From: a virus
Direction: 5' to 3' (one strand)
IMG/VR virus record: IMGVR_UViG_3300044971_004534
DNA length: 64,000 nucleotides
In this document: positions 1 through 64,000 of the stretch, in pieces
Layout: each line of letters starts with the position of its first letter
Position numbering within the stretch: position 1 is the first letter of the stretch
Translations under genes and position numbers: made by a program
The notes under the pieces: generated by a model
Database searches by the model: none
The model's input: only the letters and a program-made list of their open reading frames with translations
What the model was told of the DNA's origin: nothing

Positions 1-164
1 GGTCGATAGCATATTTCATAAAGGGTAAAGAAGGATATGATTTGATGTTTGTCGGAGATAGGCCGCTTGACTCCCGTGTAGATTGGAATCATTTCAGAGA
101 ACTTGTGGTTCTTGGTCAAAGGCTTGCAGATGAAAAGTGGCAGAATGAAGGAAACTACGAATGA
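1..164 (+). CDS. hypothetical protein, 5'-truncated at window edge (paralog of 4881..5186)
   Basis: Frame 3 open from window start to TGA 162-164; ...GKEGYDLMFVGDRPLDSRVDWNHFRELVVLGQRLADEKW aligns with C-terminus of 4881..5186 product; ATGA overlap with next start. Confidence 0.6.
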   Translation, partial: SIAYFIKGKEGYDLMFVGDRPLDSRVDWNHFRELVVLGQRLADEKWQNEGNYE

Positions 165-778
165 TTGAACCAACAGAAGGTGAAATTGTTGATGTTCTGA
201 ACAACTACCTCAACAGCGGTAACCGAGATACATTTCATCAGATTTTGATTGGTCGTGCCATTGCTGAGATCAAGCATCTCCGCATGCGTGTTGCCGATCT
301 CAAAAATGGATTTGAAGGTTCATGCACTGCATGTGAGCCTGTTGCTGAGATGAATAGAAAGTTGATGGAGGAGCGGGATGAAGCAAGGTGGGAAGTCTGT
401 GGTTTCCATCACCTGACTGGATTCCTTGCAGGAGATTACGCAATCTCCCGTGGTTGGAATTATTTCAATGATGAAAGAAAGTGGCCAAAGTTTCCACAAT
501 CGGTAACTGATTTCAAGCTGTTCCTTGAAGGTCAAGATAAGATTTTTCTTGAAAGTAATGATCGACTCCGCAAGGAACGGGACGAGGCGAGGCGGCTCCT
601 GAAGGCTGTCGTAGACATGATGCGCGACAACATGGCTCCCGATGCCACGCACCCGAAGCATGTGTGCGACTTCATTTACTGCCCCGAAATCGCTACATGC
701 ATGGTGTGCGAGAACTGGACTGACGCACTAGTGATGTGCTACCCCGATGATTTTCAGGACGAGGAGGAAACCAAATGA
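161..778 (+). CDS. ERDEAR/GW-motif family protein (two motif copies)
   Basis: ORF track; MEERDEARWEVC...AISRGWNYF and LRKERDEARRLL; ATGA junctions at both ends. Confidence 0.7.
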   Translation: MIEPTEGEIVDVLNNYLNSGNRDTFHQILIGRAIAEIKHLRMRVADLKNGFEGSCTACEPVAEMNRKLMEERDEARWEVCGFHHLTGFLAGDYAISRGWNYFNDERKWPKFPQSVTDFKLFLEGQDKIFLESNDRLRKERDEARRLLKAVVDMMRDNMAPDATHPKHVCDFIYCPEIATCMVCENWTDALVMCYPDDFQDEEETK

Positions 779-996
779 TTGAATACAAATGGAAAGAACT
801 AAAAGACAAGCGGCTACTGCTGACTGACAGGATCACAAGAATCAAACGCAGCGAATGGACGCTGCTTGAAATCTCTCCAAACAGCAAGGTGGGAAAGTTC
901 CGCAACGAACTTGCCGACACCTGTTTTTGGACTGACCTTGATGATCTCGTCGTGATGGATGTGCTTCACGACATGTACAAGGAGGAAACCAAGTGA
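775..996 (+). CDS. hypothetical protein
   Basis: ORF track; ATG in GGAGGAAACCAAATGA junction, stop overlaps next GTG. Confidence 0.6.
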   Translation: MIEYKWKELKDKRLLLTDRITRIKRSEWTLLEISPNSKVGKFRNELADTCFWTDLDDLVVMDVLHDMYKEETK

Positions 997-1229
997 ACGA
1001 ACACGATGCCATCGCAAGGATCAAGAGACTGTCTCACAGCATCAACTGTGCCGATGAGATCGCAGAAGTGATTGAGCGGCTAATCAAGGAGCGTGATGAG
1101 TTACGCTGCGAGGTTTGTGATTGGGTGGGCAACCACTTCAAGGAGCCACCGCAGGATGTAGCAAAGAGAAACGGCTGGGACTGCTTTGATACGGGTGTTT
1201 GGGATTGCTACAAGGAGAAAAGCAAGTGA
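993..1229 (+). CDS. ERDEAR/GWDCF family protein
   Basis: GTG start in GGAGGAAACCAAGTGA junction; IKERDELRCEVC...AKRNGWDCF. Confidence 0.7.
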   Translation: MNEHDAIARIKRLSHSINCADEIAEVIERLIKERDELRCEVCDWVGNHFKEPPQDVAKRNGWDCFDTGVWDCYKEKSK

Positions 1230-1597
1230 CCCCACACAATCTCAACATCTTGCTTGGACTTTCCACAGTCGGATTCGTCGTGGTGTCCCTGCTCTACATG
1301 ATTCACTTGCATGACACCAAGTGGAAACTCTTGAGCAAGGACAACAAGATTCGTCACCTTGAATCCGAGTTGCGCCACTACAGCAGTCTCTACTTTTCGG
1401 GATGCGCTTGCAAGAAGAGCCACGCACACACCGAGGAAGCGGAGAGCAAGCCCAATGAGAAGCACAGCAGCGGATGGTTCTCGTCCCTATTGAAAATGGG
1501 TATCTTGGCGGCGATTGCCTACCTTGCCTATTTCCTGTACAAGAAGTACAAGCAACGCTCAAAACCCGTTCCCGTCACAACAGAAGTAATCAACTGA
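1226..1597 (+). CDS. membrane protein
   Basis: GTG overlapping previous TGA (same frame as ORF-track 1199..1597); hydrophobic helices LLGLSTVGFVVVSLLYMI and GILAAIAYLAYFLY. Confidence 0.6.
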   Translation: MTPHNLNILLGLSTVGFVVVSLLYMIHLHDTKWKLLSKDNKIRHLESELRHYSSLYFSGCACKKSHAHTEEAESKPNEKHSSGWFSSLLKMGILAAIAYLAYFLYKKYKQRSKPVPVTTEVIN

Positions 1598-1617
1598 AAC
1601 ACAGAAAGGAGAAAGCC

Positions 1618-1719
1618 ATGAATAACTTTTGGAAGTACATCAAAGCCGCAGCCATCGTTGCTGGAGTGTCAATGGTGGCATACTACGGCTACAAAAAGAT
1701 CCGCAAGATGTTTGCTTGA
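1618..1719 (+). CDS. small membrane protein (33 aa)
   Basis: ATG after AAAGGAGAAAGCC; MNNFWKYIKAAAIVAGVSMVAYYGYKKIRKMFA; same frame as ORF-track 1474..1719. Confidence 0.45.
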   Translation: MNNFWKYIKAAAIVAGVSMVAYYGYKKIRKMFA

Positions 1720-1744
1720 CAGCACACCATTTACCTGCTATACT
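1716..1744 (+). promoter_or_regulatory. sigma70-type promoter TTGACA-N17-TATACT
   Basis: TTGACA 1716-1721, 17-nt spacer, TATACT 1739-1744, then AAGGAG and ATG 1766; near-identical twin at 2925. Confidence 0.65.
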
Positions 1745-1765
1745 CTAACAACAAGGAGACTGACA

Positions 1766-2047
1766 ATGACTAAGACTGCAACAAAGAACAAGACCAACAA
1801 GACCGTTACCACAAGTGCATCTGACCTCTACGACATCGCAAAGACGATGGAGGGTCTGTTCGCAAAGATTACTAAACTCAACAATAATGTCTCGTCACGC
1901 TCCATCAGCGGTCGTGATATTGAGAAGGCATGTGATGACATCTCAGAGGAGATGGGTGAGGCATTCGACACCCTGAAGACCATCCTCATTCAGAATGAAG
2001 TTGTCAGCGGACCTTCCTACCCCCTCACTCTGCCCAAGAAGATTTGA
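1766..2047 (+). CDS. hypothetical protein (MxKTATK N-terminus family)
   Basis: ATG 7 nt after AAGGAG, downstream of promoter; MTKTATKNKTNK...; in frame with ORF-track 1658..2047. Confidence 0.7.
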   Translation: MTKTATKNKTNKTVTTSASDLYDIAKTMEGLFAKITKLNNNVSSRSISGRDIEKACDDISEEMGEAFDTLKTILIQNEVVSGPSYPLTLPKKI

Positions 2048-2064
2048 TAACAAGGAGAACAACA

Positions 2065-2238
2065 ATGACTAACACCTGCGCCATGACACTCGCACAGAAG
2101 TCCGACCGCATCCTCGCGCAGACGCGAGGCTTGAGCGGAGCGACACCGAACGCCACGCAACTCATCGAAGAACTGCGGTGGGCGTTGGAGGAAAACATGA
2201 AGGAAGTGCAGCGGCTACGGAAGGAGGAAAGCAAGTGA
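2065..2238 (+). CDS. hypothetical protein
   Basis: ATG in CAAGGAGAACAACAATGACTAA junction (repeated at 3451); in frame with ORF-track 2044..2238. Confidence 0.6.
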   Translation: MTNTCAMTLAQKSDRILAQTRGLSGATPNATQLIEELRWALEENMKEVQRLRKEESK

Positions 2239-2357
2239 GCGACGATTTCGGAATCGGAGTGATTGTCGGCATCGTCCTGACGATGCTGTGTTGCCTCGCA
2301 GGGATCGGGATAAGCGTGCTGTTTCCAAGACGCCCGAAGAAGGAGGACGGCAAGTGA
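2235..2357 (+). CDS. small membrane protein (40 aa)
   Basis: GTGA overlaps at both ends, SD GGAAGGAGGAAAG upstream; VSDDFGIGVIVGIVLTMLCCLAGIGISVLFPRRPKKEDGK; too short for ORF track. Confidence 0.4.
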   Translation: MSDDFGIGVIVGIVLTMLCCLAGIGISVLFPRRPKKEDGK

Positions 2358-2599
2358 AGGACACAGACATCATTGCGGCGATTGCGCCCGATGCGGTATC
2401 GCTGATGGACAAGGCAATTGCGGAGATCAAGCGTCTGCGGCAGGAGAACGCAACCCTCACCGCCGAGCGAGATGAGGCACGACAGGAAGTGTGTTTTCTG
2501 TTGTCTCGTAATGTCACACAGGGATGTGACGGAGACACCCCAGAGTTTCATGCCACCGCCCGTGGGTGGTGCTACCTACTTGAGGAGGACGACGAATGA
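2354..2599 (+). CDS. ERDEAR family protein
   Basis: GTG after GAAGGAGGACGG, overlaps previous TGA; LTAERDEARQEVC...ATARGWCY; frame of ORF-track 2288..2599. Confidence 0.65.
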   Translation: MKDTDIIAAIAPDAVSLMDKAIAEIKRLRQENATLTAERDEARQEVCFLLSRNVTQGCDGDTPEFHATARGWCYLLEEDDE

Positions 2600-2928
2600 G
2601 CAACACCCAAACACCTCGCACCGACGCAGCAGAAACAAACTGGTGGAGTGAGGACGGTCTGCGGTCGGCGTTCATTGTTCGTGCAAATTTTGCCCGTGAA
2701 CTGGAGCGGGAGAACGCAATCCTCACCGCCGAGCGCGACGAGGCGAGGAGATATTCTTGCGATCTAGAAGCACGGATCATCGTGCTTGAGGAGGATCGTC
2801 GTGATACATCAAATAAATTTGGTACGAATCCCTGTTCAGAGATTATTCTGCCAGACTATCCTCTTGCAAGAGAGCCTAAAGAGATCGCAAAGCAAAAGGG
2901 CTGGGACTGCTTCAAAGATAACGCTTGA
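2596..2928 (+). CDS. ERDEAR/GWDCF family protein
   Basis: ORF track; ATGA overlap; LTAERDEARRYSC...AKQKGWDCFKDN. Confidence 0.7.
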   Translation: MSNTQTPRTDAAETNWWSEDGLRSAFIVRANFARELERENAILTAERDEARRYSCDLEARIIVLEEDRRDTSNKFGTNPCSEIILPDYPLAREPKEIAKQKGWDCFKDNA

Positions 2929-2953
2929 CAACACCCATAGACTGTACTATACT
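2925..2953 (+). promoter_or_regulatory. sigma70-type promoter TTGACA-N17-TATACT (twin of 1716)
   Basis: TTGACA 2925-2930 (overlaps stop of 2596..2928), 17-nt spacer, TATACT 2948-2953, AAGGAG, ATG 2975. Confidence 0.65.
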
Positions 2954-2974
2954 ATAACAACAAGGAGATTGACA

Positions 2975-3472
2975 ATGCCTAAGACTGCAACCAAGACCAA
3001 GAACATCACCGTTCATTCCGATGAGATCATTACCGCCTCATCTACCCGCCCCTCTCGCACCATCACCAACACCAACAACGATAGGAAGAACATGAGCATT
3101 GACAAGACCATCACCGTCACGGGCATCAAGTTTTGGAACTGGACGATCACGGCAAAGGTGATTGCAACCTTTGCGTACAATCCCAACACCAACACCTTCT
3201 CTCACACGCAGAACAGCATCGGAACCAACGATGGCGACATCTTTGGTCAGGGCAACGATTCGTCCGTTCCCAACATCTCGTTCAGCAACCATGTCAGCGT
3301 TGACGCTGTTCGTTGGGCAAAGATGAATGCCGATGCAGGAATGAACATCGGGCAGCAAGATGATTGGATTGATGCCATCTACACTTCTGCCGAGTTGAAC
3401 GCTGCTGTGACGGCAGAGTTGGAGTTGCTGAATACCGCTTCCACGATTGTCAAGGAGAACAACAATGACTAA
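2975..3472 (+). CDS. hypothetical protein (MxKTATK N-terminus family)
   Basis: ATG after AAGGAG downstream of promoter; MPKTATKTKNITV...; frame of ORF-track 2786..3472. Confidence 0.7.
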   Translation: MPKTATKTKNITVHSDEIITASSTRPSRTITNTNNDRKNMSIDKTITVTGIKFWNWTITAKVIATFAYNPNTNTFSHTQNSIGTNDGDIFGQGNDSSVPNISFSNHVSVDAVRWAKMNADAGMNIGQQDDWIDAIYTSAELNAAVTAELELLNTASTIVKENNND

Positions 3473-3830
3473 TCACAACAAGATCGCAGCAGATGAGTTT
3501 TGCAACAAGACGCACACTTCACCGATTGAGGCTTATGTCGCCAACAGAATCTATGAGTTGGAGACGCAGGTGAATCGGCTGAAGCAAGAGCGGGATGAAG
3601 CCCGTGCAGCCATTGAAATGCCTGCACAGAAGGCAAGCAAGTTCCGCAACCTGACTCAACAGGCCAACGATGTGCTTGACCTTGCCCGTGGCTATGACCC
3701 CAACTCCCTTGTAGGCAAGTTGGCTTCCCTTTTGGAGCAGACCACTTTCTACAAGGATCTCTACTACAACACGCTGACTCCTGCACAGCGTGAGAATCCG
3801 AATCTCGGTAGCATGGAGGACAGCAAGTGA
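3465..3830 (+). CDS. ERDEAR-motif protein
   Basis: ATG in CAAGGAGAACAACAATGACTAA junction; LKQERDEARAAIE; frame of ORF-track 3447..3830. Confidence 0.65.
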   Translation: MTNHNKIAADEFCNKTHTSPIEAYVANRIYELETQVNRLKQERDEARAAIEMPAQKASKFRNLTQQANDVLDLARGYDPNSLVGKLASLLEQTTFYKDLYYNTLTPAQRENPNLGSMEDSK

Positions 3831-4132
3831 GCAAGACCAAGAAGAAGACCAAGACCACCCGCATCACCAAGACGGAGCGTCTGTGTATTGCAGCAGAGAA
3901 GACCCGTCCAACGGGCATAACCGTTGCTGTGGGAAGACAGTACGAGGTGGAGATCGTCCCGATGTACGACCCCTTTACGCACAAGCGCATGACAGGGGTT
4001 CGTGCGGACCAGTGGGGCGACCCCGATGACACCGCCGCCCCCACCGTCTACATGGAAAGCCCGCATCAGTTGCGAATTCTTGCACAGGCTTTGAATCGGG
4101 CAGCAGATTGGATGGAGGAGGAGATCAAGTGA
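3827..4132 (+). CDS. hypothetical protein (Lys/Thr-rich N-terminus)
   Basis: ORF track; GTG in GGAGGACAGCAAGTGA junction. Confidence 0.6.
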   Translation: MSKTKKKTKTTRITKTERLCIAAEKTRPTGITVAVGRQYEVEIVPMYDPFTHKRMTGVRADQWGDPDDTAAPTVYMESPHQLRILAQALNRAADWMEEEIK

Positions 4133-4353
4133 GCGACATCACAGACATCGTTTCTCGCCTGCGTAGGACTGACGAGAACAGAGGAGTTGCAATCTGTTCA
4201 GAGGCAGCCGACACCATCGAACAACTCCGCAAAGAGCGTGACGAGGCGAGGCGGCTCTACTGCGTGATGCGCGATGGCGATGACGGTGCGAGTTGCGCGG
4301 ATTGGGCAAAGCGCAAGGGATGGGATTGCTTCAAGGAGAACACCAATGACTAA
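4129..4353 (+). CDS. ERDEAR/GWDCF family protein
   Basis: GTG in GGAGGAGGAGATCAAGTGA junction; LRKERDEARRLYC...AKRKGWDCFKEN; frame of ORF-track 4108..4353. Confidence 0.7.
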   Translation: MSDITDIVSRLRRTDENRGVAICSEAADTIEQLRKERDEARRLYCVMRDGDDGASCADWAKRKGWDCFKENTND

Positions 4354-4582
4354 AAATAAAACCATCAAGACTGATACCGAGACAATCACTAAGATTTCTG
4401 ACTTTGTTTGGGAACTCTCTACTGAGATGGATGCCATTAAGGATCAGATGGAGGTTTTGCAACTTCGTATGCTTTCTGTTCGCAAGATGCTACAGATAAT
4501 GGAAGACCCCAAGAACGGAACCGCACAAGACCATGCCACCCGACGCGGCTGGGACTGCTTCAAGGAAAACAACAATGATTGA
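4346..4582 (+). CDS. GWDCF-motif protein
   Basis: ATG after CAAGGAGAACACC; ...ATRRGWDCFKEN; frame of ORF-track 4274..4582. Confidence 0.65.
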   Translation: MTKNKTIKTDTETITKISDFVWELSTEMDAIKDQMEVLQLRMLSVRKMLQIMEDPKNGTAQDHATRRGWDCFKENNND

Positions 4583-4865
4583 CGACGACAAGAACGAAAC
4601 CATTACCTCTCTCCTACACACGATTGCTCTGATACGGGAAGCCGCAGGGGTCGGTGAGAAGCCCATGCTTTCGGAACTGCCCGATGTCATTCGGAAGTTG
4701 CGGAAGGAGCGTGACGAGGCGAGGCGTGAGTTGTGCAGGAATGAGGCAATCATCCGTTTGCAACGGCATCGTGTCCATAGAGACAGCGAAGATGTCGTGG
4801 GTCTGGCAAAGGAGATAGCGGTTGAGCGCGGATGGGACTGCTTCAAGGAGAACGCGGATGTTTGA
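4575..4865 (+). CDS. ERDEAR/GWDCF family protein
   Basis: ATG after CAAGGAAAACAAC; LRKERDEARRELC...AVERGWDCFKEN; frame of ORF-track 4533..4865. Confidence 0.7.
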   Translation: MIDDDKNETITSLLHTIALIREAAGVGEKPMLSELPDVIRKLRKERDEARRELCRNEAIIRLQRHRVHRDSEDVVGLAKEIAVERGWDCFKENADV

Positions 4866-4880
4866 AAGAGGAAACTACGA

Positions 4881-5186
4881 ATGAGCAATCTTTCAAAGCC
4901 TGTTAACACACGTTATTACAAGCCTCTAGAAAATCCAACTAGATACCCCCTTGAATTATGTTCGGATCACCACATCTGTCTTTGGTCAGAGGACGGAAAA
5001 TTTAAGTGGACGATAGCGTATTTCGTAAAGCATAAAGAAGGTTACGATTTGACGTTCATTGGAGATAGACCTCTTGACTCCCGCGTAAACTGGGATCATT
5101 TCAGAGAACTTGTAGTTATTGGTCAACAATTTGCAGATAAAGAGTGGGAAAACGAACACAAGGAAACTAAGAATGAACAATTATAA
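4881..5186 (+). CDS. hypothetical protein (paralog of truncated ORF 1..164)
   Basis: ORF track; start in AGGAAACTACGAATGA junction identical to 149-164. Confidence 0.65.
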   Translation: MSNLSKPVNTRYYKPLENPTRYPLELCSDHHICLWSEDGKFKWTIAYFVKHKEGYDLTFIGDRPLDSRVNWDHFRELVVIGQQFADKEWENEHKETKNEQL

Positions 5187-5367
5187 TAATTCAACGAGCA
5201 AGCAATTCAACTATGTTTTCATTTCAATTACTGTTTTGTTTTTGATGATGTTGGTCAATTGTGTTATTCTTTTTGGCATCATCAATATGTGTGATGGAAT
5301 GAATATGAGAATCAGTGAAATTGAGACACTAAACGGATTTGCAATTGATAAGGATCTTACGCAATGA
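5173..5367 (+). CDS. small membrane protein
   Basis: ATG in AGGAAACTAAGAATGA junction; FNYVFISITVLFLMMLVNCVILFGII helix; frame of ORF-track 5119..5367. Confidence 0.5.
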   Translation: MNNYNNSTSKQFNYVFISITVLFLMMLVNCVILFGIINMCDGMNMRISEIETLNGFAIDKDLTQ

Positions 5368-5543
5368 GTGACGATCAACCAAAGACCATTAAGGAAATGG
5401 TTACGGATGCACTGACAAGCGTTGTCACGGAGATGTGGCGGGAAGAAAACCCGTACCTAGATCCGCAGGATTATGCTTATGACTTTCAGCGATTCTGTGA
5501 GAGGAAGTTGTTTTGTGCCATGGGACTAAGAGGGAAGCAGTGA
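5364..5543 (+). CDS. hypothetical protein (59 aa)
   Basis: ATGA overlap at 5364, TGATG overlap at 5543; MSDDQPKTIKEMVTDALTSVV...; fills a gap left by the 60-aa ORF-track cutoff. Confidence 0.4.
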   Translation: MSDDQPKTIKEMVTDALTSVVTEMWREENPYLDPQDYAYDFQRFCERKLFCAMGLRGKQ

Positions 5544-6130
5544 TGGCATACAAACAGGCATGGCTCATTGGCTGCACCCATTTCGGTCACGATGCCATGT
5601 ATACGTTCAGGAGAAAAAACGGCGAGAAGGTTCGTCCATACCAAAACGCAGCGGAAGGCGATGAGGTGATGGTTGAGAACTGGAATCGTGTGGTAAAACC
5701 CGGTGACAAGGTGTACGTCCTTGGAGATGTCGCTTTCCGTCCTGAGCATCTTGCCGTGATGAATAGCCTGAACGGATCAAAGGTTCTCATCAAGGGAAAC
5801 CACGATGACTTGCAGATGTCTGTCTACGCGAAGTACTTCAGGGACATCCGTGCCACACATCAGTTGGAGAACGAAATACTTTCCCATATCCCGCTGCATC
5901 CGCAGTCTCTTTACAGGCACAAGACTGGCGGCTACTGGCTGAACATCCATGCACATCTTCATGCTGAAGCGGTGATGGAGGGAGATGAAGGATGCCCTGA
6001 TGACCTGATGCGACCGCACATGTCTGAAGATCCCAGGTATTTCTCCGTGTGTGTCGAGCGCATCGGCTACACTCCCATATCCATTGACGAGATCAGGAGC
6101 AGGCTTGACAGGACTGCGAAGGAATCATAA
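5543..6130 (+). CDS. calcineurin-like metallophosphoesterase
   Basis: CTHFGH, VLGDVAF, KGNHD, IPLHP, HAHLH motifs in MPP order; start moved to ATG 5543 within ORF-track 5513..6130. Confidence 0.8.
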   Translation: MAYKQAWLIGCTHFGHDAMYTFRRKNGEKVRPYQNAAEGDEVMVENWNRVVKPGDKVYVLGDVAFRPEHLAVMNSLNGSKVLIKGNHDDLQMSVYAKYFRDIRATHQLENEILSHIPLHPQSLYRHKTGGYWLNIHAHLHAEAVMEGDEGCPDDLMRPHMSEDPRYFSVCVERIGYTPISIDEIRSRLDRTAKES

Positions 6131-6131
6131 A

Positions 6132-6419
6132 ATGAACAGGCTGCAACGGATAGAAAAAGGCATCATCGACAGGATGGTTCCAGATGAGCAGTACGACTAC
6201 AATCAGATCATGTTCGCTGCTTCTGAGTACGTGTATGCTGGAGTCAATTCTGTTGAGGTGGATGAAGTTCTTCTTATCCTCATCAAGAGAGGAGTGATCA
6301 TGCCAGTGTCAAAGAAGGGCGGCAAATCTTCTCTTCGGCAAATACTCCATGACGAGTGCATGTTCGTTCTCAATCCGTTCGGAGAACTCCTTGAAAAGGC
6401 AAAAAGCTACAATGCGTGA
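6132..6419 (+). CDS. small wHTH-like protein (paralog set A)
   Basis: ATG 6132 in frame of ORF-track 6051..6419; C-terminus NPFGELLEKAKSYN shared with 6412 and 7048 products. Confidence 0.6.
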   Translation: MNRLQRIEKGIIDRMVPDEQYDYNQIMFAASEYVYAGVNSVEVDEVLLILIKRGVIMPVSKKGGKSSLRQILHDECMFVLNPFGELLEKAKSYNA

Positions 6420-6684
6420 AGGCAGCAAGAAACTCTGCGTTGTTGAAGAGGACATCTTGTCCAGCATCGTGTCTGCACGAAAGATTGAGTATCACGCCCT
6501 GTACAGGCGTGTGAAGAAAAAACACGGCAATTTCAACCTGAACGACTTCAGCGTTTATCTGTCGAATCTTTTGCGTGAGAACTACATCACGGAAGACAGG
6601 TTCAGGGACGCAATGGGAAGAGTGTCTTTTGTGGAAATTTCACCCACGCCGTTCTACGAATTGCTGAAAGCCGCCAAAAATTGA
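6412..6684 (+). CDS. small wHTH-like protein (paralog set A)
   Basis: ATG 6412 in frame of ORF-track 6349..6684; C-terminus TPFYELLKAAKN. Confidence 0.6.
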   Translation: MREGSKKLCVVEEDILSSIVSARKIEYHALYRRVKKKHGNFNLNDFSVYLSNLLRENYITEDRFRDAMGRVSFVEISPTPFYELLKAAKN

Positions 6685-6726
6685 AGTTTTCGTGGCGATA
6701 CGGCATATGTTCGGTTACTGGTTAGT

Positions 6727-6894
6727 ATGAGCCCTGAATTCGCCATGGTGTTGTCTTTTGTTGCCATTCCTGCCTTCATTGCGTTCCTTGGATACGCCAT
6801 GTACAACGAGGTCTGGCCTTTTGAGCCCAAAGTAAATTACCCCAAAAAGAATTTTGGAGCAAAGAACTATGTCTACCCCCAAAGAAAAGTCTGA
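6727..6894 (+). CDS. small membrane protein (55 aa)
   Basis: Hand-translated: MSPEFAMVLSFVAIPAFIAFLGYAMYNEV...; co-oriented with neighbours, preferred over antisense ORF 6715..7026. Confidence 0.35.
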   Translation: MSPEFAMVLSFVAIPAFIAFLGYAMYNEVWPFEPKVNYPKKNFGAKNYVYPQRKV

Positions 6895-7021
6895 ATACAT
6901 CACCGTTTCCGTTCCTGTCTCTGCGATCAAGTCTGTTGTCATTACTGCATTCACCGCTTGGGGCATCTGGATTCTGTACCTGATGGTGCAGATGATGGCA
7001 AGCATGCCCGTGAAAAAGTAA
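6869..7021 (+). CDS. small membrane protein (50 aa)
   Basis: Hand-translated: MSTPKEKSEYITVSVPVSAIKSVVITAFTAWGIWILYLMVQMMASMPVKK. Confidence 0.35.
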   Translation: MSTPKEKSEYITVSVPVSAIKSVVITAFTAWGIWILYLMVQMMASMPVKK

Positions 7022-7047
7022 TGCATCGTTCAGGAGGTGCGTGAGTA

Positions 7048-7344
7048 TTGAAGCGCTCCGTGAATCCATCCATAAAAGCGCTGGAAGAAAAGATACTTTT
7101 CTTCATCATGCACCATGACAGAACAAGGCCTGTTTCTTTTTTCGATATCTACACACACGCAGAAATTGAGTTCGGCGTTAACGCACTGGACCGCACCAAG
7201 AGGCACATGTTCTCTAACAGGGTGCATAATGCCGTGAACAGGCTTCAGCGCAAGGGTCGCATCTATACGGTGGGCGGAACTTTCACTCTTTTCATGGCGA
7301 ATCCTTTCAGCGAGATCATCGACATCGCCAAGAGCAAGAATTAA
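7048..7344 (+). CDS. small wHTH-like protein (paralog set A)
   Basis: ORF track (TTG start after AGGAGG); C-terminus NPFSEIIDIAKSKN. Confidence 0.6.
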   Translation: MKRSVNPSIKALEEKILFFIMHHDRTRPVSFFDIYTHAEIEFGVNALDRTKRHMFSNRVHNAVNRLQRKGRIYTVGGTFTLFMANPFSEIIDIAKSKN

Positions 7345-7349
7345 CTTAC

Positions 7350-7769
7350 ATGTTTATTCTTCCAGGGACAAAGCTTCGTGTGACCGTCTACCGAAACCTG
7401 CAAAAGCAGTGTTGGTCTGTAAAAGATAGGTACACGGGAAGAGTCATTGCCCATCTGCCTTCTCTTTGTCTTGAAGGTGAAGGGGGCTGCGTTTTCAAGG
7501 TGTCACAGTCAGGGCGCGAGCGCGTTCTTCGTGAGCGGGTAAAGAATGTCCATGCGGGAGTGTGGAGTGAGTGGACGGCAACCGATCACCCTTGGCAGTA
7601 CACGCCACTGAAAAAGGCAGTCAAAGTGTCTTACAATCCGTACAGAGCGCCCCACTTCGTCACTGTCCACAACAAGCCTGTCTTGAGTGCAAAAAGAGTG
7701 GAATTTCGTCCAGACGGGACAGCGTGGGCAGAAGATGTAATCTATGGGAAAGTAGCGTACATTCCTTGA
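7350..7769 (+). CDS. hypothetical protein
   Basis: ORF track, ATG start. Confidence 0.65.
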   Translation: MFILPGTKLRVTVYRNLQKQCWSVKDRYTGRVIAHLPSLCLEGEGGCVFKVSQSGRERVLRERVKNVHAGVWSEWTATDHPWQYTPLKKAVKVSYNPYRAPHFVTVHNKPVLSAKRVEFRPDGTAWAEDVIYGKVAYIP

Positions 7770-7794
7770 CGCGGGGACGCAGGGGGTGTACAAT
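7766..7794 (+). promoter_or_regulatory. sigma70-type promoter TTGACG-N17-TACAAT, probably leaderless
   Basis: TTGACG 7766-7771, 17-nt spacer, TACAAT 7789-7794; ATG 7801 lies 7 nt after the -10 with no SD. Confidence 0.5.
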
Positions 7795-7800
7795 CGTGTC

Positions 7801-7995
7801 ATGGCTACCAAATCCGCTATTCTTATCCCAAAAGAAGATTACAAAAAGTTACGTTCAATCCTGAAGGGCAGGAATCCAGAGGCTATTAGAAACTCTCGCA
7901 AGCGGACTGCGAGACTGTGCAAGTCCATTGCTGCACACCGATCTTCCATTCGTGCCAGTGTGCGCTCCCTCAAGTCTGCAAGAGACAGTCGTTGA
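7801..7995 (+). CDS. small basic protein (64 aa)
   Basis: ATG 7801 in frame of ORF-track 7786..7995; MATKSAILIPKEDYKKLRSILKGRNPEAIRNSRKR... Confidence 0.5.
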   Translation: MATKSAILIPKEDYKKLRSILKGRNPEAIRNSRKRTARLCKSIAAHRSSIRASVRSLKSARDSR

Positions 7996-7997
7996 GC

Positions 7998-8462
7998 ATG
8001 GAGCCGTTTGACTACGGGGTTGATTTCTCTTCCGTTGATTTCAGGAAGAATCCCCATCTGTACAAAGTGGGCAGGGGAGAACAGGGCGTTCTCCTTGTGG
8101 AGCCGTACAAGAGCGAGATTCTTCCCCATTGGCGTTTCAGGAATCCTGCCATTGCACGTGAGTCTGCCCAAAAGATTTACAGAATGTTCCTGTCGTACAT
8201 CTCGCAGGGAGATTTCGTTGGTGCTGACATGGCGAGAAAGTACCTGATGATGGGTTGGACTCGCGCAAGAAGGTACGCAAACTACTCCGGTGGTAAAAAG
8301 TACGGAAGTGACGGAAAGCTCAACGAGCGTCTTCCCGATCACGACACATCGGAAAAGGCTCAATCCGCCGCCGTATTCAAGGAGTACTACGAGATGGCAA
8401 AATCAAACAAAGAATATGGGCAGATGCTCATTTTTTGGGGGAAGACAAATGCTGTCTCCTGA
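7998..8462 (+). CDS. DUF4385-like protein
   Basis: DFRKNPHLYKVGRGEQGVLLVEPYKSEILPHWRF...TRARRYANYSGGKKY matches my memory of DUF4385; ATG 7998 in frame of ORF-track 7917..8462. Confidence 0.6.
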   Translation: MEPFDYGVDFSSVDFRKNPHLYKVGRGEQGVLLVEPYKSEILPHWRFRNPAIARESAQKIYRMFLSYISQGDFVGADMARKYLMMGWTRARRYANYSGGKKYGSDGKLNERLPDHDTSEKAQSAAVFKEYYEMAKSNKEYGQMLIFWGKTNAVS

Positions 8463-8754
8463 AGAAAAGGAAAAGCGTCTCCGAGCAATCCGGGAAGTCT
8501 ACGAGAGGGCGCGTGATGATTGGGAGCGTGAAGGCGGCTTTGAAGGAAGGCGTGGCTGGACTCACAGAGCACGCAGTTGCTATGAACACGCAAAGGCGCG
8601 TTATGAATGGGCTCTCAAGGGGTATTTTCATTGGGAGCCAGGTTACGGCTTGATGACAGAAGAACAGCGTCAAGAGAACGAAACCCGTCAAGAGAAGTGG
8701 ATGCAGAATTTTTTTGCAGAAGTAGACGAGTGGAAGAAGACGCGGGGCTTCTAA
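8449..8754 (+). CDS. hypothetical protein
   Basis: ATG 8449 in frame of ORF-track 8290..8754; 14-nt overlap with previous gene. Confidence 0.55.
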   Translation: MLSPEEKEKRLRAIREVYERARDDWEREGGFEGRRGWTHRARSCYEHAKARYEWALKGYFHWEPGYGLMTEEQRQENETRQEKWMQNFFAEVDEWKKTRGF

Positions 8755-8975
8755 AACTCCAATTCGCTCCTCCATAAGCAAAATCCACTTCATAAGAAAA
8801 TTCGGGGCAAGGAAAGTACACATCAACACTACTTATAGTATTTTTTCATTTACAATCCACTACCTATTGGTATTGCGTCTAAAATGCTACTTCTTTCCTT
8901 CCTTTTTTACACCCCAGTCTTTAAGCTTAAAAAGCTGCAAAATTATTCTTAAAACTTAAAAACCTTTCTCCTTGT

Positions 8976-9281
8976 ATGTCGTGTATGATGGAATACGTGG
9001 ACACAGACCGCCTGACTCCCCTACAGGTGGAGGCGATGAAGAGCGAGATGCTGTCTCTTGTGCATGATATCAGTCACGGAGGGTGGGTAAGCGTACAGTT
9101 GTTGTGGAGTGCGTGTGACACTTCCCTTTCCCCCAAGCAGCAGCAGTATTTCTACAAGGTGATGTACGAGTTGTTTGACGAGGGAAAGATCGAAAGCAGG
9201 AAGTCCACCAATCCCAAGGAGTGGGACATCAGGATCTGCCCCTTGTACTCCCTCCTCCTCTCTTCAAAAACACGTTCTTAA
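8976..9281 (+). CDS. hypothetical protein (possible wHTH)
   Basis: ORF track; stop lies in repeated TTCTTAAGAAAATTCGGG element. Confidence 0.55.
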   Translation: MSCMMEYVDTDRLTPLQVEAMKSEMLSLVHDISHGGWVSVQLLWSACDTSLSPKQQQYFYKVMYELFDEGKIESRKSTNPKEWDIRICPLYSLLLSSKTRS

Positions 9282-9300
9282 GAAAATTCGGGCAAACAAG

Positions 9301-9603
9301 ATGACCACCAATACTACCACGCAGAAACTACTAGAAGACCTGAAAAGCCCTGAACGGAATGTCCGCATGGATGCAGCAAGGAATCCCAATGCCACTCCCG
9401 AAGTACTTCTTATTGCGATGAAAGACGAGTATCAGTATGTCCGCCAAGTAGCAGCAGCCAATTCCAATGCCACTCCCCAAGTGCTTCTTATTGCCCTGAA
9501 AGACGAGGATTATTTTGTCCGCAGAGCAGCAAAATGGGCAATAGAAGAAAATCCCTTCTTAGCACTCCAAATCGCTGCTCTCCAAGGAAAAGCCTCTTCT
9601 TAA
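9301..9603 (+). CDS. HEAT / leucine-rich-repeat-variant (LRV) repeat protein
   Basis: Repeats VRMDAARNPNATPEVLLIAMKDE / VRQVAAANSNATPQVLLIALKDE / VRRAAKWAI; ATG 9301 in frame of ORF-track 9175..9603. Confidence 0.7.
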   Translation: MTTNTTTQKLLEDLKSPERNVRMDAARNPNATPEVLLIAMKDEYQYVRQVAAANSNATPQVLLIALKDEDYFVRRAAKWAIEENPFLALQIAALQGKASS

Positions 9604-9697
9604 GAAAATTCGGGGGAAAGGTATATCACTTCAAAAAAACAGAATATGACCAAAATTTCACCCCTCTTTCCCTCCCTTCCCATCCCGATAAAGCCGT

Positions 9698-10327
9698 ATG
9701 GCAGAAAAGGAAGAAGTACAAGACAGCTTGTTCTCCCATGTAACCCTTTGGGAAGAACTGAGAGCGTGTAGCAAATGCTCCTCCATGCACCCTCTTTCCC
9801 ACTACAAGTGCATAGATAAAAGGGATAAGAAAGGATACTACCTACGAGGGAAGTGCCGTTTGTGCAAAAAGATTGAGTTTGACCAAAAATACGAACGCAA
9901 GTTGGCAGCAAACTTGTTCCCAGACAAAAGGGAATGCATCGTATGCAAGAAGGAAAAGCACCGCAACCAGTTCAATGTTCACAAGAAAGCAAAGAGCGGA
10001 CTGTACGGTGTATGCAAATCATGTTATGTAAAAAAGAATTACTTTTTCCGCCACTCCCAATCCAATCCCACTCAAGAAGATTTTGAGCGCTATTGCAAAG
10101 CCACTTGCTGCGAATGCTGTGGAGAGCCATTCCAAAAACAGGGGAAAAGAAAAAAGTGTCAAGACCATGACCACGACACAAATGCACTCAGAGGCATCAT
10201 TTGCCAGCAATGCAACTGGGGTGAAGGCTTACTGAAGCATGGTTCAAAATGCATTTCTGAACATTCCCGTTCGTGTGTCTTGAAGTACATGGAGAAGTGG
10301 GGAATCACCCCCAAAGATCCCGCATGA
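9698..10327 (+). CDS. recombination endonuclease VII / HNH-type nuclease
   Basis: CQDHDHDTNALRGIICQQCNWGEG matches the Endo VII DHDH-x-TG-x2-RG-x-LC-x2-CN signature; several CxxC pairs upstream. Confidence 0.75.
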   Translation: MAEKEEVQDSLFSHVTLWEELRACSKCSSMHPLSHYKCIDKRDKKGYYLRGKCRLCKKIEFDQKYERKLAANLFPDKRECIVCKKEKHRNQFNVHKKAKSGLYGVCKSCYVKKNYFFRHSQSNPTQEDFERYCKATCCECCGEPFQKQGKRKKCQDHDHDTNALRGIICQQCNWGEGLLKHGSKCISEHSRSCVLKYMEKWGITPKDPA

Positions 10328-10450
10328 ATCCCATGTCCGATCAAGATGTGCCGCCCGAGTATTGGGTGTACTGGTGCGGTCTTCCAATCCTCGTAAGGGC
10401 GTGACAGCGTTTGGCTCAACGCAACTGCAGCAATAACCCTCATTCCGATC

Positions 10451-10590
10451 TCTGTAGCAAAAGGGGTTTATTAGAAATATACCCCCCTCATTTTCACTTC
10501 TGTAGCAAAAGGGGTTTATTAGAAATATACCCCCCTCATTTGGATCTCCGTAGCAAGGTTTATTAGAAATATACCCCCCTCATTTGGATC
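10451..10590 (+). repeat. 3 tandem copies of a 48-bp unit
   Basis: TCTGTAGCAAAAGGGGTTTATTAGAAATATACCCCCCTCATT at 10451-10492 and 10499-10540; third copy 10547-10584 lacks 4 nt; each unit has a GGGGT...ACCCC hairpin. Confidence 0.85.
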
Positions 10591-10733
10591 TCTACTTGCC
10601 GCCCATCTGCGCCATGGAATTTTCTTATATTAGATAATTCGCTGCCCCACTTCCCTCCACACTGCCCCACATTGCAACACACTTCATCACACTTCTTACA
10701 AAATTCACGGCCCACTGGGGGAGGTTTTCCCTC

Positions 10734-11432
10734 ATGTCCGATGAATATAAAATCATGAACTGGTATTCAATTATGAAATTAGCTGATGCTCTTACGGGCG
10801 ATGATGACGAGGCGTTGTGGCGGGAGATAGGGGAAGCTGGCCCTCGCCCGCTGGGTGGGTATGGCCGTGAAGACCTGAGCGGGGAATACTCCAGACGCCA
10901 ACAATTCACCCACCGTTATGGTTGGGCTGTTCCTTCACGTGGAGCACTGAAGAAGATGAAGGAATGGATTGGCGGTGGCAAGGTGATAGAGGTGGGAGGG
11001 GGTAGGGGTCTATGGAGTCGCTTGCTTCGTGGTATGGGGGTAACGGTTGAGGTGTCTGATGCGTATGGGGCAAAGGAGAATTTCTTCCTGAAGGACAGGT
11101 TCAAGGAGAAGGACGAGGGTTCTGACCACACGTGGACGGAGGTTCAGCAGATGAGTGGTGAGGACCATGCTGCTACGGGTGGACCGAACGACGTGTTGAT
11201 GATGATCTGGCCGTACATGGAAGACGAGGGTGCAAAGGGAGACTGGCAGGGTGAGGCACTGAGGCGCTTTGGGGGCAGGAAGTTCATCTACGTTGGGGAG
11301 AGTGAAGGTGGGGCCACTGGATCACCTGGTTTGTGGGCTGAGCTGAACAAGGGATGGCGTGTTGTGGGCGAGGTTGAAATTCCTCGTTGGTGGGGAATGC
11401 ACGACTGGGTGGTTTTTTACGAGAGGAATTGA
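10734..11432 (+). CDS. putative SAM-dependent methyltransferase-like protein
   Basis: ORF track; Rossmann motif-I-like KVIEVGGGRGLW followed by VEVSD; SD GGGGGAGG upstream. Confidence 0.5.
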   Translation: MSDEYKIMNWYSIMKLADALTGDDDEALWREIGEAGPRPLGGYGREDLSGEYSRRQQFTHRYGWAVPSRGALKKMKEWIGGGKVIEVGGGRGLWSRLLRGMGVTVEVSDAYGAKENFFLKDRFKEKDEGSDHTWTEVQQMSGEDHAATGGPNDVLMMIWPYMEDEGAKGDWQGEALRRFGGRKFIYVGESEGGATGSPGLWAELNKGWRVVGEVEIPRWWGMHDWVVFYERN

Positions 11433-11471
11433 TTTTTTTGGTCGTCTAGGTACGATAGATGGATATAGAAG

Positions 11472-11498
11472 TGAGTTCCCTTGGGGAACTCATCTTTG
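11472..11498 (+). terminator. rho-independent terminator
   Basis: GAGTTCCC-ttg-GGGAACTC stem followed by ATCTTT. Confidence 0.55.
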
Positions 11499-11526
11499 GT
11501 GCGGTGTGTGCTAGGATTAAAAAACT

Positions 11527-11601
11527 GGCCCTGTCGTCTAGCCTGGTCTAGGACACCTCCCTTTCACGGAGGTAACAGGGGTTCGAATCCCCTCAGGGTC
11601 A
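11527..11601 (+). tRNA. tRNA-Glu(UUC)
   Basis: Cloverleaf by eye; acceptor GGCCCTG/CAGGGTC, anticodon loop CTTTCAC, T-arm GGGGTTCGAATCCCC. Confidence 0.9.
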
Positions 11602-11620
11602 CTTTCTTAGGATTTTAAAC

Positions 11621-12325
11621 ATGATTAGGCGTCACATGGACGTGAGCAGAGTAACTCACGCAAGCTGGCAGTACGTGGCGTTCCATGAGAGCGCTGATGT
11701 ACGTGACAAGTGGGGGCTGCGCTCTAGTGAATACGGCATGCAGGCTGTGCGTCGTATGCGGTACATCTGGGGCTGGCATTTTCATTTCAAGTCTATGGGT
11801 GACATTGACTTGTTTGATCGGCTGGGAGCTCGCAAGCACCGTGAGTGGATGGAAAAGGGGGTTACGTTGACCCCTCGTGAGGAGTCTTTGCTGTGCCGTT
11901 GGGGTGATGAGGTCTTTGGGAGTTGGTGTGACGAGGAGGTTTGGGGGTGTGGGGCCATGCGGAAGCGGGTGAAGGCAAAGGGTCGTTGTCCTACTCCTGC
12001 GATGGTGTGGGTAACGACTGTTGTGGGGAGTAAATGGTGGACGGACAGAATGGGGGTGTCTGATTTTACTTTGCGCCCCAAAATGGTCCATGTTCCACCT
12101 GGTGCGAAGCGGTTCGTGAGGGTGAAGGACGATGAGTGCGATAAGTTTGTTCCCCCTTGGGGTATGAACGCGGTGGGGTTTGCGTTGGAATTATTGCGGG
12201 AAAAAAAAGACTCTCCCATTCCCGTCAAGCGCTTTGAGGCGTTTGCTCGCAGATTCTGGGGGGCAGAGCTGAGAGGTGGGGGAATTGAGAGAGTCCGTGA
12301 GCTGGGAGGGAAGGGTCTCTTGTAA
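11621..12325 (+). CDS. hypothetical protein (Trp/Arg-rich)
   Basis: ORF track; several antisense ORFs overlap, so strand choice rests on context only. Confidence 0.45.
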   Translation: MIRRHMDVSRVTHASWQYVAFHESADVRDKWGLRSSEYGMQAVRRMRYIWGWHFHFKSMGDIDLFDRLGARKHREWMEKGVTLTPREESLLCRWGDEVFGSWCDEEVWGCGAMRKRVKAKGRCPTPAMVWVTTVVGSKWWTDRMGVSDFTLRPKMVHVPPGAKRFVRVKDDECDKFVPPWGMNAVGFALELLREKKDSPIPVKRFEAFARRFWGAELRGGGIERVRELGGKGLL

Positions 12326-12398
12326 TTCCCTAGCGAGAAGGGAAAGCGCTCGAAAGCGGTGTCCAAGAGACCCTTATCACTCTCAGGGGGGTTTTTAT

Positions 12399-13430
12399 TT
12401 ATCGGCACGGATGGAGAAATTTAAGGAAGTCTTCAGATACTTTTTTCCATGTGTGACCGCTTGCGTGCCTGATTGCTCCTTGAGGGGAGCAGTGGATAAT
12501 GGCTAGCACTGTGGCGAGTTTCAGTGCTGGGAGTGAGCCATCAAAGGCGAGGTATCCGTTCTTCCCGTTCTGGACCCAGTCTTTTGGTCCTGTGACGGGG
12601 TATCCCACAACGGGGAGGCCGCATGCATTTGCTTCCAGCATGACGAGTCCAAAGGTGTCGTTTTTTGATGGGAACACGAAGATGTCGGCATTGCGCAGAG
12701 CTCTCCCCACACCTTCTGGTGGGAGTGGGCCACTGAAATGAACTTTGGGGTATTTCTTTTTAAGTGTATTAAGGTACGAGCCACCGCCTACAAAAGTGCA
12801 GTGGAACCCACTGTTGGAGAGTTCGCAGAAGTCGTCTAAGCCTTTCTCTGGGTGGGCTCTGGACACGCATATAAGGCGCTTGGAGTGAATCTTGAGGGCA
12901 TTACGCTTCCACGCAGGCGGGAAGAAGTAGGACTCGTCTACGCCCCTTCCCCAGACGGCAATGCGGTGGGCTGGTGCGAGTAGGTACGACTCGTTGACGA
13001 GCTCGCCCTTTGTGGAGCGTGTGGGTACGAGAATTTTCTTAGAAAGTTTGTGGAACCACTTGAGGTAGCACTGGGTCAAGGACTGGGGGATGCCGTACCA
13101 GTCGTTTAAGATATCGGGAAATTTAGTGTGGTATCCTGTTGTGAAATGGAGGCGGGAGCTCGAGCATGCTCTCCTAGCACTGAAGCCCAGAGGTCCTTCA
13201 GTGAAAATGTGTATATGATCAGGGTTAAAGTCTTTGATTTTTTTCTTTAGGAAGGGGAAGACGAGTTTGACGCCACCGGTGAATGGCAATTGTATTCCCC
13301 AGAAGAGACCTGGATGAAGAAGCAGCACTTCGTGACCCAGCTGGGTAAGTGCTGAAGCTGTATTTTTAACTGTGGTGTAGACGCCATTGATCTGGGGCTC
13401 CCAGGCGTCTGTGACAAGGATAATCCGCAT
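12399..13430 (-). CDS. GT4-family glycosyltransferase (Agt/SQD2-like)
   Basis: MRIILVTDAWEPQINGVYTTV N-terminus and EANACGLPVVGYPVTGPKDWVQNGKNGYL (EX7E region) are typical of GT4. Confidence 0.85.
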   Translation of the reverse strand: MRIILVTDAWEPQINGVYTTVKNTASALTQLGHEVLLLHPGLFWGIQLPFTGGVKLVFPFLKKKIKDFNPDHIHIFTEGPLGFSARRACSSSRLHFTTGYHTKFPDILNDWYGIPQSLTQCYLKWFHKLSKKILVPTRSTKGELVNESYLLAPAHRIAVWGRGVDESYFFPPAWKRNALKIHSKRLICVSRAHPEKGLDDFCELSNSGFHCTFVGGGSYLNTLKKKYPKVHFSGPLPPEGVGRALRNADIFVFPSKNDTFGLVMLEANACGLPVVGYPVTGPKDWVQNGKNGYLAFDGSLPALKLATVLAIIHCSPQGAIRHASGHTWKKVSEDFLKFLHPCR

Positions 13431-13449
13431 GGGTAAGACCCCTTTCTAA

Positions 13450-13477
13450 AATGAATTTCTATGTATAGAAATTCATT
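13450..13477. promoter_or_regulatory. 28-bp palindrome (operator-like), copy 1
   Basis: AATGAATTTCTAT-gt-ATAGAAATTCATT, perfect 13-nt arms, 19 nt upstream of the GT4 start on the minus strand. Confidence 0.6.
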
Positions 13478-13516
13478 CAAAAACGAGGTGTCTCCTTCTT
13501 ATTTCTGCCCCGATTT

Positions 13517-14269
13517 TTATAATTCTGTCCAGAAGACTAGTTTTATTTCGCCTTCTTCTGTTTCAACGAGGGCACTGAACGACTCAACCCAGTCGCCACA
13601 GTTGTAGTAGGAAATCCCGTTGAGGTCGCGCACTTCAGGCTTATGGATGTGTCCGCACACGACACCGTCGTATCCACGACGCTTTGTATATTCAGAGATG
13701 TGATGCTCAAAATGAAAAACGAAGTTTGTTGCCTGCTTAAAGTTCTGCTTAATGAACTTGGAGAACGACCAGTTCTTCTTGCCGAAAAGACGTAAAGCTT
13801 TTCCTACCAGTCGGTTAGATACAACAAGGAAGTCGTATGCCGTTGATCCCAGAGCACTGATCAGAGGGTTGAGGCGGACAGCAGAGTCAAAAACATCGCC
13901 ATGAAGAACAAGGATCTTCTTACCACCGAGGGTTGTGTGGGAAGCTTCGTTCTTGAACTTGATGTCTCCAAGGGTGATTTTTGTCGGTAGCCATAGACGG
14001 ATGAATTCATCGTGGTTTCCTGGAAGATAGGTAACGTGGGCACCCTGCTTTACCTTCTTCAGTATTTTACGGACAGTAGTGGAATTGGCATTAGGCCAGT
14101 GCCATCGTGATTTGAGGCGCCATCCGTCAATGATATCACCTACAAGATACAGGGAGTCGCAGGTGAATGAATCAAGAAAGTCGTTGACCTTATGAGGGTT
14201 GGCGCAGTCAGCTCCGAGGTGCAGGTCAGAGATCCAGACTGCTCTAAAGTGGTTTTTTGATTTTTTCAT
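13517..14269 (-). CDS. LpxH/YbbF/PlcP-like metallophosphoesterase
   Basis: ISDLHLG, VGDIIDGW, PGNHDEF, VLHGDVFD, CGHIHKPE in LpxH-family order; start moved to MKKSKNHFRAVW within ORF-track 13517..14395. Confidence 0.8.
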   Translation of the reverse strand: MKKSKNHFRAVWISDLHLGADCANPHKVNDFLDSFTCDSLYLVGDIIDGWRLKSRWHWPNANSTTVRKILKKVKQGAHVTYLPGNHDEFIRLWLPTKITLGDIKFKNEASHTTLGGKKILVLHGDVFDSAVRLNPLISALGSTAYDFLVVSNRLVGKALRLFGKKNWSFSKFIKQNFKQATNFVFHFEHHISEYTKRRGYDGVVCGHIHKPEVRDLNGISYYNCGDWVESFSALVETEEGEIKLVFWTEL

Positions 14270-14885
14270 TTGAAATAAGCTCTTGAGTGCGAAGGCCAGA
14301 TCGTCGAGCACTGTTCCATAGAAGATCAGCCCAGAGAGCGCCTGCCTGTATATCGGATGGGAAGTGGAGTCCGCCATCGACTCTGCTCTGGCCAACTAAA
14401 TCGGCCATCTTCATAAACGTACTTTCCTTGTGGGGGAAATTTTCAGCAAGGGCATGAGCCATGATTCGGGCGCATGCCATGTGTCCAGAGGGGTACGAGG
14501 GTGAATGGTCTGTATCTGATGTTGCTGGCTCAAAGTCCATCTGCAGGCGCTTTGCTACTTCTTTCGGCCTGGGACGATTGTGATAGATTTTTTCTTTTAG
14601 AACAAGGGTTTCTGTATCTGATGCGATGAGCTCGAGCAGCGGGCGAAATACTGGGCCTGAACCCTGAGGTAATAATCTTAAAAAGTCATCTACGAATGAA
14701 GTATCGAAGACTTGGACCAAGAGCACCCTTTCTGGGTCGTCTTGAGCATCTCGCATCTGCTGAACAACTTGAAGGAGTTCCGTAGCACTGTCTGGCGGAG
14801 ACGGAAGATGAGGTGGATTTTCCTTCAGTATGACTGTGGGTCTGTGGAGCGCGACGTGATGTTCTGGGGAGAGTGGGCGTGGCAT
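14244..14885 (-). CDS. PAP2-family (type 2 phosphatidic acid/acid) phosphatase
   Basis: Kx6RP (HNRPRPKE), PSGH (SYPSGHMA) and SRx5Hx3D (SRVDGGLHFPSDIQAG) motifs; start taken at MPRPLSPEH, alternative ATG 14921 lies inside the palindrome. Confidence 0.8.
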   Translation of the reverse strand: MPRPLSPEHHVALHRPTVILKENPPHLPSPPDSATELLQVVQQMRDAQDDPERVLLVQVFDTSFVDDFLRLLPQGSGPVFRPLLELIASDTETLVLKEKIYHNRPRPKEVAKRLQMDFEPATSDTDHSPSYPSGHMACARIMAHALAENFPHKESTFMKMADLVGQSRVDGGLHFPSDIQAGALWADLLWNSARRSGLRTQELISNEKIKKPL

Positions 14886-14890
14886 AGTAA

Positions 14891-14918
14891 AATGAATTTC
14901 TATACGTAGAAATTCATT
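14891..14918. promoter_or_regulatory. 28-bp palindrome (operator-like), copy 2
   Basis: AATGAATTTCTA-tacg-TAGAAATTCATT, 12-nt arms identical to copy 1, immediately upstream of the PAP2 gene. Confidence 0.6.
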
Positions 14919-14966
14919 CAAAAAGGGGCCATCTCCTCCCCAAAAAATTGTATTTGAGCGGTTTTT

Positions 14967-15368
14967 TCAACGACCCTGAGGTAAGGTCGTGTGACCGGTC
15001 AAGCGCTGGTACGCGTCAACGTAGGCAATGTTTTCGGTACCCACTGCGATGCGCAGCTTCTCGTACCACATGTCAGTTTCTGCTTTTGTCATCTTCCCTT
15101 CGTGGGAGTAGATAGACAGATCCCGAACAATCCCCTGACGAGCAAGCATGGCTTCTTCTGCGTTGTATCGAAGCTTGTCCGAGTTCATGGAGCACCGAAT
15201 GGACTCCACCAGATCGTCATGGTATTTAAACCACGTGACCATGATCCGCTCTTCACGTGATTGACGCGTCGCACCTGCGTTGGTGGCACTGTTTGGGGTG
15301 GTTTGGCATCCAGAAGAAAAAAGCGACAACGCAACAACTAAGCTCGTAAGGCCAATGCTTTTTTTCAT
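14967..15368 (-). CDS. putative lipoprotein
   Basis: ORF track; MKKSIGLTSLVVALSLFSSGC signal peptide with Cys lipobox-like end. Confidence 0.65.
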   Translation of the reverse strand: MKKSIGLTSLVVALSLFSSGCQTTPNSATNAGATRQSREERIMVTWFKYHDDLVESIRCSMNSDKLRYNAEEAMLARQGIVRDLSIYSHEGKMTKAETDMWYEKLRIAVGTENIAYVDAYQRLTGHTTLPQGR

Positions 15369-15650
15369 TTAGGATGCCCCAATCAGTTCTTGAGTGACGA
15401 CCTCGAGCTCACGAGACCGCACTGAAACGGTTGCGTGAAGATTGAGGTACAGATCGCTTGCGGTGCGGAAGTCATCATCTGACACGTGTCCCTCATGAAC
15501 GAGTGTCGCCATGCGGTCCATCGCAATGGCTCCAGCCCTGAGGATTCCCTCAAGTTCGATAGATGATGTCAGTTCGTCCACCGTATAGATGGCGTAACTG
15601 AAGAATCCAAGAAGTTTGTCGCCGTCAATAGCTTCGTCTTCTGAAAGCAC
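15369..15650 (-). CDS. hypothetical protein
   Basis: ORF track; GTG start 8 nt after AAGGAG; abuts the lipoprotein gene. Confidence 0.5.
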   Translation of the reverse strand: MLSEDEAIDGDKLLGFFSYAIYTVDELTSSIELEGILRAGAIAMDRMATLVHEGHVSDDDFRTASDLYLNLHATVSVRSRELEVVTQELIGAS

Positions 15651-15748
15651 GAGTCTGGTCTCCTTTTTTAATTCAGGGGACCAAACATCGCACTGCGGAC
15701 CCCACTTCGCGCACCGCTTGAAGGCGAGCGATACCTCTTAGTAACCAC

Positions 15749-16468
15749 TCATTCTTCAGACTGACCAACCAAATCCAGCTTTTCGACATTCGGTAGCACT
15801 GCGTCTGGCAAAGGGTGGAAGGGGCCTTTTTTCATCCAAACCTTGGTATACGTCTTCAGGTTCTCCCTCCACGCACCGCGCACCGAGTCGCATCTCCATA
15901 GGGGCATGGACCAACGAAGGCGCACTGCGTTCGTCATAAAGCGGCCTGTCATACCATTCAAATTAAAAAATGGGGAAAACGAGGCGATCCAGAACTGGCT
16001 GTGCCACGCCCAGAGAGCAATCTCCTTTTGGAGGGGGAGTGGAGAGAAGCCCCTTTCCAGATAGTCCAAGGCTTTGGCGTCATGGGCGGCAAACTGGCAT
16101 GCCCATTCCTCTACTAACTTCTCCCCTGGTGTGTGCTCGAAGTAGGTTTTTTTATCTACGATGTGGATAACGGGGTGATCTGGTGGCAGCCCCTCATCTG
16201 TAAGGCCCAGCTCTTCAGCTGCGCCCTTTCGAAGCATCTCGTTTACTTTTTGAGTTGTCTCCCATATCGAGACGGCTCCCTCAGCAGTTACGAAGTTCCA
16301 GATCTCATTGCAGCAGTTTGTCATGGCAAGGGCAAGTTGCCGAGGCGCAGGTGATGTCCTGACTCTGAGGAGCTCGTTCTCGCTCACCAGATAGTTGTCG
16401 ATCTCCGCTGAATTTGCTAAGAAAGATGTCCAATCGGCCATCTCCGGGATATGTATGTGACGGGGCAT
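15749..16468 (-). CDS. hypothetical protein
   Basis: ORF track, ATG start; first gene of the minus-strand block. Confidence 0.55.
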   Translation of the reverse strand: MPRHIHIPEMADWTSFLANSAEIDNYLVSENELLRVRTSPAPRQLALAMTNCCNEIWNFVTAEGAVSIWETTQKVNEMLRKGAAEELGLTDEGLPPDHPVIHIVDKKTYFEHTPGEKLVEEWACQFAAHDAKALDYLERGFSPLPLQKEIALWAWHSQFWIASFSPFFNLNGMTGRFMTNAVRLRWSMPLWRCDSVRGAWRENLKTYTKVWMKKGPFHPLPDAVLPNVEKLDLVGQSEE

Positions 16469-16507
16469 GTCTCTTTATCGGATTGCCATGTCATGGTTGG
16501 AAGTTCC

Positions 16508-16541
16508 CTCTTTTTCCCCCTCCCGAGGGGAGATTGGCGAA
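16508..16541 (+). promoter_or_regulatory. conserved intergenic cassette (candidate phage promoter) copy 1
   Basis: core CTCTTTTTCCCCC 16508-16520; TTG +14..16; A at +21; 57-nt leader to ATG 16598. Confidence 0.55.
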
Positions 16542-16597
16542 AAGCGGCAACGGTCGCTTCCACTACCCAAACTTTGATGTAATCTATCGGCAGTCCC

Positions 16598-17572
16598 ATG
16601 AGCGCAGACTTCAGCCTTCAAGACATCCCCTTTGAGTCACTACCCACGGAGACAGTTCGCAGTCTGTGCGAGATCGCCGTCCGTCACATGGGAAGCAATG
16701 TCCGTTACTACGACCACGGGCTGATTGCTCAGGTTGCCAAGATGGACTATCGCGTTCCTGCGACCATGCGTATCGCTCAGGGGTATGGGTATGGTTCTAC
16801 GAGCGCCGTATGGGGAGCCTTGAGCGAAAACAAGGAAGCGGTTATGACGCTTCTGAACGCTGTGCTTAGTGACCGCAAGGGTGGTTCACAGCGTCATACC
16901 ATGCTTGGCAAGAGCGATATCGCTCCGTCTGTCATCACGAACCCGGACATCTTGTCCTTTGTCTTGAGCGAATCGGACTTTGGCGGTGGTCGCAATGGAA
17001 GCGGCTGCATGGAAAGTCAGGTTTTCGTTCAGGTTACGGACAATCAATGGAACGGGCTTTTTGAGGATCATCCTGCGCTTGTCGCCAAGGCTTTTGCCTC
17101 TCGCCCGTTCCTTCTCAATCGTTTCGTCCGTAATCGTTCTATGCCGAAGGATCGCATCCTGCAAGTTGCAAAGACTGCGCTTGGCTTTACTCATGCGTTC
17201 GACATGGATGCTCCCACCACCCTGAGCCGTGAGGGGCTTTCGGATAGTTCTGTCCGCCCTGACATGGAGGAGATTTACGACGATCTTTTCATGCACATTT
17301 GCACGATCTGCCGCAAGGACAGGGAGAATATGCAGCGCATCAAGGGTGATCTTGACAACCACAGCGTTGGTGGCAAAAAGACCCGCCGCCGTGATGCTGG
17401 CTGGATGACTTCCTACCTGAACGGCAAGTGGGAAGGTGGTCACAAGGATTTCGTGATTCGTACCTGTCGCCTTATTCCGCCTTTTTTCAACCTGATGCAC
17501 AGCAGCGCAAAGGTTTCGGGTGAGATGCGAACCTTGAGGCGGATGTACCAACTAAGTGGAGATGCAAACTGA
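16598..17572 (+). CDS. hypothetical protein
   Basis: ORF track, ATG start. Confidence 0.6.
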   Translation: MSADFSLQDIPFESLPTETVRSLCEIAVRHMGSNVRYYDHGLIAQVAKMDYRVPATMRIAQGYGYGSTSAVWGALSENKEAVMTLLNAVLSDRKGGSQRHTMLGKSDIAPSVITNPDILSFVLSESDFGGGRNGSGCMESQVFVQVTDNQWNGLFEDHPALVAKAFASRPFLLNRFVRNRSMPKDRILQVAKTALGFTHAFDMDAPTTLSREGLSDSSVRPDMEEIYDDLFMHICTICRKDRENMQRIKGDLDNHSVGGKKTRRRDAGWMTSYLNGKWEGGHKDFVIRTCRLIPPFFNLMHSSAKVSGEMRTLRRMYQLSGDAN

Positions 17573-17611
17573 AAAAAGTTTGTAATCTATCAAAAAGCGG
17601 CAAGAATATGC

Positions 17612-17639
17612 TTGCACGATAGCATACACAGGCTATAAT
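17612..17639 (+). promoter_or_regulatory. sigma70-type promoter TTGCAC-N16-TATAAT
   Basis: TTGCAC 17612-17617, TATAAT 17634-17639, 17 nt before ATG 17657. Confidence 0.45.
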
Positions 17640-17656
17640 CACAGGTTGCACTTTTT

Positions 17657-18601
17657 ATGCCACGAACATCAATCCCAGTCGAAGGAATGCTTGGAAGCCT
17701 GAGTCTCAACCGTGAAGTTGAGTTCATGGTCCAAATGCTTGGTTGGAGTGAATCTCAGATTGTAAGCGCAGTCTTGAGCGCACACCCTGAACTGAAGTCA
17801 GATCAACAGTCCCTTATCAACCATATTCGCGTATGCCGTTCACGGTATCGCACAGATCAGAAAGAGAATGCAGAAGTGAGCGCACTTATTGGCGGTGGAA
17901 CGGTCACCTCACTTGACAAGATTGCAGACAAGAAACTTGTCCGCTTTGCTTGTGGTATCGACCACATTGATATGCTGTGGGGTTTTTCAGAAGATGGGAA
18001 GATCAAGGGATTTCCTCGCGGGCAAATCAGCCTGATTGCGGGAAGCCCCGGCGTGGGCAAGACTCGCGCCATGATCGCTGTCTGCGGCAAGATCAGCGCA
18101 CCGGACTATCGACCTGCACTCAAGGCACTTTATTGGCAAAATGAGTTTGCACTTGAGCAGTTCAAGACTGTATCAAAGTCTCAAATCAAGTCAGGCGCAC
18201 GGTTTAGGTGCGGAGACATCCGCTCTTTGAAGGAGCAGTTGAAGGTCGTTGACAAGGAGAAGCCCGATCTTGTCGTGGTTGACTCTATTCAGATGCTTGA
18301 AGAAGCAAAGAACAAGACAGGCATGGAACGCTGCATCGCGGCTTACAAGGCTGCTGCCGTGGAACACAACATCCATGTCGTTCTTGTCGGTCAGTTGAAC
18401 AAGCGCGAACAAGTCGCAGGAAGTCGTGTGTTGGAACATCTTGTGGACTCTGTATTTACGGCAGTTCGTGACCGTGATACGGGAGGATTCGCCATCCGTT
18501 GTACGAAAAACAGATGGGGAATGTCAGGTATCCAAGGTTGCTTCAAGCACACAGCAACGGGCATTGAGCCTGTCGGAGACATCACCCAATCGGAGGATTG
18601 A
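17657..18601 (+). CDS. RadA/Sms-like RecA-superfamily ATPase (no Zn-finger or Lon domain)
   Basis: Walker A GSPGVGKT, Walker B DLVVVDSIQ, RadA-type KNRWG (KNRFG) motif. Confidence 0.75.
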   Translation: MPRTSIPVEGMLGSLSLNREVEFMVQMLGWSESQIVSAVLSAHPELKSDQQSLINHIRVCRSRYRTDQKENAEVSALIGGGTVTSLDKIADKKLVRFACGIDHIDMLWGFSEDGKIKGFPRGQISLIAGSPGVGKTRAMIAVCGKISAPDYRPALKALYWQNEFALEQFKTVSKSQIKSGARFRCGDIRSLKEQLKVVDKEKPDLVVVDSIQMLEEAKNKTGMERCIAAYKAAAVEHNIHVVLVGQLNKREQVAGSRVLEHLVDSVFTAVRDRDTGGFAIRCTKNRWGMSGIQGCFKHTATGIEPVGDITQSED

Positions 18602-18603
18602 AC

Positions 18604-18882
18604 ATGAATAACGAAACAAGTTTGGTAAACAACAAGCCCACATTCAAGCCGCTTCCCATGTACAAGGTGATTGTTCACAACGATGATGTGAACACCTACA
18701 ATCACGTTATTGGGACTTTCATGGAAATCATCAAAATGGACAAGCAGACCGCCCTCCTCAAGACTGTTGAAGTCGATAAGGAAGGGATGTCCGTGGTGTC
18801 CGTGACGCACAAGGAACACGCTGAACTGTTACAGGATCAGTTGAAGTCCAAGGCTCTCACGGTCACTATTGAGCCGGATTGA
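18604..18882 (+). CDS. clpS: ClpS, ATP-dependent Clp protease adaptor
   Basis: PMYKVIVHNDDVNTYNHVIGTFMEI...AELLQDQL is the ClpS core; ATG 18604 6 nt after GGAGGA (ORF track lists TTG 18598). Confidence 0.85.
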   Translation: MNNETSLVNNKPTFKPLPMYKVIVHNDDVNTYNHVIGTFMEIIKMDKQTALLKTVEVDKEGMSVVSVTHKEHAELLQDQLKSKALTVTIEPD

Positions 18883-18894
18883 TTACAAAAGACT

Positions 18895-18966
18895 GCGGTT
18901 GTCGTATAATGGCTATTACGCGGGTTTTCCAAACCCGTCATGGGAGTTCGATCCTCCCCTACCGCA
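18895..18966 (+). tRNA. tRNA-Gly(UCC)
   Basis: Acceptor GCGGTTG/CTACCGC (one mismatch), anticodon stem CGGGT/ACCCG, loop TTTCCAA, T-arm GGGAGTTCGATCCTCCC. Confidence 0.8.
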
Positions 18967-18970
18967 TTCC

Positions 18971-19004
18971 CTCTTTTTCCCCCTCCGGTGGGGGATTTGA
19001 GGGC
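18971..19004 (+). promoter_or_regulatory. conserved intergenic cassette copy 2
   Basis: core CTCTTTTTCCCCC 18971-18983 directly after tRNA-Gly; TTG +14..16; leader with GGAG to ATG 19063. Confidence 0.55.
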
Positions 19005-19062
19005 GTTGGGACTCCAGCGGGGAGAACCATACAATCGTTTCTAAAGTTTGGAGCAATAACAA

Positions 19063-20085
19063 ATGAATCTCGTTGAGAAGATCAAGCGCAACCGCAAGAC
19101 GGGTGTTCCCACCTTCATCTTTGGTGCGCCCGGTGTTGGCAAGTCGCAGATGGTTCATCAGGCAGCGGACGGGGACACCGTGATTGATGTCCGTCTGTCC
19201 ATGCTTGATCCGGTTGACCTGCGTGGTCTGCCGACCGTCAAGCAGAACGGCGATGGTGAGTCCGTGGTTGAGTGGGCGCGTCCTGAGTTCATCCCGGCTG
19301 AAGGCAAGGGCATCATCTTCTTTGATGAGTTGAACACCGCCCCCGCTGCCGTGCAGAACGCTGCGCTTCAGATCATCCTTGATCGCAAGTGTGGTCCGCA
19401 TAAGTTGGGCGATGGTTGGTACATCGTGGCTGCGGGAAACAAGGCTTCCCACAAGGCTCATGTCAACCCGCTCTCCGCACCGCTCCGCAACCGCTTTGCC
19501 GTGGTTGAGTACGAGCCGTCCGTTGAGGCTTGGTCTGCGTGGGCGATGGGTGCGGGAGTTCACGACCATGTGATCGGCTTCCTCAACTTCCGCCCCGGTC
19601 TGCTCACGACCGATCCGAAGGACGAGTACGCCAACTTTGCCTCCCCCCGTTCGTGGGATCGCGTGTCGAAGTTCCTTCAGGCGGGTCTTGACGAGCAGGA
19701 GGACATGGAGCCTCTTGTCGGCAAGGGTGCTGCTGCGGAGTTCACGGCGTATCGGACGGAGATTCGGGATATGCCCGACATTGACGCTCTGATTGCGAAG
19801 AAGGCTGAGTTCAAGGAGAACCCCAAGAAGATCAGCATTTCCTACGCTGTGGCGATGGCTCTCGCTTCCCGCCTGTCCCGTGGTGACAAGAAGTTCGTGA
19901 CCACGAACGCGGATCGGTGCTGTGAGATCGTGTCTGCCCTGTCCCCGGAGATCGCGTGTCTGTTCTTTGTCCGTACTCTCACCTCCGATCCTCATGTCAA
20001 GACCGCTGTGTGTGAGAGCAAGTCTGCTCACAAGTGGGTGCTGACCCATGAGAAGTTGCTGACGAAGTACGGGATCAAGAAGTAA
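19063..20085 (+). CDS. MoxR/CbbQ-like AAA+ ATPase (AAA_5)
   Basis: Walker A GAPGVGKS, Walker B IIFFDELN, TAPAAVQNAALQIILDRK sensor region. Confidence 0.9.
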   Translation: MNLVEKIKRNRKTGVPTFIFGAPGVGKSQMVHQAADGDTVIDVRLSMLDPVDLRGLPTVKQNGDGESVVEWARPEFIPAEGKGIIFFDELNTAPAAVQNAALQIILDRKCGPHKLGDGWYIVAAGNKASHKAHVNPLSAPLRNRFAVVEYEPSVEAWSAWAMGAGVHDHVIGFLNFRPGLLTTDPKDEYANFASPRSWDRVSKFLQAGLDEQEDMEPLVGKGAAAEFTAYRTEIRDMPDIDALIAKKAEFKENPKKISISYAVAMALASRLSRGDKKFVTTNADRCCEIVSALSPEIACLFFVRTLTSDPHVKTAVCESKSAHKWVLTHEKLLTKYGIKK

Positions 20086-20132
20086 TCCCCCCGCAGGAGT
20101 GGGGGGAGGGCGGCAACGCTCTCCCCCTCTCC

Positions 20133-20166
20133 CTCTTTTTCCCCCTTCCCCGAAGGACTTGGGACA
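20133..20166 (+). promoter_or_regulatory. conserved intergenic cassette copy 3 (leaderless class)
   Basis: core 20133-20145; TTG +14..16; ATG 20166 at +21. Confidence 0.55.
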
Positions 20167-21416
20167 TGGCAAAGAAGAAGAACAACTCCACCGCAACCGC
20201 CGCTCCTGCTGCCGACAACGCTCAGGATGTCGGACTCACGCCTTCTGAACTCAACGAACTCCGTGAGCGCATGAAGGGCATCGTGTTCCGTATGTACCGC
20301 TTCTTTCCCTTTTGGGGACTGCTTGCGGAGAACTGCAAGGTGTCGATCAAGTCCGACAAGGATGTTCCGACCGCCTGTGTTGACCGATACGGCAACATCA
20401 GTTTCGGAGCAAAGTTCTTCAAGGACTTGACCGAAGATCAGGCGTTGTTCGTCCTCGCGCATGAGATCGGTCACGCTGCGTTCAGTCACATTGATCGCCG
20501 TCAGAGCCGTGATCCGCTGCTTTGGAATGTTGCGATTGACTACGCCATCAACCTCCTCCTGTCGGACAACTTCAACGATTCCAAGTATCTGCCGAAGGGT
20601 GTCCTGCTTGACAAGAAGTACGCGGGGATGTCCGCTGAGGAGATTTACGAAGATGTCATCCGCAACGCCAAGACCGTGAAGGTCTACACGCTTTCGGGCG
20701 ATGTTGACTACAGCGACAAGGGCGAGGATGGCGATGGCGATGGCGATGGCATCGTGATCCGTGATCGCCGTGCCGAAAAGAAGGGCAACGAGCAGGGTTG
20801 GGATCAGGCAATCGCCTTGAGCCATGCCCGTGCAAAGATGCAGGGCGATATGCCTGAGTCTCTTGATCGTGCCGTGTCGGAGAAGTTGGGCAGCAAGATT
20901 GATTGGCGCGAAGCACTCAAGCAGTACCTCCGCTTTGGCGTGACTCGCATCCTGCGGGATCACTACACCTTCATGCCCCCGAACCGCCGCTTTGTCCATC
21001 AGGGTCTTTACTTGCCGTCCATGTACGGCAACGATGCCCCGAAGATCGGCTTTGCCGTGGACACCTCCGGTTCGATTGGTGAGTCAGAGATGGCTCAGGC
21101 AATCGCTGAGATTGATGAGATTCGCCGTCAGTTCAACTGCCCTCTTTACCTTGTGGAGTGTGATGCGGAAGTCCATGACGGGCGTTGGATCAGTCCCGAT
21201 CAGTCCTGCCCAACGGCGTTCAAGGGCGGCGGCGGAACCGATTTCCGTCCCGTGTTTGACCACCTCAAGGAGCAGAAAGTCCCCGTGGACATTATGGTGT
21301 ACCTCACCGATGGCTACGGCGAGTTTGGAGATCAGCCCGAAGTCGATGTCCTTTGGGTCACGACCACGAATGTCAAGCCGCCTTATGGCGACCACATTCA
21401 AGTGGGTGTGGGCTAA
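20166..21416 (+). CDS. VWA-domain protein with N-terminal zincin-like domain (MoxR partner, DUF2201-like)
   Basis: HEIGHAAFSH (HExxH) and MIDAS DTSGSIG; immediately downstream of the MoxR ATPase. Confidence 0.85.
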   Translation: MAKKKNNSTATAAPAADNAQDVGLTPSELNELRERMKGIVFRMYRFFPFWGLLAENCKVSIKSDKDVPTACVDRYGNISFGAKFFKDLTEDQALFVLAHEIGHAAFSHIDRRQSRDPLLWNVAIDYAINLLLSDNFNDSKYLPKGVLLDKKYAGMSAEEIYEDVIRNAKTVKVYTLSGDVDYSDKGEDGDGDGDGIVIRDRRAEKKGNEQGWDQAIALSHARAKMQGDMPESLDRAVSEKLGSKIDWREALKQYLRFGVTRILRDHYTFMPPNRRFVHQGLYLPSMYGNDAPKIGFAVDTSGSIGESEMAQAIAEIDEIRRQFNCPLYLVECDAEVHDGRWISPDQSCPTAFKGGGGTDFRPVFDHLKEQKVPVDIMVYLTDGYGEFGDQPEVDVLWVTTTNVKPPYGDHIQVGVG

Positions 21417-21446
21417 TATGGGGGACAGGGGCGAAAGCCCCTCTCC

Positions 21447-21480
21447 CTCTTTTTCCCCCTCCGTGGGGGAAGTTGGAGAG
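21447..21480 (+). promoter_or_regulatory. conserved intergenic cassette copy 4
   Basis: core 21447-21459 after hairpin 21427-21442; TTG +14..16; leader with AAGGAG to ATG 21563. Confidence 0.55.
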
Positions 21481-21562
21481 TCAGCCGGATGTTCCGGTTG
21501 ACAGTAGCACTTGAGAGCCACAAACCAAGTCGCATGACTTGTTTAGGTGGCAAGGAGAAAAG

Positions 21563-22213
21563 ATGGCTAACACCATCAGCAACGCATCGGTCGTCGTCAG
21601 CAACGCTCAGGCTCACGCCCTGATCCGTACCTCCCTCGCTAAGAGCGGTTCGTGCAAGACGATGAAGGGTAACTCCACGGCTGACACCATGTTGGTGGAC
21701 AAGTCGCGTGGTGAGAAGTACGCCATTGACGCGACCGTTCGCATGACGGGAACGATCAGCGTGGAGCAGAACGGCACGATCAAGAAGCGTCTTGATCGGT
21801 TCAAGTTGTTCACTCAGGCTGTCATCAATCTGACTCGTCAGGGTGCGCCCATCAACAAGGCTCTCATCATCGGTGAGATGGATCGCCTGTGGACGCTTCA
21901 CAAGGACAACCGTGACCTCAAGCAGATCGACAGCGAGACTTTCGATTCTGTCCTTGGGGAACTCTTTGGACGGGATTTCTGCGACCGGATGTACGCTCCG
22001 GTTGACGAGTCCGCTCCGAAGGCGGGTGACTTCAGCGTGAGCGACCTCAGCATCGACATCCTCAACTCCATCGTTGGGGCTGTCGGGTCGGAGAATCCCG
22101 CTGTGTGGAACATCACTCCCACTCCGGTTGCAGCCGTCACTCATGCTGCGGGTGGACCGCAGAATGATGCGGATGCTAAGAACAGCAAGCCTGTTCGCAG
22201 GAAGCGGAAGTGA
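21563..22213 (+). CDS. hypothetical protein
   Basis: ATG 21563 after CAAGGAGAAAAG, frame of ORF-track 21539..22213. Confidence 0.6.
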   Translation: MANTISNASVVVSNAQAHALIRTSLAKSGSCKTMKGNSTADTMLVDKSRGEKYAIDATVRMTGTISVEQNGTIKKRLDRFKLFTQAVINLTRQGAPINKALIIGEMDRLWTLHKDNRDLKQIDSETFDSVLGELFGRDFCDRMYAPVDESAPKAGDFSVSDLSIDILNSIVGAVGSENPAVWNITPTPVAAVTHAAGGPQNDADAKNSKPVRRKRK

Positions 22214-22263
22214 CCAATAATCGGGCGGGGAGTGGGGGTAAAACCCCCTCCCCGTTCGATACG

Positions 22264-22297
22264 CTCGTTTTCCCCCTTCCCTCTTTAGGTTGGGGTA
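22264..22297 (+). promoter_or_regulatory. conserved intergenic cassette copy 5
   Basis: core CTCGTTTTCCCCC 22264-22276; TTG +14..16; A at +21. Confidence 0.5.
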
Positions 22298-22340
22298 TAA
22301 GAAAAATCAAGAATCTTCTTACATTTGTTACTAACATCAC

Positions 22341-22368
22341 TTGACACAAATAAGAAGCGTTCTATGAT
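22341..22368 (+). promoter_or_regulatory. sigma70-type promoter TTGACA-N16-TATGAT
   Basis: TTGACA 22341-22346, TATGAT 22363-22368, upstream of 22450. Confidence 0.45.
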
Positions 22369-22449
22369 TTGCTCATATTGATCCATCGCTGCCGAGGGTC
22401 AATCTGATTCATCCAATCGGCAGTTCTTACTAACAGGAGTTTCTTCAAA

Positions 22450-23121
22450 ATGAAGAACAGCAACACGGGCATGGTTCTTGCCCCGAACCCGGCTGACATC
22501 ATCAGCCGTCAGTTGAAGTTGGACCGCAACACTTTCCTTCAGGCTGTCAACCTCTACAACTCGCTGACGCAGTTGGATCAGTCAGCGACGGTTGCCGCCC
22601 CGAACGAAGGTGGCGAGGAGGACACGGGCAAGCGTGGTCCCGGTCGCCCGAAGGGGTCGAAGAACCGGAAGCCCGGTCGCCCGAAGGCGAAGCGTGGTCC
22701 CGGTCGCCCGAAGAAGAAGCGTGGTCCGGGTCGCCCCAAGGCGAAGAAGGGTCCGGGTCGCCCCGCTGCCAAGCGTGGTCCCGGTCGCCCGAAGGGGTCG
22801 GTTGCCAAGCGCAAGACGGTGAAGGGTGGCGCAACCGCCTCTCGCCGTGGTCGCAAGGCGAAGAACCCGAACGGCATGACCATGCGCGATGCGGTCACTA
22901 ACGCTCTCCGCAACGCCAATGGTCCGGTGAAGGCTCCTGCCATCGCTGAAACCCTCAAGGGTCAGGGCTTTACGAGCAAGTCGCTCAACACTCAGGTGGC
23001 TCAGGAGTTGAGCCGCATGGTGACTGATGGACTTGCCAGCCGCCCTGAGCGTGGTTCGTATGCTTGGTCGGGCAGCAACGCCCCGGCAGAGCAGACGGCT
23101 GAAGTCGCTCAGACCGCCTGA
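22450..23121 (+). CDS. AT-hook repeat DNA-binding protein with C-terminal H1/winged-helix-like domain
   Basis: Seven GRP cores: KRGPGRPKG, KPGRPKA, KRGPGRPKK, KRGPGRPKA, KKGPGRPAA, KRGPGRPKG...; nucleotide repeat GGTCCCGGTCGCCCGAAG. Confidence 0.8.
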   Translation: MKNSNTGMVLAPNPADIISRQLKLDRNTFLQAVNLYNSLTQLDQSATVAAPNEGGEEDTGKRGPGRPKGSKNRKPGRPKAKRGPGRPKKKRGPGRPKAKKGPGRPAAKRGPGRPKGSVAKRKTVKGGATASRRGRKAKNPNGMTMRDAVTNALRNANGPVKAPAIAETLKGQGFTSKSLNTQVAQELSRMVTDGLASRPERGSYAWSGSNAPAEQTAEVAQTA

Positions 23122-23140
23122 GTCTGATTGAAAAAGTTCC

Positions 23141-23184
23141 AACGGCGGGTCGCCCTAAAAAAGCGACTCGCCGTTGTGCTTTTG
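23141..23184 (+). terminator. rho-independent terminator
   Basis: AACGGCGGGTCGC / GCGACTCGCCGTT 13-bp stem (one mismatch) then TGCTTTTG. Confidence 0.7.
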
Positions 23185-23221
23185 TATCACTTGCGAGAAA
23201 TCTTGGATAGTACCCAATGAG

Positions 23222-23470
23222 ATGCCCGAACCTCGTATCAATCAGGCTACGCAAACCATTGGGAACGGAATCGCTTGGGACTCCATCAAGGGTCTTATCA
23301 CGCATTTTATTTCTAGTGACGGCAAGACCGTGTGTGGCAAAGATGTGAGTGGCGGCGCCTCTTACGGATGGTATCCAAGCAAGAAGGATGAAAAAACCAG
23401 GATTTGTCCTGACTGCGCTAAACGCAAAACTGTTCCCGTAGCTCAACTGGATAGAGCAGCCGCCTTCTAA
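23222..23470 (+). CDS. hypothetical Zn-ribbon-like protein (uncertain)
   Basis: ATG 23222 in frame of ORF-track 23174..23470; C...CPDC; last 39 nt overlap tRNA-Arg, which lowers confidence. Confidence 0.35.
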   Translation: MPEPRINQATQTIGNGIAWDSIKGLITHFISSDGKTVCGKDVSGGASYGWYPSKKDEKTRICPDCAKRKTVPVAQLDRAAAF

Positions 23471-23505
23471 GCGGCAGGTTACTGGTTCGAGCCCAGTCGG
23501 GAACG
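23432..23505 (+). tRNA. tRNA-Arg(UCU)
   Basis: Acceptor GTTCCCG/CGGGAAC, anticodon stem GCCGC/GCGGC, loop CTTCTAA, T-arm CTGGTTCGAGCCCAG. Confidence 0.9.
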
Positions 23506-23538
23506 CTTAGTCTCATAATAAAAGTGGACAGAATGGAC

Positions 23539-23567
23539 TTGACACTCCATTGAACCAACGCTATACT
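23539..23567 (+). promoter_or_regulatory. sigma70-type promoter TTGACA-N17-TATACT
   Basis: TTGACA 23539-23544, TATACT 23562-23567; AAAGGAG before ATG 23619. Confidence 0.6.
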
Positions 23568-23618
23568 ATGTATGTCTGAGTTTTATTCTTCATTTACCTT
23601 TTACAAAAGGAGTTCAAC

Positions 23619-23909
23619 ATGAGTCACATTTCTGTTCGCAGTTCGTCTATTCGTCTGACTGAAGAAAATGCAACACCTCGTCAGAGGCTTCATGGATGGG
23701 TGTTCCCTCCAAGTCCTGTCACGCAGGGAGTTCTTGTGGGCATGAACGATGCTCTTGCTGAGGAGATCATCGGCATGATCCGTGACTGCTGCTCTGATGA
23801 CAATGGCAACATGATTCTTGATGGATCAAATGCCGATCTGCTGACTTTTGCTAGCCGTCTTGAGCAGAACATTGCTCAGAAGGCGATGCGGAAAACAGAT
23901 CGTGAGTAA
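23619..23909 (+). CDS. hypothetical protein
   Basis: ORF track; SD AAAGGAG 7 nt upstream. Confidence 0.6.
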   Translation: MSHISVRSSSIRLTEENATPRQRLHGWVFPPSPVTQGVLVGMNDALAEEIIGMIRDCCSDDNGNMILDGSNADLLTFASRLEQNIAQKAMRKTDRE

Positions 23910-23947
23910 AGGACTTTTCCCAGTTCCATAGAAATATGGGCTGTGAA

Positions 23948-24302
23948 GGGGCTGAACTGGTTTCGATTGCTGAAGGACTATTCGATACTGCACGACGAGG
24001 CTGATGGGCAACTCGTAAAAAGCCGATCAAACAACAACCGCCAACGAATCGTTGATGGCTGTCGCTGCTTGATGCAGCAAAGTTCTTAGAAGTTGGACAC
24101 TTGCTTCTAAGAACTGTCTGAAGTGTCGATCAGCGTACTGCGAAGTTCCAACGCATAAGGCGCTGAAGTTAATATTATATGATTTGGAACTTTCAAAGGA
24201 CTCATGGTACGAGGACTCCTTTGATCGACGGACTCGTACCTAGCGTGGAGAAGGTGCGATAGGACTTTTGCCAACACAGGGGTTCGACTCCCCTCGGCTC
24301 CA
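23948..24302 (+). ncRNA. ssrA: tmRNA (SsrA), tag ADQTTTANESLMAVAA
   Basis: 5' GGGGCTGAACTGGTTTCGA; 3' T-arm GGGGTTCGACTCCCC plus acceptor CGGCTCC-A pairing with the 5' end incl. G3:U; tag ORF GCC 24022 to TGA 24072 after an A-rich tract; no encoded CCA. Confidence 0.8.
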
Positions 24303-24311
24303 TTCAGCAAG

Positions 24312-24345
24312 CCCTCGTTCAGAGAAATCTGGGCGAGGGATTTTC
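24312..24345 (+). terminator. rho-independent terminator after tmRNA
   Basis: CCCTCG ... CGAGGG stem followed by ATTTT. Confidence 0.5.
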
Positions 24346-24368
24346 TACTAAATACAGAAAGGGATTCA

Positions 24369-24611
24369 ATGGAAATGGTTTACGGGATCGGTATCGCTAT
24401 TTGCTCTGTGGCTTCCGCTTACTTTGGCTGGAAGTTCGGTTACGCTCAGGGAAACAAAGACGGACACAAAACCGGGTACGATCATGGGGTGACTGCTGCC
24501 ATTCACGCTAACAAAAACGCTATTTTCCGTCAGAGTAAGCCAAGGCTTATGTATGGCGCAAAAAAGATCGTGAATGAAAAAAGCAAGCAAGAAGAAGTCT
24601 GGATTGGTTGA
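24369..24611 (+). CDS. small membrane protein
   Basis: ORF track; N-terminal helix VYGIGIAICSVASAYFGW. Confidence 0.55.
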   Translation: MEMVYGIGIAICSVASAYFGWKFGYAQGNKDGHKTGYDHGVTAAIHANKNAIFRQSKPRLMYGAKKIVNEKSKQEEVWIG

Positions 24612-24651
24612 GATTCCGTATCACTTCTCTATCTGTTGGATATTACTAGGT

Positions 24652-24725
24652 GGGAGATTAGCTCAGCGGTCAAGAGCAGGCGACTCATAATCGCTTGGTC
24701 GTGGGTTCGAACCCCACATCTCCCA
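24652..24725 (+). tRNA. tRNA-Met(CAU) elongator or tRNA-Ile2(CAU, lysidine type)
   Basis: Acceptor GGGAGAT/ATCTCCC, anticodon loop CTCATAA, T-arm GTGGGTTCGAACCCCAC; lacks initiator GGG/CCC anticodon stem. Confidence 0.85.
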
Positions 24726-24799
24726 TTATGCCTAGACGGATAAAGCTTTTACCGTGGCGTATGCCTAGTCACTTTTACGAATATCAAGGAGAAGAAAAA

Positions 24800-25132
24800 A
24801 TGAACGAAAGAAACAAGACCTCTGTGATCCTTTTCAGCATCGGTGCAGGAATGCTGTTTGGTTCTGCTGCCACCATGAGTGCGCCGCAGTATTCCATGTA
24901 TTTTCTGTTTGGTTCGCAGTTCTTCATCATTGCTGGTGCAATCGCCAGTTCCGCTCACTTCACTCGTCGTTTTGATGAGATGAATGTTGAAACTGACAAC
25001 AATCGGCGTGATATGTACAATCACGTTAGTTCCGTTGAAGACAGCATCCAGAGAGATGTTGATGGAGTGCGCCGTGAACTGGCTCAGGTTGAGAGTCGCA
25101 TCTGCACGAACAAACAGAAAGACGCTCGCTGA
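24800..25132 (+). CDS. membrane protein
   Basis: ATG 24800 after CAAGGAGAAG; two helices (VILFSIGAGMLFGSAA, FLFGSQFFIIAGAIA); ORF-track 24695 start would overlap the tRNA. Confidence 0.6.
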   Translation: MNERNKTSVILFSIGAGMLFGSAATMSAPQYSMYFLFGSQFFIIAGAIASSAHFTRRFDEMNVETDNNRRDMYNHVSSVEDSIQRDVDGVRRELAQVESRICTNKQKDAR

Positions 25133-25449
25133 TGTCGCGCCGCCCAAGTAACTCCAAAGGTGGTCTTGACCGCCTTGCGGTTTTGAACGGAGATAGTGCA
25201 GGACAGTATGTTCGCGTTTGCGAAGATGCCGTCAGCACCGTTGAGTTCAAGCCAGGTGTCTACGCTCGCTCAGTCAACGACAACGGATGGGCTTGCCCCC
25301 GTGGTCTTGAGGAAGTGAAGACGCAGGGACTCATCAAGAGCGCTGCGTGGGCGATTCGGGCAATCAAGAGGCGCGCTGAGTCTGGCGATGCTGAAGCGCA
25401 GATCATCATTCAGAACTTGAACGAGATTATCGGACAAGCTTCTGCGTAA
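25132..25449 (+). CDS. hypothetical protein
   Basis: ORF track; TGATG overlap with previous gene. Confidence 0.6.
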   Translation: MSRRPSNSKGGLDRLAVLNGDSAGQYVRVCEDAVSTVEFKPGVYARSVNDNGWACPRGLEEVKTQGLIKSAAWAIRAIKRRAESGDAEAQIIIQNLNEIIGQASA

Positions 25450-25472
25450 GAGCCAAGGAGAGAGGGATGGGG

Positions 25473-25509
25473 TAGCCCCGATTGTCGGAGATCGGGGCTA
25501 TCTTTTTTT
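25473..25509 (+). terminator. rho-independent terminator
   Basis: TAGCCCCGAT / ATCGGGGCTA 10-bp stem followed by TCTTTTTTT. Confidence 0.8.
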
Positions 25510-25573
25510 AATCTACGATGGTCAACTTTCTTGGGAAAAATGGAGAGATTTCGTACCAAGAAGAATGTAGACT

Positions 25574-25582
25574 TGTATACTA
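25574..25582 (+). promoter_or_regulatory. possible extended -10 (TGTATACTA), leaderless
   Basis: -10-like element ends 6-7 nt before ATG 25589; weak -35. Confidence 0.3.
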
Positions 25583-25588
25583 ATAGAC

Positions 25589-25855
25589 ATGGAGCGCAAT
25601 CCTCTATACAGTAAGAGTCGAAAGACAAGCCGTATCATCAATCAGGTTGATAATACGCCGTCTTTGCCTCAGCCAATCCTCAGTCCGATGGTGCGAGTTG
25701 GACTGTACAACTTGGTAACTGGAAGGAATGCGAGTCCTGTTGCGGGTAGCGGTGCTTCATTGAACCAGTATTATGATTCTTTGGACGCTCAGGGTATTGC
25801 GTATCCTGAGTTCGGACCCAATCTTGTGAAACTCAATAAGCCCCCGGAAGGGTGA
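25589..25855 (+). CDS. hypothetical protein
   Basis: ORF track; followed by a strong hairpin. Confidence 0.45.
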   Translation: MERNPLYSKSRKTSRIINQVDNTPSLPQPILSPMVRVGLYNLVTGRNASPVAGSGASLNQYYDSLDAQGIAYPEFGPNLVKLNKPPEG

Positions 25856-25889
25856 GGGGTTGAGGGTTCGCCCTCCCCCTCACCTTTTT
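25851..25889 (+). terminator. rho-independent terminator fused to cassette copy 6
   Basis: GGTGAGGGG / CCCCTCACC 9-bp stem followed by TTTTT. Confidence 0.7.
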
Positions 25890-25923
25890 CTCTTTTTCCC
25901 CCACGATGGGGAAGGTTGTGGCA
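25890..25923 (+). promoter_or_regulatory. conserved intergenic cassette copy 6
   Basis: core 25890-25902; TTG +14..16; A 25923 at +21; 13-nt leader with AAGGA to ATG 25936. Confidence 0.55.
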
Positions 25924-25935
25924 GCAAGGACGATC

Positions 25936-26853
25936 ATGCCCATCCGACACCTCGGTTATGCCTGTCAGAATATGACCCTCGGGGAGACTAAGCCAGTCTC
26001 CAAGCGTGTCTTTACGGACAGAACGCTTCGGATGGACGGGTTTAGTCTGCGGCGAGTAAATGAACTTGCCCTGTCGAACTCCCGTGATCTGCTCAAGATC
26101 ATGTGGTGGAATGTTGAAAATAAAATCAACTTCTTCCGCATTGGTTCAGGGATGTTTCCGTTCATGGATCATCCCGAACTGAAGTACGGTCTTGATGACC
26201 TCGCTACTGCGTTCACGATCAAGGGCGTGTTTCAGAATGTCGGCAACCTTGCCCGTGAGCATGGTATCCGGCTGTCAATGCACCCCGGTCCATACACCTG
26301 TCTTGCATCCCCTGATGAGGCAGTTGTCGCTAAGTCCTTGCTGTGCGTGGAGATGCACTCAATGGTTGGCGATCTTCTTGGAATGGATGACTTCCCAATC
26401 AACATCCACATTGGTGGTGTGTATGACGGCAAGGAAGGGTGTGCAGAGCGGTTTGTCCACAACTTCTCCCGACTTTCTCCACGCGCTCAATCAAGGCTGA
26501 CGCTTGAAAACGATGACAAGGAGGGAATGTGGACGATTCGTGACCTTCTTCCGGTGCATGAAAAGACAGGTATTCCACTTGTTCTTGACATTCATCACCA
26601 CTCGCTCAACACAGGTGGAGATGAACTGACAGCCGTAGCAGACATCGCTCTTTCCACTTGGAACGGAAAAACTCCAAAAGTTCATTATAGTGAACCTAAA
26701 GAGGGTTGCCGTCCCCAAGCACATTCCGACTACATCGTGAATGAGATTCCCGAACTTTGTCCAGTCAGACAATACGATGTGATGATTGAGGCAAAGGCAA
26801 AGGAACTCGCTCTCCTCAAATACAGAAACCTCTTTTTCCCCCTCTCTCGGTGA
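25936..26853 (+). CDS. uvdE: UV damage endonuclease UvdE
   Basis: RHLGYACQN..., FFRIGSGMFPF, RLSMHPGPY, HIGGVY, RLTLENDD, LVLDIHHH, VMIEAKAKE are the UvdE TIM-barrel signature; start set by cassette geometry and SD. Confidence 0.9.
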   Translation: MPIRHLGYACQNMTLGETKPVSKRVFTDRTLRMDGFSLRRVNELALSNSRDLLKIMWWNVENKINFFRIGSGMFPFMDHPELKYGLDDLATAFTIKGVFQNVGNLAREHGIRLSMHPGPYTCLASPDEAVVAKSLLCVEMHSMVGDLLGMDDFPINIHIGGVYDGKEGCAERFVHNFSRLSPRAQSRLTLENDDKEGMWTIRDLLPVHEKTGIPLVLDIHHHSLNTGGDELTAVADIALSTWNGKTPKVHYSEPKEGCRPQAHSDYIVNEIPELCPVRQYDVMIEAKAKELALLKYRNLFFPLSR

Positions 26854-26863
26854 ACTTACGATA
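26830..26863 (+). promoter_or_regulatory. conserved intergenic cassette copy 7 (leaderless class)
   Basis: core 26830-26842 inside the uvdE 3' end; TTA +14..16; ATG 26863 at +21. Confidence 0.55.
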
Positions 26864-27975
26864 TGCCCGCACGCATCTACGACAATCTCTCTGTTGATTC
26901 GGTCAGCGTCAGCAACTCTCACTCTGCTGCCCTTATTGGTGACAGCATCCTTGGGTGGGGTAGCCGCGCCAAGAGCAAGTTGGACTTCCCGGTTGGCAAG
27001 TTCGTGAGCGCAGCCTGTGGCTTCTCTCACTCTGCCGCCGTTGACTCCAACGGCAGTCTTTTCACCATTGGCAACGCGCTTGGTGGCAAGTTGAACAGCG
27101 GCAATCTGAACAGTCGTGGCAAGTTCAAGACCGTTCGCTGCTCTCGCAACTACACCGCTGCGACCATTGAGTACGGTGACGGAAAGCATCGGATTGCCGT
27201 GTTTGGCGATCAGAAGCCGTACAGCGTTCTCCCGTCCACGATTTACTCCAAGACGGCTAAGGATGAAGGTGTGTTCACCTTTGACTCCAACATCGGAGAC
27301 TTTGACATTGATGACAACGGGACTCTCGTTGTTGATGATCTCAAGGGTTCGATCTCCGTCATTCGTGGCAGCATTTGCAGCCTGAGCGGACTTCCCGGTA
27401 AAGTTACCAAGGTTCGTTGCGGCGACCCCAACACCACGACCATTGCAATCGCCCATGTGAATGACAGGGCATATCTGCTCACCCGCACCCACACGGGAAC
27501 TCAGCAGATTGCGGAGATTGCGGGTGATGTCACCGATGTGATCTGTGCAAACAAGTTCTATGGATATGTTGTTTCCAAGCGTGAACTCGTTGTCGTTGGA
27601 GAGCATTTCGGAAACATTCGCCTTCCCGATGGTTGGTCGATTGAGAGCGCCGATGGCGGCAATAATGGTTATGCAATCTGTGTGAGCGACAATGAAGGCA
27701 GTCGCCATCTTGTCCTTGTTGGAGACAACACCAAGAACAAGGAACTTGTGATCGAAGGTCACGATCATCGTGAATGCCCCCGCAAGGACGGCATGATCTA
27801 TGAGATTCGTGAGGACAAGACCGCCAAGGCGAAGCCGATTGTCGTTGCCGCTGTCAGCGCGATCACCGATGATTGCGATGATTCCGACTACGAGTGTGAG
27901 CCGTGCAAGTTCCGCTTTGTCGCAAAGTCCCCTGTTTGCCCGATGTGTAAGGGCGAGGTGGCGGTCAATGTTTGA
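26863..27975 (+). CDS. RCC1-like beta-propeller repeat protein with C-terminal Zn-ribbon
   Basis: HSAALIGDSILGWGS, SHSAAVDSNGSLFTIGN repeats; C-terminal CEPC...CPMC; repeat assignment is weak. Confidence 0.55.
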   Translation: MPARIYDNLSVDSVSVSNSHSAALIGDSILGWGSRAKSKLDFPVGKFVSAACGFSHSAAVDSNGSLFTIGNALGGKLNSGNLNSRGKFKTVRCSRNYTAATIEYGDGKHRIAVFGDQKPYSVLPSTIYSKTAKDEGVFTFDSNIGDFDIDDNGTLVVDDLKGSISVIRGSICSLSGLPGKVTKVRCGDPNTTTIAIAHVNDRAYLLTRTHTGTQQIAEIAGDVTDVICANKFYGYVVSKRELVVVGEHFGNIRLPDGWSIESADGGNNGYAICVSDNEGSRHLVLVGDNTKNKELVIEGHDHRECPRKDGMIYEIREDKTAKAKPIVVAAVSAITDDCDDSDYECEPCKFRFVAKSPVCPMCKGEVAVNV

Positions 27976-28096
27976 ACGCAAGTGGTATTCCAACATTGAA
28001 CCGATCATGGATTGGTGGATCAGCAATACTCCAAAGTGGATGCAGCCTCATTTTGTTTGGACTGCCTACTTTTTTGCCATCGACCGATTTCCTTGA
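27968..28096 (+). CDS. small hypothetical protein (42 aa)
   Basis: ATG 27968 overlaps previous stop; frame of ORF-track 27800..28096; Trp-rich. Confidence 0.3.
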   Translation: MFERKWYSNIEPIMDWWISNTPKWMQPHFVWTAYFFAIDRFP

Positions 28097-28113
28097 ACCG
28101 ATAAATCGTTGAA

Positions 28114-28197
28114 GGCTCTGTGGCGGAACTGGCAGACGCAGCGGACTCAAAATCCGCCGCCGTAAAAAGCGTGTGGGTTCGACCCCCACCGGAGCCA
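28114..28197 (+). tRNA. tRNA-Leu(CAA)
   Basis: Acceptor GGCTCTG/CGGAGCC, anticodon stem GCGGA/TCCGC, loop CTCAAAA, long variable arm, T-arm GTGGGTTCGACCCCCAC. Confidence 0.85.
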
Positions 28198-28200
28198 TTC

Positions 28201-28285
28201 GGGACTGTGGCGGAATCGGCATACGCAGCAGACTTAAAATCTGCCGACCTCAAAAGTCTTGTGGGTTCAAGTCCCACCAGTCCCA
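28201..28285 (+). tRNA. tRNA-Leu(UAA)
   Basis: Acceptor GGGACTG/CAGTCCC, anticodon stem GCAGA/TCTGC, loop CTTAAAA, long variable arm, T-arm GTGGGTTCAAGTCCCAC. Confidence 0.9.
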
Positions 28286-28319
28286 CTCTTTTTCCCCCTC
28301 TCCCGGTAGGATTGCGGCA
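28286..28319 (+). promoter_or_regulatory. conserved intergenic cassette copy 8 (leaderless class)
   Basis: core 28286-28298 abuts tRNA-Leu 3' end; TTG +14..16; ATG 28319 at +21. Confidence 0.55.
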
Positions 28320-29029
28320 TGACCAAGGTTTTGGACAACGCATCCGTAGTGAAGGCTTACCGATCACTCCTCAAGGAGTCAAAGGATTGGGGGCATCGTT
28401 TCTCAACTCCCGCCGTTCGTGGCGTACTGAATCGACTTTTTGGTCTTGATGCACTGAGGCTTGATTATTCCAACGAGGAATATGCACTTGCCTTGATTCG
28501 CAGCGATCCCAACTCAATCTCTTGCATTCCTGAGCAAGTTTGGGAAAAGATCAAGGATGACGCAGACAACATCCTCACGCTTCAGCGTGTGGGTGGAGCG
28601 ATGCCTCACAACACGGAGGGTATTCAGTTTTGCCTTGTTGTTGACGAAGGATGGGAGTTGCTTGGGTGGCAACCTCTTGCCTTGATTCTCGCTGCCGGGG
28701 CAATCAAGATGGACATTTACACCATCGGCTCAGGCATTGATGGTGATGATTCCATTGACATCACCTTCTTCAAGGATGTGAACAAGCCGATTGATCTTGA
28801 CTACGAGACTTGGACTTGGGACATCAATGATTGGCTCATCAACTCGTATGCGTACAGGAATGTGGCAATCACCATCCATGTTGACATTCTCAAGTTGAAT
28901 GTCACCTGCGAGGGAGAGATGGCAGTTCGCAGAAGTTTCGCGGAAAAAATGAGTATTTCCAACAAGAACAATCTTGTTCAGTCAGTTGATGACATCTTGG
29001 TGTCAGTTGGCAAAAAACTGACTACTTGA
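28319..29029 (+). CDS. hypothetical protein
   Basis: ORF track. Confidence 0.6.
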   Translation: MTKVLDNASVVKAYRSLLKESKDWGHRFSTPAVRGVLNRLFGLDALRLDYSNEEYALALIRSDPNSISCIPEQVWEKIKDDADNILTLQRVGGAMPHNTEGIQFCLVVDEGWELLGWQPLALILAAGAIKMDIYTIGSGIDGDDSIDITFFKDVNKPIDLDYETWTWDINDWLINSYAYRNVAITIHVDILKLNVTCEGEMAVRRSFAEKMSISNKNNLVQSVDDILVSVGKKLTT

Positions 29030-29034
29030 CCCTT

Positions 29035-29068
29035 CTCGTTTTCCCCCTCTAGCCGTGGGTTTGAGGTA
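29035..29068 (+). promoter_or_regulatory. conserved intergenic cassette copy 9 (leaderless class)
   Basis: core 29035-29047; TTG +14..16; ATG 29068 at +21. Confidence 0.55.
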
Positions 29069-30270
29069 TGAGCATCAAGGTCGATTCTTTCTTCAGCGGA
29101 CACAGCGCCGCCGCATTCACCCTGAGTGATGGCAGCATTCGCATGGTCGGAGAAGCGGGTCGTGAGGGAGCCTTTGGCTTCTACTCCAAGGGGTGTCACT
29201 CGTACACGAAGATTTCTCCCAACGGAGTGATTGTCGGCAGCATCAGCAACAAGTATTTCCACGCTCCTCCTCAGCACATCGGTCACATCGTGAAGTGCGT
29301 GACCATGTGGGGAATGACTTTCGCCATTGATAACACGGGCAGACTGTACGCTTGGGGTACATTCAAGAAGCGTCAATGGGACTCTATCCCATTTGACCGT
29401 ACTTTCAAGAACATCATGTGCGTTGGATGGGGGACCATTCTCTTTACTCAAACGGATGGAACGAGCGTTCCCATGTTCTTGCGTGAAGAAGGTCCGTCAA
29501 CGACCATGTTCTTCCAACACGCTAAGTCATTTCCTGCAATCAAGTCTGCTGCGATTGCGCGAGACAGCGGGTACATGATGGGTGAAGATGGCAGTCTCCT
29601 TTACTATTGGGACAAGAACGGTTCAGATAGCGACAAGAGTTGTGACTGGAAGTGCAAGACCGTAAGTGATTGCATTTGGGCTTCATTCAGCGATGGAAGC
29701 CTGATCTATAGGGACGGAAGGGGTGTGCATATTGCCATGAGGGGCAACAACAAGTGGAGTACCTCCATGAGTATCGCTGCCGTTGAGGACAAGGAAAGCC
29801 CTATTCATCGTGCAGTTGCATCAGCGGATCATTTCACTAACGACAATCAGGCATTCTTGCTTGACGATAACTCCATTCTGCGTTGCATCAACGGCAGATT
29901 CCGTGGAGACAAGTGCGAAGGCAGCATCACTCCTGTGTTTGAGGATGGAGTGAAGCAGTTTGACTGCAACTTTGTCCTTACGAACAAAGGTGTAATCATC
30001 CCGATTTCTGATGAGGCTTGGAGTCGTACTGACATGGTTCTGTCAGCCTTTGACGAATGGGCTGATGACGAGGACATCGTGTACGGAATGTGCAAGATTG
30101 CCCCTCGCAACTTCCTGTGTGCCTCTAATCGTCTACGCAAGGATGTTGACTTCTGCAAGAAGATTGCACAACTTGGACCCCATGCGTATCAGTACATTGA
30201 TGGCATGGTCAGAAGGAATCGTGAACTGCGTCCATACAAGCATATGTATGCGATGGCAGGAGATCGGTAG
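29068..30270 (+). CDS. RCC1-like beta-propeller repeat protein
   Basis: GHSAAAFTLSDGSIRMVGE, TFAIDNTGRLYAWGTF repeats; weak. Confidence 0.55.
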   Translation: MSIKVDSFFSGHSAAAFTLSDGSIRMVGEAGREGAFGFYSKGCHSYTKISPNGVIVGSISNKYFHAPPQHIGHIVKCVTMWGMTFAIDNTGRLYAWGTFKKRQWDSIPFDRTFKNIMCVGWGTILFTQTDGTSVPMFLREEGPSTTMFFQHAKSFPAIKSAAIARDSGYMMGEDGSLLYYWDKNGSDSDKSCDWKCKTVSDCIWASFSDGSLIYRDGRGVHIAMRGNNKWSTSMSIAAVEDKESPIHRAVASADHFTNDNQAFLLDDNSILRCINGRFRGDKCEGSITPVFEDGVKQFDCNFVLTNKGVIIPISDEAWSRTDMVLSAFDEWADDEDIVYGMCKIAPRNFLCASNRLRKDVDFCKKIAQLGPHAYQYIDGMVRRNRELRPYKHMYAMAGDR

Positions 30271-30273
30271 ACC

Positions 30274-30307
30274 CTCGTTTTCCCCCACCGCACCGGAACT
30301 TACGACA
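30274..30307 (+). promoter_or_regulatory. conserved intergenic cassette copy 10 (leaderless class)
   Basis: core 30274-30286; TTA +14..16; ATG 30307 at +21. Confidence 0.55.
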
Positions 30308-30726
30308 TGAGCCACCCTTACTACCACGCCAAGAGTTCCGCCAAGAAGTTTGGTGGTCAGCCGGAAGATTACATCGCTCTACATGAATGGTTCGATCAGA
30401 CGAAGGCTCATCTTCCCGATGCGCGTCACCGCTCTGTTCTCCATTCGTCTTTCGGCATCTACATGGCGCAGCAAGTCTTTGGTGAGGTGATCGTTCGCAA
30501 GTCAGACGGCAAGCCTGTCCCCACCCGAATGCTTGGCGAACAGCACGTTCTTGAGGACATGGGTATGATTCCCACGCTTCAAGATTGGCTCAAGGAACTC
30601 CCCCTGCGTTCGTGGATGATCCGTGGCGCAAAGGCTTTGAGCAAGGAGCAAGACTCTGCTGAAGGCGGTATGTGTGAGCCGAATCAGCACGAAGTTATTG
30701 GACAGCCTGTGACTACAGAAAGTTGA
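30307..30726 (+). CDS. hypothetical protein
   Basis: ORF track; HAKSSAKKFGGQPEDYIALHEWFDQTK N-terminus recalls a widespread phage family I cannot name. Confidence 0.65.
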   Translation: MSHPYYHAKSSAKKFGGQPEDYIALHEWFDQTKAHLPDARHRSVLHSSFGIYMAQQVFGEVIVRKSDGKPVPTRMLGEQHVLEDMGMIPTLQDWLKELPLRSWMIRGAKALSKEQDSAEGGMCEPNQHEVIGQPVTTES

Positions 30727-30782
30727 CCTAAAAGTTGATATCCCGTATCAGATGAGTTTTGAAAGGGATATCAATAGGTAAC

Positions 30783-30855
30783 GAGACTGTAGCTCAGTTG
30801 GTAGAGCAATCGGCTTTTAACCGATTGGTCATGGGTTCAAGTCCCATCAGTCTCA
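30783..30855 (+). tRNA. tRNA-Lys(UUU)
   Basis: Acceptor GAGACTG/CAGTCTC, anticodon stem ATCGG/CCGAT, loop CTTTTAA, T-arm ATGGGTTCAAGTCCCAT. Confidence 0.9.
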
Positions 30856-30860
30856 TTCAA

Positions 30861-31106
30861 ATGAAAAAAGAACGATCCAACACCTTTGCTGTGGTGGATG
30901 GCGTTCTGTTCTTGGGCAAAAACGGTGATATTGTCGGGGTGGATAAATCGGGCAAGGAAACACAGCGGATTCCGCTAGACAACATTGCTGAATGTTGTAG
31001 ACTAGTATCCGCACATCCCGGCATATACAACATACTTCCGAAATCGCTTAGAAATAACAAAGAGATAAAGTCAACCTACCTGATAGCAAAGTTAGGTAAG
31101 GGCTGA
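30861..31106 (+). CDS. hypothetical protein
   Basis: ATG 30861 just after the tRNA; frame of ORF-track 30759..31106, whose N-terminus is tRNA sequence. Confidence 0.5.
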   Translation: MKKERSNTFAVVDGVLFLGKNGDIVGVDKSGKETQRIPLDNIAECCRLVSAHPGIYNILPKSLRNNKEIKSTYLIAKLGKG

Positions 31107-31140
31107 CTCGTTTTCCCCCTCCACGGCAGGACTTGAGACA
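31107..31140 (+). promoter_or_regulatory. conserved intergenic cassette copy 11 (leaderless class)
   Basis: core 31107-31119; TTG +14..16; ATG 31140 at +21. Confidence 0.55.
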
Positions 31141-31850
31141 TGGCAAAGAAGAAGGCTACCAAGACCGTCAAGACCGCATCCGAGTCCAAGTTTGATTGGC
31201 TTGCTCATTTCAACAAGCCGCAGACTCGCAAGACCATTGTTCGACTCATTAGCATTTGCTCTGATGAGGAAGTCAAGATTGACACGAACGCGAAGCCCGA
31301 GCAGTTCGCAGAGCAGATCATCTCGTACTCTCCGAACTCTTGGAAGTTCATGCCCAAGTCTCTTATTCCTGATACGGAGCGGCGCAAGGTTCTTGAGACT
31401 TTGAACAAGTTGGCTTCACCCGAAGGGGAAAAGTCTTGGTATCGCCGCGACAACGCGGCTATTCCTCCCGCGATCCTCGCTCTTATGTCGCGTGGCGTGA
31501 AGTCTCTTGACTTCCAATACAGCGGTGGTTGGGATGAAACTTCCTATGACGAAGGCGCTCCTACGGTCGATTTCTTCCCTGATGCCCTGTCGAAGGCTGA
31601 TGAAAAGCGACTCAACAGCAACAAGTGGGATACTTTGCAGAAGTTCTACGGTGAACTTTTTGATTGGCTGAAGAACGAAACGGGAGTCGAAGCACGGGAC
31701 ATTCTGTACGCTTTCCTTGATGACTCCGGCGCAGGAGATGGGAACACCTACTCGCAGATGATGAAGATTGACCTTGAGAAGTGGTCAGTTCACCTTCACG
31801 ACTACGAGCAGGATGAGTACGAAGATGACGAGGAGGAGAGCGAGGAGTGA
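31140..31850 (+). CDS. hypothetical protein with acidic C-terminal tail
   Basis: ORF track; ends YEQDEYEDDEEESEE. Confidence 0.65.
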   Translation: MAKKKATKTVKTASESKFDWLAHFNKPQTRKTIVRLISICSDEEVKIDTNAKPEQFAEQIISYSPNSWKFMPKSLIPDTERRKVLETLNKLASPEGEKSWYRRDNAAIPPAILALMSRGVKSLDFQYSGGWDETSYDEGAPTVDFFPDALSKADEKRLNSNKWDTLQKFYGELFDWLKNETGVEARDILYAFLDDSGAGDGNTYSQMMKIDLEKWSVHLHDYEQDEYEDDEEESEE

Positions 31851-31854
31851 TGTC

Positions 31855-31888
31855 CTCGTTTTCCCCCTACAAGCAAGAGGTTGCAGCA
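31855..31888 (+). promoter_or_regulatory. conserved intergenic cassette copy 12 (leaderless class)
   Basis: core 31855-31867; TTG +14..16; ATG 31888 at +21. Confidence 0.55.
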
Positions 31889-32217
31889 TGAAAGAGCCAG
31901 CGACAATCCAACATTCTCTTGATAAGGCAAAGGAAGCGTTCCTTGAGTGGCATCAGATCGCCACAGGAGAGTTTCCCGACATCAAGGATCGTGAGGAAAA
32001 GGCGGTTACCGCTGTCATGGCTCTATCTGATGTCATCAGTAGGGCTTCAATGAAGTCCTTTGGTGATCTCCTTACGGCTCCCGAACTGAAGGCTGTTCAT
32101 CAGTCGATGATGATGATTCGCACAAAGGAATCAGACGATGTATTCAAGAAGTCGCTCCACCATGCCGTGCAGCGTTTGCTTGAGAACTTCACGCAATCTT
32201 TGACAGACGAGAAATAA
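31888..32217 (+). CDS. hypothetical protein
   Basis: ATG 31888 in frame of ORF-track 31768..32217. Confidence 0.6.
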   Translation: MKEPATIQHSLDKAKEAFLEWHQIATGEFPDIKDREEKAVTAVMALSDVISRASMKSFGDLLTAPELKAVHQSMMMIRTKESDDVFKKSLHHAVQRLLENFTQSLTDEK

Positions 32218-32218
32218 A

Positions 32219-32506
32219 ATGCCACGATTTGAAAAGGTCGGATACATCGGTGTCGATAGCGGTCAAGTCATGCTCATCGACCCCTGCTACATCAAGAAGG
32301 ACTTTGAGAGTGAGTTTGGGGCAAAGCCTGACCTGAACTATGCGGGTGCTTGTGAAGTCACGCTTTCGCAGGATGGTTGCGGCAACTTTGGTGGCGATGG
32401 CATGGCTTTCGCAACGCGCACCGCTTTCGGAGATGGCACATATCCCGTCTATGTGAAGCGCGATTCACACGGCGCTATCATTGAAATGAAAATCAAGTTC
32501 GTATGA
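32219..32506 (+). CDS. hypothetical protein
   Basis: ORF track; GVDSGQVMLIDP...GDGTYPVY pattern. Confidence 0.6.
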   Translation: MPRFEKVGYIGVDSGQVMLIDPCYIKKDFESEFGAKPDLNYAGACEVTLSQDGCGNFGGDGMAFATRTAFGDGTYPVYVKRDSHGAIIEMKIKFV

Positions 32507-32805
32507 AAGCAGACATTGACAGGATCGCTGTCATCTCAACGGCGCACATCACGCCTGATGACAACGTTCTTTTCAAGAAAGTAACCACTTATCCGCTGAC
32601 CACCTTCCATTACGAAGGTGGGATTATCCTGCCACTTCTTGCTACCGAAGTGCTTACAGCAAGACAGCGGACTGAAGTGCTTGATTGGGGTTTCAGTCAG
32701 AGCGTAGTTGAGATCATTATGTGGGCGCATCACAACCGTTTTGCGGGTGTGCGTCTTGATCGTGATGGTCCGATTGTTTCTGAACTTGCCTCATACGATT
32801 GGTAA
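32503..32805 (+). CDS. hypothetical protein
   Basis: ORF track; ATGA overlap. Confidence 0.6.
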   Translation: MKADIDRIAVISTAHITPDDNVLFKKVTTYPLTTFHYEGGIILPLLATEVLTARQRTEVLDWGFSQSVVEIIMWAHHNRFAGVRLDRDGPIVSELASYDW

Positions 32806-32808
32806 AGC

Positions 32809-32842
32809 CTCGTTTTCCCCCACCGCACCGGGGTTTGAGCCA
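32809..32842 (+). promoter_or_regulatory. conserved intergenic cassette copy 13 (leaderless class)
   Basis: core 32809-32821; TTG +14..16; ATG 32842 at +21. Confidence 0.55.
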
Positions 32843-33090
32843 TGTCGCGGCGAAAGCAAGAAAAGGAAGCACAATGGCGTCTGAGATATGGCGATGCAGT
32901 TGATTCGGATGCAACCATTGAATGCTCAGAGTGCGGCGAGGTGTTACTTGGTGATGGACCGATCATCGAAGTGGTCTGCCTTACCTGTTGGATGAGGCAA
33001 GACCCGCTTGAAGAACTACTTGAGATTGCAGAGGATAAGGATGAGCAGCAGCGAAGAACTACTCAACAAGATGGCAACTGCCCATCTTGA
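32842..33090 (+). CDS. Zn-ribbon-like small protein
   Basis: ORF track; CSEC...CLTC. Confidence 0.55.
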   Translation: MSRRKQEKEAQWRLRYGDAVDSDATIECSECGEVLLGDGPIIEVVCLTCWMRQDPLEELLEIAEDKDEQQRRTTQQDGNCPS

Positions 33091-33337
33091 GCCTCACATC
33101 AAGTCCGAGGTTTACGACTTCCTCAAGCGTGAGGAGCGCGAACTTTGCATCGACATTGATGATGCTGTAGAGTCTGCTCGTCAGGCACTCATTCCCATTG
33201 TGCATGAGGCGAAGGTGTCTTTTGAGGACTGTCACCTGATGCGGCTGCTTATCAAACAGGCAGTTCAGGAAGTCGGCTACGATGCAAGTGAGCCGTTTTT
33301 TGAACGAGAAGAATCGGGGTACTACAACGATGAATAG
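33041..33337 (+). CDS. hypothetical protein
   Basis: ATG 33041 (alt. 33071) in frame of ORF-track 33008..33337; overlaps previous gene by 50 (or 20) nt. Confidence 0.5.
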   Translation: MSSSEELLNKMATAHLEPHIKSEVYDFLKREERELCIDIDDAVESARQALIPIVHEAKVSFEDCHLMRLLIKQAVQEVGYDASEPFFEREESGYYNDE

Positions 33338-33527
33338 CGAAATCAGGAACCGGTTGAAGGAACTGATCGAAGGCGAAAGCAACTCAGAGATCAAGGAACT
33401 GTCTGCCATGCTGTTCTTCTCCATGACTTGCATGGAGTATGTGGGGCAAGTCGATCCTGAACTGCACAAGCGAGCCACCGCATTCGCAGCAGAGACTCAC
33501 GGGCTTGAAGGAGTTGACTTCTCCTGA
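33330..33527 (+). CDS. hypothetical protein
   Basis: ATG 33330 in frame of ORF-track 33282..33527; 8-nt overlap. Confidence 0.5.
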   Translation: MNSEIRNRLKELIEGESNSEIKELSAMLFFSMTCMEYVGQVDPELHKRATAFAAETHGLEGVDFS

Positions 33528-33559
33528 CTTTTTCCCCCTTGCCGGGGGAGGTTGTGGCA
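33526..33559 (+). promoter_or_regulatory. conserved intergenic cassette copy 14 (leaderless class)
   Basis: core GACTTTTTCCCCC 33526-33538; TTG +14..16; ATG 33559 at +21. Confidence 0.55.
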
Positions 33560-34086
33560 TGGCACGGTACGGCTATCAAACGCCCGCGCAAAAGAAAATC
33601 CGCGCAAAGGCAAGTCGCATCCTCAGGAACAAGGTTCCTGATGGGTGGCGTTTGCGCTTGTCCTTCAAGCGTGCAGCAAACCCACGAATGTTCCGCAAGG
33701 GCTTGCCCATTGTCATAGACAAGTACGACAAGTACTGGGTGACTGCGACAAAGTACCTTGGACCAACAAAGTCGCACAAGGGGTATCCATACCTCAAGTT
33801 GTTCCTGTACCCAAACGGTGACCGTGTGTGGAGCCTGAGCAACTGGGCTGACCAAGGCACCGCATCTCATGTCAGCACTCAACTGGCACTGCTTGCTGCC
33901 ACCGAAATGGATCGTGTGTTTCAATGCCTTGAAGCACTCTACGCCATGTGCGACACCGACAATGGTGGAATGAACTTCCTGATTGGAGTAAGCAAGGTCA
34001 AGACTCTCTCTGACTGGGCAGACTCTTTTTCCCCCGCCAAGGAAGATGTTGCATCATGGACGACAACACCATCATCTCCGTCTTGA
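33559..34086 (+). CDS. hypothetical protein (paralog of 35995..36465)
   Basis: ATG 33559 in frame of ORF-track 33439..34086; IRAKASRILRNKVPDGWRLRL resembles AKRKVAKKLKGRLPKGWSYKI. Confidence 0.6.
   Translation: MARYGYQTPAQKKIRAKASRILRNKVPDGWRLRLSFKRAANPRMFRKGLPIVIDKYDKYWVTATKYLGPTKSHKGYPYLKLFLYPNGDRVWSLSNWADQGTASHVSTQLALLAATEMDRVFQCLEALYAMCDTDNGGMNFLIGVSKVKTLSDWADSFSPAKEDVASWTTTPSSPS
34023..34056 (+). promoter_or_regulatory. conserved intergenic cassette copy 15 (leaderless class, inside upstream CDS)
   Basis: core 34023-34035; TTG +14..16; ATG 34056 at +21. Confidence 0.55.
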
Positions 34087-34766
34087 ATCAGAACGGCAGC
34101 GACTTTGCCAAGTCTCTCGTTGCTTCTCACGGCAAGTGGGGGCGTTGGACTCCCAAGCAGAGAGCGTGTGCTGAGGAGATCGTTCGTGTCACTCAGGCAC
34201 CGAAGCAGGAGGTTGCTTCTGCGGCACTGAAGGGCATTGTTGATCTGTTTGCCCGTCCGATTTCTCGCGGTATGAAGCGACCGAAGTTGTCCTTCATCTT
34301 GGATACAAAGAAGTTGACCATCAGCATGGCTCCTGCCATGAAGGGCAGCAGTCCTCACCCCAACGCAGGGTGCTTCTACGTCAAGTACGAAGGCTTGTAT
34401 TGCGGCAAGATCACTCCAAGTGGACTCTTTCAGGGTCGCCACGGGTTCGTTCCTCAGAACGTCATGGACTTCATGGAAGTGTTTGCCAAGGACCCCCTGA
34501 CGGTTGGCTCTGAGTACGGCAGAAAGAGCGGCTGCTGCTGCTTCTGCGGGATGGGTCTGAGCGATGGCAGGTCGCTCATCAAGGGCTACGGACCCGTCTG
34601 CGCCAATCATTGGGAACTTCCTTGGGGCGATGAGAAGGAGGAGAACATGAAGCGGTCTGAGCAGTCAGACATCGCTCCCGATGTCCCGATTATTCAACTC
34701 AGACAGGCTGCTCATGGGATGTCTGAGGGCTGCCGTGAAGATGTCGTAGACATTCATCCTGATTGA
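34056..34766 (+). CDS. protein with DUF6011-like C-terminal Cys motif
   Basis: CCFCGMGLSDGRSLIKGYGPVC resembles the CxxCGRxLTDxxSxxxGxGPxC motif as I remember it. Confidence 0.55.
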   Translation: MDDNTIISVLNQNGSDFAKSLVASHGKWGRWTPKQRACAEEIVRVTQAPKQEVASAALKGIVDLFARPISRGMKRPKLSFILDTKKLTISMAPAMKGSSPHPNAGCFYVKYEGLYCGKITPSGLFQGRHGFVPQNVMDFMEVFAKDPLTVGSEYGRKSGCCCFCGMGLSDGRSLIKGYGPVCANHWELPWGDEKEENMKRSEQSDIAPDVPIIQLRQAAHGMSEGCREDVVDIHPD

Positions 34767-34825
34767 AAGAATCTGATATACTCTGTCTTGACAGTTTCGA
34801 GACAGGGGCTAAACTGCCTAGCCGC

Positions 34826-34859
34826 CTCGTTTTCCCCCTTCCCCGGTGGGGTTAGGGCA
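34826..34859 (+). promoter_or_regulatory. conserved intergenic cassette copy 16
   Basis: core 34826-34838; TTA +14..16; A 34859 at +21; 49-nt leader with AAAGGA to ATG 34908. Confidence 0.55.
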
Positions 34860-34907
34860 GACGGCTTGAATGGCAAGCCTGAACAAAAGTCATAACAAAG
34901 GACGAAT

Positions 34908-35927
34908 ATGGCACACAACATCGTGACTGACGGCGCTCTCCGCGACCGGATGCTGATTGAGGGCGACAAGGGTTGGCACGGGCTGGGCGAGGATCGCAAG
35001 TCGATCTCCGCGAAGGATGTCCGTGAGGCGTTCCCGTGGGATTGGCAGATGGACGATCTCCTGCTGCCCAACGGCAACAAGGTGGACGGCTTCAAGGCTG
35101 TGACGAGCGAGGGCAACGCCGTGGGCGTTGTCGGTGACTCCTACACCATGATCGGCATTGACGATGTGGTGTCTCTCGCGGAGGACATCATCCTTCAGCA
35201 CGGCACGGGTCGCATCGTGTCGGCAGGTACGCTTCACGGTCGGCAGGACTTCTTCCTTGACCTTGAGTTGGGCAAGGAGTTCCGCAACGGCGATGATGTG
35301 AACAAGCCGTACATCGGTCTGTCCAACAACGCGGTCGGGTCGCGTCACTTCATCGGTGGAGCGCATATGCACCGCATCGTCTGTGCGAACACGCTCAACC
35401 TGATGATCGGTGAGGCAAAGACTTCTCCGCGCTGCCTCAAGGTGCGCCACACGAAGTCCGCTTTCAACCGCCTGTCGGAAGCGAAGCGCATCCTTGGTAT
35501 CGCTTGTGCGGCGTTCGACAAGGCTGACGCAGAGATGCAGGCGATGATCGCCAAGTCTCTGACCGATGCAGAGGTCGAAGCGTACTACAACACGATCATG
35601 CCCGTGCAGGCAGTCCCCGGACTCTCTGCGGGCGAGAACGCGGAGCAGTACGAGGCGAAGGTCGAGAAGATCGAACGCGCTAACCGCAAGACGGAGCGTG
35701 TCCGCGATGTGTGGTGGGACACGCTGAACACGGAGCGTCAGATTCTCAAGTCTGCGTCGCCCAACCTGTGGCTCGCTATGAACAGCGTGACCAAGTGGGC
35801 GCAGCACGACCGCTCTGTGCGCGGCGAGTCCGATGATCCGATGATGCGCCTGTGGAGCAATCGGTTCAGCGATGGGTTCGACCGGACGAACGAGGCTCAC
35901 GATATCGCGGTGGCGATGCTCAAGTGA
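34908..35927 (+). CDS. DUF932 (phage/plasmid-like protein, TIGR03299-type)
   Basis: GWHGLG..., DSYTMIG, RIVCANTLN, LKVRHTKS motifs match my memory of DUF932. Confidence 0.8.
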   Translation: MAHNIVTDGALRDRMLIEGDKGWHGLGEDRKSISAKDVREAFPWDWQMDDLLLPNGNKVDGFKAVTSEGNAVGVVGDSYTMIGIDDVVSLAEDIILQHGTGRIVSAGTLHGRQDFFLDLELGKEFRNGDDVNKPYIGLSNNAVGSRHFIGGAHMHRIVCANTLNLMIGEAKTSPRCLKVRHTKSAFNRLSEAKRILGIACAAFDKADAEMQAMIAKSLTDAEVEAYYNTIMPVQAVPGLSAGENAEQYEAKVEKIERANRKTERVRDVWWDTLNTERQILKSASPNLWLAMNSVTKWAQHDRSVRGESDDPMMRLWSNRFSDGFDRTNEAHDIAVAMLK

Positions 35928-35934
35928 CCGGGAT

Positions 35935-35969
35935 GGGGAGGGGCGCAAGCCCCTCCCCTCTCTCGTTTT
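35935..35969 (+). terminator. rho-independent terminator fused to cassette copy 17
   Basis: GGGGAGGGGC-gcaa-GCCCCTCCCC stem, then TCTCTCGTTTT. Confidence 0.75.
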
Positions 35970-35995
35970 CCCCCTCAACCGGAGTGTTTGAGATA
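35962..35995 (+). promoter_or_regulatory. conserved intergenic cassette copy 17 (leaderless class)
   Basis: core 35962-35974; TTG +14..16; ATG 35995 at +21. Confidence 0.55.
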
Positions 35996-36465
35996 TGTCG
36001 CTAGTCAACTATCGAACGATGACCCCATACGAGTGGACCCCGGAGCAGGCGCGTAATGGGAAGTTTGAGACTGCCAAGCGCAAGGTCGCCAAGAAGTTGA
36101 AGGGCAGGCTTCCAAAGGGATGGTCTTACAAGATCATCGCTCCATACAACCACGGCAAGGTGCGGTGGGAGATCAAGATGGATTATGGTCCGCACCCGTG
36201 GATCACGATTCGTTGGCGTCCGTGCATGGCTGAAAAGGATTCCGTGCTTCACTATTGGATGGAAGTGAATGAGTCCAATCAAGGTTGTCCTGAGTTTGAC
36301 CCTTTGAGTGGTGCAAATGCGGTCATGCGTGATCTGCCGATCATCCTTGATGTGGTGCAGGACATCTTTGACGGACTGAATCCTGATCCGCTCATGCAAC
36401 TCCACGCGATGGCAAAGAAGGCAACTGCCTCGTTTTCCCCCTCATCCGTGCAGGTTGAGGCATGA
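35995..36465 (+). CDS. hypothetical protein (paralog of 33559..34086)
   Basis: ORF track. Confidence 0.6.
   Translation: MSLVNYRTMTPYEWTPEQARNGKFETAKRKVAKKLKGRLPKGWSYKIIAPYNHGKVRWEIKMDYGPHPWITIRWRPCMAEKDSVLHYWMEVNESNQGCPEFDPLSGANAVMRDLPIILDVVQDIFDGLNPDPLMQLHAMAKKATASFSPSSVQVEA
36429..36462 (+). promoter_or_regulatory. conserved intergenic cassette copy 18
   Basis: core 36429-36441; TTG +14..16; ATG 36462 at +21 opens only a doubtful 58-aa ORF. Confidence 0.45.
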
Positions 36466-36507
36466 GGAGCCTTTATTCCAAGTCGATAAAGACGAGCAGG
36501 CTGAAGT

Positions 36508-36541
36508 CTCTTTTTCCCCCTCCAACGGTACACCTGGTAAC
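36508..36541 (+). promoter_or_regulatory. conserved intergenic cassette copy 19
   Basis: core 36508-36520; CTG at +14..16 (variant); leader with GAAAGG to ATG 36589. Confidence 0.45.
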
Positions 36542-36588
36542 ACCAACGAGTCCGGTTTTTTCAACCACAACGCAGAAAGGCAAGAACA

Positions 36589-36981
36589 ATGGCGTACAAG
36601 TGCGTGGCTCATCTGGGCGGCAACGAGGGCGAAGGTAGTCACAGTTGGGAGTTCGACCTTCCCACCGTGGAGGAGTGTCTGGATCAGTTGTTCTACAACA
36701 TGAACCACGAGGAAACGACTCCTCTCAATGCTCGTTCCATGTCCGTTGGCGATTGCGCCAGCGTGTCAAACATGAGCAAGCATGTCTCTCTTACCCGTCA
36801 CTTCATCTGCCTTTCGGTGGGTTGGTGCGAGGTGACGGAGCATGTCCTGCACAAGTGGATGCGGCATGACTGGAACCGCAGGATGCTGCACCCGCTTGTT
36901 GGCGTGACCGATCCTCTACTGGCACTGCTTCATGTGCAGAAGATGGATGCGGGATTCATGCGGATGGGCGAGAAGGTTTAG
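36589..36981 (+). CDS. hypothetical protein
   Basis: ORF track; SD GAAAGG upstream. Confidence 0.6.
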   Translation: MAYKCVAHLGGNEGEGSHSWEFDLPTVEECLDQLFYNMNHEETTPLNARSMSVGDCASVSNMSKHVSLTRHFICLSVGWCEVTEHVLHKWMRHDWNRRMLHPLVGVTDPLLALLHVQKMDAGFMRMGEKV

Positions 36982-36989
36982 TCAGTCGC

Positions 36990-37023
36990 CTCGTTTTCCC
37001 CCTTAGATGGGGAGGTTGCAGCA
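36990..37023 (+). promoter_or_regulatory. conserved intergenic cassette copy 20 (leaderless class)
   Basis: core 36990-37002; TTG +14..16; ATG 37023 at +21. Confidence 0.55.
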
Positions 37024-37508
37024 TGGCTACACGAAGCATGATCGGAATGACCCTGACCAACGGCGAGATCAAGGCGATCTATTGCCATTGGGACGGGTAC
37101 ATCAGCAACAACGGCATGATTCTTTACAACTGCTACAACACGGTTGAGCAAGTTGAAGCCCTCATGTCTCTTGGCGACCTGTCAAGCCTCCGCGAAAAGT
37201 TGGGCGAGAAGCATGACATGACCGATCCTCTCAATAAGGTCGGAAGCGACAATGGATGGTGTACGGCTTTCGGGCGTGACCGTGGCGACGAGGGTTGTGA
37301 AGCGCGAATCCTCAAGGACAACCGGAAACTCAAGTCACTTGCCCAAAGTGTTTGGGCTGAATGGATTTACCTGTACGACTGCCACAACAAGGAGTGGCTT
37401 GTAAAGCCCACATCAGAAGGTCGTTACAGGAAGTTGTACGATGTTCTTCTTGAGGATGGGTTGATTGATCCCATTGATGAACTTCTAAATACGGCAAAGC
37501 AGGACTAA
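37023..37508 (+). CDS. hypothetical protein
   Basis: ORF track; SMIGMTLTNGEIKAIYCHWDGY N-terminus recalls a common phage family I cannot name. Confidence 0.65.
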   Translation: MATRSMIGMTLTNGEIKAIYCHWDGYISNNGMILYNCYNTVEQVEALMSLGDLSSLREKLGEKHDMTDPLNKVGSDNGWCTAFGRDRGDEGCEARILKDNRKLKSLAQSVWAEWIYLYDCHNKEWLVKPTSEGRYRKLYDVLLEDGLIDPIDELLNTAKQD

Positions 37509-37516
37509 GCAACTCC

Positions 37517-37550
37517 CTCGTTTTCCCCCTCCCCTGCCGGGTTTGGGGCA
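37517..37550 (+). promoter_or_regulatory. conserved intergenic cassette copy 21
   Basis: core 37517-37529; TTG +14..16; A 37550 at +21; leader with AAAGGA to ATG 37581. Confidence 0.55.
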
Positions 37551-37580
37551 GCACAGGTCATCAACACAAAGGAACTCACT

Positions 37581-37961
37581 ATGGGCGCATGGGGATACAA
37601 GGCATTCGACAACGATCACGCTCTTGATTGGGCTGGCATCGTGATCGACGACGCTTTTTGGGGCAAGGTCAAGAAGGGTCTTGAAGGCAATAATCACGAT
37701 GAGATTCGTGCTGCTGCCGGAATCACCATCGCGGTTCTCTCCGGTTGCCGTGGAGTTACTCCCTACGGCTTCAACATCCTGAAGATTGCATACGATGCGC
37801 TGAAGCGTGTCTTGAATGACAGCGAGTGGCTTGATTCGTGGGACAACCCCGAAGCGGTCAGAAAAGAAATCAAGCAGCAGATGAATGATCTAGCAAAGAT
37901 CAACCCTGCTACGACTCTTTCCGAAGTTCTTGCCGAATGTGACACGGAACTGTCACAGTAA
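37581..37961 (+). CDS. DUF4259-like protein
   Basis: MGAWGYKAFDNDHALDW N-terminus matches my memory of DUF4259. Confidence 0.65.
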   Translation: MGAWGYKAFDNDHALDWAGIVIDDAFWGKVKKGLEGNNHDEIRAAAGITIAVLSGCRGVTPYGFNILKIAYDALKRVLNDSEWLDSWDNPEAVRKEIKQQMNDLAKINPATTLSEVLAECDTELSQ

Positions 37962-37975
37962 ACGAAAGGAAACAC

Positions 37976-38332
37976 ATGAAGCCCAATGTCCCTGAGCGTC
38001 TTGCCATCGCTACCGTCCTGATCGGATGCGGGAGCCTCCGTGCTGCCCTCATCAAGATGAACGAGAAGGATCGCAAGTGGTGCAACTCTATCCGTACTCA
38101 CTTTGACAACATTCAGCAGTCCCTCACGGGTTCAGACATCTCCATGCGCGCTGCCGTCAATGCGTGGGACGAAGTGAAGCAGATTCTTGACGATGGTTTC
38201 AACGGAACCCCCTACAGCGCGGACGAGATTGACGATGTGATGTACCTGTTCGGTGCCGTGGACGAGACTTTCTACGCCATGCTTGACAAGGCTGGCGTTC
38301 CGTTTGAACCCGAAATCAATATGCAGGACTAA
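37976..38332 (+). CDS. hypothetical protein
   Basis: ORF track; SD GAAAGGAAACAC. Confidence 0.6.
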   Translation: MKPNVPERLAIATVLIGCGSLRAALIKMNEKDRKWCNSIRTHFDNIQQSLTGSDISMRAAVNAWDEVKQILDDGFNGTPYSADEIDDVMYLFGAVDETFYAMLDKAGVPFEPEINMQD

Positions 38333-38334
38333 CC

Positions 38335-38499
38335 ATGAACGACCCCTATTCCAACTTCCCGCTTCAGCAGAAGCAGATCACCTACTGCATGGCTTGCCCC
38401 GAAGGTAGGTATGTCGCCCATTCGTGGATCAGTCTTGGATGGGCAATCCTGCGGCACCGCATTTGGCACCTGTTCAAGCATGGCAGGTGGATGGACTGA
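38335..38499 (+). CDS. small hypothetical protein (54 aa)
   Basis: Hand-translated MNDPYSNFPLQQKQITYCMACPEGRYVAHSW...; fills the gap before cassette copy 22. Confidence 0.4.
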   Translation: MNDPYSNFPLQQKQITYCMACPEGRYVAHSWISLGWAILRHRIWHLFKHGRWMD

Positions 38500-38531
38500 C
38501 TTTTTCCCCCTGCCCGAAAGGACTTGAGGCA
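38498..38531 (+). promoter_or_regulatory. conserved intergenic cassette copy 22 (leaderless class)
   Basis: core GACTTTTTCCCCC 38498-38510; TTG +14..16; ATG 38531 at +21. Confidence 0.55.
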
Positions 38532-39118
38532 TGGCACACCGCACCCGAAGATTCGTCATTGATTGCGAAACTAACGCCATCAACTTTGATGCTTGGCACA
38601 AGGGTGACTTCAGTTCCCTGAAGTCCGTTCATTGTCTTGTCGCCATTGACGCAGACACGAACAAGGTGTATCGGTTCCGTGAGGAGCGAGTCCGTGACGG
38701 CATCATTTGGATCTTCAACCAAGCGAACGAAGTCATCGCTCATTACGCGAAGTTCGATGTGCAGGTGATTGAGTCCTACATTGGGGCAAAGTTCCCCAAA
38801 GAAGTTGTCATCACCTGTACGCAGAAGATGGCAAAGGAACTGTTCCCCAACGGGTACCGTGAGGATCGGGTTCCCGAAGGTCAGCGTGGTCGGCACAAGT
38901 TGGAGACTTGGGGATTCCGTTTGGGCATCCACAAGGGTTTGTTCAACAAGAAGACCAATCCGTTCTCGCAGTATTCCGATGAAATGATGGAGTATTGCGT
39001 CCGTGACTGCACCGTGACTCTTGCGCTGCACCGATTCTTGTCGCGCCGCAAGCGTTGGGGCAAGTTGGCTTCAATCTTTGACTACTTCTCTCCCATTGAG
39101 GAGCCGCAAGTGGCGTAA
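38531..39118 (+). CDS. DnaQ/DEDD-type 3'-5' exonuclease (Pol A exonuclease-domain-like)
   Basis: ExoI VIDCETN, ExoII HYAKFDVQVI, ExoIII EYCVRD in canonical order. Confidence 0.75.
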   Translation: MAHRTRRFVIDCETNAINFDAWHKGDFSSLKSVHCLVAIDADTNKVYRFREERVRDGIIWIFNQANEVIAHYAKFDVQVIESYIGAKFPKEVVITCTQKMAKELFPNGYREDRVPEGQRGRHKLETWGFRLGIHKGLFNKKTNPFSQYSDEMMEYCVRDCTVTLALHRFLSRRKRWGKLASIFDYFSPIEEPQVA

Positions 39119-39131
39119 AGAAGGCAACTGC

Positions 39132-39165
39132 CTCGTTTTCCCCCACCGCCCACCGCTTTGAGGCA
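39132..39165 (+). promoter_or_regulatory. conserved intergenic cassette copy 23
   Basis: core 39132-39144; TTG +14..16; A 39165 at +21; 13-nt leader GAAAGGAAACTC to ATG 39178. Confidence 0.55.
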
Positions 39166-39177
39166 GAAAGGAAACTC

Positions 39178-39723
39178 ATGCCAAACTGGTGTCTGAACAA
39201 GGTTCGTATCAAGGCAAAGCCCGCAACTCTCGCAGCGATCAAGGAAACGCTGAAGGGCAAGGAGTATGTTCGCCCCTTCAACTTTGAGAAGCGAGAGGAT
39301 GGCGAACTCACCTGTGTGGACAGCATCTTCTGCTTCCACAGCATCATTCCGCAGCCTGACGAGATTCTCGACCCGGAAGATCCGCGCCGCAAGGCAAAGA
39401 TGTCATCTGCGGAGATTCTTGAGCGTCTGTCCAAGAAGGAAGAGAAGGGTATGCCAGAGTGGTGGAACTGGCGTGTCAACAACTGGGGCACGAAGTGGTC
39501 GGTGAACGGAGAGGACATCGGATTTGAGGAGAAGAAGGGTTCAATGATCTACTCCTTTGATACCGCATGGGCACCTCCTGAACCCGTGATCCAAAAACTG
39601 TCGGAGATGTTCCCCGATGCGAACATCCTGCTCTCGTTTTACGAGCCGGGGTGTATCGGTCGCGGAAGCGTCACCTACAAGGATGGCGAAATCATCAAGA
39701 CAACCGGAGTGGGCGTTGACTGA
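39178..39723 (+). CDS. DUF1281 / Api92-like ferredoxin-fold protein
   Basis: MPNWCLNKVRI start and NNWGTKW motif match my memory of DUF1281. Confidence 0.6.
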   Translation: MPNWCLNKVRIKAKPATLAAIKETLKGKEYVRPFNFEKREDGELTCVDSIFCFHSIIPQPDEILDPEDPRRKAKMSSAEILERLSKKEEKGMPEWWNWRVNNWGTKWSVNGEDIGFEEKKGSMIYSFDTAWAPPEPVIQKLSEMFPDANILLSFYEPGCIGRGSVTYKDGEIIKTTGVGVD

Positions 39724-39761
39724 CGACGGAATGGGGTGGCGGGATGAAATACTCCCGCCGC

Positions 39762-39795
39762 CTCGTTTTCCCCCTGCCCGAAAGGACTTGGAGCA
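39762..39795 (+). promoter_or_regulatory. conserved intergenic cassette copy 24 (leaderless class)
   Basis: core 39762-39774 after hairpin 39738-39759; TTG +14..16; ATG 39795 at +21. Confidence 0.55.
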
Positions 39796-40229
39796 TGAGC
39801 AACTCAACCTACGAGCGCGAAACGGACATCATCCTCAACGGTATCTCCCTGAAGTCCGCACCGGGCTGGAAGATCGACCTGACCCTGAAGGTCAAGTACG
39901 AGTGGGTGCGTGGCGGCATCGGAGCCTACGAGTTCTGGGGAGCGCGTGGTGTGGACATCGGTGGCGGATGGGAGTGGGTGGAGTACGGCGTTGAAGGCAT
40001 CAAGGCTTCCAACGACAGCGGAACCGTACTGACCGCTACCAACAGCCAACAGTTCAACCCGGATTTCGTCAGCGGTGTTCTCTCTGACTACGGGATCAAC
40101 CTGTACGAATGGCTGAACGAGATCAACGACAGCGAGATCATCCAAGACATGATTATCGACAAGTGTCCTGATTGGACTGACCCCCGCTATGACGGGATGC
40201 CCGATGACAACTCACCTGATGGAGACTGA
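39795..40229 (+). CDS. hypothetical protein
   Basis: ATG 39795 in frame of ORF-track 39744..40229. Confidence 0.6.
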   Translation: MSNSTYERETDIILNGISLKSAPGWKIDLTLKVKYEWVRGGIGAYEFWGARGVDIGGGWEWVEYGVEGIKASNDSGTVLTATNSQQFNPDFVSGVLSDYGINLYEWLNEINDSEIIQDMIIDKCPDWTDPRYDGMPDDNSPDGD

Positions 40230-40230
40230 T

Positions 40231-40431
40231 ATGGAACCCAAGTACCCAAACATCACCGTGCAACTGGTTGGACAGGACGGCAACGCTTTCGCCATTCTTG
40301 GTCGCGTTCAGAGGGAAATGAAGCGTGGCGGCGTTCCTCGCAACGAGATCGACAACTTCATGTCAGAGGCAACGAAGGGCAACTACGATGAACTTCTTGT
40401 CACCGTTATGAAGTGGGTGGAAGTGGAGTAA
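40231..40431 (+). CDS. small hypothetical protein (66 aa)
   Basis: ATG 40231 after GGAG, abuts previous stop; frame of ORF-track 40189..40431. Confidence 0.6.
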   Translation: MEPKYPNITVQLVGQDGNAFAILGRVQREMKRGGVPRNEIDNFMSEATKGNYDELLVTVMKWVEVE

Positions 40432-40440
40432 GGCAACTGC

Positions 40441-40474
40441 CTCGTTTTCCCCCACCGAAGGAGGTGTTGCATCG
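40441..40474 (+). promoter_or_regulatory. conserved intergenic cassette copy 25 (leaderless class, GTG)
   Basis: core 40441-40453; TTG +14..16; GTG 40474 at +21. Confidence 0.5.
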
Positions 40475-40872
40475 TGGACGCAAAGCACCCGATCAGAAAC
40501 TTGGTATACGAACGCATGACAACTCTCGCATCGTGCACCGTAGGAACGATTGATGTCCTCAACGAGATGCTCCCATCTCTTGAGAATGACGAGATCGACC
40601 CAAACGCGATTGCGTTTCAGACGGATGAGTTCCGTGCGATGATGAAGGAGACCTACAGCGGTCAGCACATTGCTATGGTTCTGTATCCGAACGGACAGAC
40701 CATGCACCGCAGGTTCTACTGTTGGTATGTCAGCACCGAACACAACAAGAGCGGAAATGCGTGGATGATCCTCACCCACCGACATCCCGACTTGTTCACG
40801 AAGGGCAAGATCATGCGACCTGATGACTTCACAAAGAGCATGGCACTGCTTCAGACGATGGAAACCAAGTGA
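40474..40872 (+). CDS. hypothetical protein
   Basis: ORF track (GTG start). Confidence 0.55.
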   Translation: MDAKHPIRNLVYERMTTLASCTVGTIDVLNEMLPSLENDEIDPNAIAFQTDEFRAMMKETYSGQHIAMVLYPNGQTMHRRFYCWYVSTEHNKSGNAWMILTHRHPDLFTKGKIMRPDDFTKSMALLQTMETK

Positions 40873-40881
40873 GGCACCGCA

Positions 40882-41187
40882 ATGAAGATCAAGAAGGCAA
40901 TCGCTGAACTCAAGCGTTTGGAGAAGGAGTTTGGAGGAGATCAGCACATCTGCTGCTTCTATGTGTGTCCAAACTTTGTAATCGACTCTGCAAGTCATCA
41001 AGACAAGTCCATTACCGCAGAAATCGCGGGAAAGATTCTGAAGGAAGTGATGGCAGAGGAGGAGCGCGAAGGACATATGTTCCGCGTGTTCTCCGATCTT
41101 GTCGATGCCTACATCGCTGATTACGACCCTGACCCCCTTGACGATCTCGTAGACGCAGCAAAGTCCAAGAAGAAAGGCAAGAAATGA
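40882..41187 (+). CDS. hypothetical protein
   Basis: ORF track. Confidence 0.6.
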   Translation: MKIKKAIAELKRLEKEFGGDQHICCFYVCPNFVIDSASHQDKSITAEIAGKILKEVMAEEEREGHMFRVFSDLVDAYIADYDPDPLDDLVDAAKSKKKGKK

Positions 41188-41447
41188 CGCATCCTGCAAA
41201 CAAGCAAACCGCTGATTTCCTCCTCAAGCAGCAGCGGCGTGTGTTCACCATCGACCTAACTGCCCTTGATGTCGCTGACCATCTTGGTTGCAGCGAGGAG
41301 CGCGCAGAGCGTGTCATTGAAGATATGTCTCACAACTGCGATGCTCTGTTTGACTACATCTGGAACCTTGTTGACGAGTGTGCAACGGGGATTCCTGAAG
41401 ATCCAATCGCTGACCTGATGGATGCGGCGAAGAAGGACGAGAAGTAA
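41184..41447 (+). CDS. hypothetical protein
   Basis: ORF track; ATGA overlap; C-terminus DPIADLMDAAKK resembles DPLDDLVDAAKSKK of the previous product. Confidence 0.6.
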   Translation: MTHPANKQTADFLLKQQRRVFTIDLTALDVADHLGCSEERAERVIEDMSHNCDALFDYIWNLVDECATGIPEDPIADLMDAAKKDEK

Positions 41448-41455
41448 GCAGCCGC

Positions 41456-41489
41456 CTCGTTTTCCCCCTTCCCCGGTGGGGTTGCGGTG
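41456..41489 (+). promoter_or_regulatory. conserved intergenic cassette copy 26
   Basis: core 41456-41468; TTG +14..16; leader with GAAAGGA to ATG 41532. Confidence 0.55.
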
Positions 41490-41531
41490 TTGCCCGCCGT
41501 GGGCAGCAGACGCAACAAGAAAGGACGAACG

Positions 41532-41960
41532 ATGACGATGACGAAGATCAGCCTCGATGTGAAGTCGAAGGGTGCTGCGGAGATCGTGAAGGAACTCCTC
41601 AACCTCCCCGAAGGCTTCACCTCCGGTCGCGTGGAAGTGGCGTTCAACTTCACCGCCGACAAGGGTGCGGACGAGACTTACACCGCCGTGCAGGAACTCT
41701 GCCCGTGGACGCTCGTGGCGGTTCTCATGTCCAAGATCAACGGGGTTACGCAGGATGCCGTGATCGACTGCATCCCCACGATCATGGAGATGAACGACAA
41801 GCAGCGCAAGGTGCTGCGCGAGTCGCTGAAGGAGTCCACCACGAAGCGGCTTGAGGAGATGGGCGCATTCGTGCAGAAGGTGCGCTCCGGCAAGACGCGC
41901 ATCGAAGTGGCGGGCGATGCCACCGTGACGGGGGATAACCTCCCGGTCGCAACCGCCTAA
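41532..41960 (+). CDS. hypothetical protein
   Basis: ATG 41532 in frame of ORF-track 41487..41960. Confidence 0.6.
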   Translation: MTMTKISLDVKSKGAAEIVKELLNLPEGFTSGRVEVAFNFTADKGADETYTAVQELCPWTLVAVLMSKINGVTQDAVIDCIPTIMEMNDKQRKVLRESLKESTTKRLEEMGAFVQKVRSGKTRIEVAGDATVTGDNLPVATA

Positions 41961-42001
41961 CAGACCCCCGGAACGGAGGGGAGGCAAGTAGTGCGCCTCC
42001 C

Positions 42002-42035
42002 CTCTTTTTCCCCCTCAACCGGAGTATTTGCGGCA
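42002..42035 (+). promoter_or_regulatory. conserved intergenic cassette copy 27 (leaderless class)
   Basis: core 42002-42014 overlapping hairpin 41976-42004; TTG +14..16; ATG 42035 at +21. Confidence 0.55.
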
Positions 42036-42148
42036 TGGACACAATCATCCTCATGCTCATCGGATCGAACCTTGCCTTGATTGGCTACCTGTGCCACAAG
42101 GACATGAAGGGCAAGCGCAGCAAGTCGCGCAGGAAGGCAACGGCGTGA
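42035..42148 (+). CDS. small membrane protein (37 aa)
   Basis: Hand-translated MDTIILMLIGSNLALIGYLCHKDMKGKRSKSRRKATA; start fixed by cassette geometry; GTGA overlap with next gene. Confidence 0.4.
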   Translation: MDTIILMLIGSNLALIGYLCHKDMKGKRSKSRRKATA

Positions 42149-42456
42149 AGTCGAACCCTTACATTCAGATGCTTGAACCTCTCATCGGTGGAACGATCAC
42201 GAAGATCATCTACGATGAAAGCGACCCGCATGGTGATCCGTTCTGCGGCTTCATCGTGACGCGACCCGAAGCCGTGTATCAGGTGATTGCCTTGCGTGAT
42301 CCCGAAGGCAACGGAGCCGGGTTCGTGGAAGTGACGAAGGTAAGAACTTGGCTGAAGGACACTTGCGACAAGTGTGGCGGACTGATCAACGGGATTGACA
42401 AGTTCCCCGCAGTTGGTACAATGGGCGTACCGATCTGCACAGATTGCGACAACTAA
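42145..42456 (+). CDS. hypothetical protein
   Basis: GTG 42145 after AGGAAGG, frame of ORF-track 42028..42456. Confidence 0.5.
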   Translation: MKSNPYIQMLEPLIGGTITKIIYDESDPHGDPFCGFIVTRPEAVYQVIALRDPEGNGAGFVEVTKVRTWLKDTCDKCGGLINGIDKFPAVGTMGVPICTDCDN

Positions 42457-42502
42457 TCCTTTCTGCGAAGGGAGTGCGTTCCGAAGTGAATGCGCTCCCT
42501 TC

Positions 42503-42536
42503 CTCTTTTTCCCCCTGTTCCCCGCCTCTTGGGTTG
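42503..42536 (+). promoter_or_regulatory. conserved intergenic cassette copy 28
   Basis: core 42503-42515 after hairpin 42467-42502; TTG +14..16; leader with AAAGGAG to ATG 42554. Confidence 0.55.
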
Positions 42537-42553
42537 TCGAAAGGAGACAACGA

Positions 42554-42805
42554 ATGGGTTACAAGCAGATTGGTCGCCTCATCGTTTCGCAAGATGAGAG
42601 CGAGTGGATTGACATCAAGCGTCCGTGTGTCGTGACGGGTGAACCGTACAGCGTCAGCGTTCGCCGCACCGATTGGGATGCGTGGAAGGGCGGCAAGTTG
42701 GCGCAACTTGCGTTCCCTTACCTCTCCCGCGAGGATCGTGAGTTCATCATCAGCGGAACCAGCCCGCAAGGTTGGGAGGAGTTGTTTGGAGGTAACGATG
42801 AGTGA
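42554..42805 (+). CDS. hypothetical protein
   Basis: ATG 42554 in frame of ORF-track 42395..42805. Confidence 0.6.
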   Translation: MGYKQIGRLIVSQDESEWIDIKRPCVVTGEPYSVSVRRTDWDAWKGGKLAQLAFPYLSREDREFIISGTSPQGWEELFGGNDE

Positions 42806-42938
42806 TCCATCGCTAGACCCCTCTGACGAGGACAACTACGACGGCGGCGAGTTCTTCTACGAGGAGCCGTCTGACGAGCCAATGTGGGAGCCAAACGAGT
42901 TCTACACCGATCCCATGTACGGGTCGGAAACTTTCTAA
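42798..42938 (+). CDS. small acidic protein (46 aa)
   Basis: ATG 42798, 8-nt overlap; MSDPSLDPSDEDNYDGGEFFYEEPSDEP...; frame of ORF-track 42639..42938. Confidence 0.4.
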   Translation: MSDPSLDPSDEDNYDGGEFFYEEPSDEPMWEPNEFYTDPMYGSETF

Positions 42939-42986
42939 TCTTCTTGCGTCCTGCGGGGCGGGGTACTTCCTTTCCCCCGCCCCGCT

Positions 42987-43020
42987 ATCTTTTTCCCCCT
43001 TTGCCGACAAACTTCTAGCA
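42987..43020 (+). promoter_or_regulatory. conserved intergenic cassette copy 29 (leaderless class)
   Basis: core ATCTTTTTCCCCC 42987-42999 after hairpin 42953-42985; TTC at +14..16 (variant); ATG 43020 at +21. Confidence 0.5.
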
Positions 43021-43244
43021 TGGACAAGAGAACTTCCCCCATCAACGGTCTGTACCTCCACGATGTCTACACCGATGCTGCCCGCATCAAGTCGTGCTTC
43101 CCGTGGGCTGATGTGAAGCCCGGAATGGAGATGGAGTGCTGGTCTACTCCGTTCAACTTCCCGTCGCCCACCGATTTCAACATCCTCATGCTGCGAGACA
43201 TGAACGGCGAACTGATCGCCACGAAGCGCGAGGAGGGTTACTAA
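43020..43244 (+). CDS. hypothetical protein
   Basis: ORF track. Confidence 0.55.
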   Translation: MDKRTSPINGLYLHDVYTDAARIKSCFPWADVKPGMEMECWSTPFNFPSPTDFNILMLRDMNGELIATKREEGY

Positions 43245-43247
43245 ACC

Positions 43248-43281
43248 CTCTTTTTCCCCCACCGTGGTAGACTTTTGGGCA
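43248..43281 (+). promoter_or_regulatory. conserved intergenic cassette copy 30
   Basis: core 43248-43260 after hairpin 43233-43250; TTG +15..17; A 43281 at +21; GAAAGGA leader to ATG 43299. Confidence 0.5.
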
Positions 43282-43298
43282 GAAAGGAACTTCCCCCA

Positions 43299-43487
43299 AT
43301 GGCTGAACTGCGAGTCACGATCAACCTGAACAACGACGCCTTCCATGTGGACGAGTTCAACGAGGTGTCCCGCGTCTTTGAGAGTCTTGCGCGCAAGGTG
43401 GCGCGAGGCGACATGAGGAACCACGCCATCATGGACTCCAACGGCAACACGGTCGGTTCGTTCACCGTGATTGACGAGGATGCGTGA
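43299..43487 (+). CDS. hypothetical protein
   Basis: ATG 43299 in frame of ORF-track 43275..43487. Confidence 0.55.
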   Translation: MAELRVTINLNNDAFHVDEFNEVSRVFESLARKVARGDMRNHAIMDSNGNTVGSFTVIDEDA

Positions 43488-43708
43488 TGGAGTATCCCAA
43501 CAAGTGCATCAAGTGCGGAGAGGTTCACCAAGACCCCAACGCAGGACGATGGACGGAATGCAGGGAGTGCGAGGCTCGTAGCCCAAGAGTCATCACCCCT
43601 TCCTACTTCCATTTCGTGACGGGAATGACAGACGAACAACTGGAGGCAACCTATGAAGCCCAACGACAACTCGTCCTCAACCACAAGCGGAACAAAGTGC
43701 GGATGTGA
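43487..43708 (+). CDS. Zn-ribbon small protein
   Basis: ATG 43487 (TGATG overlap; ORF track lists GTG 43484); CIKC...CREC. Confidence 0.55.
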   Translation: MEYPNKCIKCGEVHQDPNAGRWTECRECEARSPRVITPSYFHFVTGMTDEQLEATYEAQRQLVLNHKRNKVRM

Positions 43709-43826
43709 CGGGTGTGACGGGTCATTCGATCCCGATGCCCTCACGGAGTGCAGGTACGACTATCCCGATGAATCGTGGGAGTGGTTCAAGTTCTGCCCCG
43801 ATTGCCTCAAGGCTGACGCATTCTAG
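43653..43826 (+). CDS. Zn-ribbon small protein (57 aa), overlaps previous gene by 56 nt
   Basis: Hand-translated MKPNDNSSSTTSGTKCGCDGCDGSFDPDALTECRYDYPDESWEWFKFCPDCLKADAF; GGAGG 6 nt before the ATG. Confidence 0.4.
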   Translation: MKPNDNSSSTTSGTKCGCDGCDGSFDPDALTECRYDYPDESWEWFKFCPDCLKADAF

Positions 43827-43834
43827 GCAGCCGC

Positions 43835-43868
43835 CTCGTTTTCCCCCTGCCTCGCACCGCTTGGGGCA
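43835..43868 (+). promoter_or_regulatory. conserved intergenic cassette copy 31
   Basis: core 43835-43847; TTG +14..16; A 43868 at +21; leader GAAAGGAAACTC to ATG 43881. Confidence 0.55.
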
Positions 43869-43880
43869 GAAAGGAAACTC

Positions 43881-44198
43881 ATGCAGCCCAAGTATGTGAA
43901 CCTCACCGACAAGCCCGCTGACTACTCCGACAACAACGGTCACGGTCAGCCCACCCACCTCCAGTCGCGTAGCACCGGAAGGTGGATCAAGACTCCCGAT
44001 GGCTACTGCCGTCGTGACGATGGCATCATCTCCCACAAGTACCTCAAGAACGAGGAAGGCGAGTGGGAGTGGTTCCCCGTCCCGTCTACGGAGGAACTCA
44101 ACTTCATGGCGTTCGACTCCGTGTGCCAAACGCCGTGGGGCGACGATGTGGAACCCGATCACCCCAAGTCGTGGCTCCGCATCTTGGGAATGATCTGA
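43881..44198 (+). CDS. hypothetical protein
   Basis: ORF track. Confidence 0.6.
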   Translation: MQPKYVNLTDKPADYSDNNGHGQPTHLQSRSTGRWIKTPDGYCRRDDGIISHKYLKNEEGEWEWFPVPSTEELNFMAFDSVCQTPWGDDVEPDHPKSWLRILGMI

Positions 44199-44250
44199 AC
44201 CCCCGGAAGGGATGGGGGAGTTGATGGCAACATCCTCCCCTGTCCTTCCT

Positions 44251-44284
44251 CTCGTTTTCCCCCAGTCGGGTAGTTTTTCGGGCA
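44251..44284 (+). promoter_or_regulatory. conserved intergenic cassette copy 32
   Basis: core 44251-44263; TTC at +14..16 (variant); A 44284 at +21; GAAAGG leader to ATG 44302. Confidence 0.5.
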
Positions 44285-44301
44285 ACAAGAAAGGTACTTC
44301 A

Positions 44302-44523
44302 ATGAACGACACCCTCCTCAGCATCTTCATGGCTTGCGACACGATCAAGGCGACCATCCTTGAGAACGCTCAACTCAAGGAGGAGAATGCTCAACTCCGT
44401 GAGCGCATCAAGGCGGCTGACGCTGCGCGTGATGAGGGATTCCGTTCTGCGGAGCGGTATCACGAGGAGATGGTGAAGTCCCTGCTCAGCGGGGAACTCA
44501 TCGTCAACAGGGGAGGAAACTAG
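44302..44523 (+). CDS. hypothetical coiled-coil protein
   Basis: ATG 44302 in frame of ORF-track 44212..44523. Confidence 0.55.
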   Translation: MNDTLLSIFMACDTIKATILENAQLKEENAQLRERIKAADAARDEGFRSAERYHEEMVKSLLSGELIVNRGGN

Positions 44524-44531
44524 GCAACCGC

Positions 44532-44565
44532 CTCGTTTTCCCCCTTCCCCGCTCCCGTTAGGACA
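44532..44565 (+). promoter_or_regulatory. conserved intergenic cassette copy 33
   Basis: core 44532-44544; TTA +14..16; A 44565 at +21; leader hairpin GCCCC-aaa-GGGGC plus GAAAGGA to ATG 44596. Confidence 0.55.
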
Positions 44566-44595
44566 CAGCCCCAAAGGGGCAGAAAGGATCGCAAG

Positions 44596-44958
44596 ATGAA
44601 GAAGATGCTCGTTATCAAGATGAACGGTCAGGTGGAGGAGCGCGAGAACACGGGTCTGGAGTCCCTCCAGTCGGGTGTCGGTGGCTGGATCGAAGGCATC
44701 GACTTGGGCAACGGCGCGATGATGTACTGCAACGAGGAGGGCAAGTGCAACGGTCTGCCCGCTAACCTCGTCGCTACGCGCCTCTACGAGAACGCATTCG
44801 GCAAGGGCATCGACATCGTCGTGGGCGATGTGGTCATCGTCGGCTACATCTCCCCCTCCGGTGAGAACGACGGCGAGGACTACGACTACCCCGCGTGGGT
44901 GTCGGACGCAGCACGCAAGGAAGCGGAAGCGTTCGCACCGCGCTGCACGGTGTCGTGA
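44596..44958 (+). CDS. DUF3846-like protein
   Basis: LQSGVGGWIEGIDL...YCNEEGKCNGLPAN matches my memory of DUF3846. Confidence 0.65.
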   Translation: MKKMLVIKMNGQVEERENTGLESLQSGVGGWIEGIDLGNGAMMYCNEEGKCNGLPANLVATRLYENAFGKGIDIVVGDVVIVGYISPSGENDGEDYDYPAWVSDAARKEAEAFAPRCTVS

Positions 44959-44995
44959 ACAAGAGAAGGGGAGGGAGTCGAAAGGCTCCCTCCCT

Positions 44996-45029
44996 CTCTT
45001 TTTCCCCTCGCACCGCACTGCTTGGGGCA
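44996..45029 (+). promoter_or_regulatory. conserved intergenic cassette copy 34
   Basis: core CTCTTTTTCCCCT 44996-45008 after hairpin 44968-44995; TTG +14..16; A 45029 at +21; GAAAGGA leader to ATG 45047. Confidence 0.55.
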
Positions 45030-45046
45030 GAAAGGAAAGCAACAGA

Positions 45047-45217
45047 ATGGGTAAGGGAATGATTCGAATCGCCGTAGTGATCTGTGTGGCGTTCACCGTG
45101 TCTGCCGCCATCATGTGGGCATTCATCAACTGGCTAGACGCCAATCCCGTAGTGGTGGCTGGGTTCCTTGGAATGGGCTACGCAAGCAACCATTTCTTCA
45201 ACCCACCGCGCCGCTAG
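45047..45217 (+). CDS. small membrane protein (56 aa)
   Basis: ATG 45047 in frame of ORF-track 44828..45217; IRIAVVICVAFTVSAAIMWAF helix. Confidence 0.45.
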   Translation: MGKGMIRIAVVICVAFTVSAAIMWAFINWLDANPVVVAGFLGMGYASNHFFNPPRR

Positions 45218-45277
45218 CACCGAAGCACCGCACCGCGCACCGCTTTTCGCGGGGAAGGGAATCTAGGGGAACAAATC

Positions 45278-45311
45278 CTCTTTTTCCCCTCCCCGCCAAG
45301 CCGTTGGAACA
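45278..45311 (+). promoter_or_regulatory. conserved intergenic cassette copy 35
   Basis: core CTCTTTTTCCCCT 45278-45290; TTG +14..16; A 45311 at +21; GAAAGGA leader to ATG 45325. Confidence 0.55.
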
Positions 45312-45324
45312 GAAAGGAACCCCC

Positions 45325-45552
45325 ATGAACGAAGAATGGTGGAAGAACACCAAGCCAGACCCGGTCAGGAGTGGCTACAGCGTGGTCGATACGGTCACGC
45401 TGGAGGAACGCGAACTCTCCGTACATGACGCAAACCACCGCTTGCAGCAGGAATGCAACTCCCTGCGGGCGAAACTGCGAAACATGGAGGAGCAGATCAA
45501 GAAGTTGCAGATCGAACGCGACCTGCTCATGCAGATCGTTCTCAAGAAGTAA
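45325..45552 (+). CDS. hypothetical coiled-coil protein
   Basis: ATG 45325 in frame of ORF-track 45115..45552. Confidence 0.55.
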   Translation: MNEEWWKNTKPDPVRSGYSVVDTVTLEERELSVHDANHRLQQECNSLRAKLRNMEEQIKKLQIERDLLMQIVLKK

Positions 45553-45580
45553 GCCACATACGGCTCACTTCCACCTGTGG

Positions 45581-45614
45581 CTCGTTTTCCCCCTCTCCCT
45601 CCCCTCTTGGGGAG
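45581..45614 (+). promoter_or_regulatory. conserved intergenic cassette copy 36
   Basis: core 45581-45593 after hairpin 45553-45581; TTG +14..16; GAAAGGA leader to ATG 45633. Confidence 0.55.
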
Positions 45615-45632
45615 CAGAAAGGAAGAAACGCC

Positions 45633-45791
45633 ATGAAGTCAGTCGTAGACATCGCTCGCAAGATCGCGTGGGAGACTCGCAGGGACGAGATCGCTGCGGG
45701 TCGTCGCGTCCGCTCCAAGACTTGGGGCAAGAAGTCGCGTGATCCCCGCAAGGCACGACGCGAAAGCAGGCGCGAACTCTCGCGTATGTAG
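45633..45791 (+). CDS. small basic protein (52 aa)
   Basis: ATG 45633 in frame of ORF-track 45453..45791. Confidence 0.45.
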   Translation: MKSVVDIARKIAWETRRDEIAAGRRVRSKTWGKKSRDPRKARRESRRELSRM

Positions 45792-45810
45792 AGCGCGCCC
45801 AAGCAGCCGC

Positions 45811-45844
45811 CTCGTTTTCCCCCTGCCCCGCTCCCGTTGGGTCA
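45811..45844 (+). promoter_or_regulatory. conserved intergenic cassette copy 37
   Basis: core 45811-45823; TTG +14..16; A 45844 at +21; leader hairpin plus GAAAGGA to ATG 45875. Confidence 0.55.
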
Positions 45845-45874
45845 GCCCCAAAGGGGCAGAAAGGACGCTGCAAC

Positions 45875-46078
45875 ATGAAGAAGCAGCACGACGCGGGTTT
45901 CGGGTGCATGGGGGACACGGTGGAGGTGGAGGCGCGTGTGACCGGCAAGGGCGGGCGGTCGTGGACGAGCCTCGACCGCAAGGTGGAGGCGGAGGGGCAG
46001 AGCCTCGCCTACATGGGTCGCCTGTGGTTCTGCGGCAAGGTCTGGGAATGCCCGACCCCTGAAACCGCCCTCGCCTGA
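45875..46078 (+). CDS. hypothetical protein
   Basis: ORF track. Confidence 0.55.
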   Translation: MKKQHDAGFGCMGDTVEVEARVTGKGGRSWTSLDRKVEAEGQSLAYMGRLWFCGKVWECPTPETALA

Positions 46079-46149
46079 AGCGGCGGAACCGTCCCCGAAG
46101 GGGAGCCGAAAGCGGCTCCCCTTCCTCATTTGGTGAACTAGGCAGCCGT

Positions 46150-46183
46150 ATCGTTTTCCCCCTGCCTCGCTCCCGTTGTGGTG
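46150..46183 (+). promoter_or_regulatory. conserved intergenic cassette copy 38
   Basis: core ATCGTTTTCCCCC 46150-46162; TTG +14..16; leader hairpin GCCCC-aac-GGGGC plus GAAAGGA to ATG 46216. Confidence 0.55.
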
Positions 46184-46215
46184 TAGCCCCAACGGGGCAG
46201 AAAGGATACGCAAGA

Positions 46216-46698
46216 ATGGACAAGCAGCAGAAGATGTCGGCTCTCGCGCAGATCATCGGGAGCAACCCGCAGAAGGCGGAGTTCGCGGCGAGCCTCCTGG
46301 GTGCGCTGGCGAAGGGCAACCCGACCCCCAAGCAGGCGGAGTGGATCGACCGCCTCATCAACGAGGAAGCGAACCCCGTCCCGTCGCTCACGCTCGCCCC
46401 GCTCGTGGAGGCGTTCCGCGCAGCGGCGCAGGCGGTCAAGTTCCCGAAGGTCGTCGTGGAGGCTGACGGCGTGGAGTGGACGCTCTCGTACACTCGCCCC
46501 GACTCCGACAAGGCGAAGCCCGAGAACAAGGACACGGTGGGCATCGCATCGGGCAAGTGGGGCGACCCCGCCGCGAAGTGGGCAGGGCGCATCCTCGCGG
46601 ATGGCACGGTGAAGTGGGGCAAGGACGCGACCCCCGCTCTCGCGGACGCCATCGCCGCCATCCCGACCGCTCCGCTCCCCCTCAAGACGCGGAAGTGA
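46216..46698 (+). CDS. hypothetical protein
   Basis: ORF track. Confidence 0.6.
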   Translation: MDKQQKMSALAQIIGSNPQKAEFAASLLGALAKGNPTPKQAEWIDRLINEEANPVPSLTLAPLVEAFRAAAQAVKFPKVVVEADGVEWTLSYTRPDSDKAKPENKDTVGIASGKWGDPAAKWAGRILADGTVKWGKDATPALADAIAAIPTAPLPLKTRK

Positions 46699-46733
46699 AC
46701 AGCGGAGGGGCGGGAGTCGAAAGGCTCCCGCCC

Positions 46734-46767
46734 CTCGTTTTCCCCCTGCACCGCACCCGTTGTGGTG
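46734..46767 (+). promoter_or_regulatory. conserved intergenic cassette copy 39
   Basis: core 46734-46746 after hairpin 46707-46734; TTG +14..16; same leader as copy 38 to ATG 46798. Confidence 0.55.
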
Positions 46768-46797
46768 TAGCCCCAACGGGGCAGAAAGGATCGAACG

Positions 46798-47061
46798 ATG
46801 CCCAAGTGGATCGTCGGAACGCAGTACATGGAGAACTACGGCGACAGCGAGAAGCCGTACTGGAAGGCGAAGGGCGGCAGCGACTACGCCGTGGAAGCCG
46901 CAACCGCCGCCGATGCGGAGCGCGTGGTGCAGGAGAAGAAGTGCCACAAGACCGACTACTCCGAGGAGTACATCATCGGCACCACGATCCCCTACGAGCA
47001 GTTCGTGCAGGAGTGCCGCGACCACCCGTGGATGATCGAAGGGGTCGAAACAGTCGCCTAA
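46798..47061 (+). CDS. hypothetical protein
   Basis: ORF track; last gene of the GC-rich block. Confidence 0.6.
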   Translation: MPKWIVGTQYMENYGDSEKPYWKAKGGSDYAVEAATAADAERVVQEKKCHKTDYSEEYIIGTTIPYEQFVQECRDHPWMIEGVETVA

Positions 47062-47066
47062 TCAAC

Positions 47067-47133
47067 GGGAGCCACACGGCTCCCCATCCTTTCCGCCCTG
47101 TCCCCCTAAAGGAGGACGGGGCGTGTTTCTTTG
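47067..47133 (+). terminator. two tandem hairpins, second with U-tract
   Basis: GGGAGCC-acac-GGCTCCC (47067-47084), then CGCCCTGTCC...GGACGGGGCG (47094-47123) followed by TGTTTCTTT. Confidence 0.65.
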
Positions 47134-47144
47134 CATAGGCAGAA

Positions 47145-47258
47145 AGCCGGTATGGAAGAAAGCAGCGAACAGAGACAGCCGGTATCGAAAGAGTTTGCAG
47201 AATCGGACAGCCGGTATGGAAGCATCCAAACCAACGGTCTGAATCCATCCAAACCAAC
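47145..47258 (+). repeat. short direct repeats in a non-coding junction
   Basis: AGCCGGTATGGAAG 47145 and 47209, AGCCGGTATCGAAA 47177 (about 32-nt period); CATCCAAACCAAC at 47223 and 47246. Confidence 0.8.
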
Positions 47259-47341
47259 TGGGCAGCATGGCAGGTAGCCAAAGGGTCGTACACTATACCC
47301 CCCACCCGGGGGTGCTTATATAGGGGTGATTTGGCTGGAGG

Positions 47342-47377
47342 GGGATACCTTAGCCCCTCTTCTCTTTTTTGTAATAA
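47342..47377 (+). promoter_or_regulatory. GGGATACCTTAG motif plus TGTAATAA (-10-like), copy 1
   Basis: motif 47342-47353; TAATAA 47372-47377, 18 nt after CCTTAG. Confidence 0.35.
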
Positions 47378-47434
47378 ATCCTGGTTTAAAAAATAGGGGC
47401 ATAAAAATATAAGATTTATGATTTTGAAAAAAGG

Positions 47435-47469
47435 GGGATACCTTAGCGGGAGTGTATGAATGGTAATAT
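47435..47469 (+). promoter_or_regulatory. GGGATACCTTAG motif plus TGGTAATAT (extended -10), copy 2
   Basis: motif 47435-47446; TAATAT 47464-47469, 17 nt after CCTTAG; ATG 47494 downstream. Confidence 0.4.
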
Positions 47470-47493
47470 TTTATTTTTACGGGGGGTGTGTAA

Positions 47494-47856
47494 ATGCAGG
47501 AACAGACTGATGTTATACACAAGCAGCTTGTGGGTTACGGGATAGAGATAGGGCTTCTTATTTCAGGTTTCTTTGGGGCTTTGCTCCTTGTTTCGAAGAA
47601 CGCATCGCAGCGCATGGGGGCAACGGTTGCGTCGCTTCTTGCGGGAACTGCGTGTGCAAACTACCTGACGCCTGTGGTCCTGAACTTTCTTCCTGAATCC
47701 ATCAGGGCTCAAGGAAAGTACGCTGCTGCCTTCATGATGGGATTCATGGGGTTAAAGGGCTTGGAGCTGATGATAGACAAATTTGTTAAAAAGGAAGAGG
47801 AGGGCGGGAAGAAGAATCGTTCCCGTTCATCCACTAAGAGAAAGGGCAAGTCATGA
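47494..47856 (+). CDS. membrane protein, holin-like (3 predicted helices, basic tail)
   Basis: ORF track; helices GIEIGLLISGFFGALLLV, ATVASLLAGTACANYL, AAFMMGFMGLKGL; tail KKNRSRSSTKRKGKS; the function is a guess. Confidence 0.5.
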   Translation: MQEQTDVIHKQLVGYGIEIGLLISGFFGALLLVSKNASQRMGATVASLLAGTACANYLTPVVLNFLPESIRAQGKYAAAFMMGFMGLKGLELMIDKFVKKEEEGGKKNRSRSSTKRKGKS

Positions 47857-48179
47857 ACGTGATTTCTGTGATAAACGCTGTTGTCAACGGGGTAATGGCG
47901 CTTGGTTTTAGTGCATTTCTGGTGTTCCTGTTTGGAAGAGAGAATTCCCTTATTCATAAATTGGGTAATATGAATGTTATTTTCGTGAAGATCATCCTGA
48001 GCATGTGTGCTTCTGGGGCTCTTTACAATGCGTGCATACTCCACGAGCCAGCGCCTTCGGAGCTGTTGCTTAATGCGGGTGTTGCCGCGCTGTTTTGCTG
48101 GGCTTCCGTATTCCATTACATGCGATTCGTGAAGCCAATTAAGAAAAAAGCGGCAAAGAAAAAAAGACGCACAAAGTGA
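47853..48179 (+). CDS. membrane protein (3 predicted helices, basic tail)
   Basis: ORF track; ATGA overlap; tail KKKAAKKKRRTK. Confidence 0.5.
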   Translation: MNVISVINAVVNGVMALGFSAFLVFLFGRENSLIHKLGNMNVIFVKIILSMCASGALYNACILHEPAPSELLLNAGVAALFCWASVFHYMRFVKPIKKKAAKKKRRTK

Positions 48180-48228
48180 TTACTTAAACAAGGAATGCTA
48201 GCGCAGACAGTTCACTTTTTTGTAAAAA

Positions 48229-48262
48229 GGGATACCTTAGTGAATTGGGGCAATAGTAAGAT
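48229..48262 (+). promoter_or_regulatory. GGGATACCTTAG motif plus TAAGAT, copy 3
   Basis: motif 48229-48240; TAAGAT 48257-48262, 16 nt after CCTTAG; ATG 48281 downstream. Confidence 0.35.
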
Positions 48263-48280
48263 TTGGAGGAAGTATTACGC

Positions 48281-49102
48281 ATGCATACGATTATCAATAC
48301 GCTAAGGGGTCGCTTCGTGCACGGGAAGGACGAGAGCGAGTACTACGAATCAATCATAAAAAACGTCCATACGGGAATGGATCACACGTTCTGCTTTTCC
48401 GTATGCAACACTGAATTGCCAGAGATTCCTCCGGGAACAATTGTATTTTCTACATCTGACGAACACCACAGGCAGCCCATACCGAACCACTTGCAGGAAA
48501 ACGTTGGGATACTTTTGAAGACTTTTTTCCCCAAGGAAGGGGTGACTGACCATCGTGTGCTGCCGTTTCCTCTGGGTTATTTCACGGATTTTGGGGGCCA
48601 TGCGCTTACTCCTATTGCGGAGAGAGGTCTTGACTACTCGTTCTACGGTGCTCACAACGACAATGGTCGTGACAAGCTGCACGGATGGCTAAGGAAGCGA
48701 AAGGGGGACGGATGCAAGAAGGAGTGGGGTTTTTACGAAGGTTGGGGCAAGGGAAAGGGGATGTGGGACTACGGTTCGCTGCTGACGAAGACAAAGATCG
48801 CTCTTTGTCCTCCTGGATACGTGAGTCCTGAATGCGCAAGGCTTCCAGAAGCTGCTCGCTGCGGTTGCGTCCTTCTAGTCCCGAATGACTTGCCCACGCA
48901 TCTATGGTATTTCCAGGGGTTTCCTGGGATAAAGATTGAAGACTGGTCGAACCTGAAGATTGTTGACGAACTGCTTGCAGATCCTAAAAGGATGCAGGAC
49001 ATCAGCGACGAAACAGTGAAATGGTACAACAGGTGCATTGATCCAAAAGCCGTGGGTGCATGGCTTACGGAAAGGATCAAGGAAAGAATCCAAAAGGCAT
49101 AA
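48281..49102 (+). CDS. exostosin (GT47)-like glycosyltransferase
   Basis: ALCPPGYVSPECARLPEAARCGCVLLV resembles the exostosin C-terminal motif; ATG 48281 10 nt after GGAGGA (ORF track lists TTG 48263). Confidence 0.5.
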   Translation: MHTIINTLRGRFVHGKDESEYYESIIKNVHTGMDHTFCFSVCNTELPEIPPGTIVFSTSDEHHRQPIPNHLQENVGILLKTFFPKEGVTDHRVLPFPLGYFTDFGGHALTPIAERGLDYSFYGAHNDNGRDKLHGWLRKRKGDGCKKEWGFYEGWGKGKGMWDYGSLLTKTKIALCPPGYVSPECARLPEAARCGCVLLVPNDLPTHLWYFQGFPGIKIEDWSNLKIVDELLADPKRMQDISDETVKWYNRCIDPKAVGAWLTERIKERIQKA

Positions 49103-49105
49103 ACT

Positions 49106-49591
49106 ATGCAGTACAAATTATCTAAAAGCGAATGGCTCAAAATAGGCGAACAAGCTGGATGGCTGAGGATCAGCGGGGAACAGGCAGTCCTGACGAAGCA
49201 GGGGAAATCAAATGTTGCTGGTGCGGTCTTTCAGGTGATGCGTAAACCCGAGATAGCAAAGAGGATCATTGAACTTTCTAAAATCTGGAATTCCAATTCA
49301 AGCGAGTTTAGCAAGAAGCTTCAAGATCTGGAGCAAGAGATCGTTGTTGACTATCATAATTTTTTGGACACAGGAGCATCAGAAGATTTGTTCATTGACC
49401 GAATCGAGTTACGGAGTATCATTGAAAAAATCATCTATAAAATGCTTGAAGTTGGCGACTTGGGAGTTCGGGAAGCAGGCGAACAAGCTGGATGGCTGAA
49501 GGAAGCCAAGTGCTGGAAGGGCTACAAAGCCGTTGGCATGAAGAAGAAAAAGGGCAAGACCGTTCCCAATTGCGTCCGCAAGGAGAGCTGA
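49106..49591 (+). CDS. QYKLSK-domain protein (module 1, gene A)
   Basis: MQYKLSKSEWLKIGEQAGWLRI N-terminus; C-terminus GEQAGWLKEAKCWKGYKAVGMKKKKGKTVPNCV; internal 22-nt exact repeat 49145/49478. Confidence 0.65.
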   Translation: MQYKLSKSEWLKIGEQAGWLRISGEQAVLTKQGKSNVAGAVFQVMRKPEIAKRIIELSKIWNSNSSEFSKKLQDLEQEIVVDYHNFLDTGASEDLFIDRIELRSIIEKIIYKMLEVGDLGVREAGEQAGWLKEAKCWKGYKAVGMKKKKGKTVPNCVRKES

Positions 49592-50437
49592 ATGGGTTGG
49601 CTCAAGGCGGCGCAGACAAGTGCATGGGGCCAGAACACGAGCAGGGGTGCAAGGGAAATCTACACCGCATTGCGTGAACGTGCCAATCCCCACAGGAGCA
49701 GCGCTGAGCTGAATAAAAAATGGGGGGAGGAAATAGTGAAGATACCGGGTTACGTGTCCCGTTGGTCCGGTGGCAGCTGGGCATACGTGGACTACGACCC
49801 CCAGAAGCGAAAGAACACCGACAGGATGAATCCACTTGCCCACAAGGGAATGGAGTGGAAGCTGTACTTTACCGTCAATCCAAAGGACGGGGGCGCGGAG
49901 AGCATGGGAAACACCCTTGAGGCGTTGAAAGACCTTCCGAGACAGCTGGAGGCAAACCTTGGTCCTCATGGCGTCGCCCTTCTCTACAAGATCCCTGGAA
50001 CCTGGAGTGGATTTTTGCGGGAGAACGACACAGTCGTGATGTATCACCCGTTCGAGCCTCGCAGCAGGTGGACGGACTTCATCTCTTCCGTTGTTCGTGG
50101 CTGGATGGGCAAATGGGGACTGGAGGAAGGGAAGCGTTCGTACAACGAGGGCTTTGACTGGCACGAGCAGACGGAGTACAGGGACGGAACGCAGGTGGAG
50201 CACAAGGAGATGACGGACAGGCTGGGATGGCTGAAGCCAGAGGGATTCATTGCCATGGGGCTGGAAAGGGGTGGTGGATCATTTGGCACTACATTGGCCC
50301 GCTTCATGGAACTTGTTGGCAAGAACCCTGATGACCCGCGCTGGAAGGGCTTGGTGAAGGGGGGAGAGATCAGTATGAAGGAAGCAGCAGACTGGCTTAT
50401 TGGGCACGGCAAAGAGGTAGCACAGGAACTGATGTGA
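49592..50437 (+). CDS. GW-K N-terminus protein (module 1, gene B)
   Basis: MGWLKAAQ start; AAGGAG SD; noticeably more GC-rich than its neighbours. Confidence 0.65.
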   Translation: MGWLKAAQTSAWGQNTSRGAREIYTALRERANPHRSSAELNKKWGEEIVKIPGYVSRWSGGSWAYVDYDPQKRKNTDRMNPLAHKGMEWKLYFTVNPKDGGAESMGNTLEALKDLPRQLEANLGPHGVALLYKIPGTWSGFLRENDTVVMYHPFEPRSRWTDFISSVVRGWMGKWGLEEGKRSYNEGFDWHEQTEYRDGTQVEHKEMTDRLGWLKPEGFIAMGLERGGGSFGTTLARFMELVGKNPDDPRWKGLVKGGEISMKEAADWLIGHGKEVAQELM

Positions 50438-50460
50438 CGAACACCTGTTTTGTTTTTTGT

Positions 50461-50492
50461 ATCCCCCGAAAAATTATGGAGGGGGATTTTTA
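50461..50492 (+). terminator. rho-independent terminator
   Basis: ATCCCCC ... GGGGGAT stem followed by TTTTTATT. Confidence 0.6.
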
Positions 50493-50662
50493 TTATATTG
50501 TTCTGGTTGAAAAAACATCGACCTGTTGAGATGCCCCTAAAAAAATTTTTGGCGCGTTAATACTGGGTTACTGATGGAGGGGGCGGAAATTTTTATAATC
50601 ATCATAAGACCAAAAGGGAAAGACTATTAATCAAAGCAATATAATAAATAGGGAGACTCAAT

Positions 50663-51181
50663 ATGCAATACAAACTATCTAAAGAACAGTGGTTGGAGAT
50701 CGGGCAAAAGGCTGGTTGGTTCAAAATTGCACAGCAAGAAGAGAAAGGACGTGCATTCTTCGTCACTGCTTCAGAAGAAGAAATAAAAAAATATATAGAC
50801 AGCATAGAAGAGTCGTCTGCGCAGGATCTTGCCGACAACCTTGCGGGCGAAAGAGACATGATGAGGGAGAGTGCAAATGGGGCTCGTAGGGCTGCGATGT
50901 CAGCTGATGCAGGCGGAGACGCTGATGACTACAGATTCCAGCTCAAGTTAGAAAAGCAAAAAATTGAAGTTGCAGACAAGTTTGCAAAAGCACTGGCAAT
51001 GCTTACGGTAAGATTTCCGAATGTAAAAACTCCAGAACCAGCCAAGCTCATGGACATGGCAGATTCAATGGAGACACTTTCTCAAAAAGAACATGAGCAA
51101 TCCCGAAGCCAAAGCACCTTACAGGGAGATGCAGAAAAAAGACTGAGACTACCTGGCCTGGGAGCAAACACCCCAAGATAA
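50663..51181 (+). CDS. QYKLSK-domain protein (module 2, gene A)
   Basis: MQYKLSKEQWLEIGQKAGWFKIAQQ; GGGAG SD. Confidence 0.65.
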   Translation: MQYKLSKEQWLEIGQKAGWFKIAQQEEKGRAFFVTASEEEIKKYIDSIEESSAQDLADNLAGERDMMRESANGARRAAMSADAGGDADDYRFQLKLEKQKIEVADKFAKALAMLTVRFPNVKTPEPAKLMDMADSMETLSQKEHEQSRSQSTLQGDAEKRLRLPGLGANTPR

Positions 51182-51199
51182 AAATTATAAGGAAAACAC

Positions 51200-51514
51200 A
51201 TGAACTGGTACAAAAGCGCAAGAAAAAGATACGGATCATTCCATTATGACTTTGACGGAATAGAGCTTATTAATCCCATTTGCTTTTGCTCTGGAACTGC
51301 AAATGTGGAATTTTCAATAGAAAGAGATCCAGGTGACAGATATGAGCCTCCGACCACAGATGTTGATCTCAATGTGACAGTTGAGTCACTTTACTGCACA
51401 GACGCAGAGGGTGAAGAAATTCCAGTCACGAATGAAATGGTTAGGGAGGTTGAGGCCATACTCAGAGATGAAGAACATTTGCGAGAAAAAGCCTTTGACC
51501 ACGAATTTGATTAA
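51200..51514 (+). CDS. NWYK N-terminus protein (module 2, gene B)
   Basis: MNWYKSARKRYG start; ORF track. Confidence 0.6.
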   Translation: MNWYKSARKRYGSFHYDFDGIELINPICFCSGTANVEFSIERDPGDRYEPPTTDVDLNVTVESLYCTDAEGEEIPVTNEMVREVEAILRDEEHLREKAFDHEFD

Positions 51515-51601
51515 TTTGAAATAATTTTTAAAAATTACAGAACATTTTAAATTCATAATCGTACAAATGATGACATCATTTATCACAGGAGATTATGTCC
51601 A

Positions 51602-53059
51602 ATGAAAATACTACTCGCAATTTTAGTAAGTGCTCTTATCGTAAACGGTTCTGAATTTAAGAAAAATACAACAAACAAGAACGTCGTAACCGCCACGGAA
51701 ACCCAGGTGAATACGGCGTTTGTCGGTTTTAATGACGGCGTTTCTCTGGAGGACAAACAGAGGACTATTGCATCTCTTGGGAACATGATTGAGTCTGCAC
51801 ATTATTATGAAAATATCCCCAATTTGGCACTTGTCGTTGTTTCGAGTAACTTTATAACTAACATAGCAGACGTGTCAAGTGCACTTGAAGGAAATGAGAC
51901 TGTTTCATTCTTTGAAATGGACAGAAGATTTACCGCAACATACAGCGAAGTGATTCCAAACGATGCCGGATTCTCACAATGCTGGGGTCACAGAAATACC
52001 GGAGCTTCTGGTGGACTGGTAAACTTTGATATGAATACAACAAATGCATGGTCTATTACTCAAGGACAGCCAACGGTAAAAATACTTGTCTTTGAGACAG
52101 GAATACAGCAAGATCATCCAGATATAAATCAACTGCCAGGAAGAGACTTCACAACAGGTGCAGTGAACGGAGTAAGCGGCGGTGGACCAAGCAACTCTTG
52201 TGACAATCACGGGACTGCCGTTGCAGGATGCATTACAGGCATTATCAACAATTCAATAGGAACCGTGGGAACTGCACCAAATTGCAAAGTCATTTCCGCA
52301 AAAGTTGGCACAGCAATCACTCCATGCAATGGGTCGTGGCAGGGGCAAACATCATGGACTGTAAATGCTATTAACTGGGCAATCGGCAATGGAGTAAGGG
52401 TAACAAACAACAGCAATGATTACGGCACAGCTTCTACGGCAATGTCAAATGCATATTCTGCCGCAAAAAATGCTGGAATAGTTAATTTTGCAAGTTCTGG
52501 AAATTCTGGAAACACTTCTATTGGTTTCCCAGCAAGTGCTTCTGCGGTGAACGCAGTTGGTGCAAGCAGCAGAAACGGACAGAAAGCTTCTTTTTCGTCA
52601 TACGGCACAAAGCTCGCTTTTGTTGCTGCTGGCCAATCGGTTTACACCACAGACAGGACGGGATCAAATGGATACTCTTCAGGTGACTATTCACTTATTG
52701 ACGGAACTTCTTTTTCTTCCCCATATGCCGCTGGTGTCGCAGCACTTATCATTTCAGTGAACCCATCACTTTCTGCAGCACAGGTTGAGTCCATTATGCA
52801 AACAACATGCAAGGACATGGGAGCAGTAGGATTTGACACTCTTACTGGATGGGGAATGCTGAATGCAGAAGCTGCCGTGCTTCTTGCTCGCCCTGTTCCA
52901 TGCCCAGCAGATTTAAATGGAGACAGGTCTGTCAATGGAAGCGATCTTGGTCAATTGTTGTCTTCATGGGGTTCATCTGGATCTGACCTTACTGGAGATT
53001 CAGTCGTCAATGGCGAAGATTTAGGCGTTCTTCTTTCTGCATGGGGGCCTTGTCCGTAA
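51602..53059 (+). CDS. secreted subtilisin-like (S8) serine protease with C-terminal dockerin-like repeats
   Basis: Signal peptide MKILLAILVSALIVNG; catalytic D (VFETGIQQDHPD), H (NHGTAVAG), S (GTSFSSPYAAG); tail DLNGDRSVNGSDLGQLLSSWG / DLTGDSVVNGEDLGVLLSAWG. Confidence 0.9.
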   Translation: MKILLAILVSALIVNGSEFKKNTTNKNVVTATETQVNTAFVGFNDGVSLEDKQRTIASLGNMIESAHYYENIPNLALVVVSSNFITNIADVSSALEGNETVSFFEMDRRFTATYSEVIPNDAGFSQCWGHRNTGASGGLVNFDMNTTNAWSITQGQPTVKILVFETGIQQDHPDINQLPGRDFTTGAVNGVSGGGPSNSCDNHGTAVAGCITGIINNSIGTVGTAPNCKVISAKVGTAITPCNGSWQGQTSWTVNAINWAIGNGVRVTNNSNDYGTASTAMSNAYSAAKNAGIVNFASSGNSGNTSIGFPASASAVNAVGASSRNGQKASFSSYGTKLAFVAAGQSVYTTDRTGSNGYSSGDYSLIDGTSFSSPYAAGVAALIISVNPSLSAAQVESIMQTTCKDMGAVGFDTLTGWGMLNAEAAVLLARPVPCPADLNGDRSVNGSDLGQLLSSWGSSGSDLTGDSVVNGEDLGVLLSAWGPCP

Positions 53060-53068
53060 GGTTGCTGT

Positions 53069-53587
53069 ATGAAAGAACATCCGTATACTCCATTTGATGA
53101 TTTTTTTGCAGAGTTTAGATGGTATCAGAAAAGAGGGATAGCTCCTGATATATCAAAAAGTCAGCTTAAAAAAATATGGAATGAATCTCCTGTAGTATTG
53201 CTTGAACCAAAGAATTTTGATTCATTCAGAAACTTCTCTCCATATCGTGAAAAGCTGAATGGCACAATGGAGAACAGAATAAGAAAACTGCTTGAGATAT
53301 CTGCAACGGAAGATAGAGATGAAGTGTTTGACACCAAGTGGGAATTGAAAAGAAAAAAGAATCCACAAAAATACATTATCAATTTAGCTCAACTTGTGTG
53401 GAACAAAGATGGATACGATCCAGTAAATGTAGTGGACATAAATGGTAAAAGACAATTTATCACAGGTGGCAGAACTCGTGCAGCAATCGGAAAAGCACTG
53501 GGAGTTCCCGTGCTGACTCGCATTGTTTGCCTGGAACATAAGGGAAAATGGTCTAAGCGAGCTCGTGAGCTTATGAATGGAAAATGA
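53069..53587 (+). CDS. hypothetical protein, possible ParB/Srx-like nuclease fold
   Basis: VVDINGKRQFITGGRTRAAIGKALGVPVL resembles the ParB N-terminal GxRRxxAA..LG box; weak. Confidence 0.45.
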   Translation: MKEHPYTPFDDFFAEFRWYQKRGIAPDISKSQLKKIWNESPVVLLEPKNFDSFRNFSPYREKLNGTMENRIRKLLEISATEDRDEVFDTKWELKRKKNPQKYIINLAQLVWNKDGYDPVNVVDINGKRQFITGGRTRAAIGKALGVPVLTRIVCLEHKGKWSKRARELMNGK

Positions 53588-53640
53588 CGCGTTGCAGGTA
53601 ATCATCTGTTAGCGTTGAATATATTTCAATGGAGAATTAT

Positions 53641-54096
53641 ATGCAATATAAATTATCAAAGTCAGAGTGGGAATCTATAGGCGTCAATGCTGGGTGGATG
53701 AAAATTGCTGGACCTGGCGGAAGATTTCAGGCTTCCATGAGTGCAGCAGAGCAAAAGTTGTGGGCAAGCCTAAATCAGCAACAAAAAAATAATTATGCAA
53801 CATTGGATGCTGCCAATAGAGCAAGGGTTGCAGCACTGCCATTGCAGCAAGCACAACAATACCTGAACAGCATAATGCCACCAGCTGGAGGTAAAGTCCC
53901 AACAGCTTCATTTGATAATGAAATAAAGACGGCTCTTAAATTAAATGACAAAACTGATGAAAAAACACCAGAGCAGTATAAGGAAGAGTTTATAGAAAGA
54001 ATGAAGTCCATCGGGATGACAGATGAAGAAATCGAGCGTGCACTAAAATCTGGATATTTAGAAAGAATCATGAAAGGCAGAAAGAATAAAGAATGA
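53641..54096 (+). CDS. QYKLSK-domain protein (module 3, gene A)
   Basis: MQYKLSKSEWESIGVNAGWMKIAG; ATG 53641 6 nt after GGAG (ORF track lists 53629). Confidence 0.65.
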   Translation: MQYKLSKSEWESIGVNAGWMKIAGPGGRFQASMSAAEQKLWASLNQQQKNNYATLDAANRARVAALPLQQAQQYLNSIMPPAGGKVPTASFDNEIKTALKLNDKTDEKTPEQYKEEFIERMKSIGMTDEEIERALKSGYLERIMKGRKNKE

Positions 54097-54860
54097 ACTG
54101 GTATAAGCTGGCTCAAAATAGGTCTTTTTCTTGGGCCAATGTAGAGGGTATTTTATACACACCAGAGGCCATGAGAGACTTGAAAGATTTTAAGAAGTCT
54201 CAGGAAGGAAGAAGTGCTAAGGAAATTAGCATGCTTATTAAAGACGTTATTGATAGAAGACAAATTAATTTACGGAATGTAGAATCCAGGTCTGCTGCAA
54301 ATCCTTACATTCCAAACGGACCAAAAGAAAAAATAAAGATTCACGTATTTGAGCCAAGAGGTGTTGGACTCGCTGAAGGTCCCGGAAAGGCTTACAGAAT
54401 AGGAGCACAACTATGTTCTTTAGGAGGAGAAACTTCAGAATCATCAGACAAATACATTCGAGAGCAAGAATTTGAAAGAACTGGACGTAAATTTTTAATT
54501 ATCAAGAGAGTATTTGAAAATCATGATGAAGATTATTTGCCATGGATTAGTCTATATAATTCTTCTCACGTAGATGATTGTCCAAAATACACATTTCAAA
54601 TTCAAAGAAAAGAAAACCAAGAAAAAATAGTAGATCTCAATCCTCAAAACCCTTTTGACTGGTTAGTAAATTCTGTAAAGATGATACGCGATAGAAATAT
54701 TGAAGGCATCAGCATTCATAAAAGAATGCTTGAAGGAAAATCAGAAGAAGAAATTTTTAGTATTTTAGAATTTATGACAAAAAATCAGGCTAGATTCCCA
54801 TCTAATATATTAAAAGATATAGGCAGGTGGATCGAGGAATACGTGGACAGAACAGGGTAA
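54093..54860 (+). CDS. NWYK N-terminus protein (module 3, gene B)
   Basis: MNWYKLAQNRSF start; ATGA overlap. Confidence 0.6.
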   Translation: MNWYKLAQNRSFSWANVEGILYTPEAMRDLKDFKKSQEGRSAKEISMLIKDVIDRRQINLRNVESRSAANPYIPNGPKEKIKIHVFEPRGVGLAEGPGKAYRIGAQLCSLGGETSESSDKYIREQEFERTGRKFLIIKRVFENHDEDYLPWISLYNSSHVDDCPKYTFQIQRKENQEKIVDLNPQNPFDWLVNSVKMIRDRNIEGISIHKRMLEGKSEEEIFSILEFMTKNQARFPSNILKDIGRWIEEYVDRTG

Positions 54861-54880
54861 TACATCTTTGGAAAACACAC

Positions 54881-55336
54881 ATGAACTATTCTGAATTTTA
54901 TGGAACTGGAGATGACGCAAAAAGGCTTAAGCTTATTCTTATGTCTTACGATGAAGAGTATGCACGTCAAATGAAAACATATCCAGAGCAAAAAAATGCT
55001 TTAACAACTCAGTTTAAGTCATATTCAAATCTAGTTATTAATCAACTTAATAGCTACACAGAATCAGGAGAAAGCGCTCCAAGTGGAGTCAGAATGCTTG
55101 GAATTGTTTTCAAAAAGAATTTAAATGTTGCCGCTAAGTACGAGCTTATTAATCCTGTAGAATTTTCTACATATACTGACGCAGCAAAATCTTTCTATGT
55201 CAGTCAAAACTTAGACGTAAGTGAATACTTTGATAATTCAGAAAATTCAACAGAACTGTTTAATAGAATTAATACTAGTCAGGATAATCCTACAGGTATA
55301 ACATACTTAGATTCATCAGGTTCATTAGTGAGGTAA
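54881..55336 (+). CDS. hypothetical protein
   Basis: ATG 54881 in frame of ORF-track 54827..55336. Confidence 0.55.
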   Translation: MNYSEFYGTGDDAKRLKLILMSYDEEYARQMKTYPEQKNALTTQFKSYSNLVINQLNSYTESGESAPSGVRMLGIVFKKNLNVAAKYELINPVEFSTYTDAAKSFYVSQNLDVSEYFDNSENSTELFNRINTSQDNPTGITYLDSSGSLVR

Positions 55337-55341
55337 TAAAG

Positions 55342-55620
55342 ATGTCTTTTAGAGAAAAAATCGGATTTGAAAAACAAGGCGACCAATGGGTTCGCACCCA
55401 GGCAGCGCTAAACGCTGCTGCTCCTAAAGCTATAAGTAGAATTGAAAAACTTATATATTCTGCTGATACTGCTGCAGGTATTGGAGACATGAACGGAGCT
55501 GCGTTTCATGCGAATTGGGCCAGAATTGTCATACAGAGTGCACTAGACAATGGTTTTATTACTCAAAATCAGCACTCAACATACATGTCTCAAATTAACG
55601 CTATTTCTCCGCCAGAATAA
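55342..55620 (+). CDS. hypothetical protein
   Basis: ORF track; SD GTGAGG. Confidence 0.55.
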   Translation: MSFREKIGFEKQGDQWVRTQAALNAAAPKAISRIEKLIYSADTAAGIGDMNGAAFHANWARIVIQSALDNGFITQNQHSTYMSQINAISPPE

Positions 55621-55639
55621 TAGAGATATTAGATACAAC

Positions 55640-55663
55640 AAAGGGGAGCTTTTGGCTCCCCTT
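55640..55663. terminator. bidirectional rho-independent terminator
   Basis: AAAGGGGAGC-tttt-GCTCCCCTTT between convergent genes. Confidence 0.8.
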
Positions 55664-55689
55664 TGTTGTATTATAAAATGTAAAAATAA

Positions 55690-56328
55690 TTATTTACGCT
55701 TACGTTGACTAAAGCTGCAAAGACCTGCAATACCAATAAGAGATACTGCTCCTGGTGCAGGAATTGCGTTTACTCCAAAGCCACAGTAGTCAATAAAGTT
55801 TCCCTGAGTAGATCCGCCTGTGGCGCTAACTGCCTGAAATGCGAATCTTGTCAGATTTCCTATACTAACTATAGATCCTGAATGAAATTGCCAAGCAGTT
55901 TCATCTGCAGTAAAGTTGCCCTGATACAGAACAGTGTCATCTCCGTTGCCATACAGCTGATCTGCGCCAAGATCAATTATTGAAAGCTGCATGACATCAA
56001 CTCCGTATCTGCCTCTGTGAGCAAAATGCCAATTAATTGTATTGAAATCTCCTAAGCCATTGACGTGCTGATACAAAGTAGAATCGTAGTTTGCATTGAG
56101 TTCAGCGAATGAACTTCCCTCATATGCAGGCACTCCAAGAAATCCATCTGACCAAATCTCCAAATTGTTGTCTGGTGCTGTGGTTGCCCAGTTCAAAGTT
56201 GGGTCAGAACCAGAAAAGAAACCATAACCCCAGGTCTGAAAATCTTCAAAACCACCGTTTACAAGATCTGCCATACAACTTGTAGAAATAACTAAAGTAG
56301 ACAAAAATGCACAAGCGTATTTAACCAT
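55690..56328 (-). CDS. secreted PEP-CTERM protein with DUF642-like domain
   Basis: Signal peptide, then DLVNGGFE; C-terminus IPAPGAVSLIGIAGLCSFSQRKRK (PEP-CTERM variant: PxPG, helix, basic cluster); SD AAGGAGGG. Confidence 0.75.
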   Translation of the reverse strand: MVKYACAFLSTLVISTSCMADLVNGGFEDFQTWGYGFFSGSDPTLNWATTAPDNNLEIWSDGFLGVPAYEGSSFAELNANYDSTLYQHVNGLGDFNTINWHFAHRGRYGVDVMQLSIIDLGADQLYGNGDDTVLYQGNFTADETAWQFHSGSIVSIGNLTRFAFQAVSATGGSTQGNFIDYCGFGVNAIPAPGAVSLIGIAGLCSFSQRKRK

Positions 56329-56369
56329 TTAATAAACCCTCCTTATTAAAATTGGTAATGGTGTAAAAA

Positions 56370-57164
56370 TTATATTCTTTTACGATTATGAAAAAATTGA
56401 CTAAAAGCAACTACAGTAAAAGCTCCAGGTGATGGAACGGACGGTGGCACATAGTATCCACCAGTGTCTATACCATAGTACTCTCCAAATCCATAGTTAG
56501 TTCCAAGAGCAAGTGTAGTGCTATAGACATCAAATGGCAGCAAACTAGGAGTAAAAAAGGCTGCGTATGGATCTGCAAATCCTGTTTGAGCTGCCAAAGA
56601 GGTAACCGGGGCTAAATTAATATCTGTCGCCAAAGCTGCCTGCACAATTTGCTTTGTCAATTTATTTTGCTCATTAGTAACAACAAGTGGAGCTTCAACT
56701 GGCTTATCTCCACCAATTTTATTTTCTTTGGGAAATCTAGCAAGTTCATCTGAGATCTGATAGCCACGAGTCTGTTCTTTGTTGTCAATTTTGAATGGTT
56801 TCTGCCAGTGCCCTTGATAAGGTTGGCCAAACAAAGCGGAATTTGACTGCTTATTACTATTATTGTCTTTTTGTTCTTGATTTTTTGGAGCGTCTGCTTT
56901 CCCAATATCAGAAGCTGCAGTTATGGCAGAATTCATGCCATTAATCGCTGACATAAGAGACTGTACTCCACGTTCACCAAGCAATGTGATTGCAGAAGTA
57001 CATACGATGGTCATAACGTAAACTTTTTTCTCTAAGCTTTTAACCTTAGATTTTGCTTCTTCACACATTCTGGCACATGAAGAGCATCCCCCAGAAATGC
57101 TCTCAACATGCGAGTGTGAAACTGGCGTAGGCGCAGGCTGCTGAATGTCTTTTTTAATCCCCAT
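56370..57164 (-). CDS. PEP-CTERM-like membrane/secreted protein
   Basis: C-terminus VPSPGAFTVVAFSQFFHNRKRI; internal helix VYVMTIVCTSAITLL. Confidence 0.55.
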   Translation of the reverse strand: MGIKKDIQQPAPTPVSHSHVESISGGCSSCARMCEEAKSKVKSLEKKVYVMTIVCTSAITLLGERGVQSLMSAINGMNSAITAASDIGKADAPKNQEQKDNNSNKQSNSALFGQPYQGHWQKPFKIDNKEQTRGYQISDELARFPKENKIGGDKPVEAPLVVTNEQNKLTKQIVQAALATDINLAPVTSLAAQTGFADPYAAFFTPSLLPFDVYSTTLALGTNYGFGEYYGIDTGGYYVPPSVPSPGAFTVVAFSQFFHNRKRI

Positions 57165-57304
57165 TTGTACCCCCCGATACTTTGAAGTTGCGAATATACT
57201 TAATTTAAAAATACGATATATTATTTCATTTTCCTTTTGTAATAAGCACTCATCTTATTTGATAATAGTCAGAAAGGTAATGGATTTATTTTTAGTAATA
57301 TTTT

Positions 57305-60004
57305 ATGTATTTAAAGTATTTTATGAATATAGAAAAAACTGCACAACTTAATTGGTTTCGAGGAATAAGGGATCGCATTCGTGGCAACAAGCCAGATGAA
57401 AGCGGTCAAGAATTGTCATTTAATGAACAAGAACTGCGTGGGCTTGAAGAAATAGAAAGAAGAAAGACTGAAGAAGAAAGAAAAAGAGTTGATAAGCTGG
57501 TCCAAGAATCAAAAGAAAGAGCTGAAAGCTTTGGTAGACCTGACAATATTCCCGGAAAATTTGAATTAAGTAGATCTAGTATTCAAAATATATTGTCTAT
57601 GGACAGAGATACTTTATGGCATAAGCTTTGTGCATCTTTTGAGAATTGTTCTCCTTATGTTTCTGAAACTACGGCACAAAGGGGAAGAATAATAAGATAT
57701 CTTGTAGACACTAGGCAAGGCGATTATCGAGGTGGCTGGGGAAGTGTGCTTAGGAGCATAGATTTTCTACTGCAAGGATTAGAATTAGATATACGTAATG
57801 CAGGCAATAATAGTAAAGCGGCAATATCTCATAATAATATGCAAGAAATTTTTACCAATAGAGATTGGCTCATGGCAAATAAAGATGGAATTCAACGAGC
57901 CTATGCACAAGCATCTCCAGACTCTATTAATAAAGAAGTTTTAAATAAATTTTTAACAAATAAACAATCGTATTATGCTCGACGTGATGCAGCTATAGAA
58001 GTATGGGCATCATTTTTAAAAAATAAATATCAATATTACTATGGAAATACATTAAGTGATCAGTATTTTTATAATATTCATCTGTATGCGGATAGGTTAT
58101 GGGAAGATTTTAAATTATATTTTCGATTGATGTCAGGTAATCTATTCCACAACATAGGCATTCAATTAGGTAAAAAATACTTACCAGAAGATATGCAATC
58201 AATTTCTGATGGTGTTCATGCAATAGATGTAAGTATGTTCGACATAGCAAAGCCAGCTAATTTAATGCAATCACGCAGTAATGCAAGGGGTGAAAATGAT
58301 ATCTTTTATAATTGGACCGTGAATAAATGGAAAGAATTTGTAGAAGATACACATTTAATGCTAAGCGTCTTTGGATTTAATTTAAAAGGTGTGTCAAATA
58401 TTAATAATATAAATGGAGAAAATTTATATTACAATATGATGCAAAAAATAATTATGATAGAAAATATTGTTAATAGAGATCCTTTTATAAGTCATATTTT
58501 TAATAACAGTAGATTAGATTTAGGAGATAGCTATTATATATATGCACAAATTAAAGACAAAATGAGTGCTGATCATAATCCAAATAGAGAAGAATATTTA
58601 GTTTCTATATTAAATCAAATTTATGTTAATCAGCATGGAGGGTACTCAAGAGCAATATCTGAAGCTTCAGATGAAAGTTTGAGATCGGCGGCAGATAGGG
58701 TGCCATTTGCAGTAGAACATATTTTATTGCATTTAGAATTTGGTGAAAATATGTATAATGTTATTAATAATTTTGACCAATATCAATCTGCTCTAAATTC
58801 ATACAGAGAAAAACAGCATTCAGCATTAAAAAAAGTAAGAAACGTTCTAGCCAATCCTGATTTAACACAGATGTCTCCCGAAGAGGCAAGACAGTATTTT
58901 GTAGAAAAACTTAATAGACTAGCGAATAGGGAGTTTGAAGGTAGCAATATCGAAAAGGCAAAGCAAGAGCAAATTCTTGATTCTCCATTTGAGCACACAT
59001 CAGTGATAAGACCGTCTACCTTTCCTGGTCAAGCAGCATTTAATAGCAACTCCTTGCCTGAATTGCAAGGAACTCCAATTTCTTTTAATATAGCAATTTA
59101 TCCAAAAAAGAAAGAAAATGACCCGGAAAACTTTGCACAAGTTCTTGCTCCAGGTGGGCACGCACAAGATGGACTAAACTTTCATCATCAGAATATTCCG
59201 TCATTAGAAAATAAGAAATATTATAGTCATATACTTGGCTGGATAGGTGGATGGGTTGACGTAGTAGGCTCGAACATGTATATAGCAGAAATTCAAAGCG
59301 ACGTTATGCAACATACGTCTTACATGAAAGATCCAGAAAAGTCAAAAACAAAATTGAACGAAGAACTTAAAAAGCAAATGCAAGAATTGCAAAAAGAAAA
59401 AGACAATCTTGCTAAACAATCTACAGAAGGTATAGAAAAATTCTATGATAAAAGAATTGAAGAGTTAGAAAAAAAGAGAGATAGCGCAAATAATGAGGCA
59501 ATGAAGCAGCAAATGGATACTGCAATAAAAAAATTAACAGAACAAAAAAACGCTAAAGAAGATCCGTGGGTTAAACTAAGAAAAAAAATAAAAGACATAG
59601 AAAATGTTATTGTTGAAATTAAAAATCAAATTCAAGAGCTTATTGATTATGAAAGAAACACTAACGATCAATGGAGAAAAAGGCCGCAGTTTGCTGATGT
59701 AAAGTCAAAAATAGAAAATAGATTTTCTGAATATGTCGATGTTTTTTATAATGAAGCAATTTACTATTGTGCTCAACTCAAAATTAAAGGTTTATGGATA
59801 GTGCATTCAGATCTTTTAGCTGCAGTCTGGCGACATTTTGCAACGGCTGATACCGTAGAAATGTATAAGAAAATATACGACAAACGAGCGATGGAGATGG
59901 GAGCAGAAAAGAAGGGCAACTGGTGGCACTTAGATCTTACCAAGAAAATGCCTAAGTATGCAAGCACAAATTGGTATCAAAGGACTAAAAATGGGATGGT
60001 ATAA
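57305..60004 (+). CDS. large hypothetical protein (899 aa), paralog 1
   Basis: ORF track (alt. start ATG 57323, MNIEKTAQLNWFRG); C-terminal ~350 aa colinear with the next gene incl. IAEIQSDVMQ and ENRF motifs; ends STNWYQRTKNGMV. Confidence 0.7.
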   Translation: MYLKYFMNIEKTAQLNWFRGIRDRIRGNKPDESGQELSFNEQELRGLEEIERRKTEEERKRVDKLVQESKERAESFGRPDNIPGKFELSRSSIQNILSMDRDTLWHKLCASFENCSPYVSETTAQRGRIIRYLVDTRQGDYRGGWGSVLRSIDFLLQGLELDIRNAGNNSKAAISHNNMQEIFTNRDWLMANKDGIQRAYAQASPDSINKEVLNKFLTNKQSYYARRDAAIEVWASFLKNKYQYYYGNTLSDQYFYNIHLYADRLWEDFKLYFRLMSGNLFHNIGIQLGKKYLPEDMQSISDGVHAIDVSMFDIAKPANLMQSRSNARGENDIFYNWTVNKWKEFVEDTHLMLSVFGFNLKGVSNINNINGENLYYNMMQKIIMIENIVNRDPFISHIFNNSRLDLGDSYYIYAQIKDKMSADHNPNREEYLVSILNQIYVNQHGGYSRAISEASDESLRSAADRVPFAVEHILLHLEFGENMYNVINNFDQYQSALNSYREKQHSALKKVRNVLANPDLTQMSPEEARQYFVEKLNRLANREFEGSNIEKAKQEQILDSPFEHTSVIRPSTFPGQAAFNSNSLPELQGTPISFNIAIYPKKKENDPENFAQVLAPGGHAQDGLNFHHQNIPSLENKKYYSHILGWIGGWVDVVGSNMYIAEIQSDVMQHTSYMKDPEKSKTKLNEELKKQMQELQKEKDNLAKQSTEGIEKFYDKRIEELEKKRDSANNEAMKQQMDTAIKKLTEQKNAKEDPWVKLRKKIKDIENVIVEIKNQIQELIDYERNTNDQWRKRPQFADVKSKIENRFSEYVDVFYNEAIYYCAQLKIKGLWIVHSDLLAAVWRHFATADTVEMYKKIYDKRAMEMGAEKKGNWWHLDLTKKMPKYASTNWYQRTKNGMV

Positions 60005-63000
60005 GTTTGCACAACTTCATGCAATGAAGTGCTCTCCAGTAAACTTGAAAAAGTTACTGCAATTTGCACACACTCCAGGACAGGCTTATTTGTTCGAGAT
60101 GGGCGAAGAACATTCTGCTATGCAAAAACACATAGAAAGACTTGGCGGAAAAAGATATAAAATTCAATTTTTACTCAACACGTTTGATGCAATGCTTACC
60201 GATCTAGATAACACAAAATTAGATTTTGAAGTAGATCAAGATAGGATTGCAAATCGCATAGATTCCGACTATGTAGAAGAATCATATGGTTATATTTTTG
60301 ATGAAGATGACACTAAGTTTTGGGAAAACATAGATGGCATAAATGATCAAGTTTTAGAATTTATTGAAGAATCTTGGGATGTTTCTGAAGATGACTTTGA
60401 GAGTCGCTTATTTCATTATCCAGTAAGTAGTCGTGAACCAAATAATTCAAAAGAACTCGTTAGTCTCAAAGACATTTCAGAAGAACTGTCTAGTTTTGCG
60501 TATTTTGGAGATATGATTTCTTGCATAGGCAATTTGAAACATGATAAATATGTAGCTCGTGATATCATGAGAGAAATAGCGGATATAGATATTGATTTAA
60601 GGTCAATGGGAGAATCAGCAACCGGCATTCATGTTCATACGTGGGCTAAAAATAAAGGCATTGATCTGACGCTTGCTGTGGTTCAAAAAGCAGCAGGTGG
60701 AGAACAAAATGTTGAGATCGCAAAATACGATCCAGATTCAGCAAAACAAATAGCACAAAAAGCTTACTCTAATGTTGCAAATTCTTGGGTTGACAGTATA
60801 GAAAAATTACCACATTCTAAAACAGATTTAGAAGAAGCAATTGAAGAAGCATTCAGAGATCAGGTAAAAGAATCATGGTGGGAGTCTAACAAACAACGCT
60901 TTATGGAAGATGCAGTTGATAATGAAATTGAAAGTACTGCGGATTCATTTAATTATGATGATAGAAGATGGGCTAAAAACACATTGCCCGCAGAATCAGT
61001 AGACCCAAACGTCAGACATCATGTAAGTAAAACTTTTACGGAAGCATTAAAGGAGCACAGCTGGCTAGATAGAGACGAAGATTCTGGTCATGTACAGGTT
61101 GAAGCTAGTAGCTATTTTGCAAACTTAGGAGTTAAAGATTGGAGTAAAATAGCGGATGATATACAGGAAATGGCGGATGACCACGCAATGACTGGTTACG
61201 AAGATTATGTAAAAGAAATAAGATCATATACATCTATGATTAATTGGATTGTAGCAAGTGATCCAGACTTGTCTGCAATCTTTTCTGATGAAGACGCAGA
61301 CCCGACAACACTTACGCAGACTGCTACGGATTTGGGGCAAATAGTTAAAACTTCATATGAGGTTATATCTCTTATGCCTCAGGACGATGCAAGACGCATG
61401 GAGCAAAGCATAACTGCAGAAAATCCAGAGATTGAAGACTGGATTAAAGCCTTAAGAGAAAGAGAAGAAGTAGAAAGACAGGCGAGAGAAACTCAAGCTG
61501 CCATGCTTGCGGAAGAAGAGGCAAGAAAAGCTATACAAAGATCAAATAGAGAAAGAATTGAAAAAGAAGTTTCTGAAGAGTCTAAAAAAATTAATGATCC
61601 AAATATCGGCTCAAGGTCTTTCACAGAAGAGCAAAAGCAGCAGGCAAAAACTCAAAACATTATTGGTAAACCATTTGAGCACATGTCAACATTGCGGGTT
61701 GATCAAAAATACCCTGGAGTGAGCGCCTTTGTGTTAAAGCCAGTACCTATGGAAAGTGAAGTTCCTTATAAGACTTTCCATATTGCTATATATCCAAAAA
61801 AGGAGCAAAGCGATCCGACAAGACTGCATGATGTCTTTGATAGAAGTGCGGGTTTAAATTTTCATGGATTTAGTTTTCCTGAACATGTGAATGAAAATTA
61901 TTACGATCTTATTGGATGGGTTGGCGGCACTATTGACCTTTATAATAAGATAATGTACGTCACAGAAATACAAAGTGATGTAATGCAAAATACCCCTCGC
62001 ATGAAAGATGTTTCCAAGAGCATTGTTGCTTTGAACGAGGGAAAAAATAGCTTATTAGCTGAAGCTGAAAAAATAAAAACATATATTACCACAAATGATA
62101 TCAATGCATATTATGACAAGAGAATACAAGATTTAAAATTAAAAATTCAATCCATGAGTGACAGTCCTGCTGCAATGCAAATGCAGCAAGCTGTTTTAAA
62201 ATTAGAAGAGTTAAAGAATAAGGGTGTAGACCCTTTTGAAAAAGAAAGACAAAAACTACACGATATTGACAATAAACTTAAAGAGATTAATAGGCAAATA
62301 AATGATATAGAAGAATTTGATAAGAAACCTTCTGCCAAACTAAATAAACCTCATCTTTCAGAATTAAGATCTCGAATAGAAAATAGATTTACTGATTGGG
62401 TAGATACCTTCTATAATGAAATATTTATGTATTGTTCTCGCTTAGGAATAAAACATTTATATATAGCAGCTTCTTCTTATTTGTATCTAACATGGAGACA
62501 GTATGCCAAGGCATCTACACTAGAATTGTATAAAAAGATATATGATACAAAGGCTGAGAAGTACGGAATGCGTAAAGTACATTATAAGGGTGTCACGTAT
62601 TGGCATTTAGATCTATCAGAAAACATGCCAAAGTTTGCGAGCAAAGAAAGGTTACAAATGTCTAAAAATAATTGGTATAGGCAAATTAAAACTGCAATGG
62701 ATTTTAGCAGTATTTACATTGATGATATAAAAAGAAAATTTTCTAATGGAGAGATTACGGAAGAGCAAATGCAAGCGCAGATACGTGAAAGATATATGGA
62801 ACACACACAAGATCCAACTACTCGTGACCCAAAACTGTTTATTATAGAAGCAAAAACTTTCTTTGATACGATTAAGCATATTGAAGGCAGAGAAAGGGGT
62901 GGAGAAGATTCTGAGTTTTCAAAAGCTCAATTTATGAGGGAAGCATTGGGTCAGTTTTTAGAATTTAATGGTAAGAAATATACAGACAGAGACGGCAAGC

Positions 63001-63086
63001 TAGAAGAGCCATTTAAATCAATACTTCAAAGATTGCTTATACAGAAATTTAATTACGACATGGATTTAGATGAAATGGTAGAGTGA
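59991..63086 (+). CDS. large hypothetical protein (1031 aa), paralog 2
   Basis: ATG 59991 (MGWYKFAQL) in frame of ORF-track 59958..63086; VTEIQSDVMQ, ENRF, NNWYRQIK motifs. Confidence 0.7.
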   Translation: MGWYKFAQLHAMKCSPVNLKKLLQFAHTPGQAYLFEMGEEHSAMQKHIERLGGKRYKIQFLLNTFDAMLTDLDNTKLDFEVDQDRIANRIDSDYVEESYGYIFDEDDTKFWENIDGINDQVLEFIEESWDVSEDDFESRLFHYPVSSREPNNSKELVSLKDISEELSSFAYFGDMISCIGNLKHDKYVARDIMREIADIDIDLRSMGESATGIHVHTWAKNKGIDLTLAVVQKAAGGEQNVEIAKYDPDSAKQIAQKAYSNVANSWVDSIEKLPHSKTDLEEAIEEAFRDQVKESWWESNKQRFMEDAVDNEIESTADSFNYDDRRWAKNTLPAESVDPNVRHHVSKTFTEALKEHSWLDRDEDSGHVQVEASSYFANLGVKDWSKIADDIQEMADDHAMTGYEDYVKEIRSYTSMINWIVASDPDLSAIFSDEDADPTTLTQTATDLGQIVKTSYEVISLMPQDDARRMEQSITAENPEIEDWIKALREREEVERQARETQAAMLAEEEARKAIQRSNRERIEKEVSEESKKINDPNIGSRSFTEEQKQQAKTQNIIGKPFEHMSTLRVDQKYPGVSAFVLKPVPMESEVPYKTFHIAIYPKKEQSDPTRLHDVFDRSAGLNFHGFSFPEHVNENYYDLIGWVGGTIDLYNKIMYVTEIQSDVMQNTPRMKDVSKSIVALNEGKNSLLAEAEKIKTYITTNDINAYYDKRIQDLKLKIQSMSDSPAAMQMQQAVLKLEELKNKGVDPFEKERQKLHDIDNKLKEINRQINDIEEFDKKPSAKLNKPHLSELRSRIENRFTDWVDTFYNEIFMYCSRLGIKHLYIAASSYLYLTWRQYAKASTLELYKKIYDTKAEKYGMRKVHYKGVTYWHLDLSENMPKFASKERLQMSKNNWYRQIKTAMDFSSIYIDDIKRKFSNGEITEEQMQAQIRERYMEHTQDPTTRDPKLFIIEAKTFFDTIKHIEGRERGGEDSEFSKAQFMREALGQFLEFNGKKYTDRDGKLEEPFKSILQRLLIQKFNYDMDLDEMVE

Positions 63087-63130
63087 TTTCTACGACAAAT
63101 AAGTAAAAGCTCTATCATAGGAGAACTTAC

Positions 63131-63274
63131 ATGGGAAAAAATGTTAGAAATAATTACAGCGACAATGGCATGACTAGAAGAAACTGGAAGGCAAAAATGA
63201 TGAAGAAAAAGCATGACCGAATAAGAAATCTTGAAGGCTGCAATGCAAGAAAGCAAGCCGAAAACCCTCAGTAA
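63131..63274 (+). CDS. small basic protein (47 aa)
   Basis: Hand-translated MGKNVRNNYSDNGMTRRNWKAKMMKKKHDRIRNLEGCNARKQAENPQ; AGGAG upstream; terminator overlaps the stop. Confidence 0.4.
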   Translation: MGKNVRNNYSDNGMTRRNWKAKMMKKKHDRIRNLEGCNARKQAENPQ

Positions 63275-63286
63275 TGAGGGTTTTTT
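63261..63286 (+). terminator. rho-independent terminator
   Basis: AAAACCCTCA-gtaa-TGAGGGTTTT followed by TT. Confidence 0.8.
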
Positions 63287-63309
63287 AATTAAAGCTTGTA
63301 ATATATTAC

Positions 63310-63762
63310 ATGTTTAAAGTAAATGATATTAAAATATCAAAATATGACTGGATCAATATCGGCATACATGCTGGTTGGATCAAGACATCTCATATGGGGC
63401 ACGCTCCAAATGTCTACGATATGACTGCGCATATGTTGCATTACAGAAGCTTGTACGAAGAACACATCAGTCCTGTTATAAAAAAATTGGCAGTTCATTT
63501 GCAAAAAGGTCTTTTTAATAAAGAAATGGCTTTGGCTTCTTTTGAAAGAATTGCTCATAAAGGAATAGAAATGTATATTAAGGAGCATGGTGAAATAGAC
63601 GTGACTCCAATGATTGTAAGATCTATAGCTGAAAACTTATTAGACAACTACATGGAAGAGATAACAGATGAGCTTTTGACTATAAGTGACGAAAATATTG
63701 TGTCGAAAAATAAGGATGAGAAGAAAAAAGCTCCCAATAAACGCAGAGACCGTAATCCATAG
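63310..63762 (+). CDS. QYKLSK-domain-related protein (divergent)
   Basis: MFKVNDIKISKYDWINIGIHAGWIKTSH N-terminus. Confidence 0.6.
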   Translation: MFKVNDIKISKYDWINIGIHAGWIKTSHMGHAPNVYDMTAHMLHYRSLYEEHISPVIKKLAVHLQKGLFNKEMALASFERIAHKGIEMYIKEHGEIDVTPMIVRSIAENLLDNYMEEITDELLTISDENIVSKNKDEKKKAPNKRRDRNP

Positions 63763-64000
63763 CAGATACGGTCAACCTAGATACATAACAAGAGTTTCTA
63801 AAAAAGAATACCTCATACGTGGGGTGTCTAGTTTTATTAGAATGGGATACTCTGATGACTTAAAAGCTGAGTATGAATTTGTGGACTTTGACGGCGGACC
63901 TTTCCTTCAGGTTGGCGACATACTGCTTATGAATGTGCAGTATCAAGAAAATAAAAAAATAGTATCGCTTAAGCCAAGTGATAGCCCTCAAGAAGGCGAT
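63716..64000 (+). CDS. hypothetical protein, 3'-truncated at window edge
   Basis: Frame open from ATG 63716 to the window end; MRRKKLPINAETVIHSRYGQPRYITRVSKKEYLIRGV...; 47-nt overlap with previous gene. Confidence 0.45.
   Translation, partial: MRRKKLPINAETVIHSRYGQPRYITRVSKKEYLIRGVSSFIRMGYSDDLKAEYEFVDFDGGPFLQVGDILLMNVQYQENKKIVSLKPSDSPQEGD

Follow-up and report, generated by a model that had tools for sequence, protein, structure and literature searches.

Stable RNA hairpins packed against a promoter-like core motif: candidate stop-and-restart cassettes in a huge freshwater phage

In a 30-kb gene block of the ~400 kb genome of an uncultured freshwater phage, about one third of the genes end in a stable hairpin that is packed against the promoter-like core motif of the next gene. 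The large hairpins act at the RNA level, on the coding strand, and their structure is under selection. In the favoured reading, to which a probability of about 0.55 is assigned, these hairpins would block or dampen transcriptional read-through and protect the 3' end of the upstream message, and the cores would restart transcription near their position 34. The block would thereby be cut into ~13 hairpin-bounded units of 0.45-10 kb with further internal cores, and the repeated cassettes may double as joints for the gain, loss and movement of gene units. The structures, the selection at the RNA level, the geometry of the junctions and the indel at the cores are observed. All positions refer to the window, the 64,000-nt stretch of DNA that was analysed, and all features lie on its + strand.

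A promoter-like core motif

The block (16508-46746) contains 39 same-strand copies of the core CTC[GT]TTTTCCCCC, compared with a single minus-strand match to the pattern in the whole window. Downstream of each core lie N13, TTG (positions 27-29), N4 and, at position 34, a purine, and the conserved parts of the logo are positions 1-13, T27, T28, G29 and A/G34. In this lineage, the core opens with T4-5 and then C5, and this T-run is part of the core whether a hairpin is present or absent. The start codon, ATG or GTG, lies exactly at position 34 in 18 genes. The layout is unchanged where the start codon is 42-116 nt off, the spacing being fixed at any leader length, and many of the core-to-start spacers hold SD-like purines.

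Neither TTGACA nor TATAAT is present in the logo, which does not match the sigma-70 consensus. A sigma-70-like promoter with 11/12 matches is located at 22341-22368, downstream of core 22264 and ahead of the same gene, and a second one at 23539-23567. The tandem of a core followed by TTGACA/TATAAT recurs in the relative L008. Based on its two conserved blocks, the purine at position 34 and the fixed spacing, the core looks like a phage-specific, non-sigma-70 promoter. Its tandem arrangement with a sigma-70-like promoter ahead of one gene and its wholesale replacement between lineages also make it look promoter-like. No single-subunit RNA polymerase or sigma factor was detected in the contigs of two relatives, the records of which are only ~20% complete, and Pfam revealed no transcription factor among ten further window proteins.

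Hairpins upstream of the cores

The first-pass annotation had listed eleven large hairpins directly before cores. Ten of these fold far better than shuffled sequence (-9.1 to -28.7 kcal/mol, z -3.35 to -7.82, equalled by 0-1 of 200 dinucleotide shuffles); the remaining one, 45553-45581, is a weak candidate with a 6-bp stem and a 17-nt loop (-8.2 kcal/mol, z -2.0, 11/200 shuffles equally good). Four additional hairpins were found at 20096-20132, 22220-22260, 44212-44243 and 46097-46124. The first of them lies outside the range covered by that annotation. Among the 45-nt windows upstream of the cores, 12/39 reach a dG <= -20 compared with 2.0% of 10,485 background windows from the same region (binomial 8e-12), and 8/39 reach a dG <= -25 compared with 0.65% (binomial 2e-10). 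Chance GC palindromes were rejected as an explanation, given the comparison with shuffles and with background windows and the strand asymmetry described below. Searching Rfam yielded no known RNA in the modules and no ribozyme in the window.

A hairpin is present at 12-14 of the 39 cores, about one third, which does not agree with the earlier proposal that transcription is reset at nearly every gene. The hypothesis that the hairpin is required for core function was rejected since two-thirds of the cores are without one. As this is the case for most cores, most genes would sit in multi-gene, nested transcripts, and the block would be divided into ~13 units that are bounded by hairpins and contain internal promoter-like cores, rather than into one insulated unit per gene. 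Cores without a hairpin are found 0-13 nt past the stop codon, behind a tRNA or inside the upstream ORF. The stop-to-core gap is bimodal, and nearly every gap of 28-71 nt holds a hairpin, with weak or missing ones at 45581, 45278 and the doubtful core 36508.

The hairpins start 2-18 nt past the stop codon and have stems of 10-17 pairs. The distance from the stem end to the T-run of the core is 0-4 nt at 10-11 junctions, and at ~5 junctions the core's own CTC is part of the stem. Position 4 of the core is T rather than G at 8/11 abutting hairpins compared with 9/28 others (Fisher 0.033), a weak and post hoc enrichment.

The most upstream hairpin (20096-20132; -31.6 kcal/mol, z -5.2, 0/200 shuffles) follows an AAA ATPase gene (stop 20085), has a GCAA loop and ends 3 nt before the T-run of core 20133. 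Behind the DUF2201 gene (stop 21416), the GAAA-capped stem at 21420-21449 (-20.9 to -22.8 kcal/mol, z -3.6) takes in the CTC of core 21447; the stems differ in the L005 and L023 orthologues. Hairpin 22220-22260 (-33.2 kcal/mol; z -2.7 on a slightly different cut), after gene 21563-22213, lies 3 nt before core 22264 and 7 nt before its T-run. The hairpin at 25851-25884 (-25.8 kcal/mol, z -4.3, 1/200) overlaps the stop of gene 25589-25855, and its TTCG-capped stem is followed by its own TTTTT and then by core 25890. Two hairpins are kept in the relative L017: 35930-35962 (-24.4 to -28.7 kcal/mol, z -4.65; GCAA loop), which follows the DUF932 gene (stop 35927) and abuts core 35962, and 39733-39764 (-23.7 kcal/mol; inner part z -4.3), which follows gene 39178-39723 and takes in the CTC of core 39762. 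The stem at 41976-42004 (-20.7 kcal/mol, z -5.5), after gene 41532-41960, takes in the CTC of core 42002, and its L017 orthologue has another loop (GAAA) and another inner stem.

Further downstream, a terminator-like 15-bp hairpin (42467-42502; -25.3 kcal/mol, z -7.8) precedes core 42503, and 42953-42985 (-25.8 kcal/mol, z -4.3), with an identical stem in L017, precedes core 42987. A small 7-bp hairpin (43233-43250; -9.1 kcal/mol, z -3.35, 0/200) has the stop codon TAA in its loop and the CTC of core 43248 in its stem. Of moderate stability is 44212-44243 (-17.2 kcal/mol, z -2.2, 5/200), located after gene 43881-44198, 7 nt before core 44251 and 11 nt before the T-run. Hairpin 44968-44995 (-24.5 kcal/mol, z -4.6) abuts core 44996 and is homologous to 46705-46736 (-28.7 to -32.0 kcal/mol, z -6.45), the stem of which takes in the CTC of core 46734; both have a GAAA loop. 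Hairpin 46097-46124 (-24.6 kcal/mol; 45-nt cut -30.6, z -4.6) follows gene 45875-46078 and is separated by 25 nt from core 46150, with the upstream extension TAGGCAGCCG between them.

Five mini-hairpins of the form AGGC-N4-GCCT had also been proposed. They do occur at the reported places (AGGCAACTGCCT at 36419-36430, others at 39122, 40431, 43825 and 44522), but their folding is at chance level (-4.7 to -6.1 kcal/mol, z -1.4 to -2.65, 5-19/200 shuffles equally good), and the pairing is gone at 4/5 like junctions folded in L017, which were matched by sequence and gene order. In the families D3 and D6, the sequence is conserved even in copies unable to pair. The mini-hairpin was rejected as a structure and is a conserved extension of the core, (T)A(A/G)GCA(A/G)C(C/T)GCC, which often includes the upstream stop codon.

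RNA-level selection, sister lineages and gene shuffling

Several features show that the large hairpins act as RNA. There are 15 G-U pairs on the + strand compared with 1 on the - strand (binomial 5e-4), and the + strand fold is stabler in 10/14 hairpins (Wilcoxon 0.009). Roughly half of the 14 loops can be classed as GNRA or UUCG tetraloops. Purines make up 67-90% of the 5' arms; in every hairpin the 5' arm is G-rich, and the C-rich 3' arm continues into the pyrimidine core. Compensatory changes among paralogues and orthologues were assessed in an RNAalifold alignment of 13 hairpins. Since MAFFT set the loops of the orthologues of the post-ATPase hairpin out of register, orthologues were folded lineage by lineage. 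Among the 13 aligned hairpins, 88.7% of the cells are paired compared with 79.2 +/- 1.8 in shuffles (0/500), and there are 14 double-change cells compared with 4.8 +/- 1.7 (0/500); slid controls were lower. Orthologous hairpins remain at -21 to -34 kcal/mol through loop and pair changes.

Relatives were retrieved via the DUF2201 and DUF932 proteins. A DNA search of a phage collection gave tRNA matches only, and an exact-pattern scan of IMG/VR for core-N13-TTG gave only three single chance matches. Near-identical gene orders bear the same hairpins beside five different core motifs, and the post-ATPase hairpin is orthologous in five lineages, with GCAA and TTCG loops swapped. In four sister lineages the cores are different and T-poor, yet they too are abutted by hairpins, with 0.7-2.0 T in the 8 nt that follow the stem. 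The first-pass annotation had taken the TTTT of the core as the U-tract of the hairpin. In this phage and in L005/L017, the first 8 nt past the stem do contain 4-6 T, but the U-tract is absent at the orthologous hairpins of L023, L025, L006 and L008 (0-2 T, one exception). The shared T-run is therefore lineage-specific and not a conserved part of hairpin function. As the hairpins are kept beside T-poor cores, whatever function they have in common across the lineages can do without a U-tract; this suggests stabilisation or a stop of a non-canonical kind.

The cassettes also coincide with differences in gene content. A core-to-core unit of 261 bp (42987-43247), consisting of a core and gene 43020-43244, is absent from L017, where the gene has no tblastn match. 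In the alignment, the hairpin and core of L017 are joined to sequence downstream of the next core, and the breakpoints lie inside the repeated core, not in the hairpin. The L017 homologue of gene 35995-36465 stands behind a different core, and four small genes have no match within the stretch that L017 covers. The shared loop of the hairpins at 44968 and 46707 had previously been read as a duplication of the module along with its genes. The shared sequence GAGTCGAAAGGCTC is present (family D10, 81% identity over 47 nt, one A-T to C-G double change), but the duplication was rejected because the flanking genes show no similarity and no paralogues were found among the 47 ORFs compared (manually called, one of them mis-set). 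Instead, gene indels break inside the cores and unrelated genes share cassettes, which appear to be the points at which gene units enter, leave or change place.

Possible functions and relation to known cassettes

The module had been proposed to be a terminator plus promoter. What stands is a compact hairpin-then-core unit under selection for RNA structure, which in this lineage has the form of an intrinsic terminator with a promoter-like motif directly behind it. Because the core begins with T4-5, which gives the 4-6 T after the stem, hairpin and core together have the full form of an intrinsic (Rho-independent) terminator in this lineage. They share with this class the GC-rich stem of 10-16 bp, the short stable loop, the position just past the stop codon on the coding strand and, in this lineage, a T-run within 0-4 nt of the stem. 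Unlike in this class, the T-run has only 4-5 residues and is at the same time the invariant beginning of the following promoter-like motif, and orthologous hairpins in sister lineages are without it. The T-poor sequence downstream of the sister hairpins, the short T-run followed by C5 and the hairpin-less two-thirds of the junctions speak against the favoured reading.

An alternative, possible but rather unlikely, is that the hairpins are not terminators but 3'-end protectors or processing barriers on long transcripts, the T-run being incidental in this lineage. After an endonuclease cut, 3' exonucleases would trim the RNA as far as the hairpin, which would determine how stable the upstream message is. 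RNA hairpins between cistrons that define mRNA ends through processing include the RNase III sites of the T7 early region and REP-type 3' stabilisers. Similarly, the hairpins described here are stable, lie between the genes of a single co-oriented block and, even without a U-tract, could mark or protect 3' ends. Their persistence beside T-poor cores, while true terminators with a hairpin and T6-7 exist elsewhere in the sister-lineage phages, fits this explanation, and so do the very stable, tetraloop-capped, RNA-level stems, which resemble REP-type or other 3' stabilisers in general. However, the tetraloop-capped stems are short and near-perfect; typical RNase III substrates are longer, and REP elements, in contrast to these stems, are repeated in sequence. 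Moreover, the tails are as T-rich as those of this phage's ordinary, core-less terminators at 23141-23175, located in an island with host-type (sigma-70-like) promoters, and at 24312-24339 and 25469-25504, and T is enriched at position 4 of the cores at abutting hairpins. The roles of terminator and protector are not exclusive.

It is improbable that the core is an RNA-level signal on one long transcript, such as a translation module or a site cleaved by means of a phage nuclease or guide RNA, with the hairpins capping the 3' ends of the pieces. The rigid core-to-ATG spacing with its SD-like purines would suit such a signal, and lineage-specific motif switching would suit any phage-encoded sequence reader. 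On the other hand, the layout is the same with distant start codons, the two-block logo with a purine at fixed distance is promoter-like, Rfam detected no ribozyme, and the window holds no clear + strand complement, with one same-pattern and few one-mismatch matches on the minus strand. An equally small chance is given to a coupled terminate-and-reinitiate device, in which the hairpins would be U-tract-independent stops recognised solely by the form of polymerase that works from the lineage-specific cores, e.g. a phage polymerase or the host core enzyme with a phage sigma factor. Release inside the next promoter would hand the enzyme straight on to that promoter and reset the transcription level between swappable gene cassettes. 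Least probable is that the hairpins act together with the core on the DNA or during initiation, as a promoter part, an anti-occlusion insulator or a cruciform recombination site: stems share the core's CTC, every G-rich/C-rich hairpin runs into a pyrimidine core and cassettes mark indel joints, but most cores have no hairpin, strand-specific G-U pairs and tetraloops are not expected of a DNA cruciform, and indels break in the core.

Under the favoured reading, the stop-and-restart cassette would be a variant of an arrangement known from T4-type phages and not a new kind of element. Promoter-early stem-loops (PeSLs) are composite terminator/promoter cassettes of these phages, with promoters that match the sigma-70 consensus (-35 TTGACA, -10 TATAAT, AT-rich upstream) and a stem-loop within or around the -35/-10 boxes (Arbiol et al. 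2010, PMC2839356; Comeau et al. 2014, PMC4122927). Both activities have been demonstrated, termination by reporter assay for PeSL211/210 (PMC2839356, PMC4122927), whereas the cassettes described here are known from sequence. Both kinds are short intergenic cassettes in tens of copies before small genes of unknown function, combine a promoter or promoter-like motif with a stem-loop, and have stems that are often poly-G then poly-C, with G-T pairs. In both, gene indels or replacements between close relatives break at the cassettes. In contrast to PeSLs, the core is phage-specific, non-sigma-70 and replaced between sister lineages, and the hairpin lies wholly upstream of it at only one third of the copies. 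The comparison applies to the cassettes and not to phage kinship with T4.

Composite cassettes have so far been described with host-type sigma-70 promoters in T4-like phages. If the favoured reading is true, they would extend to a huge freshwater phage with its own promoter-like motif, in which regulatory cassettes and gene shuffling would be linked in the same way. For annotation, the cassettes would provide transcript-unit boundaries and start codons for ~45 small genes without known function. The more useful part of the result is the lineage comparison, since the same hairpins beside five core motifs constitute a natural experiment on a core-reading phage factor and on the need for a U-tract.

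Hairpin stability and RNA character

Ten of the eleven large hairpins that the first-pass annotation had placed directly before cores, the repeated promoter-like motif of this phage, fold with -9.1 to -28.7 kcal/mol (z -3.35 to -7.82, with no more than 1 of 200 shuffles equalling them), and one, 45553-45581, is a weak fold. Beyond these eleven, four additional hairpins were found at 20096-20132, 22220-22260, 44212-44243 and 46097-46124. A fold of -20 kcal/mol is reached by 12 of the 39 45-nt windows that end at a core, compared to 2.0% of 10,485 windows from the same region (binomial 8e-12), and one of -25 kcal/mol by 8 of 39, compared to 0.65% across the region (binomial 2e-10). The strongest plus-strand hairpins of the block are almost all core-abutting hairpins or belong to the three ordinary terminators (23141, 24312, 25469).

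At the RNA level the large hairpins are coding-strand structures, with 15 G-U pairs in the plus-strand folds versus one in the reverse complements. For 10 of 14 hairpins the plus strand gives the lower folding energy (mean 3.1 kcal/mol, Wilcoxon 0.009), and we classified about half of the 14 loops as GNRA or UUCG tetraloops. When 13 paralogous and orthologous hairpins were aligned with RNAalifold, 6 of 11 pairs showed pair-preserving double changes, with 88.7% paired cells versus 79.2 +/- 1.8 in shuffles and 14 double-change cells versus 4.8 +/- 1.7 (0/500 for both), while slid registers scored lower. Orthologous hairpins in relatives fold with -21 to -34 kcal/mol despite altered pairs and loops, including changes from GCAA to TTCG and from a 9-nt loop to GAAA. 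In all 14 hairpins (20096-20132 to 46736), the 5' arm is rich in purines (in G) and the 3' arm in pyrimidines, and the latter forms a polypyrimidine run of 25-30 nt on the coding strand together with the core.

Core motif and extent of the proposed insulation

All 39 copies of the CTC[GT]TTTTCCCCC core lie on the plus strand at 16508-46746. Their logo comprises two conserved blocks, positions 1-13 and T27 T28 G29; position 34 is a purine in 37 of 39 copies, and 18 genes start with ATG or GTG exactly there. The remaining leaders are of the AGAAAGGA type, with 13-19 or 31-33 nt, or measure 42-116 nt. Such an arrangement is consistent with a phage-specific promoter whose putative start point lies near position 34. 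A small GCCCC-AAA/AAC-GGGGC hairpin is common to four leaders of 31-33 nt, where it lies just 5' of the AGAAAGGA ribosome site (44565-44590, 45844-45870, 46183-46210, 46767-46792). At core 42002, the ATG at position 34 opens a frame of only 37 codons (42035-42148), and the long ORF nearby (42028-42456) uses another frame and a TTG start, which may reflect a small peptide gene or a frameshift.

An island at 22.3-25.6 kb contains two sigma-70-like promoters (22341 and 23539, each with 11/12 matches) and three ordinary terminators. Here, in the stretch 22264-22450, core 22264 lies just 5' of promoter 22341 at a spacing of about 65 nt, both before the same gene, and the same tandem order occurs at about 5984-6100 of L008, a contig of a 74%-identity relative. 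This tandem supports the core as a candidate second, phage-specific promoter class. The product of the gene behind it contains repeated KRGPGRPK (AT-hook-like) units.

The distance from stop codon to core is bimodal. About two-thirds of the junctions have a gap of 0-13 nt, a core behind a tRNA (18971, 28286) or a core inside the upstream ORF, such as core 26830 (stretch 26830-26865), which falls within the final 24 nt of the UvdE gene. In gaps of 28-71 nt, nearly all the space is taken up by a hairpin beginning 2-18 nt past the stop; it is weak or missing at 45581, at 45278 and at the doubtful core 36508, which forms a close plus-strand pair (36429-36520, 79 nt apart) with core 36429, which itself falls within the end of gene 35995-36465. 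At 10-11 junctions, 0-4 nt separate the stem from the T-run, and at about five the stem takes in the core's CTC. Since only 12-14 of the 39 cores bear a hairpin, the block is divided into about 13 hairpin-bounded units of 0.45-10 kb, most of which hold several internal cores, such as the ten between hairpins 25851 and 35930. The proposal of an insulated transcription unit at each gene therefore applies to only a handful of genes.

In the stretches 18895-18983 and 28201-28298, the tRNA genes for Gly and Leu end 0-3 nt 5' of a core, an abutment also seen in L008. As both cores have a T at position 4, the tRNA may stand in for the hairpin at cores 18971 and 28286.

The AGGC-N4-GCCT mini-hairpins at 36419, 39122, 40431, 43825 and 44522, directly before cores, are present as annotated, but their folds are weak (-4.7 to -6.1 kcal/mol, z -1.4 to -2.65, equalled by 5-19 of 200 shuffles). 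The relative's contig L017 retains the 5' half A[A/G]GCAGCC but not the pairing at four of five folded junctions of this kind, matched by sequence and gene order, and the non-pairing copies AAGCAGCCGCC and AGTCAGTCGCC group in the same repeat families. The near-shuffle folding, this loss of pairing and the non-pairing family members rule out a structure. The mini-hairpin is a sequence extension of the core, often taking in the upstream stop codon; at junction 46150 it sits between hairpin and core.

Core replacement among relatives

Besides its phage-like gene content, with helicase-like ATPase, MoxR-type ATPase, DUF2201, UvdE and DUF932 genes, the window carries seven tRNA genes (eight tRNA-type genes with the tmRNA), and its GC content drops from 50-58% to about 35% at about 47 kb. 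Relatives were found via the block proteins, with identities of 100%, 83-89% and 74-76%; the identical contig, L020 (Ga0129333), comes from freshwater. Completeness ratings of 19-21% for the relatives' contigs of 75-84 kb place the genome near 400 kb.

Gene order is kept among the relatives and the core motif is lineage-specific: TTTTCCCCC in the window, L005 and L017, CTAAAGTTCCCGTATCAGCGG in L023, AAATCCCGCAAACGG in L025, CCCGAAWCCCGAAAACGGGA in L006 and L029, and GACCCGAATCCCGAAAACGGGG in L008. These five motifs occupy the same junctions in phages with 74-86% protein identity and the same gene order. A small invariant hairpin, for example CCCG-AAAA-CGGG, is built into four of them (orthologous junctions of L023, L025, L006/L029 and L008). 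The motif differences suggest co-evolution with a putative phage-encoded reader.

In every lineage, a strong hairpin precedes about a third of the cores, and all five share an orthologous one 3' of the ATPase gene. The 8 nt after the hairpin contain on average 4.3-5.0 T before TTTTCCCCC cores versus 0.7-2.0 in the other lineages, where hairpin-plus-T6-7 terminators occur only away from cores, in the host-type promoter island. The annotated U-tract formed by the core's TTTT thus holds for the T-rich tails before TTTTCCCCC cores, but the T-poor tails elsewhere indicate that the T-run belongs to one lineage's core and that the hairpin's conserved role needs no T-run. T rather than G stands at core position 4 beside 8 of 11 abutting hairpins versus in 9 of the remaining 28 cores (Fisher 0.033), which weakly suggests adaptation within this phage.

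Mainly because of these T-poor sister lineages, the hairpins could instead be pure 3'-end stabilisers, a reading we consider the less likely one. We favour terminators or attenuators, with a probability of roughly 0.55. The large hairpins of the first-pass annotation are thus real, and its basic idea of a promoter-like core with a terminator-like hairpin attached is apt, but it overstated the extent and was mistaken on the mini-hairpins and the duplication with genes.

Gene exchange at the cores

Hairpins 44968 and 46707 are homologues, with 81% identity across 47 nt and an A-T to C-G double change, but their flanking genes are dissimilar, contrary to a module duplicated along with genes. No paralogues were found among the 47 ORFs compared, which were called manually with one start mis-set. 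Relative to L017, the window has one extra core-to-core unit of 261 bp (42987-43247) with breakpoints within the repeated core, and in L017 a different core precedes the homologue of gene 35995-36465. For four small genes no match was found within the stretch that L017 covers, and two more lie beyond the locus end.

In the promoter-early stem-loop (PeSL) cassettes of T4-type phages, a strong sigma-70-like promoter is joined to a poly-G/poly-C stem-loop with demonstrated terminator activity, and the cassettes mediate modular shuffling (PMC2839356, PMC4122927). The gene differences at cores between the window and L017 match this behaviour, whereas the window cassette lacks the sigma-70-like promoter. 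By this analogy, the cassette is probably PeSL-like in function while standing outside the PeSL class as defined by its sigma-70 promoter.

Follow-up and report, generated by a model that had tools for sequence, protein, structure and literature searches.

The locus at positions 23948-24302 of the window (the whole stretch of DNA that was analysed, 64 kb long) raises the question of whether a functional tmRNA (ssrA) belongs to the genome of a large phage-like element, or whether the gene is a host ssrA that happens to lie next to an insertion. The original prediction had favored the first reading on the basis of a tmRNA recognized at these positions. ARAGORN called a tmRNA on the forward strand at exactly the same coordinates. 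The Rfam model RF00023 aligned from end to end (model positions 1-374 of 374) with positions 23948-24305 at 85.9 bits (E = 6.6e-32), well outside what chance would give. The gathering score of this model is 47 bits, and the tmRNAs of the relatives of the element scored 79-99.5 bits. Both searches had been proposed as a check of the prediction and they agree with it: the score is above the threshold and all four pseudoknots are present.

The gene encodes a one-piece tmRNA that measures 355 nt with the discriminator A as its last base. Its ends form a tRNA-Ala-like domain made up of a 7-bp acceptor stem, a T-arm and the discriminator A. The 5' strand of the acceptor stem (GGGGCTG, 23948-23954; tmRNA positions 1-7) pairs with CGGCTCC (24295-24301; tmRNA positions 348-354) and includes a G3:U pair, the identity pair for alanyl-tRNA synthetase (AlaRS). 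The T-arm (GGGG-TTCGACT-CCCC within AGGGG-TTCGACT-CCCCT, tmRNA positions 331-347) occupies positions 24278-24302 of the forward strand together with the 3' strand of the acceptor stem and the discriminator. The 5' end GGGGCTGAACTGGTTTCGA, the T-arm GGGGTTCGACTCCCC, the acceptor strand CGGCTCC followed by A and the G3:U pair had all been read in this way beforehand, and all are present in the sequence. A long, interrupted helix 2 joins tmRNA positions 22-47 and 297-324. The 3' half of the tRNA-Ala-like domain is identical to that of many bacterial tRNA-Ala genes among the matches listed. The 3' CCA is not encoded in the gene: the bases that follow the discriminator are TTC, so CCA must be added post-transcriptionally. 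Since many bacterial tRNA and tmRNA genes also lack an encoded CCA, which is then supplied by the CCA-adding enzyme, its absence does not exclude the gene from the tmRNA family.

The interior of the molecule is equally complete, and all of its elements lie on the forward strand. Pseudoknot 1 (23996-24028; tmRNA positions 49-81) is formed by the stems CGAG/CTCG and GATGGGC/GCCGATC, the second of which shows compensatory changes in the relatives L020 (TTTAGTGGG/CTCACTAAA) and L021 (TTTGGTAGG/CCTATCAAA). It is followed by an A-rich spacer of 11 nt (AAACAACAACC) and by the tag frame (24040-24072; tmRNA positions 93-125), which opens with the GCC resume codon, encodes the peptide ANESLMAVAA and ends with the stop codon TGA, located in the loop of helix 5 (tmRNA positions 117-131). 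The reading frame and the stop codon at 24070-24072 had been correctly predicted, but the start of the tag had not. The prediction had placed it at GCC 24022, which gives an extended tag of 16 residues (ADQTTTANESLMAVAA). This longer tag was rejected, as positions 24022-24024 lie within the 3' strand GCCGATC (24022-24028) of pseudoknot 1, and both the Rfam consensus alignment and ARAGORN place the resume codon at 24040. Moreover, the tmRNA of L017, the closest distinct relative, has a 1-nt insertion (an extra A) in the spacer; the upstream GCC is thereby shifted out of the frame, and ANESLMAVAA is exactly the same. Since this insertion breaks the upstream frame and leaves the short tag unchanged, the resume codon is the one at 24040 and not that at 24022.

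Three further pseudoknots follow the tag. Pseudoknot 2 (24081-24127; tmRNA positions 134-180) is made up of AGTTCTTAGAAGT/GCTTCTAAGAACT and GACACTT/AAGTGTC, pseudoknot 3 (24130-24193; tmRNA positions 183-246) of TCAGCGT/GCGCTGA and AAGTTCCAA/TTGGAACTT, and pseudoknot 4 (24193-24240; tmRNA positions 246-293) of TCAAAGGA/TCCTTTGA and GGTACGAG/CTCGTACC. Both stems of each of them are found in every lineage, where they are built from different sequences with compensatory changes; pairing in their six helices amounts to 83-100%, and changes on both sides of a pair are frequent. The second stem of pseudoknot 3 provides an example, as its pairing is kept in the window (GAAGTTCCAA/TTGGAACTTT), L017 (AGCCTTAG/CTAAGGCT), L161 (ACCTTCACT/GGTGAAGGT) and L020 (ACCTCTC/GAGAGGT).

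The evolution of the gene was studied through the syntenic tmRNAs of the relatives. Their tags are ANEPLMAVAA (L009), ANESLMAVAA (L017), ANELALAA (L161), ANSFRMAA (L020) and ANSFRLAA (L021). All the tags start with AN and end with a hydrophobic residue and two alanines before the stop codon, while their nucleotides differ and the bodies of the tags vary between lineages. Covariation was assessed on an alignment of six syntenic tmRNA sequences from four lineages. The identity between these lineages is 57-64%; that between the window and L017 is 85% and that between L020 and L021 is 90%. When the structure was taken from the window sequence, 88.3% of the cells were paired, as opposed to 36-43% when the 3' partners were slid by 1-3 columns, and 38 of the 99 pairs had changed on both sides (7-10 when slid); six sequences are few, and the slid controls are at a disadvantage because the structure comes from one of the aligned sequences. 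Still, double changes are found in large numbers and in every pseudoknot, and none of 500 column shuffles reached the observed values. The acceptor stem (all seven pairs, G3:U included) and the T-arm are invariant in the six sequences.

These data bear on the possibility that the gene is a host ssrA in decay, acquired through an imprecise excision and functionless in the element. Fragments of ssrA do occur in prophages (PMC9004378), and the tmRNA gene is missing from some relatives, namely L158-L160 and, within the range that was fetched, L022 and L023. Nevertheless, a relic would lose its base pairing and its tag frame, while the gene is full length, its compensatory changes affect all four pseudoknots and helix 2, no tag frame is broken, and a promoter and a terminator (see below) are conserved across four lineages. 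We therefore regard a relic as very improbable. The covariation across four diverged lineages shows instead that selection has preserved the tmRNA, in its structure as well as in its tag, and that the gene is no captured relic. Since some relatives lack it, the gene is dispensable for the group and thus accessory.

Selection on the tmRNA leaves the nature of its surroundings to be considered. One possibility is that the gene is a host chromosomal ssrA and that its neighbours belong to a prophage or an island integrated at or near it. The ssrA gene is a well-known integration site, and the GC content of the window falls sharply near 50.5 kb, which could resemble a prophage border. The use of ssrA as an integration site has also been discussed in a survey of phage tmRNAs (PMC9004378). 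What the locus shares with such a site is an ssrA sequence beside genes of mobile elements. Yet, integration at a host ssrA leaves a duplicated 3' fragment, an integrase and chromosome on one side, and none of these is found here. A search of the window that allowed up to 5 mismatches, the check suggested with the prediction, found the ssrA 3' end only once, and no integrase was matched among the scanned window ORFs of at least 300 aa. No cellular housekeeping genes were found around the tmRNA and neither smpB nor any other cellular gene was found nearby; on the contrary, ORFans and genes of phage families flank it on both sides. The GC junction is 26 kb away from the tmRNA and recurs within contigs of the element of 113-280 kb from three sources, and the low-GC side carries on with phage-type genes (an endolysin-like protein, ThyA, RNR and dUTPase). 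Finally, IMG/VR lists the relatives as viral. The integrated host gene is thus already largely refuted and we give it next to no credence. In the lack of a duplicate, an integrase and cellular neighbours, the evidence upholds the main reading of the original prediction, a large phage-like element with its own tmRNA.

The gene content of the region agrees with this reading. The tmRNA is surrounded by seven tRNA genes scattered between positions 11527 and 30855 of the forward strand. As had been noticed from the sequence, they lie on both sides: ARAGORN detected Glu-UUC, Gly-UCC and Arg-UCU upstream and Met-CAU, Leu-CAA, Leu-UAA and Lys-UUU downstream. None of the seven has an encoded CCA. A gene for a ClpS-like Clp-protease adaptor (18604-18882, forward strand; PF02617, E = 1.4e-18) is located 5 kb upstream of the tmRNA. 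The solved structure that best matches its product is the chloroplast ClpS1 (7d34, E = 3e-5), and the gene is conserved in the relatives L007-L011; it is neighbouring context of the tmRNA. A tblastn search for this ClpS found no match in GenBank phages, but its novelty was rejected, because clpS has already been described from several jumbo phages (PMC7824862, PMC6102473). No family match was obtained for most of the ORFs in the window; the others suggest a large virulent phage and include a DnaB/KaiC-like ATPase, a MoxR-type AAA+ ATPase with a DUF2201 VWA/metallopeptidase partner, endonuclease VII, the UV endonuclease UvdE, a DNA polymerase exonuclease domain, DUF932, a glycosyltransferase and a metallophosphoesterase. 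Many matches to PHROGs were obtained, and homing HNH genes and group I introns are also part of the gene content. An ORF of 1042 aa (59958-63086) has no match in phage records, Pfam or PHROGs. Further downstream, as seen in a relative at 76% identity, are genes for an endolysin-like protein, a thymidylate synthase (ThyA), a sigma factor, an HNH endonuclease, the large subunit of a ribonucleotide reductase (RNR) and a dUTPase. The closest relatives of the RNR (47%) are encoded in two records of 634 kb and 462 kb labelled 'uncultured phage'.

The element itself is recurrent. Exact copies of the window proteins are found in many independent assemblies (JGI, ENA, NCBI and Logan), and the same locus, with the same gene order around the tmRNA, is carried by contigs of 113,393, 280,008, 281,172 and 406,003 bp. 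IMG/VR lists relatives whose ATPases are 97%, 85% and 62% identical. A blastn search of the tmRNA against 50,697 GenBank phage records returned no match, and a megablast of 20 kb against GenBank phage records matched only about 60 nt inside the tRNA-Met gene.

Genes for virion proteins were looked for among all the window ORFs of at least 300 aa and then in two hops along IMG/VR contigs. This only provided genes for replication, nucleotide metabolism and homing endonucleases, together with lysis-like ones. Out of a genome of at least 406 kb, about 105 kb were covered (the window and some 40 kb of flanks or relatives), and capsid, portal and terminase genes were not seen there. Since none of these genes was seen in that range, the 'phage' label rests on the gene content and the IMG/VR listing. 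Alternatively, the tmRNA could be functional but carried by a giant plasmid or another non-viral element. The lack of capsid, portal and terminase genes in these 105 kb would fit such a carrier, and translation genes of a similar kind have been described on large putative plasmids (PMC7162821). Yet, the relatives are listed as viral in IMG/VR and the many PHROG matches, the endolysin-like protein, endonuclease VII, the homing HNH genes and the group I introns argue against it, as do the RNR, ThyA, dUTPase and sigma factor genes and the proximity of the RNR to those of the 634-kb and 462-kb uncultured phages. A non-viral carrier therefore seems improbable, and a very large phage-like genome is the preferred reading for the carrier.

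Within this genome, the tmRNA has neighbours of its own. A putative sigma-70-like promoter (TTGACA-17-TATACT, 23539-23567, forward strand), which matches 11 of the 12 consensus positions, precedes both the tmRNA and orf96, a conserved ORF of 96 aa (23619-23909, forward strand) that stops 38 nt before the tmRNA and is itself preceded by a strong AAGGAG ribosome-binding site. A TTGACA-N16-18-TAnnnT site is located 72-83 nt 5' of the orf96 homologue in L017, L161, L020, L021 and L158. A small leader hairpin (CCATA-GAAA-TATGG, 23926-23939, forward strand) lies just 5' of the tmRNA. A hairpin forms at its position in four of the five lineages from different sequences (z from -1.6 to -5.5) and is weak in L161; that it has a role in processing is only a guess. 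On the other side, the hairpin with a T-tract that had been noticed at 24312-24345 of the forward strand has the features of an intrinsic terminator: a GC-rich hairpin of 12 pairs (24312-24339) followed by the T-tract (-21.6 kcal/mol, z = -4.4). Every relative has a GC-rich hairpin and a T-run at the same place after the tmRNA, with a different stem sequence. Judging from these signals, the promoter, orf96, the tmRNA and the terminator look like a single transcription unit.

The role of orf96 in this unit is less clear. It has no match in Pfam or PHROG, and a search of 5.8 billion proteins found only 9 clusters of homologues, with 27 invariant columns. It is co-oriented with the tmRNA and directly 5' of it in the window, L017, L161, L020 and L021, and it is found without the tmRNA in L158-L160, which make up one lineage. 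Its AlphaFold model is of moderate confidence (pLDDT 70) and has no fold match in the PDB at E < 2 (the best Foldseek match has E = 2.1). The idea that orf96 encodes a hidden SmpB-like partner was rejected as unsupported, given the lack of any Pfam, PHROG or fold match and its occurrence without the tmRNA.

No other candidate for SmpB was detected: tblastn found none in the 105 kb or so around the tmRNA (window, flanks and relatives), using as query an E. coli SmpB sequence that, as a positive control, found smpB beside four bacterial tmRNAs. Since neither SmpB nor CCA is encoded in the stretch that was examined, host factors would be needed, and the tmRNA presumably works with the SmpB of the host. 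Given its complete structure and its maintenance by selection, the gene is very probably a functional, canonical one-piece tmRNA of a very large phage-like genome (contigs of up to 406 kb), inside a tRNA-rich region. In that case, the host RNA polymerase would act on the unit, probably at an early stage of infection; the RNA would be freed by RNase P and 3' trimming, and the CCA-adding enzyme of the host would finish its 3' end. The host AlaRS could then charge it with alanine via the G3:U pair, and the host SmpB and EF-Tu would deliver it wherever a ribosome has stalled on a broken or stop-less mRNA. Such stalled ribosomes may result from the bulk degradation of mRNA in infection or from host RNase defences that cut RNAs. 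Translation would resume at GCC 24040, append (A)ANESLMAVAA and terminate at UGA, after which the ribosome would be recycled, and the tagged protein would be directed to Clp-type or other proteases of the host through its C-terminal hydrophobic-Ala-Ala end. The benefit for the phage is likely to be an extra capacity for ribosome rescue.

A different emphasis may be given to the same genes. The tmRNA could work and yet have as its main role to counter defences that cut tRNAs or mRNAs, or to re-route proteolysis with ClpS and possibly orf96. A role against tRNA-targeting defences has been proposed for phage tRNAs (PMC10264068), and the tmRNA is found within a tRNA cluster; the ClpS gene 5 kb upstream, the constant position of orf96, always co-oriented with and directly 5' of the tmRNA, and the variation of the tag bodies between lineages could also be understood in this way. 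Nevertheless, orf96 is also found without the tmRNA and has no recognizable fold, and several unrelated genes separate ClpS from the tmRNA. Such a main role is rather unlikely, though worth keeping in mind. A more specific version, in which the promoter, orf96, the leader hairpin, the tmRNA and the terminator would be a phage-specific trans-translation module, with the orf96 protein as a dedicated partner or regulator of the tmRNA and, together with ClpS, a means to re-route host Clp proteolysis, has in our opinion only a slim chance of being correct. If it were true, orf96 might direct the tmRNA preferentially to host messages or partly take over the role of SmpB. Extra ribosome rescue remains the function that we favor.

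The comparison with known tmRNAs helps to place the gene. With the E. coli type of SsrA (RF00023) it shares the 7-bp acceptor stem with G3:U, the T-arm, the long helix 2, pseudoknot 1, a spacer of about 11 nt, a GCN resume codon, a 10-residue tag that ends in hydrophobic-Ala-Ala, the stop codon at helix 5 and pseudoknots 2-4. The tag begins with AN-, like the E. coli tag ANDENYALAA. Contrary to the bacterial SsrA, the gene is located on a huge phage-like element, does not encode its CCA and has no smpB nearby. When compared with the bacterial and viral tmRNAs that were fetched, only the tRNA-like ends could be aligned (about 70%). A scan of bacterial genomes with the 3' pattern GGGGTTCGAYTCCCCTCGGCTCCA gave at least 123 matches, and 105 of the 123 listed are tRNA-Ala genes; the matches listed include 10 bacterial tmRNAs, none of them close enough to point to a host.

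Among viruses, huge phages carry tmRNA genes and, in some cases, one for SmpB (Al-Shayeb et al. 2020, PMC7162821), so the statement in the prediction that tmRNAs are known from very large phages was correct. In a survey of 18,146 phage genomes, 402 (about 2%) had a tmRNA (PMC9004378). The tmRNAs of huge and jumbo phages (PMC7162821, PMC9004378) are likewise complete and accompanied by many tRNAs and by translation or proteostasis genes. The gene studied here differs from them in that it forms a separate lineage with other tags and in that SmpB, encoded by some huge phages, was not found in about 105 kb. It also differs from the tmRNA of phage Melnitz, which is two-piece and riboswitch-linked (PMC9004378), in being one-piece. 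Phage tmRNAs are thus already documented, and the window gene is a further example of them and not a new kind.

Knowledge of the tmRNA itself is therefore unchanged by this gene. What it adds to the phage tmRNAs is a well-supported lineage, which stands out for its comparative evidence and its defined operon. With a defined transcription unit, five natural tag variants and relatives that naturally lack the gene, the locus offers a clean test system, which could address what a phage gains from having its own ribosome-rescue RNA.

The tRNA genes and the tmRNA of the window belong to a block of GC-rich DNA, about 54 kb long, within a huge, AT-richer genome. The window portion of this block (1-50500), which contains all the tRNAs and the tmRNA, has a GC content of 47-60% and a GC3 of about 0.6. 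On either side (window 50500-64000 and the flanking sequences L037 and L035), the GC content is 32-46% and GC3 is about 0.3, and this low-GC DNA extends at least 10 kb in each direction. An assembly chimera was considered as the cause of the GC junction near 50.5 kb, but the junction is identical in the JGI, NCBI and Logan assemblies and this explanation can therefore be ruled out. The low-GC part of the window encodes a subtilisin-like S8 protease (51602-53059, + strand) and two large ORFs of 899 aa (57305-60004, +) and 1042 aa (59958-63086, +). Neither of these ORFs had any significant hit in Pfam or PHROG, and tblastn found no match to the 1042-aa ORF in GenBank phage records.

The seven window tRNAs (Glu-UUC, Gly-UCC, Arg-UCU, Met-CAU, Leu-CAA, Leu-UAA and Lys-UUU; 11527-30855, +) mainly target A-ending codons, a pattern consistent with a role in supplementing the codons used in the genome's AT-rich part. 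CCA is encoded in none of the seven genes. The two tRNA-Leu genes are flanked by genes for proteins with RCC1-like repeat N-termini (26863-27975 and 29068-30270, +), one of which also carries a DUF4116; UvdE (25906-26853) lies just upstream of them.

Directly upstream of the tmRNA, a sigma-70-like promoter and a 96-aa ORF, orf96, are conserved (23539-23909, +). Every tmRNA-bearing lineage has both the promoter-like site and orf96 in this position, co-oriented with the tmRNA. The orf96 family is very small (9 clusters), and orf96 itself had no hit to a known family or fold. Three relatives (L158-L160) have orf96 without a tmRNA.

The region around the tmRNA is polymorphic for mobile introns and homing endonucleases, since relatives carry them and the window has neither the group I intron near the tmRNA nor the HNH gene that some variants have between ClpS and the ATPase. 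The introns of the relatives (L017 14078-14527, L020 14720-15169 and L021 8359-8608) lie downstream of the tmRNA at a distance of about 0.2-0.8 kb, and L008-L010 carry a group I intron or the HNH gene at about 8586-9735. The tmRNAs of L161 (4319-4681) and L021 (7810-8152) score about 83.5 bits each with Rfam and are missed by ARAGORN, so phage tmRNA surveys made with ARAGORN alone will undercount. Other IMG/VR contigs have permuted (two-piece) tmRNAs within tRNA clusters (L002 2077-2425, L006 2610-2957, L004 and L005), which have a 19-nt tmRNA 5' end in common with the window, and L003, which comes from a contig of 194 kb, has a one-piece tmRNA amid 15 tRNAs.

A MoxR-type AAA+ ATPase (phrog_1297) and an adjoining DUF2201 protein, which contains domains resembling those of metallopeptidases and VWA proteins, are encoded at 19063-21416 (+); the ATPase is nearest to those of S-TIM5 group cyanophages (42%). 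A gene for a ClpS-like Clp-protease adaptor (18604-18882, +; Pfam PF02617, E = 1.4e-18) is located 5 kb upstream of the tmRNA. Several jumbo phages have been reported to have ClpS (PMC7824862, PMC6102473). The window gene had no tblastn match among GenBank phages, and the best solved relative of its product is the chloroplast ClpS1 (7d34). In E. coli, ClpAP disfavours ssrA-tagged substrates once ClpS is present; by analogy, it is conceivable that the ClpS-like gene is functionally tied to the tmRNA.

Follow-up and report, generated by a model that had tools for sequence, protein, structure and literature searches.

The non-coding gap at positions 47062-47493 of the window (the whole 64-kb stretch of viral DNA analysed here) is most likely a clade-conserved boundary between two expression and composition regimes within a single huge phage genome. 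A GC-rich array of small genes ends at this gap and an AT-rich block begins beyond it. The gap has an ordered anatomy that is conserved in related lineages, its box motif occurs at a single locus per genome, and codon usage flips from one side to the other. We lean, with somewhat more confidence than doubt, towards the view that the gap serves as a hub between temporal gene classes, combining a terminator with a switch promoter or operator. A regulatory hub was among the explanations proposed in a first-pass annotation of this DNA, and of those it is the best fit. A boundary between temporal classes is of an already known kind; this one is set apart by a sharp, conserved composition step and a clade-invariant single-locus signal.

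Gene array and composition on either side

Nearly all credible genes in the window are on the plus strand, together with 7 tRNA genes and a tmRNA gene. The predicted proteins are phage-like or unknown, and include a holin-like protein, a subtilase, a DUF932 protein and a KaiC/DnaB-type ATPase; the DNA at 44-52 kb has no match among GenBank phages. Up to 46.8 kb, the array is composed of units that contain a hairpin and a promoter-like motif. This early 'cassette' motif is found in 37 copies on the plus strand, beginning at 16508, and a leader, GGCAGAAAGGA-N6-10-ATG, stands 3' of each copy. The sequence of the array motif differs in every lineage. Hairpins of the GGGAGnC...GnCTCCC type occur at the ends of other cassettes (44973, 46101 and 46712). 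The last copy of the motif, at 46734, sits 5' of the final array gene and none follow it, which bears out the earlier statement that the cassette regulon stops here. The long antisense ORFs described for the GC-rich part are also present (for example 45639-46829, minus strand). A different motif, GGGATACCTTAG, does appear as claimed, but in just three copies, at 47342, 47435 and 48229.

GC content falls from 0.63-0.70 at 45.8-47.0 kb to 0.40 at 47.3-47.6 kb; it is ~0.48 as far as 50.4 kb and ~0.35 past 53 kb. The maximum likelihood change-point is at 47123 (support 47097-47366), and GC3 is 0.93 and 0.91 in the final two array genes versus 0.56, 0.51 and 0.56 in the three genes that follow. The abrupt switch that was first reported is thus real, and takes the form of a step superposed on a gradual climb to the junction. 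Near 50.4 kb, a second composition step coincides with another non-coding gap, where a C5...G5 hairpin and a pair of GGAGGGGG motifs recall the 47-kb junction. The GC-normalised dinucleotide distance (Karlin delta*) is 115-172 across the junction, compared with 18-76 inside the array, and the AT-type signature reappears at 8-16 kb of the window. The first-pass annotation was therefore right that two kinds of DNA meet here. Because the two signatures differ strongly even after GC normalisation, and because the AT type recurs at 8-16 kb, the genome is a maintained mosaic of two regimes.

The step is present in all seven lineages compared, with GC contents in the flanking 1.5 kb (upstream/downstream) of 0.65/0.46, 0.64/0.41, 0.63/0.36, 0.67/0.51, 0.62/0.52, 0.65/0.50 and 0.59/0.42. 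For three of the lineages (the window, L021 and G004) a change-point was computed, and in each it lies within the junction. In 1-kb windows, upstream GC climbs towards the junction over 15-20 kb (rho 0.42 in the window, 0.83 in G001, 0.90 in G004 and 0.76 in L021) and downstream GC decays away from it (rho -0.79 in the window, -0.50 in G002 and -0.54 in L021). The GC3 of array genes likewise increases with position (rho 0.50, p 0.002). The p-values of these trends are optimistic, given the autocorrelation of 1-kb windows and the common ancestry of the lineages.

Codon usage changes along with composition. Expressed as a share of the synonymous family, AAA rises from 0.07 in the array to 0.71 in the AT block, AGA from 0.05 to 0.58, TTA from 0.00 to 0.32, GAA from 0.37 to 0.77 and GGA from 0.22 to 0.46. 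The window's phage tRNAs decode exactly these five. The share of codons cognate to those tRNAs grows from 6.1% in the array through 11.8% at 47.5-50.4 kb to 20.4% in the AT block, a trend that is confounded with AT content and counts window tRNAs only. The composition switch most likely reflects a maintained two-regime codon usage, in which the AT side uses the codons of the phage's own tRNAs. An early/late partition of codon usage is known in phages (PMC5683454), and phage tRNAs have been described as serving late genes (PMC12482277). The present case is like those systems in that gene classes differ in synonymous codons and the phage tRNAs match the presumed later class. It is unlike them in size (GC3 of 0.9 versus 0.3-0.55; AAA at 7% versus 71% of Lys codons), in sharpness (a step within 300 nt) and in that it is conserved in a clade. 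A limited literature search found no account of such a codon and GC dichotomy in huge phages.

Anatomy of the junction

The gap is ~430 bp long and non-coding, and every junction feature listed in the first-pass annotation is present where it was placed (Table 1). The two tandem hairpins described at 47067-47133 resolve into hairpins 1 and 2, and their stability exceeds that of shuffled sequences: the segment that spans them (47067-47123) folds at -38 kcal/mol (z -4.8), and 0 of 200 shuffles are as stable. A strong hairpin after the last array gene is common to all seven lineages, among them L021, L068 and L072, which have an equivalent of the structure seen here. The sequence 3' of hairpin 2, GTGTTTCTTTG, is rich in T but broken by other bases, and hairpin 1 has no T run; a terminator consensus scan listed neither. 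Hairpin 2 is probably the terminator of the array.

Table 1. Features at and around the junction, in window coordinates.
Feature	Position	Strand	Support
Last gene of the GC-rich small-gene array, 87 aa	46798-47061	+	GC3 0.91; homologs in L032 (72%) and L021 (36%)
Hairpin 1, GGGAGnC...GnCTCCC type as at other cassette ends	47067-47084	+	16/18 positions identical in L032
Hairpin 2, T-rich stretch after it	47094-47123	+	26/30 positions identical in L032
Vestigial cassette leader GGCAGAAAG, 5 nt, ATG	47138-47154	+	Heads a 41-codon ORF
R1, three direct repeats, core GCCGGTATGGAAG, 32-nt spacing	47145-47221	+	Exact repeat; L032 alignment
R2, two direct repeats CATCCAAACCAAC, 23-nt spacing	47223-47258	+	39/40 positions identical to L032
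C-run/G-run hairpin TACCCCCCACCCGGGGGT, C6/G5 tract at 47298-47312	47296-47313	+	Kept in 7/7 lineages
Box 1, core GGGATACCTT at 47342-47351	47339-47354	+	Exact 16-mer recurring at 47432; invariant in seven lineages
A-run then G-run AAAAAATAGGGG, between boxes	47388-47399	+	6/7 lineages
Box 2, gene-proximal	47432-47447	+	59 nt 5' of ATG 47494; A/T-rich hexamers at 47458-47469
Holin-like membrane protein, 120 aa, first AT-side gene	47494-47856	+	PHROG 2359 'holin', E 5e-9
108-aa gene coupled to the holin-like gene	47853-48179	+	59% homolog after the L021 holin-like gene
Box 3 with AATAGT at N13	48226-48257	+	5' of the glycosyltransferase-like gene
Glycosyltransferase-like gene	48263/48281-49102	+	PF24785 through its homologs
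Second non-coding gap, at the second composition step	50438-50662	+	Change-point 50447, support 50364-50491

The sole ORF in the gap (47152-47277) was considered as a gene and rejected. The sister lineage L032 conserves neither frame nor length, with indels of 17 and 1 nt, and a count by eye in the alignment of the two gives 9/7/3 differences at codon positions 1/2/3, which is not a coding-like pattern. L032 retains an intact early motif between the hairpins, 5' of hairpin 2, where the window is missing ~40 nt. Given this loss and the usual cassette leader at its start, the stretch that carries R1 and R2 resembles a decayed last cassette, and from its sequence it looks like one that has been re-used for putative binding sites.

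Both repeat families are exact and as numerous as first described. The R1 copies, AGCCGGTAT[GC]GAA, begin at 47145, 47177 and 47209, and the R2 copies at 47223 and 47246; in each case the count is reached by 0 of 100 shuffles. R1 is also found in L032 as three copies with equal spacing, the cores being 87% identical and the spacers 61%. In G001, an 84-kb contig, both R2 copies are at the junction and none are elsewhere. L021 and L068 have a single TCCAAACCA within a small palindrome, and R1 is absent from L021, L068, L072, L044 and L049. Both repeats are confined to the window lineage and its sister L032. The L044 and L049 junctions carry other direct repeats, but it does not hold for all lineages that direct repeats of their own precede the hairpin, as there are none in L021, L068 or L072. 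R1 and R2 are probably binding sites for a lineage-specific protein.

Between the window and L032, the non-coding junction is conserved as much as or more than coding sequence, with 39/40 positions identical in R2 and 54/59 from the hairpin to box 1, versus 68-81% for coding regions. A structured RNA was considered as the cause and discarded: an Rfam search of the gap gave no match, the repeat region folds no more stably than shuffles (z -0.8), and covariation was found in 0 of the 14 pairs predicted by RNAalifold, with all pairs of the C-run hairpin invariant. The lack of covariation, the invariance of the pairs and the lack of an Rfam match together point to conservation at the level of sequence, as for a DNA site that is read by a protein.

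The C-run/G-run tract noted in the first-pass annotation is real and forms a hairpin that is always 46-47 nt 5' of box 1 (7/7 lineages). Together, this hairpin and box 1 make up a composite element of ~60 nt that is likewise invariant in all seven. Box 1 never has a -10-like hexamer after it in these lineages. A proposal that the sequence after box 1 copies the early motif of each lineage was dropped, since it holds in just two of four. Each lineage has one to four further boxes, located 35-62 nt 5' of the first AT-side start codons, and these gene-proximal boxes have a hexamer of the AATAAT/AATAGT type at N13-14 in 7/7 lineages. Such placement matches the 17-nt spacer geometry of a sigma-70-type promoter, with GGGATA, which is unlike TTGACA, at the -35 position. 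To our knowledge, GGGATA is no known -35 element, and a consensus scan of the plus strand of the gap found no canonical sigma-70 promoter. In L068 and L072 the ATG is 35 nt after the start of the box; if the hexamer is a -10 element, the message in those lineages would be leaderless.

The box cluster is found once per genome. Contigs of 84, 130, 379 and 61 kb contain 2, 3, 2 and 5 boxes, respectively, in one cluster each, and a reversed control was empty; the 379-kb contig, with its single box locus, is rated complete. A distant complete genome, G003, has a pair of boxes in a gap measuring 440 nt or more, where GC3 changes (0.32 versus 0.45-0.66). That gap has five direct repeats of its own, and neither box is followed by the hexamer. 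Hits to the two-box pattern that are spaced at 105 or 111 nt and lack a GC step come from coding repeats in unrelated phages, and the hits in L031, L034, L035, L037 and a single bacterial metagenome-assembled genome are chance matches.

Genes beyond the boxes are variable. The holin-like protein is 70% identical in L021 and is absent from this position in L032; the 108-aa protein that follows it has no family match. The first gene 3' of the core is holin-like in the window, glycosyltransferase-like in L032 (where a box homologous to box 3 comes directly after the core), a 347-aa AT-rich gene in L021, an MNWYK-tag gene in L068 and L072, and another gene in L044. Judging from these arrangements, the boxes appear to travel with variable first genes. 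Box 2 of L032 has hybrid flanks, the upstream one nearer to window box 2 than to the other box (15/30 versus 11/30 positions) and the downstream one nearer to window box 3 (22/40 versus 12/40), although these are small numbers. Behind box 2 of L021, the first codons of an MNWYK gene remain as a relic. Box-to-box recombination, of the type known for promoter early stem-loop (PeSL) cassettes, is a reasonable reading by analogy.

Conservation of the join among lineages

The seven lineages are those of the window, L032/G001, L021/L022/L030, L049/G004, L044/G002, L068 and L072. The six others share the architecture of the window, and their proteins are 36-89% identical to its own where compared. 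L032 and the window are colinear over 34-47 kb (protein identity 45-89%), and L021 shares scattered genes at 36-70%. A search based on the subtilase recovered 20 loci, 19 of which are in unrelated contexts, and the sole syntenic contig among them (L011) stops ~1 kb before the junction; a search with the glycosyltransferase-like protein alone gave no related loci. At the strain level, L025, a Logan contig assembled from another run and 99.2% identical, spans from 46298 through the junction to 59433. It differs from the window at six positions in the gap, four of them in the R1/R2 part and none at 47260-47426. Two further metagenome contigs, L065 and L069, have the same join.

These comparisons bear directly on whether the step marks a foreign block of recent origin, a chimeric assembly or a boundary between prophage and host, possibilities that the first-pass annotation had raised in part. 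A stepwise change in GC, and a delta* that is so much larger across the junction than within the array, are what such an event would leave. However, the join recurs in independent assemblies and seven diverged lineages, a strain at 99% identity spans it, and the AT-type signature returns at 8-16 kb of the same window. Neither side is present without the other among relatives, both being found in all lineages that reach far enough. Phage genes lie on either side, which rejects a prophage-host junction, and the window indeed lacks any integrase or att duplication, as first stated, and has no tRNA flanking the junction, the nearest being at 30.8 kb. Readings of this kind are already largely refuted and retain only a very slight probability.

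A stop-and-restart model and its alternatives

In the favoured model of a regulatory hub, transcription of the ~30-kb array of small GC-rich genes, each with its own lineage-specific promoter-like motif, would stop at the two hairpins at 47067-47123. Next would come the degenerate last cassette leader, bearing the phased repeats R1 and R2, and then the ~60-nt composite DNA site, in which the C-run hairpin and box 1 are separated by 46-47 nt. The further boxes, which with an AATAAT-like hexamer at 13-14 nt have the geometry of a sigma-70-type promoter with a 17-nt spacer and an unusual -35 element (GGGATA), would restart transcription into the AT-rich block, where the first gene in the window is holin-like. 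The boxes are accordingly best called putative promoters or operators, and the array is presumed to be early and the AT side late from the style of their genes. Three observations sit uneasily with a simple version of this model. Box 1 and the composite element are without promoter geometry and are not accounted for by a promoter reading; a promoter class that is confined to one locus is unusual, which also counts against it; and a GC cusp on both sides of the junction is not predicted by a simple model of promoter and terminator.

The hub model has a familiar counterpart in phage lambda, where a single late promoter, pR', heads the lysis cassette and is controlled by Q antitermination. The resemblance lies in one control region per genome at the (presumed) early/late boundary, with a holin gene first and a long same-strand run behind it. 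The junction is unlike pR' in that no Q-like gene or Q-binding element was identified, and in that there are several boxes and not one promoter.

Lambda ori and T4 oriE are origins of the iteron type, and the first-pass annotation suggested that the junction could be a replication origin as well. R1, R2 and the boxes would then be iterons for an initiator, beside an AT-rich unwinding stretch at 47355-47480. As in those origins, direct repeats of one orientation are clustered and phased (32 nt corresponds to about three turns of the helix) beside a stretch rich in A/T; the interval between boxes 1 and 2 is 72% AT in the window. The box cluster is also unique in each genome, and in G003 it coincides with a local inflection of GC skew. 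Unlike lambda ori and T4 oriE, however, the repeats are lineage-specific, being limited to the window and L032 lineages, and the conserved boxes are scattered among genes, up to 1.3 kb apart. Depending on the lineage, the interval has an AT content anywhere between 0.41 and 0.72, so that there is no conserved unwinding element, and no initiator-like gene adjoins it. There are no DnaA boxes in the gap (the whole window has 4, versus 5.4 expected). Cumulative skew climbs straight through the junction in the window, and in G003 the global extremes are near 0 and 350 kb and not at 60 kb, the box locus being one of about five local inflections. An origin is thus weakened to the point of being distinctly improbable.

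It may be, alternatively, that the composite of hairpin and box is a polar, cis-acting DNA site that is present once per genome, such as an entry-pause signal (as in the injection stop of T5) or a start point for packaging or recombination, although this seems quite unlikely. Such a site would part the first-entering DNA from the rest and could conceivably shape composition by distance, an effect to which we give little credence. As the element that sets which DNA acts first, it might also drive the 15-20-kb GC cusp, for example through GC-biased repair, but this extension is equally doubtful. The cusp, which a promoter and terminator would not predict, is what keeps this reading alive, and it is centred on the junction in several lineages. 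Additionally, the box is at one locus per genome, and five independent contigs stop within ~1.3 kb. In T5-like phages, the injection stop signal (iss) is a large untranslated region that closes the pre-early block and is full of repeats, both direct and inverted; its order is kept among relatives with poorly conserved neighbouring ORFs (10.1101/866236). The junction is similar in being untranslated, repeat-rich and better conserved than the ORFs around it, at the end of an early-type block that would correspond to the pre-early one. It differs in that the paired DnaA boxes of the iss are missing and in that it is 0.43 kb long, compared with 1.2-1.7 kb. The contig ends are on both sides and at differing positions, the pattern that assembly would produce by breaking at a composition step whose neighbours vary; the site is crossed by several contigs of 75-400 kb; and there is no terminase gene or terminal repeat nearby. 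If the polar-site reading were true, composition would be shaped by position relative to one cis element and not by the origin of genes. A third alternative is that the junction is mainly a recombination joint, in which the box regions are mobile promoter cassettes that permit gene swapping with no special switch. The closest precedent is the PeSL cassettes of T4-like phages, which are short terminator/promoter composites between small early genes, found in hyperplastic regions where they act as points of cassette exchange (PMC2839356, PMC4122927). At least three different first genes stand behind one core, and the hybrid flanks in L032 and the MNWYK relic in L021 fit such an exchange, as do the hairpin and promoter-like units of the array and the variable genes that the boxes flank. 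Unlike PeSL elements, which are many-copy (as is the array motif, with 37), the junction box is limited to 2-5 copies at a single locus in each genome; it does not vary among lineages, whereas the array motif differs in each; and it is tied to a composite site and a composition step. A joint of this kind leaves the invariant composite, its fixed 46-47-nt spacing and the single locus unaccounted for. As a full explanation it is unlikely, but it is compatible with the regulatory hub and is more an added property of it than a true alternative.

Implications

An abrupt change in composition is usually taken as a sign of foreign DNA or mis-assembly. Here it belongs to the conserved make-up of a clade of huge phages, and as such it could mislead binning, chimera filters and island detection. 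The junction also offers a handle on the timing of expression in uncultured huge phages, with a lineage-specific signal for ~40 small genes, and then, where genes with codons matching the phage's own tRNAs take over, a signal that is clade-invariant and present once per genome. If the box is a switch, the factor that reads it would be a key regulator, either a conserved phage protein or a host factor, and one that could be searched for.

Part of the early motif next to box 1, and the boxes of other lineages

The 8-mer directly 3′ of box 1, CTCTTTTT, matches part of the window's own early promoter-like motif and is present in seven copies in the GC-rich array upstream of the junction. The related contig L021 has the same arrangement with a different motif: there the 8-mer, CTGCGTTT, matches part of L021's own early motif and is found in five copies. 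The 8-mer following box 1 does not match the resident early motif in L032, of the sister lineage, or in G004.

Box architecture was also examined in other lineages. The distant, complete 379-kb genome G003 has a unique box pair followed by approximately five direct repeats of the ATGATCGGGGAAAACTATCGGGG type. In G003 a C-run comes after each box, and not before it. L049 has four tandem boxes spaced by 23–24 nt; its upstream flank holds a (GGCA)n microsatellite as well as a 13-nt tandem array. L044 carries 95-nt and 23-nt direct repeats 5′ of its hairpin.

Locations of features at and beyond the junction
Feature	Sequence	Position
8-mer 3′ of box 1	window	47352-47372
8-mer 3′ of box 1	L021	7581-7600
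Box pair and ATGATCGGGGAAAACTATCGGGG-type repeats	L074 (G003 50200-70199, reverse strand)	~10035-10400
Tandem boxes	L049 (reverse strand)	1290-2100
Direct repeats	L044	11230-11807
ATGAATTG and stop codons	L021	7664-7705
Gene with indel	window	49106-49591
Indel	window	49170-49476
Indel	L025	~2871/2845
Gap with second step	window	50438-50662
Change-point	window	50447
Subtilase gene	window	51602-53059
tmRNA gene	window	23948-24302
Assembly break	G001	end
Assembly break	G002	end
Assembly break	G004	end
Assembly break	L025	start
Assembly break	L011	start

Variable neighbours and assembly breaks

Five independent assemblies end or start approximately 0.25–1.3 kb from the junction, on either side. 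The composition step and variable neighbours found there seem to be a hazard to assembly and binning.

In L021, ATGAATTG is retained 3′ of box 2 and is followed by stop codons; it is a leftover of an MNWYK-type start, intact at the equivalent position in L068 and L072. Behind this relic lies a 347-aa AT-rich gene that looks like a later insertion. Approximately 307 bp of one tagged-protein gene are missing in L025 (the 99.2%-identical strain) and L026, a strain-level indel. The subtilase gene has ~70%-identical homologues on at least 19 IMG/VR contigs, where the neighbouring genes are unrelated to those of the window, which is the behaviour of a mobile accessory gene.

Composition regimes along the window

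The second composition step lies in a 225-nt gap containing a C5...G5 hairpin, the GGAGGGGG motif twice and one CTGGTTGAAAAAAC stretch, all resembling pieces of the junction core. This gap may be a second boundary of the same kind as the junction, but weaker. Elsewhere, a phage-borne tmRNA gene (tag ANESLMAVAA) sits amid tRNA genes, within a stretch bearing the early promoter-like motif.

Across window positions 1-16000 the dinucleotide signature alternates. By GC-normalised dinucleotide distance, the 1–8 kb block is close to the GC-rich array (delta* 18–45), and the 8–16 kb block is close to that at 47.5–51 kb (delta* 50). Both regimes reappear along the genome.
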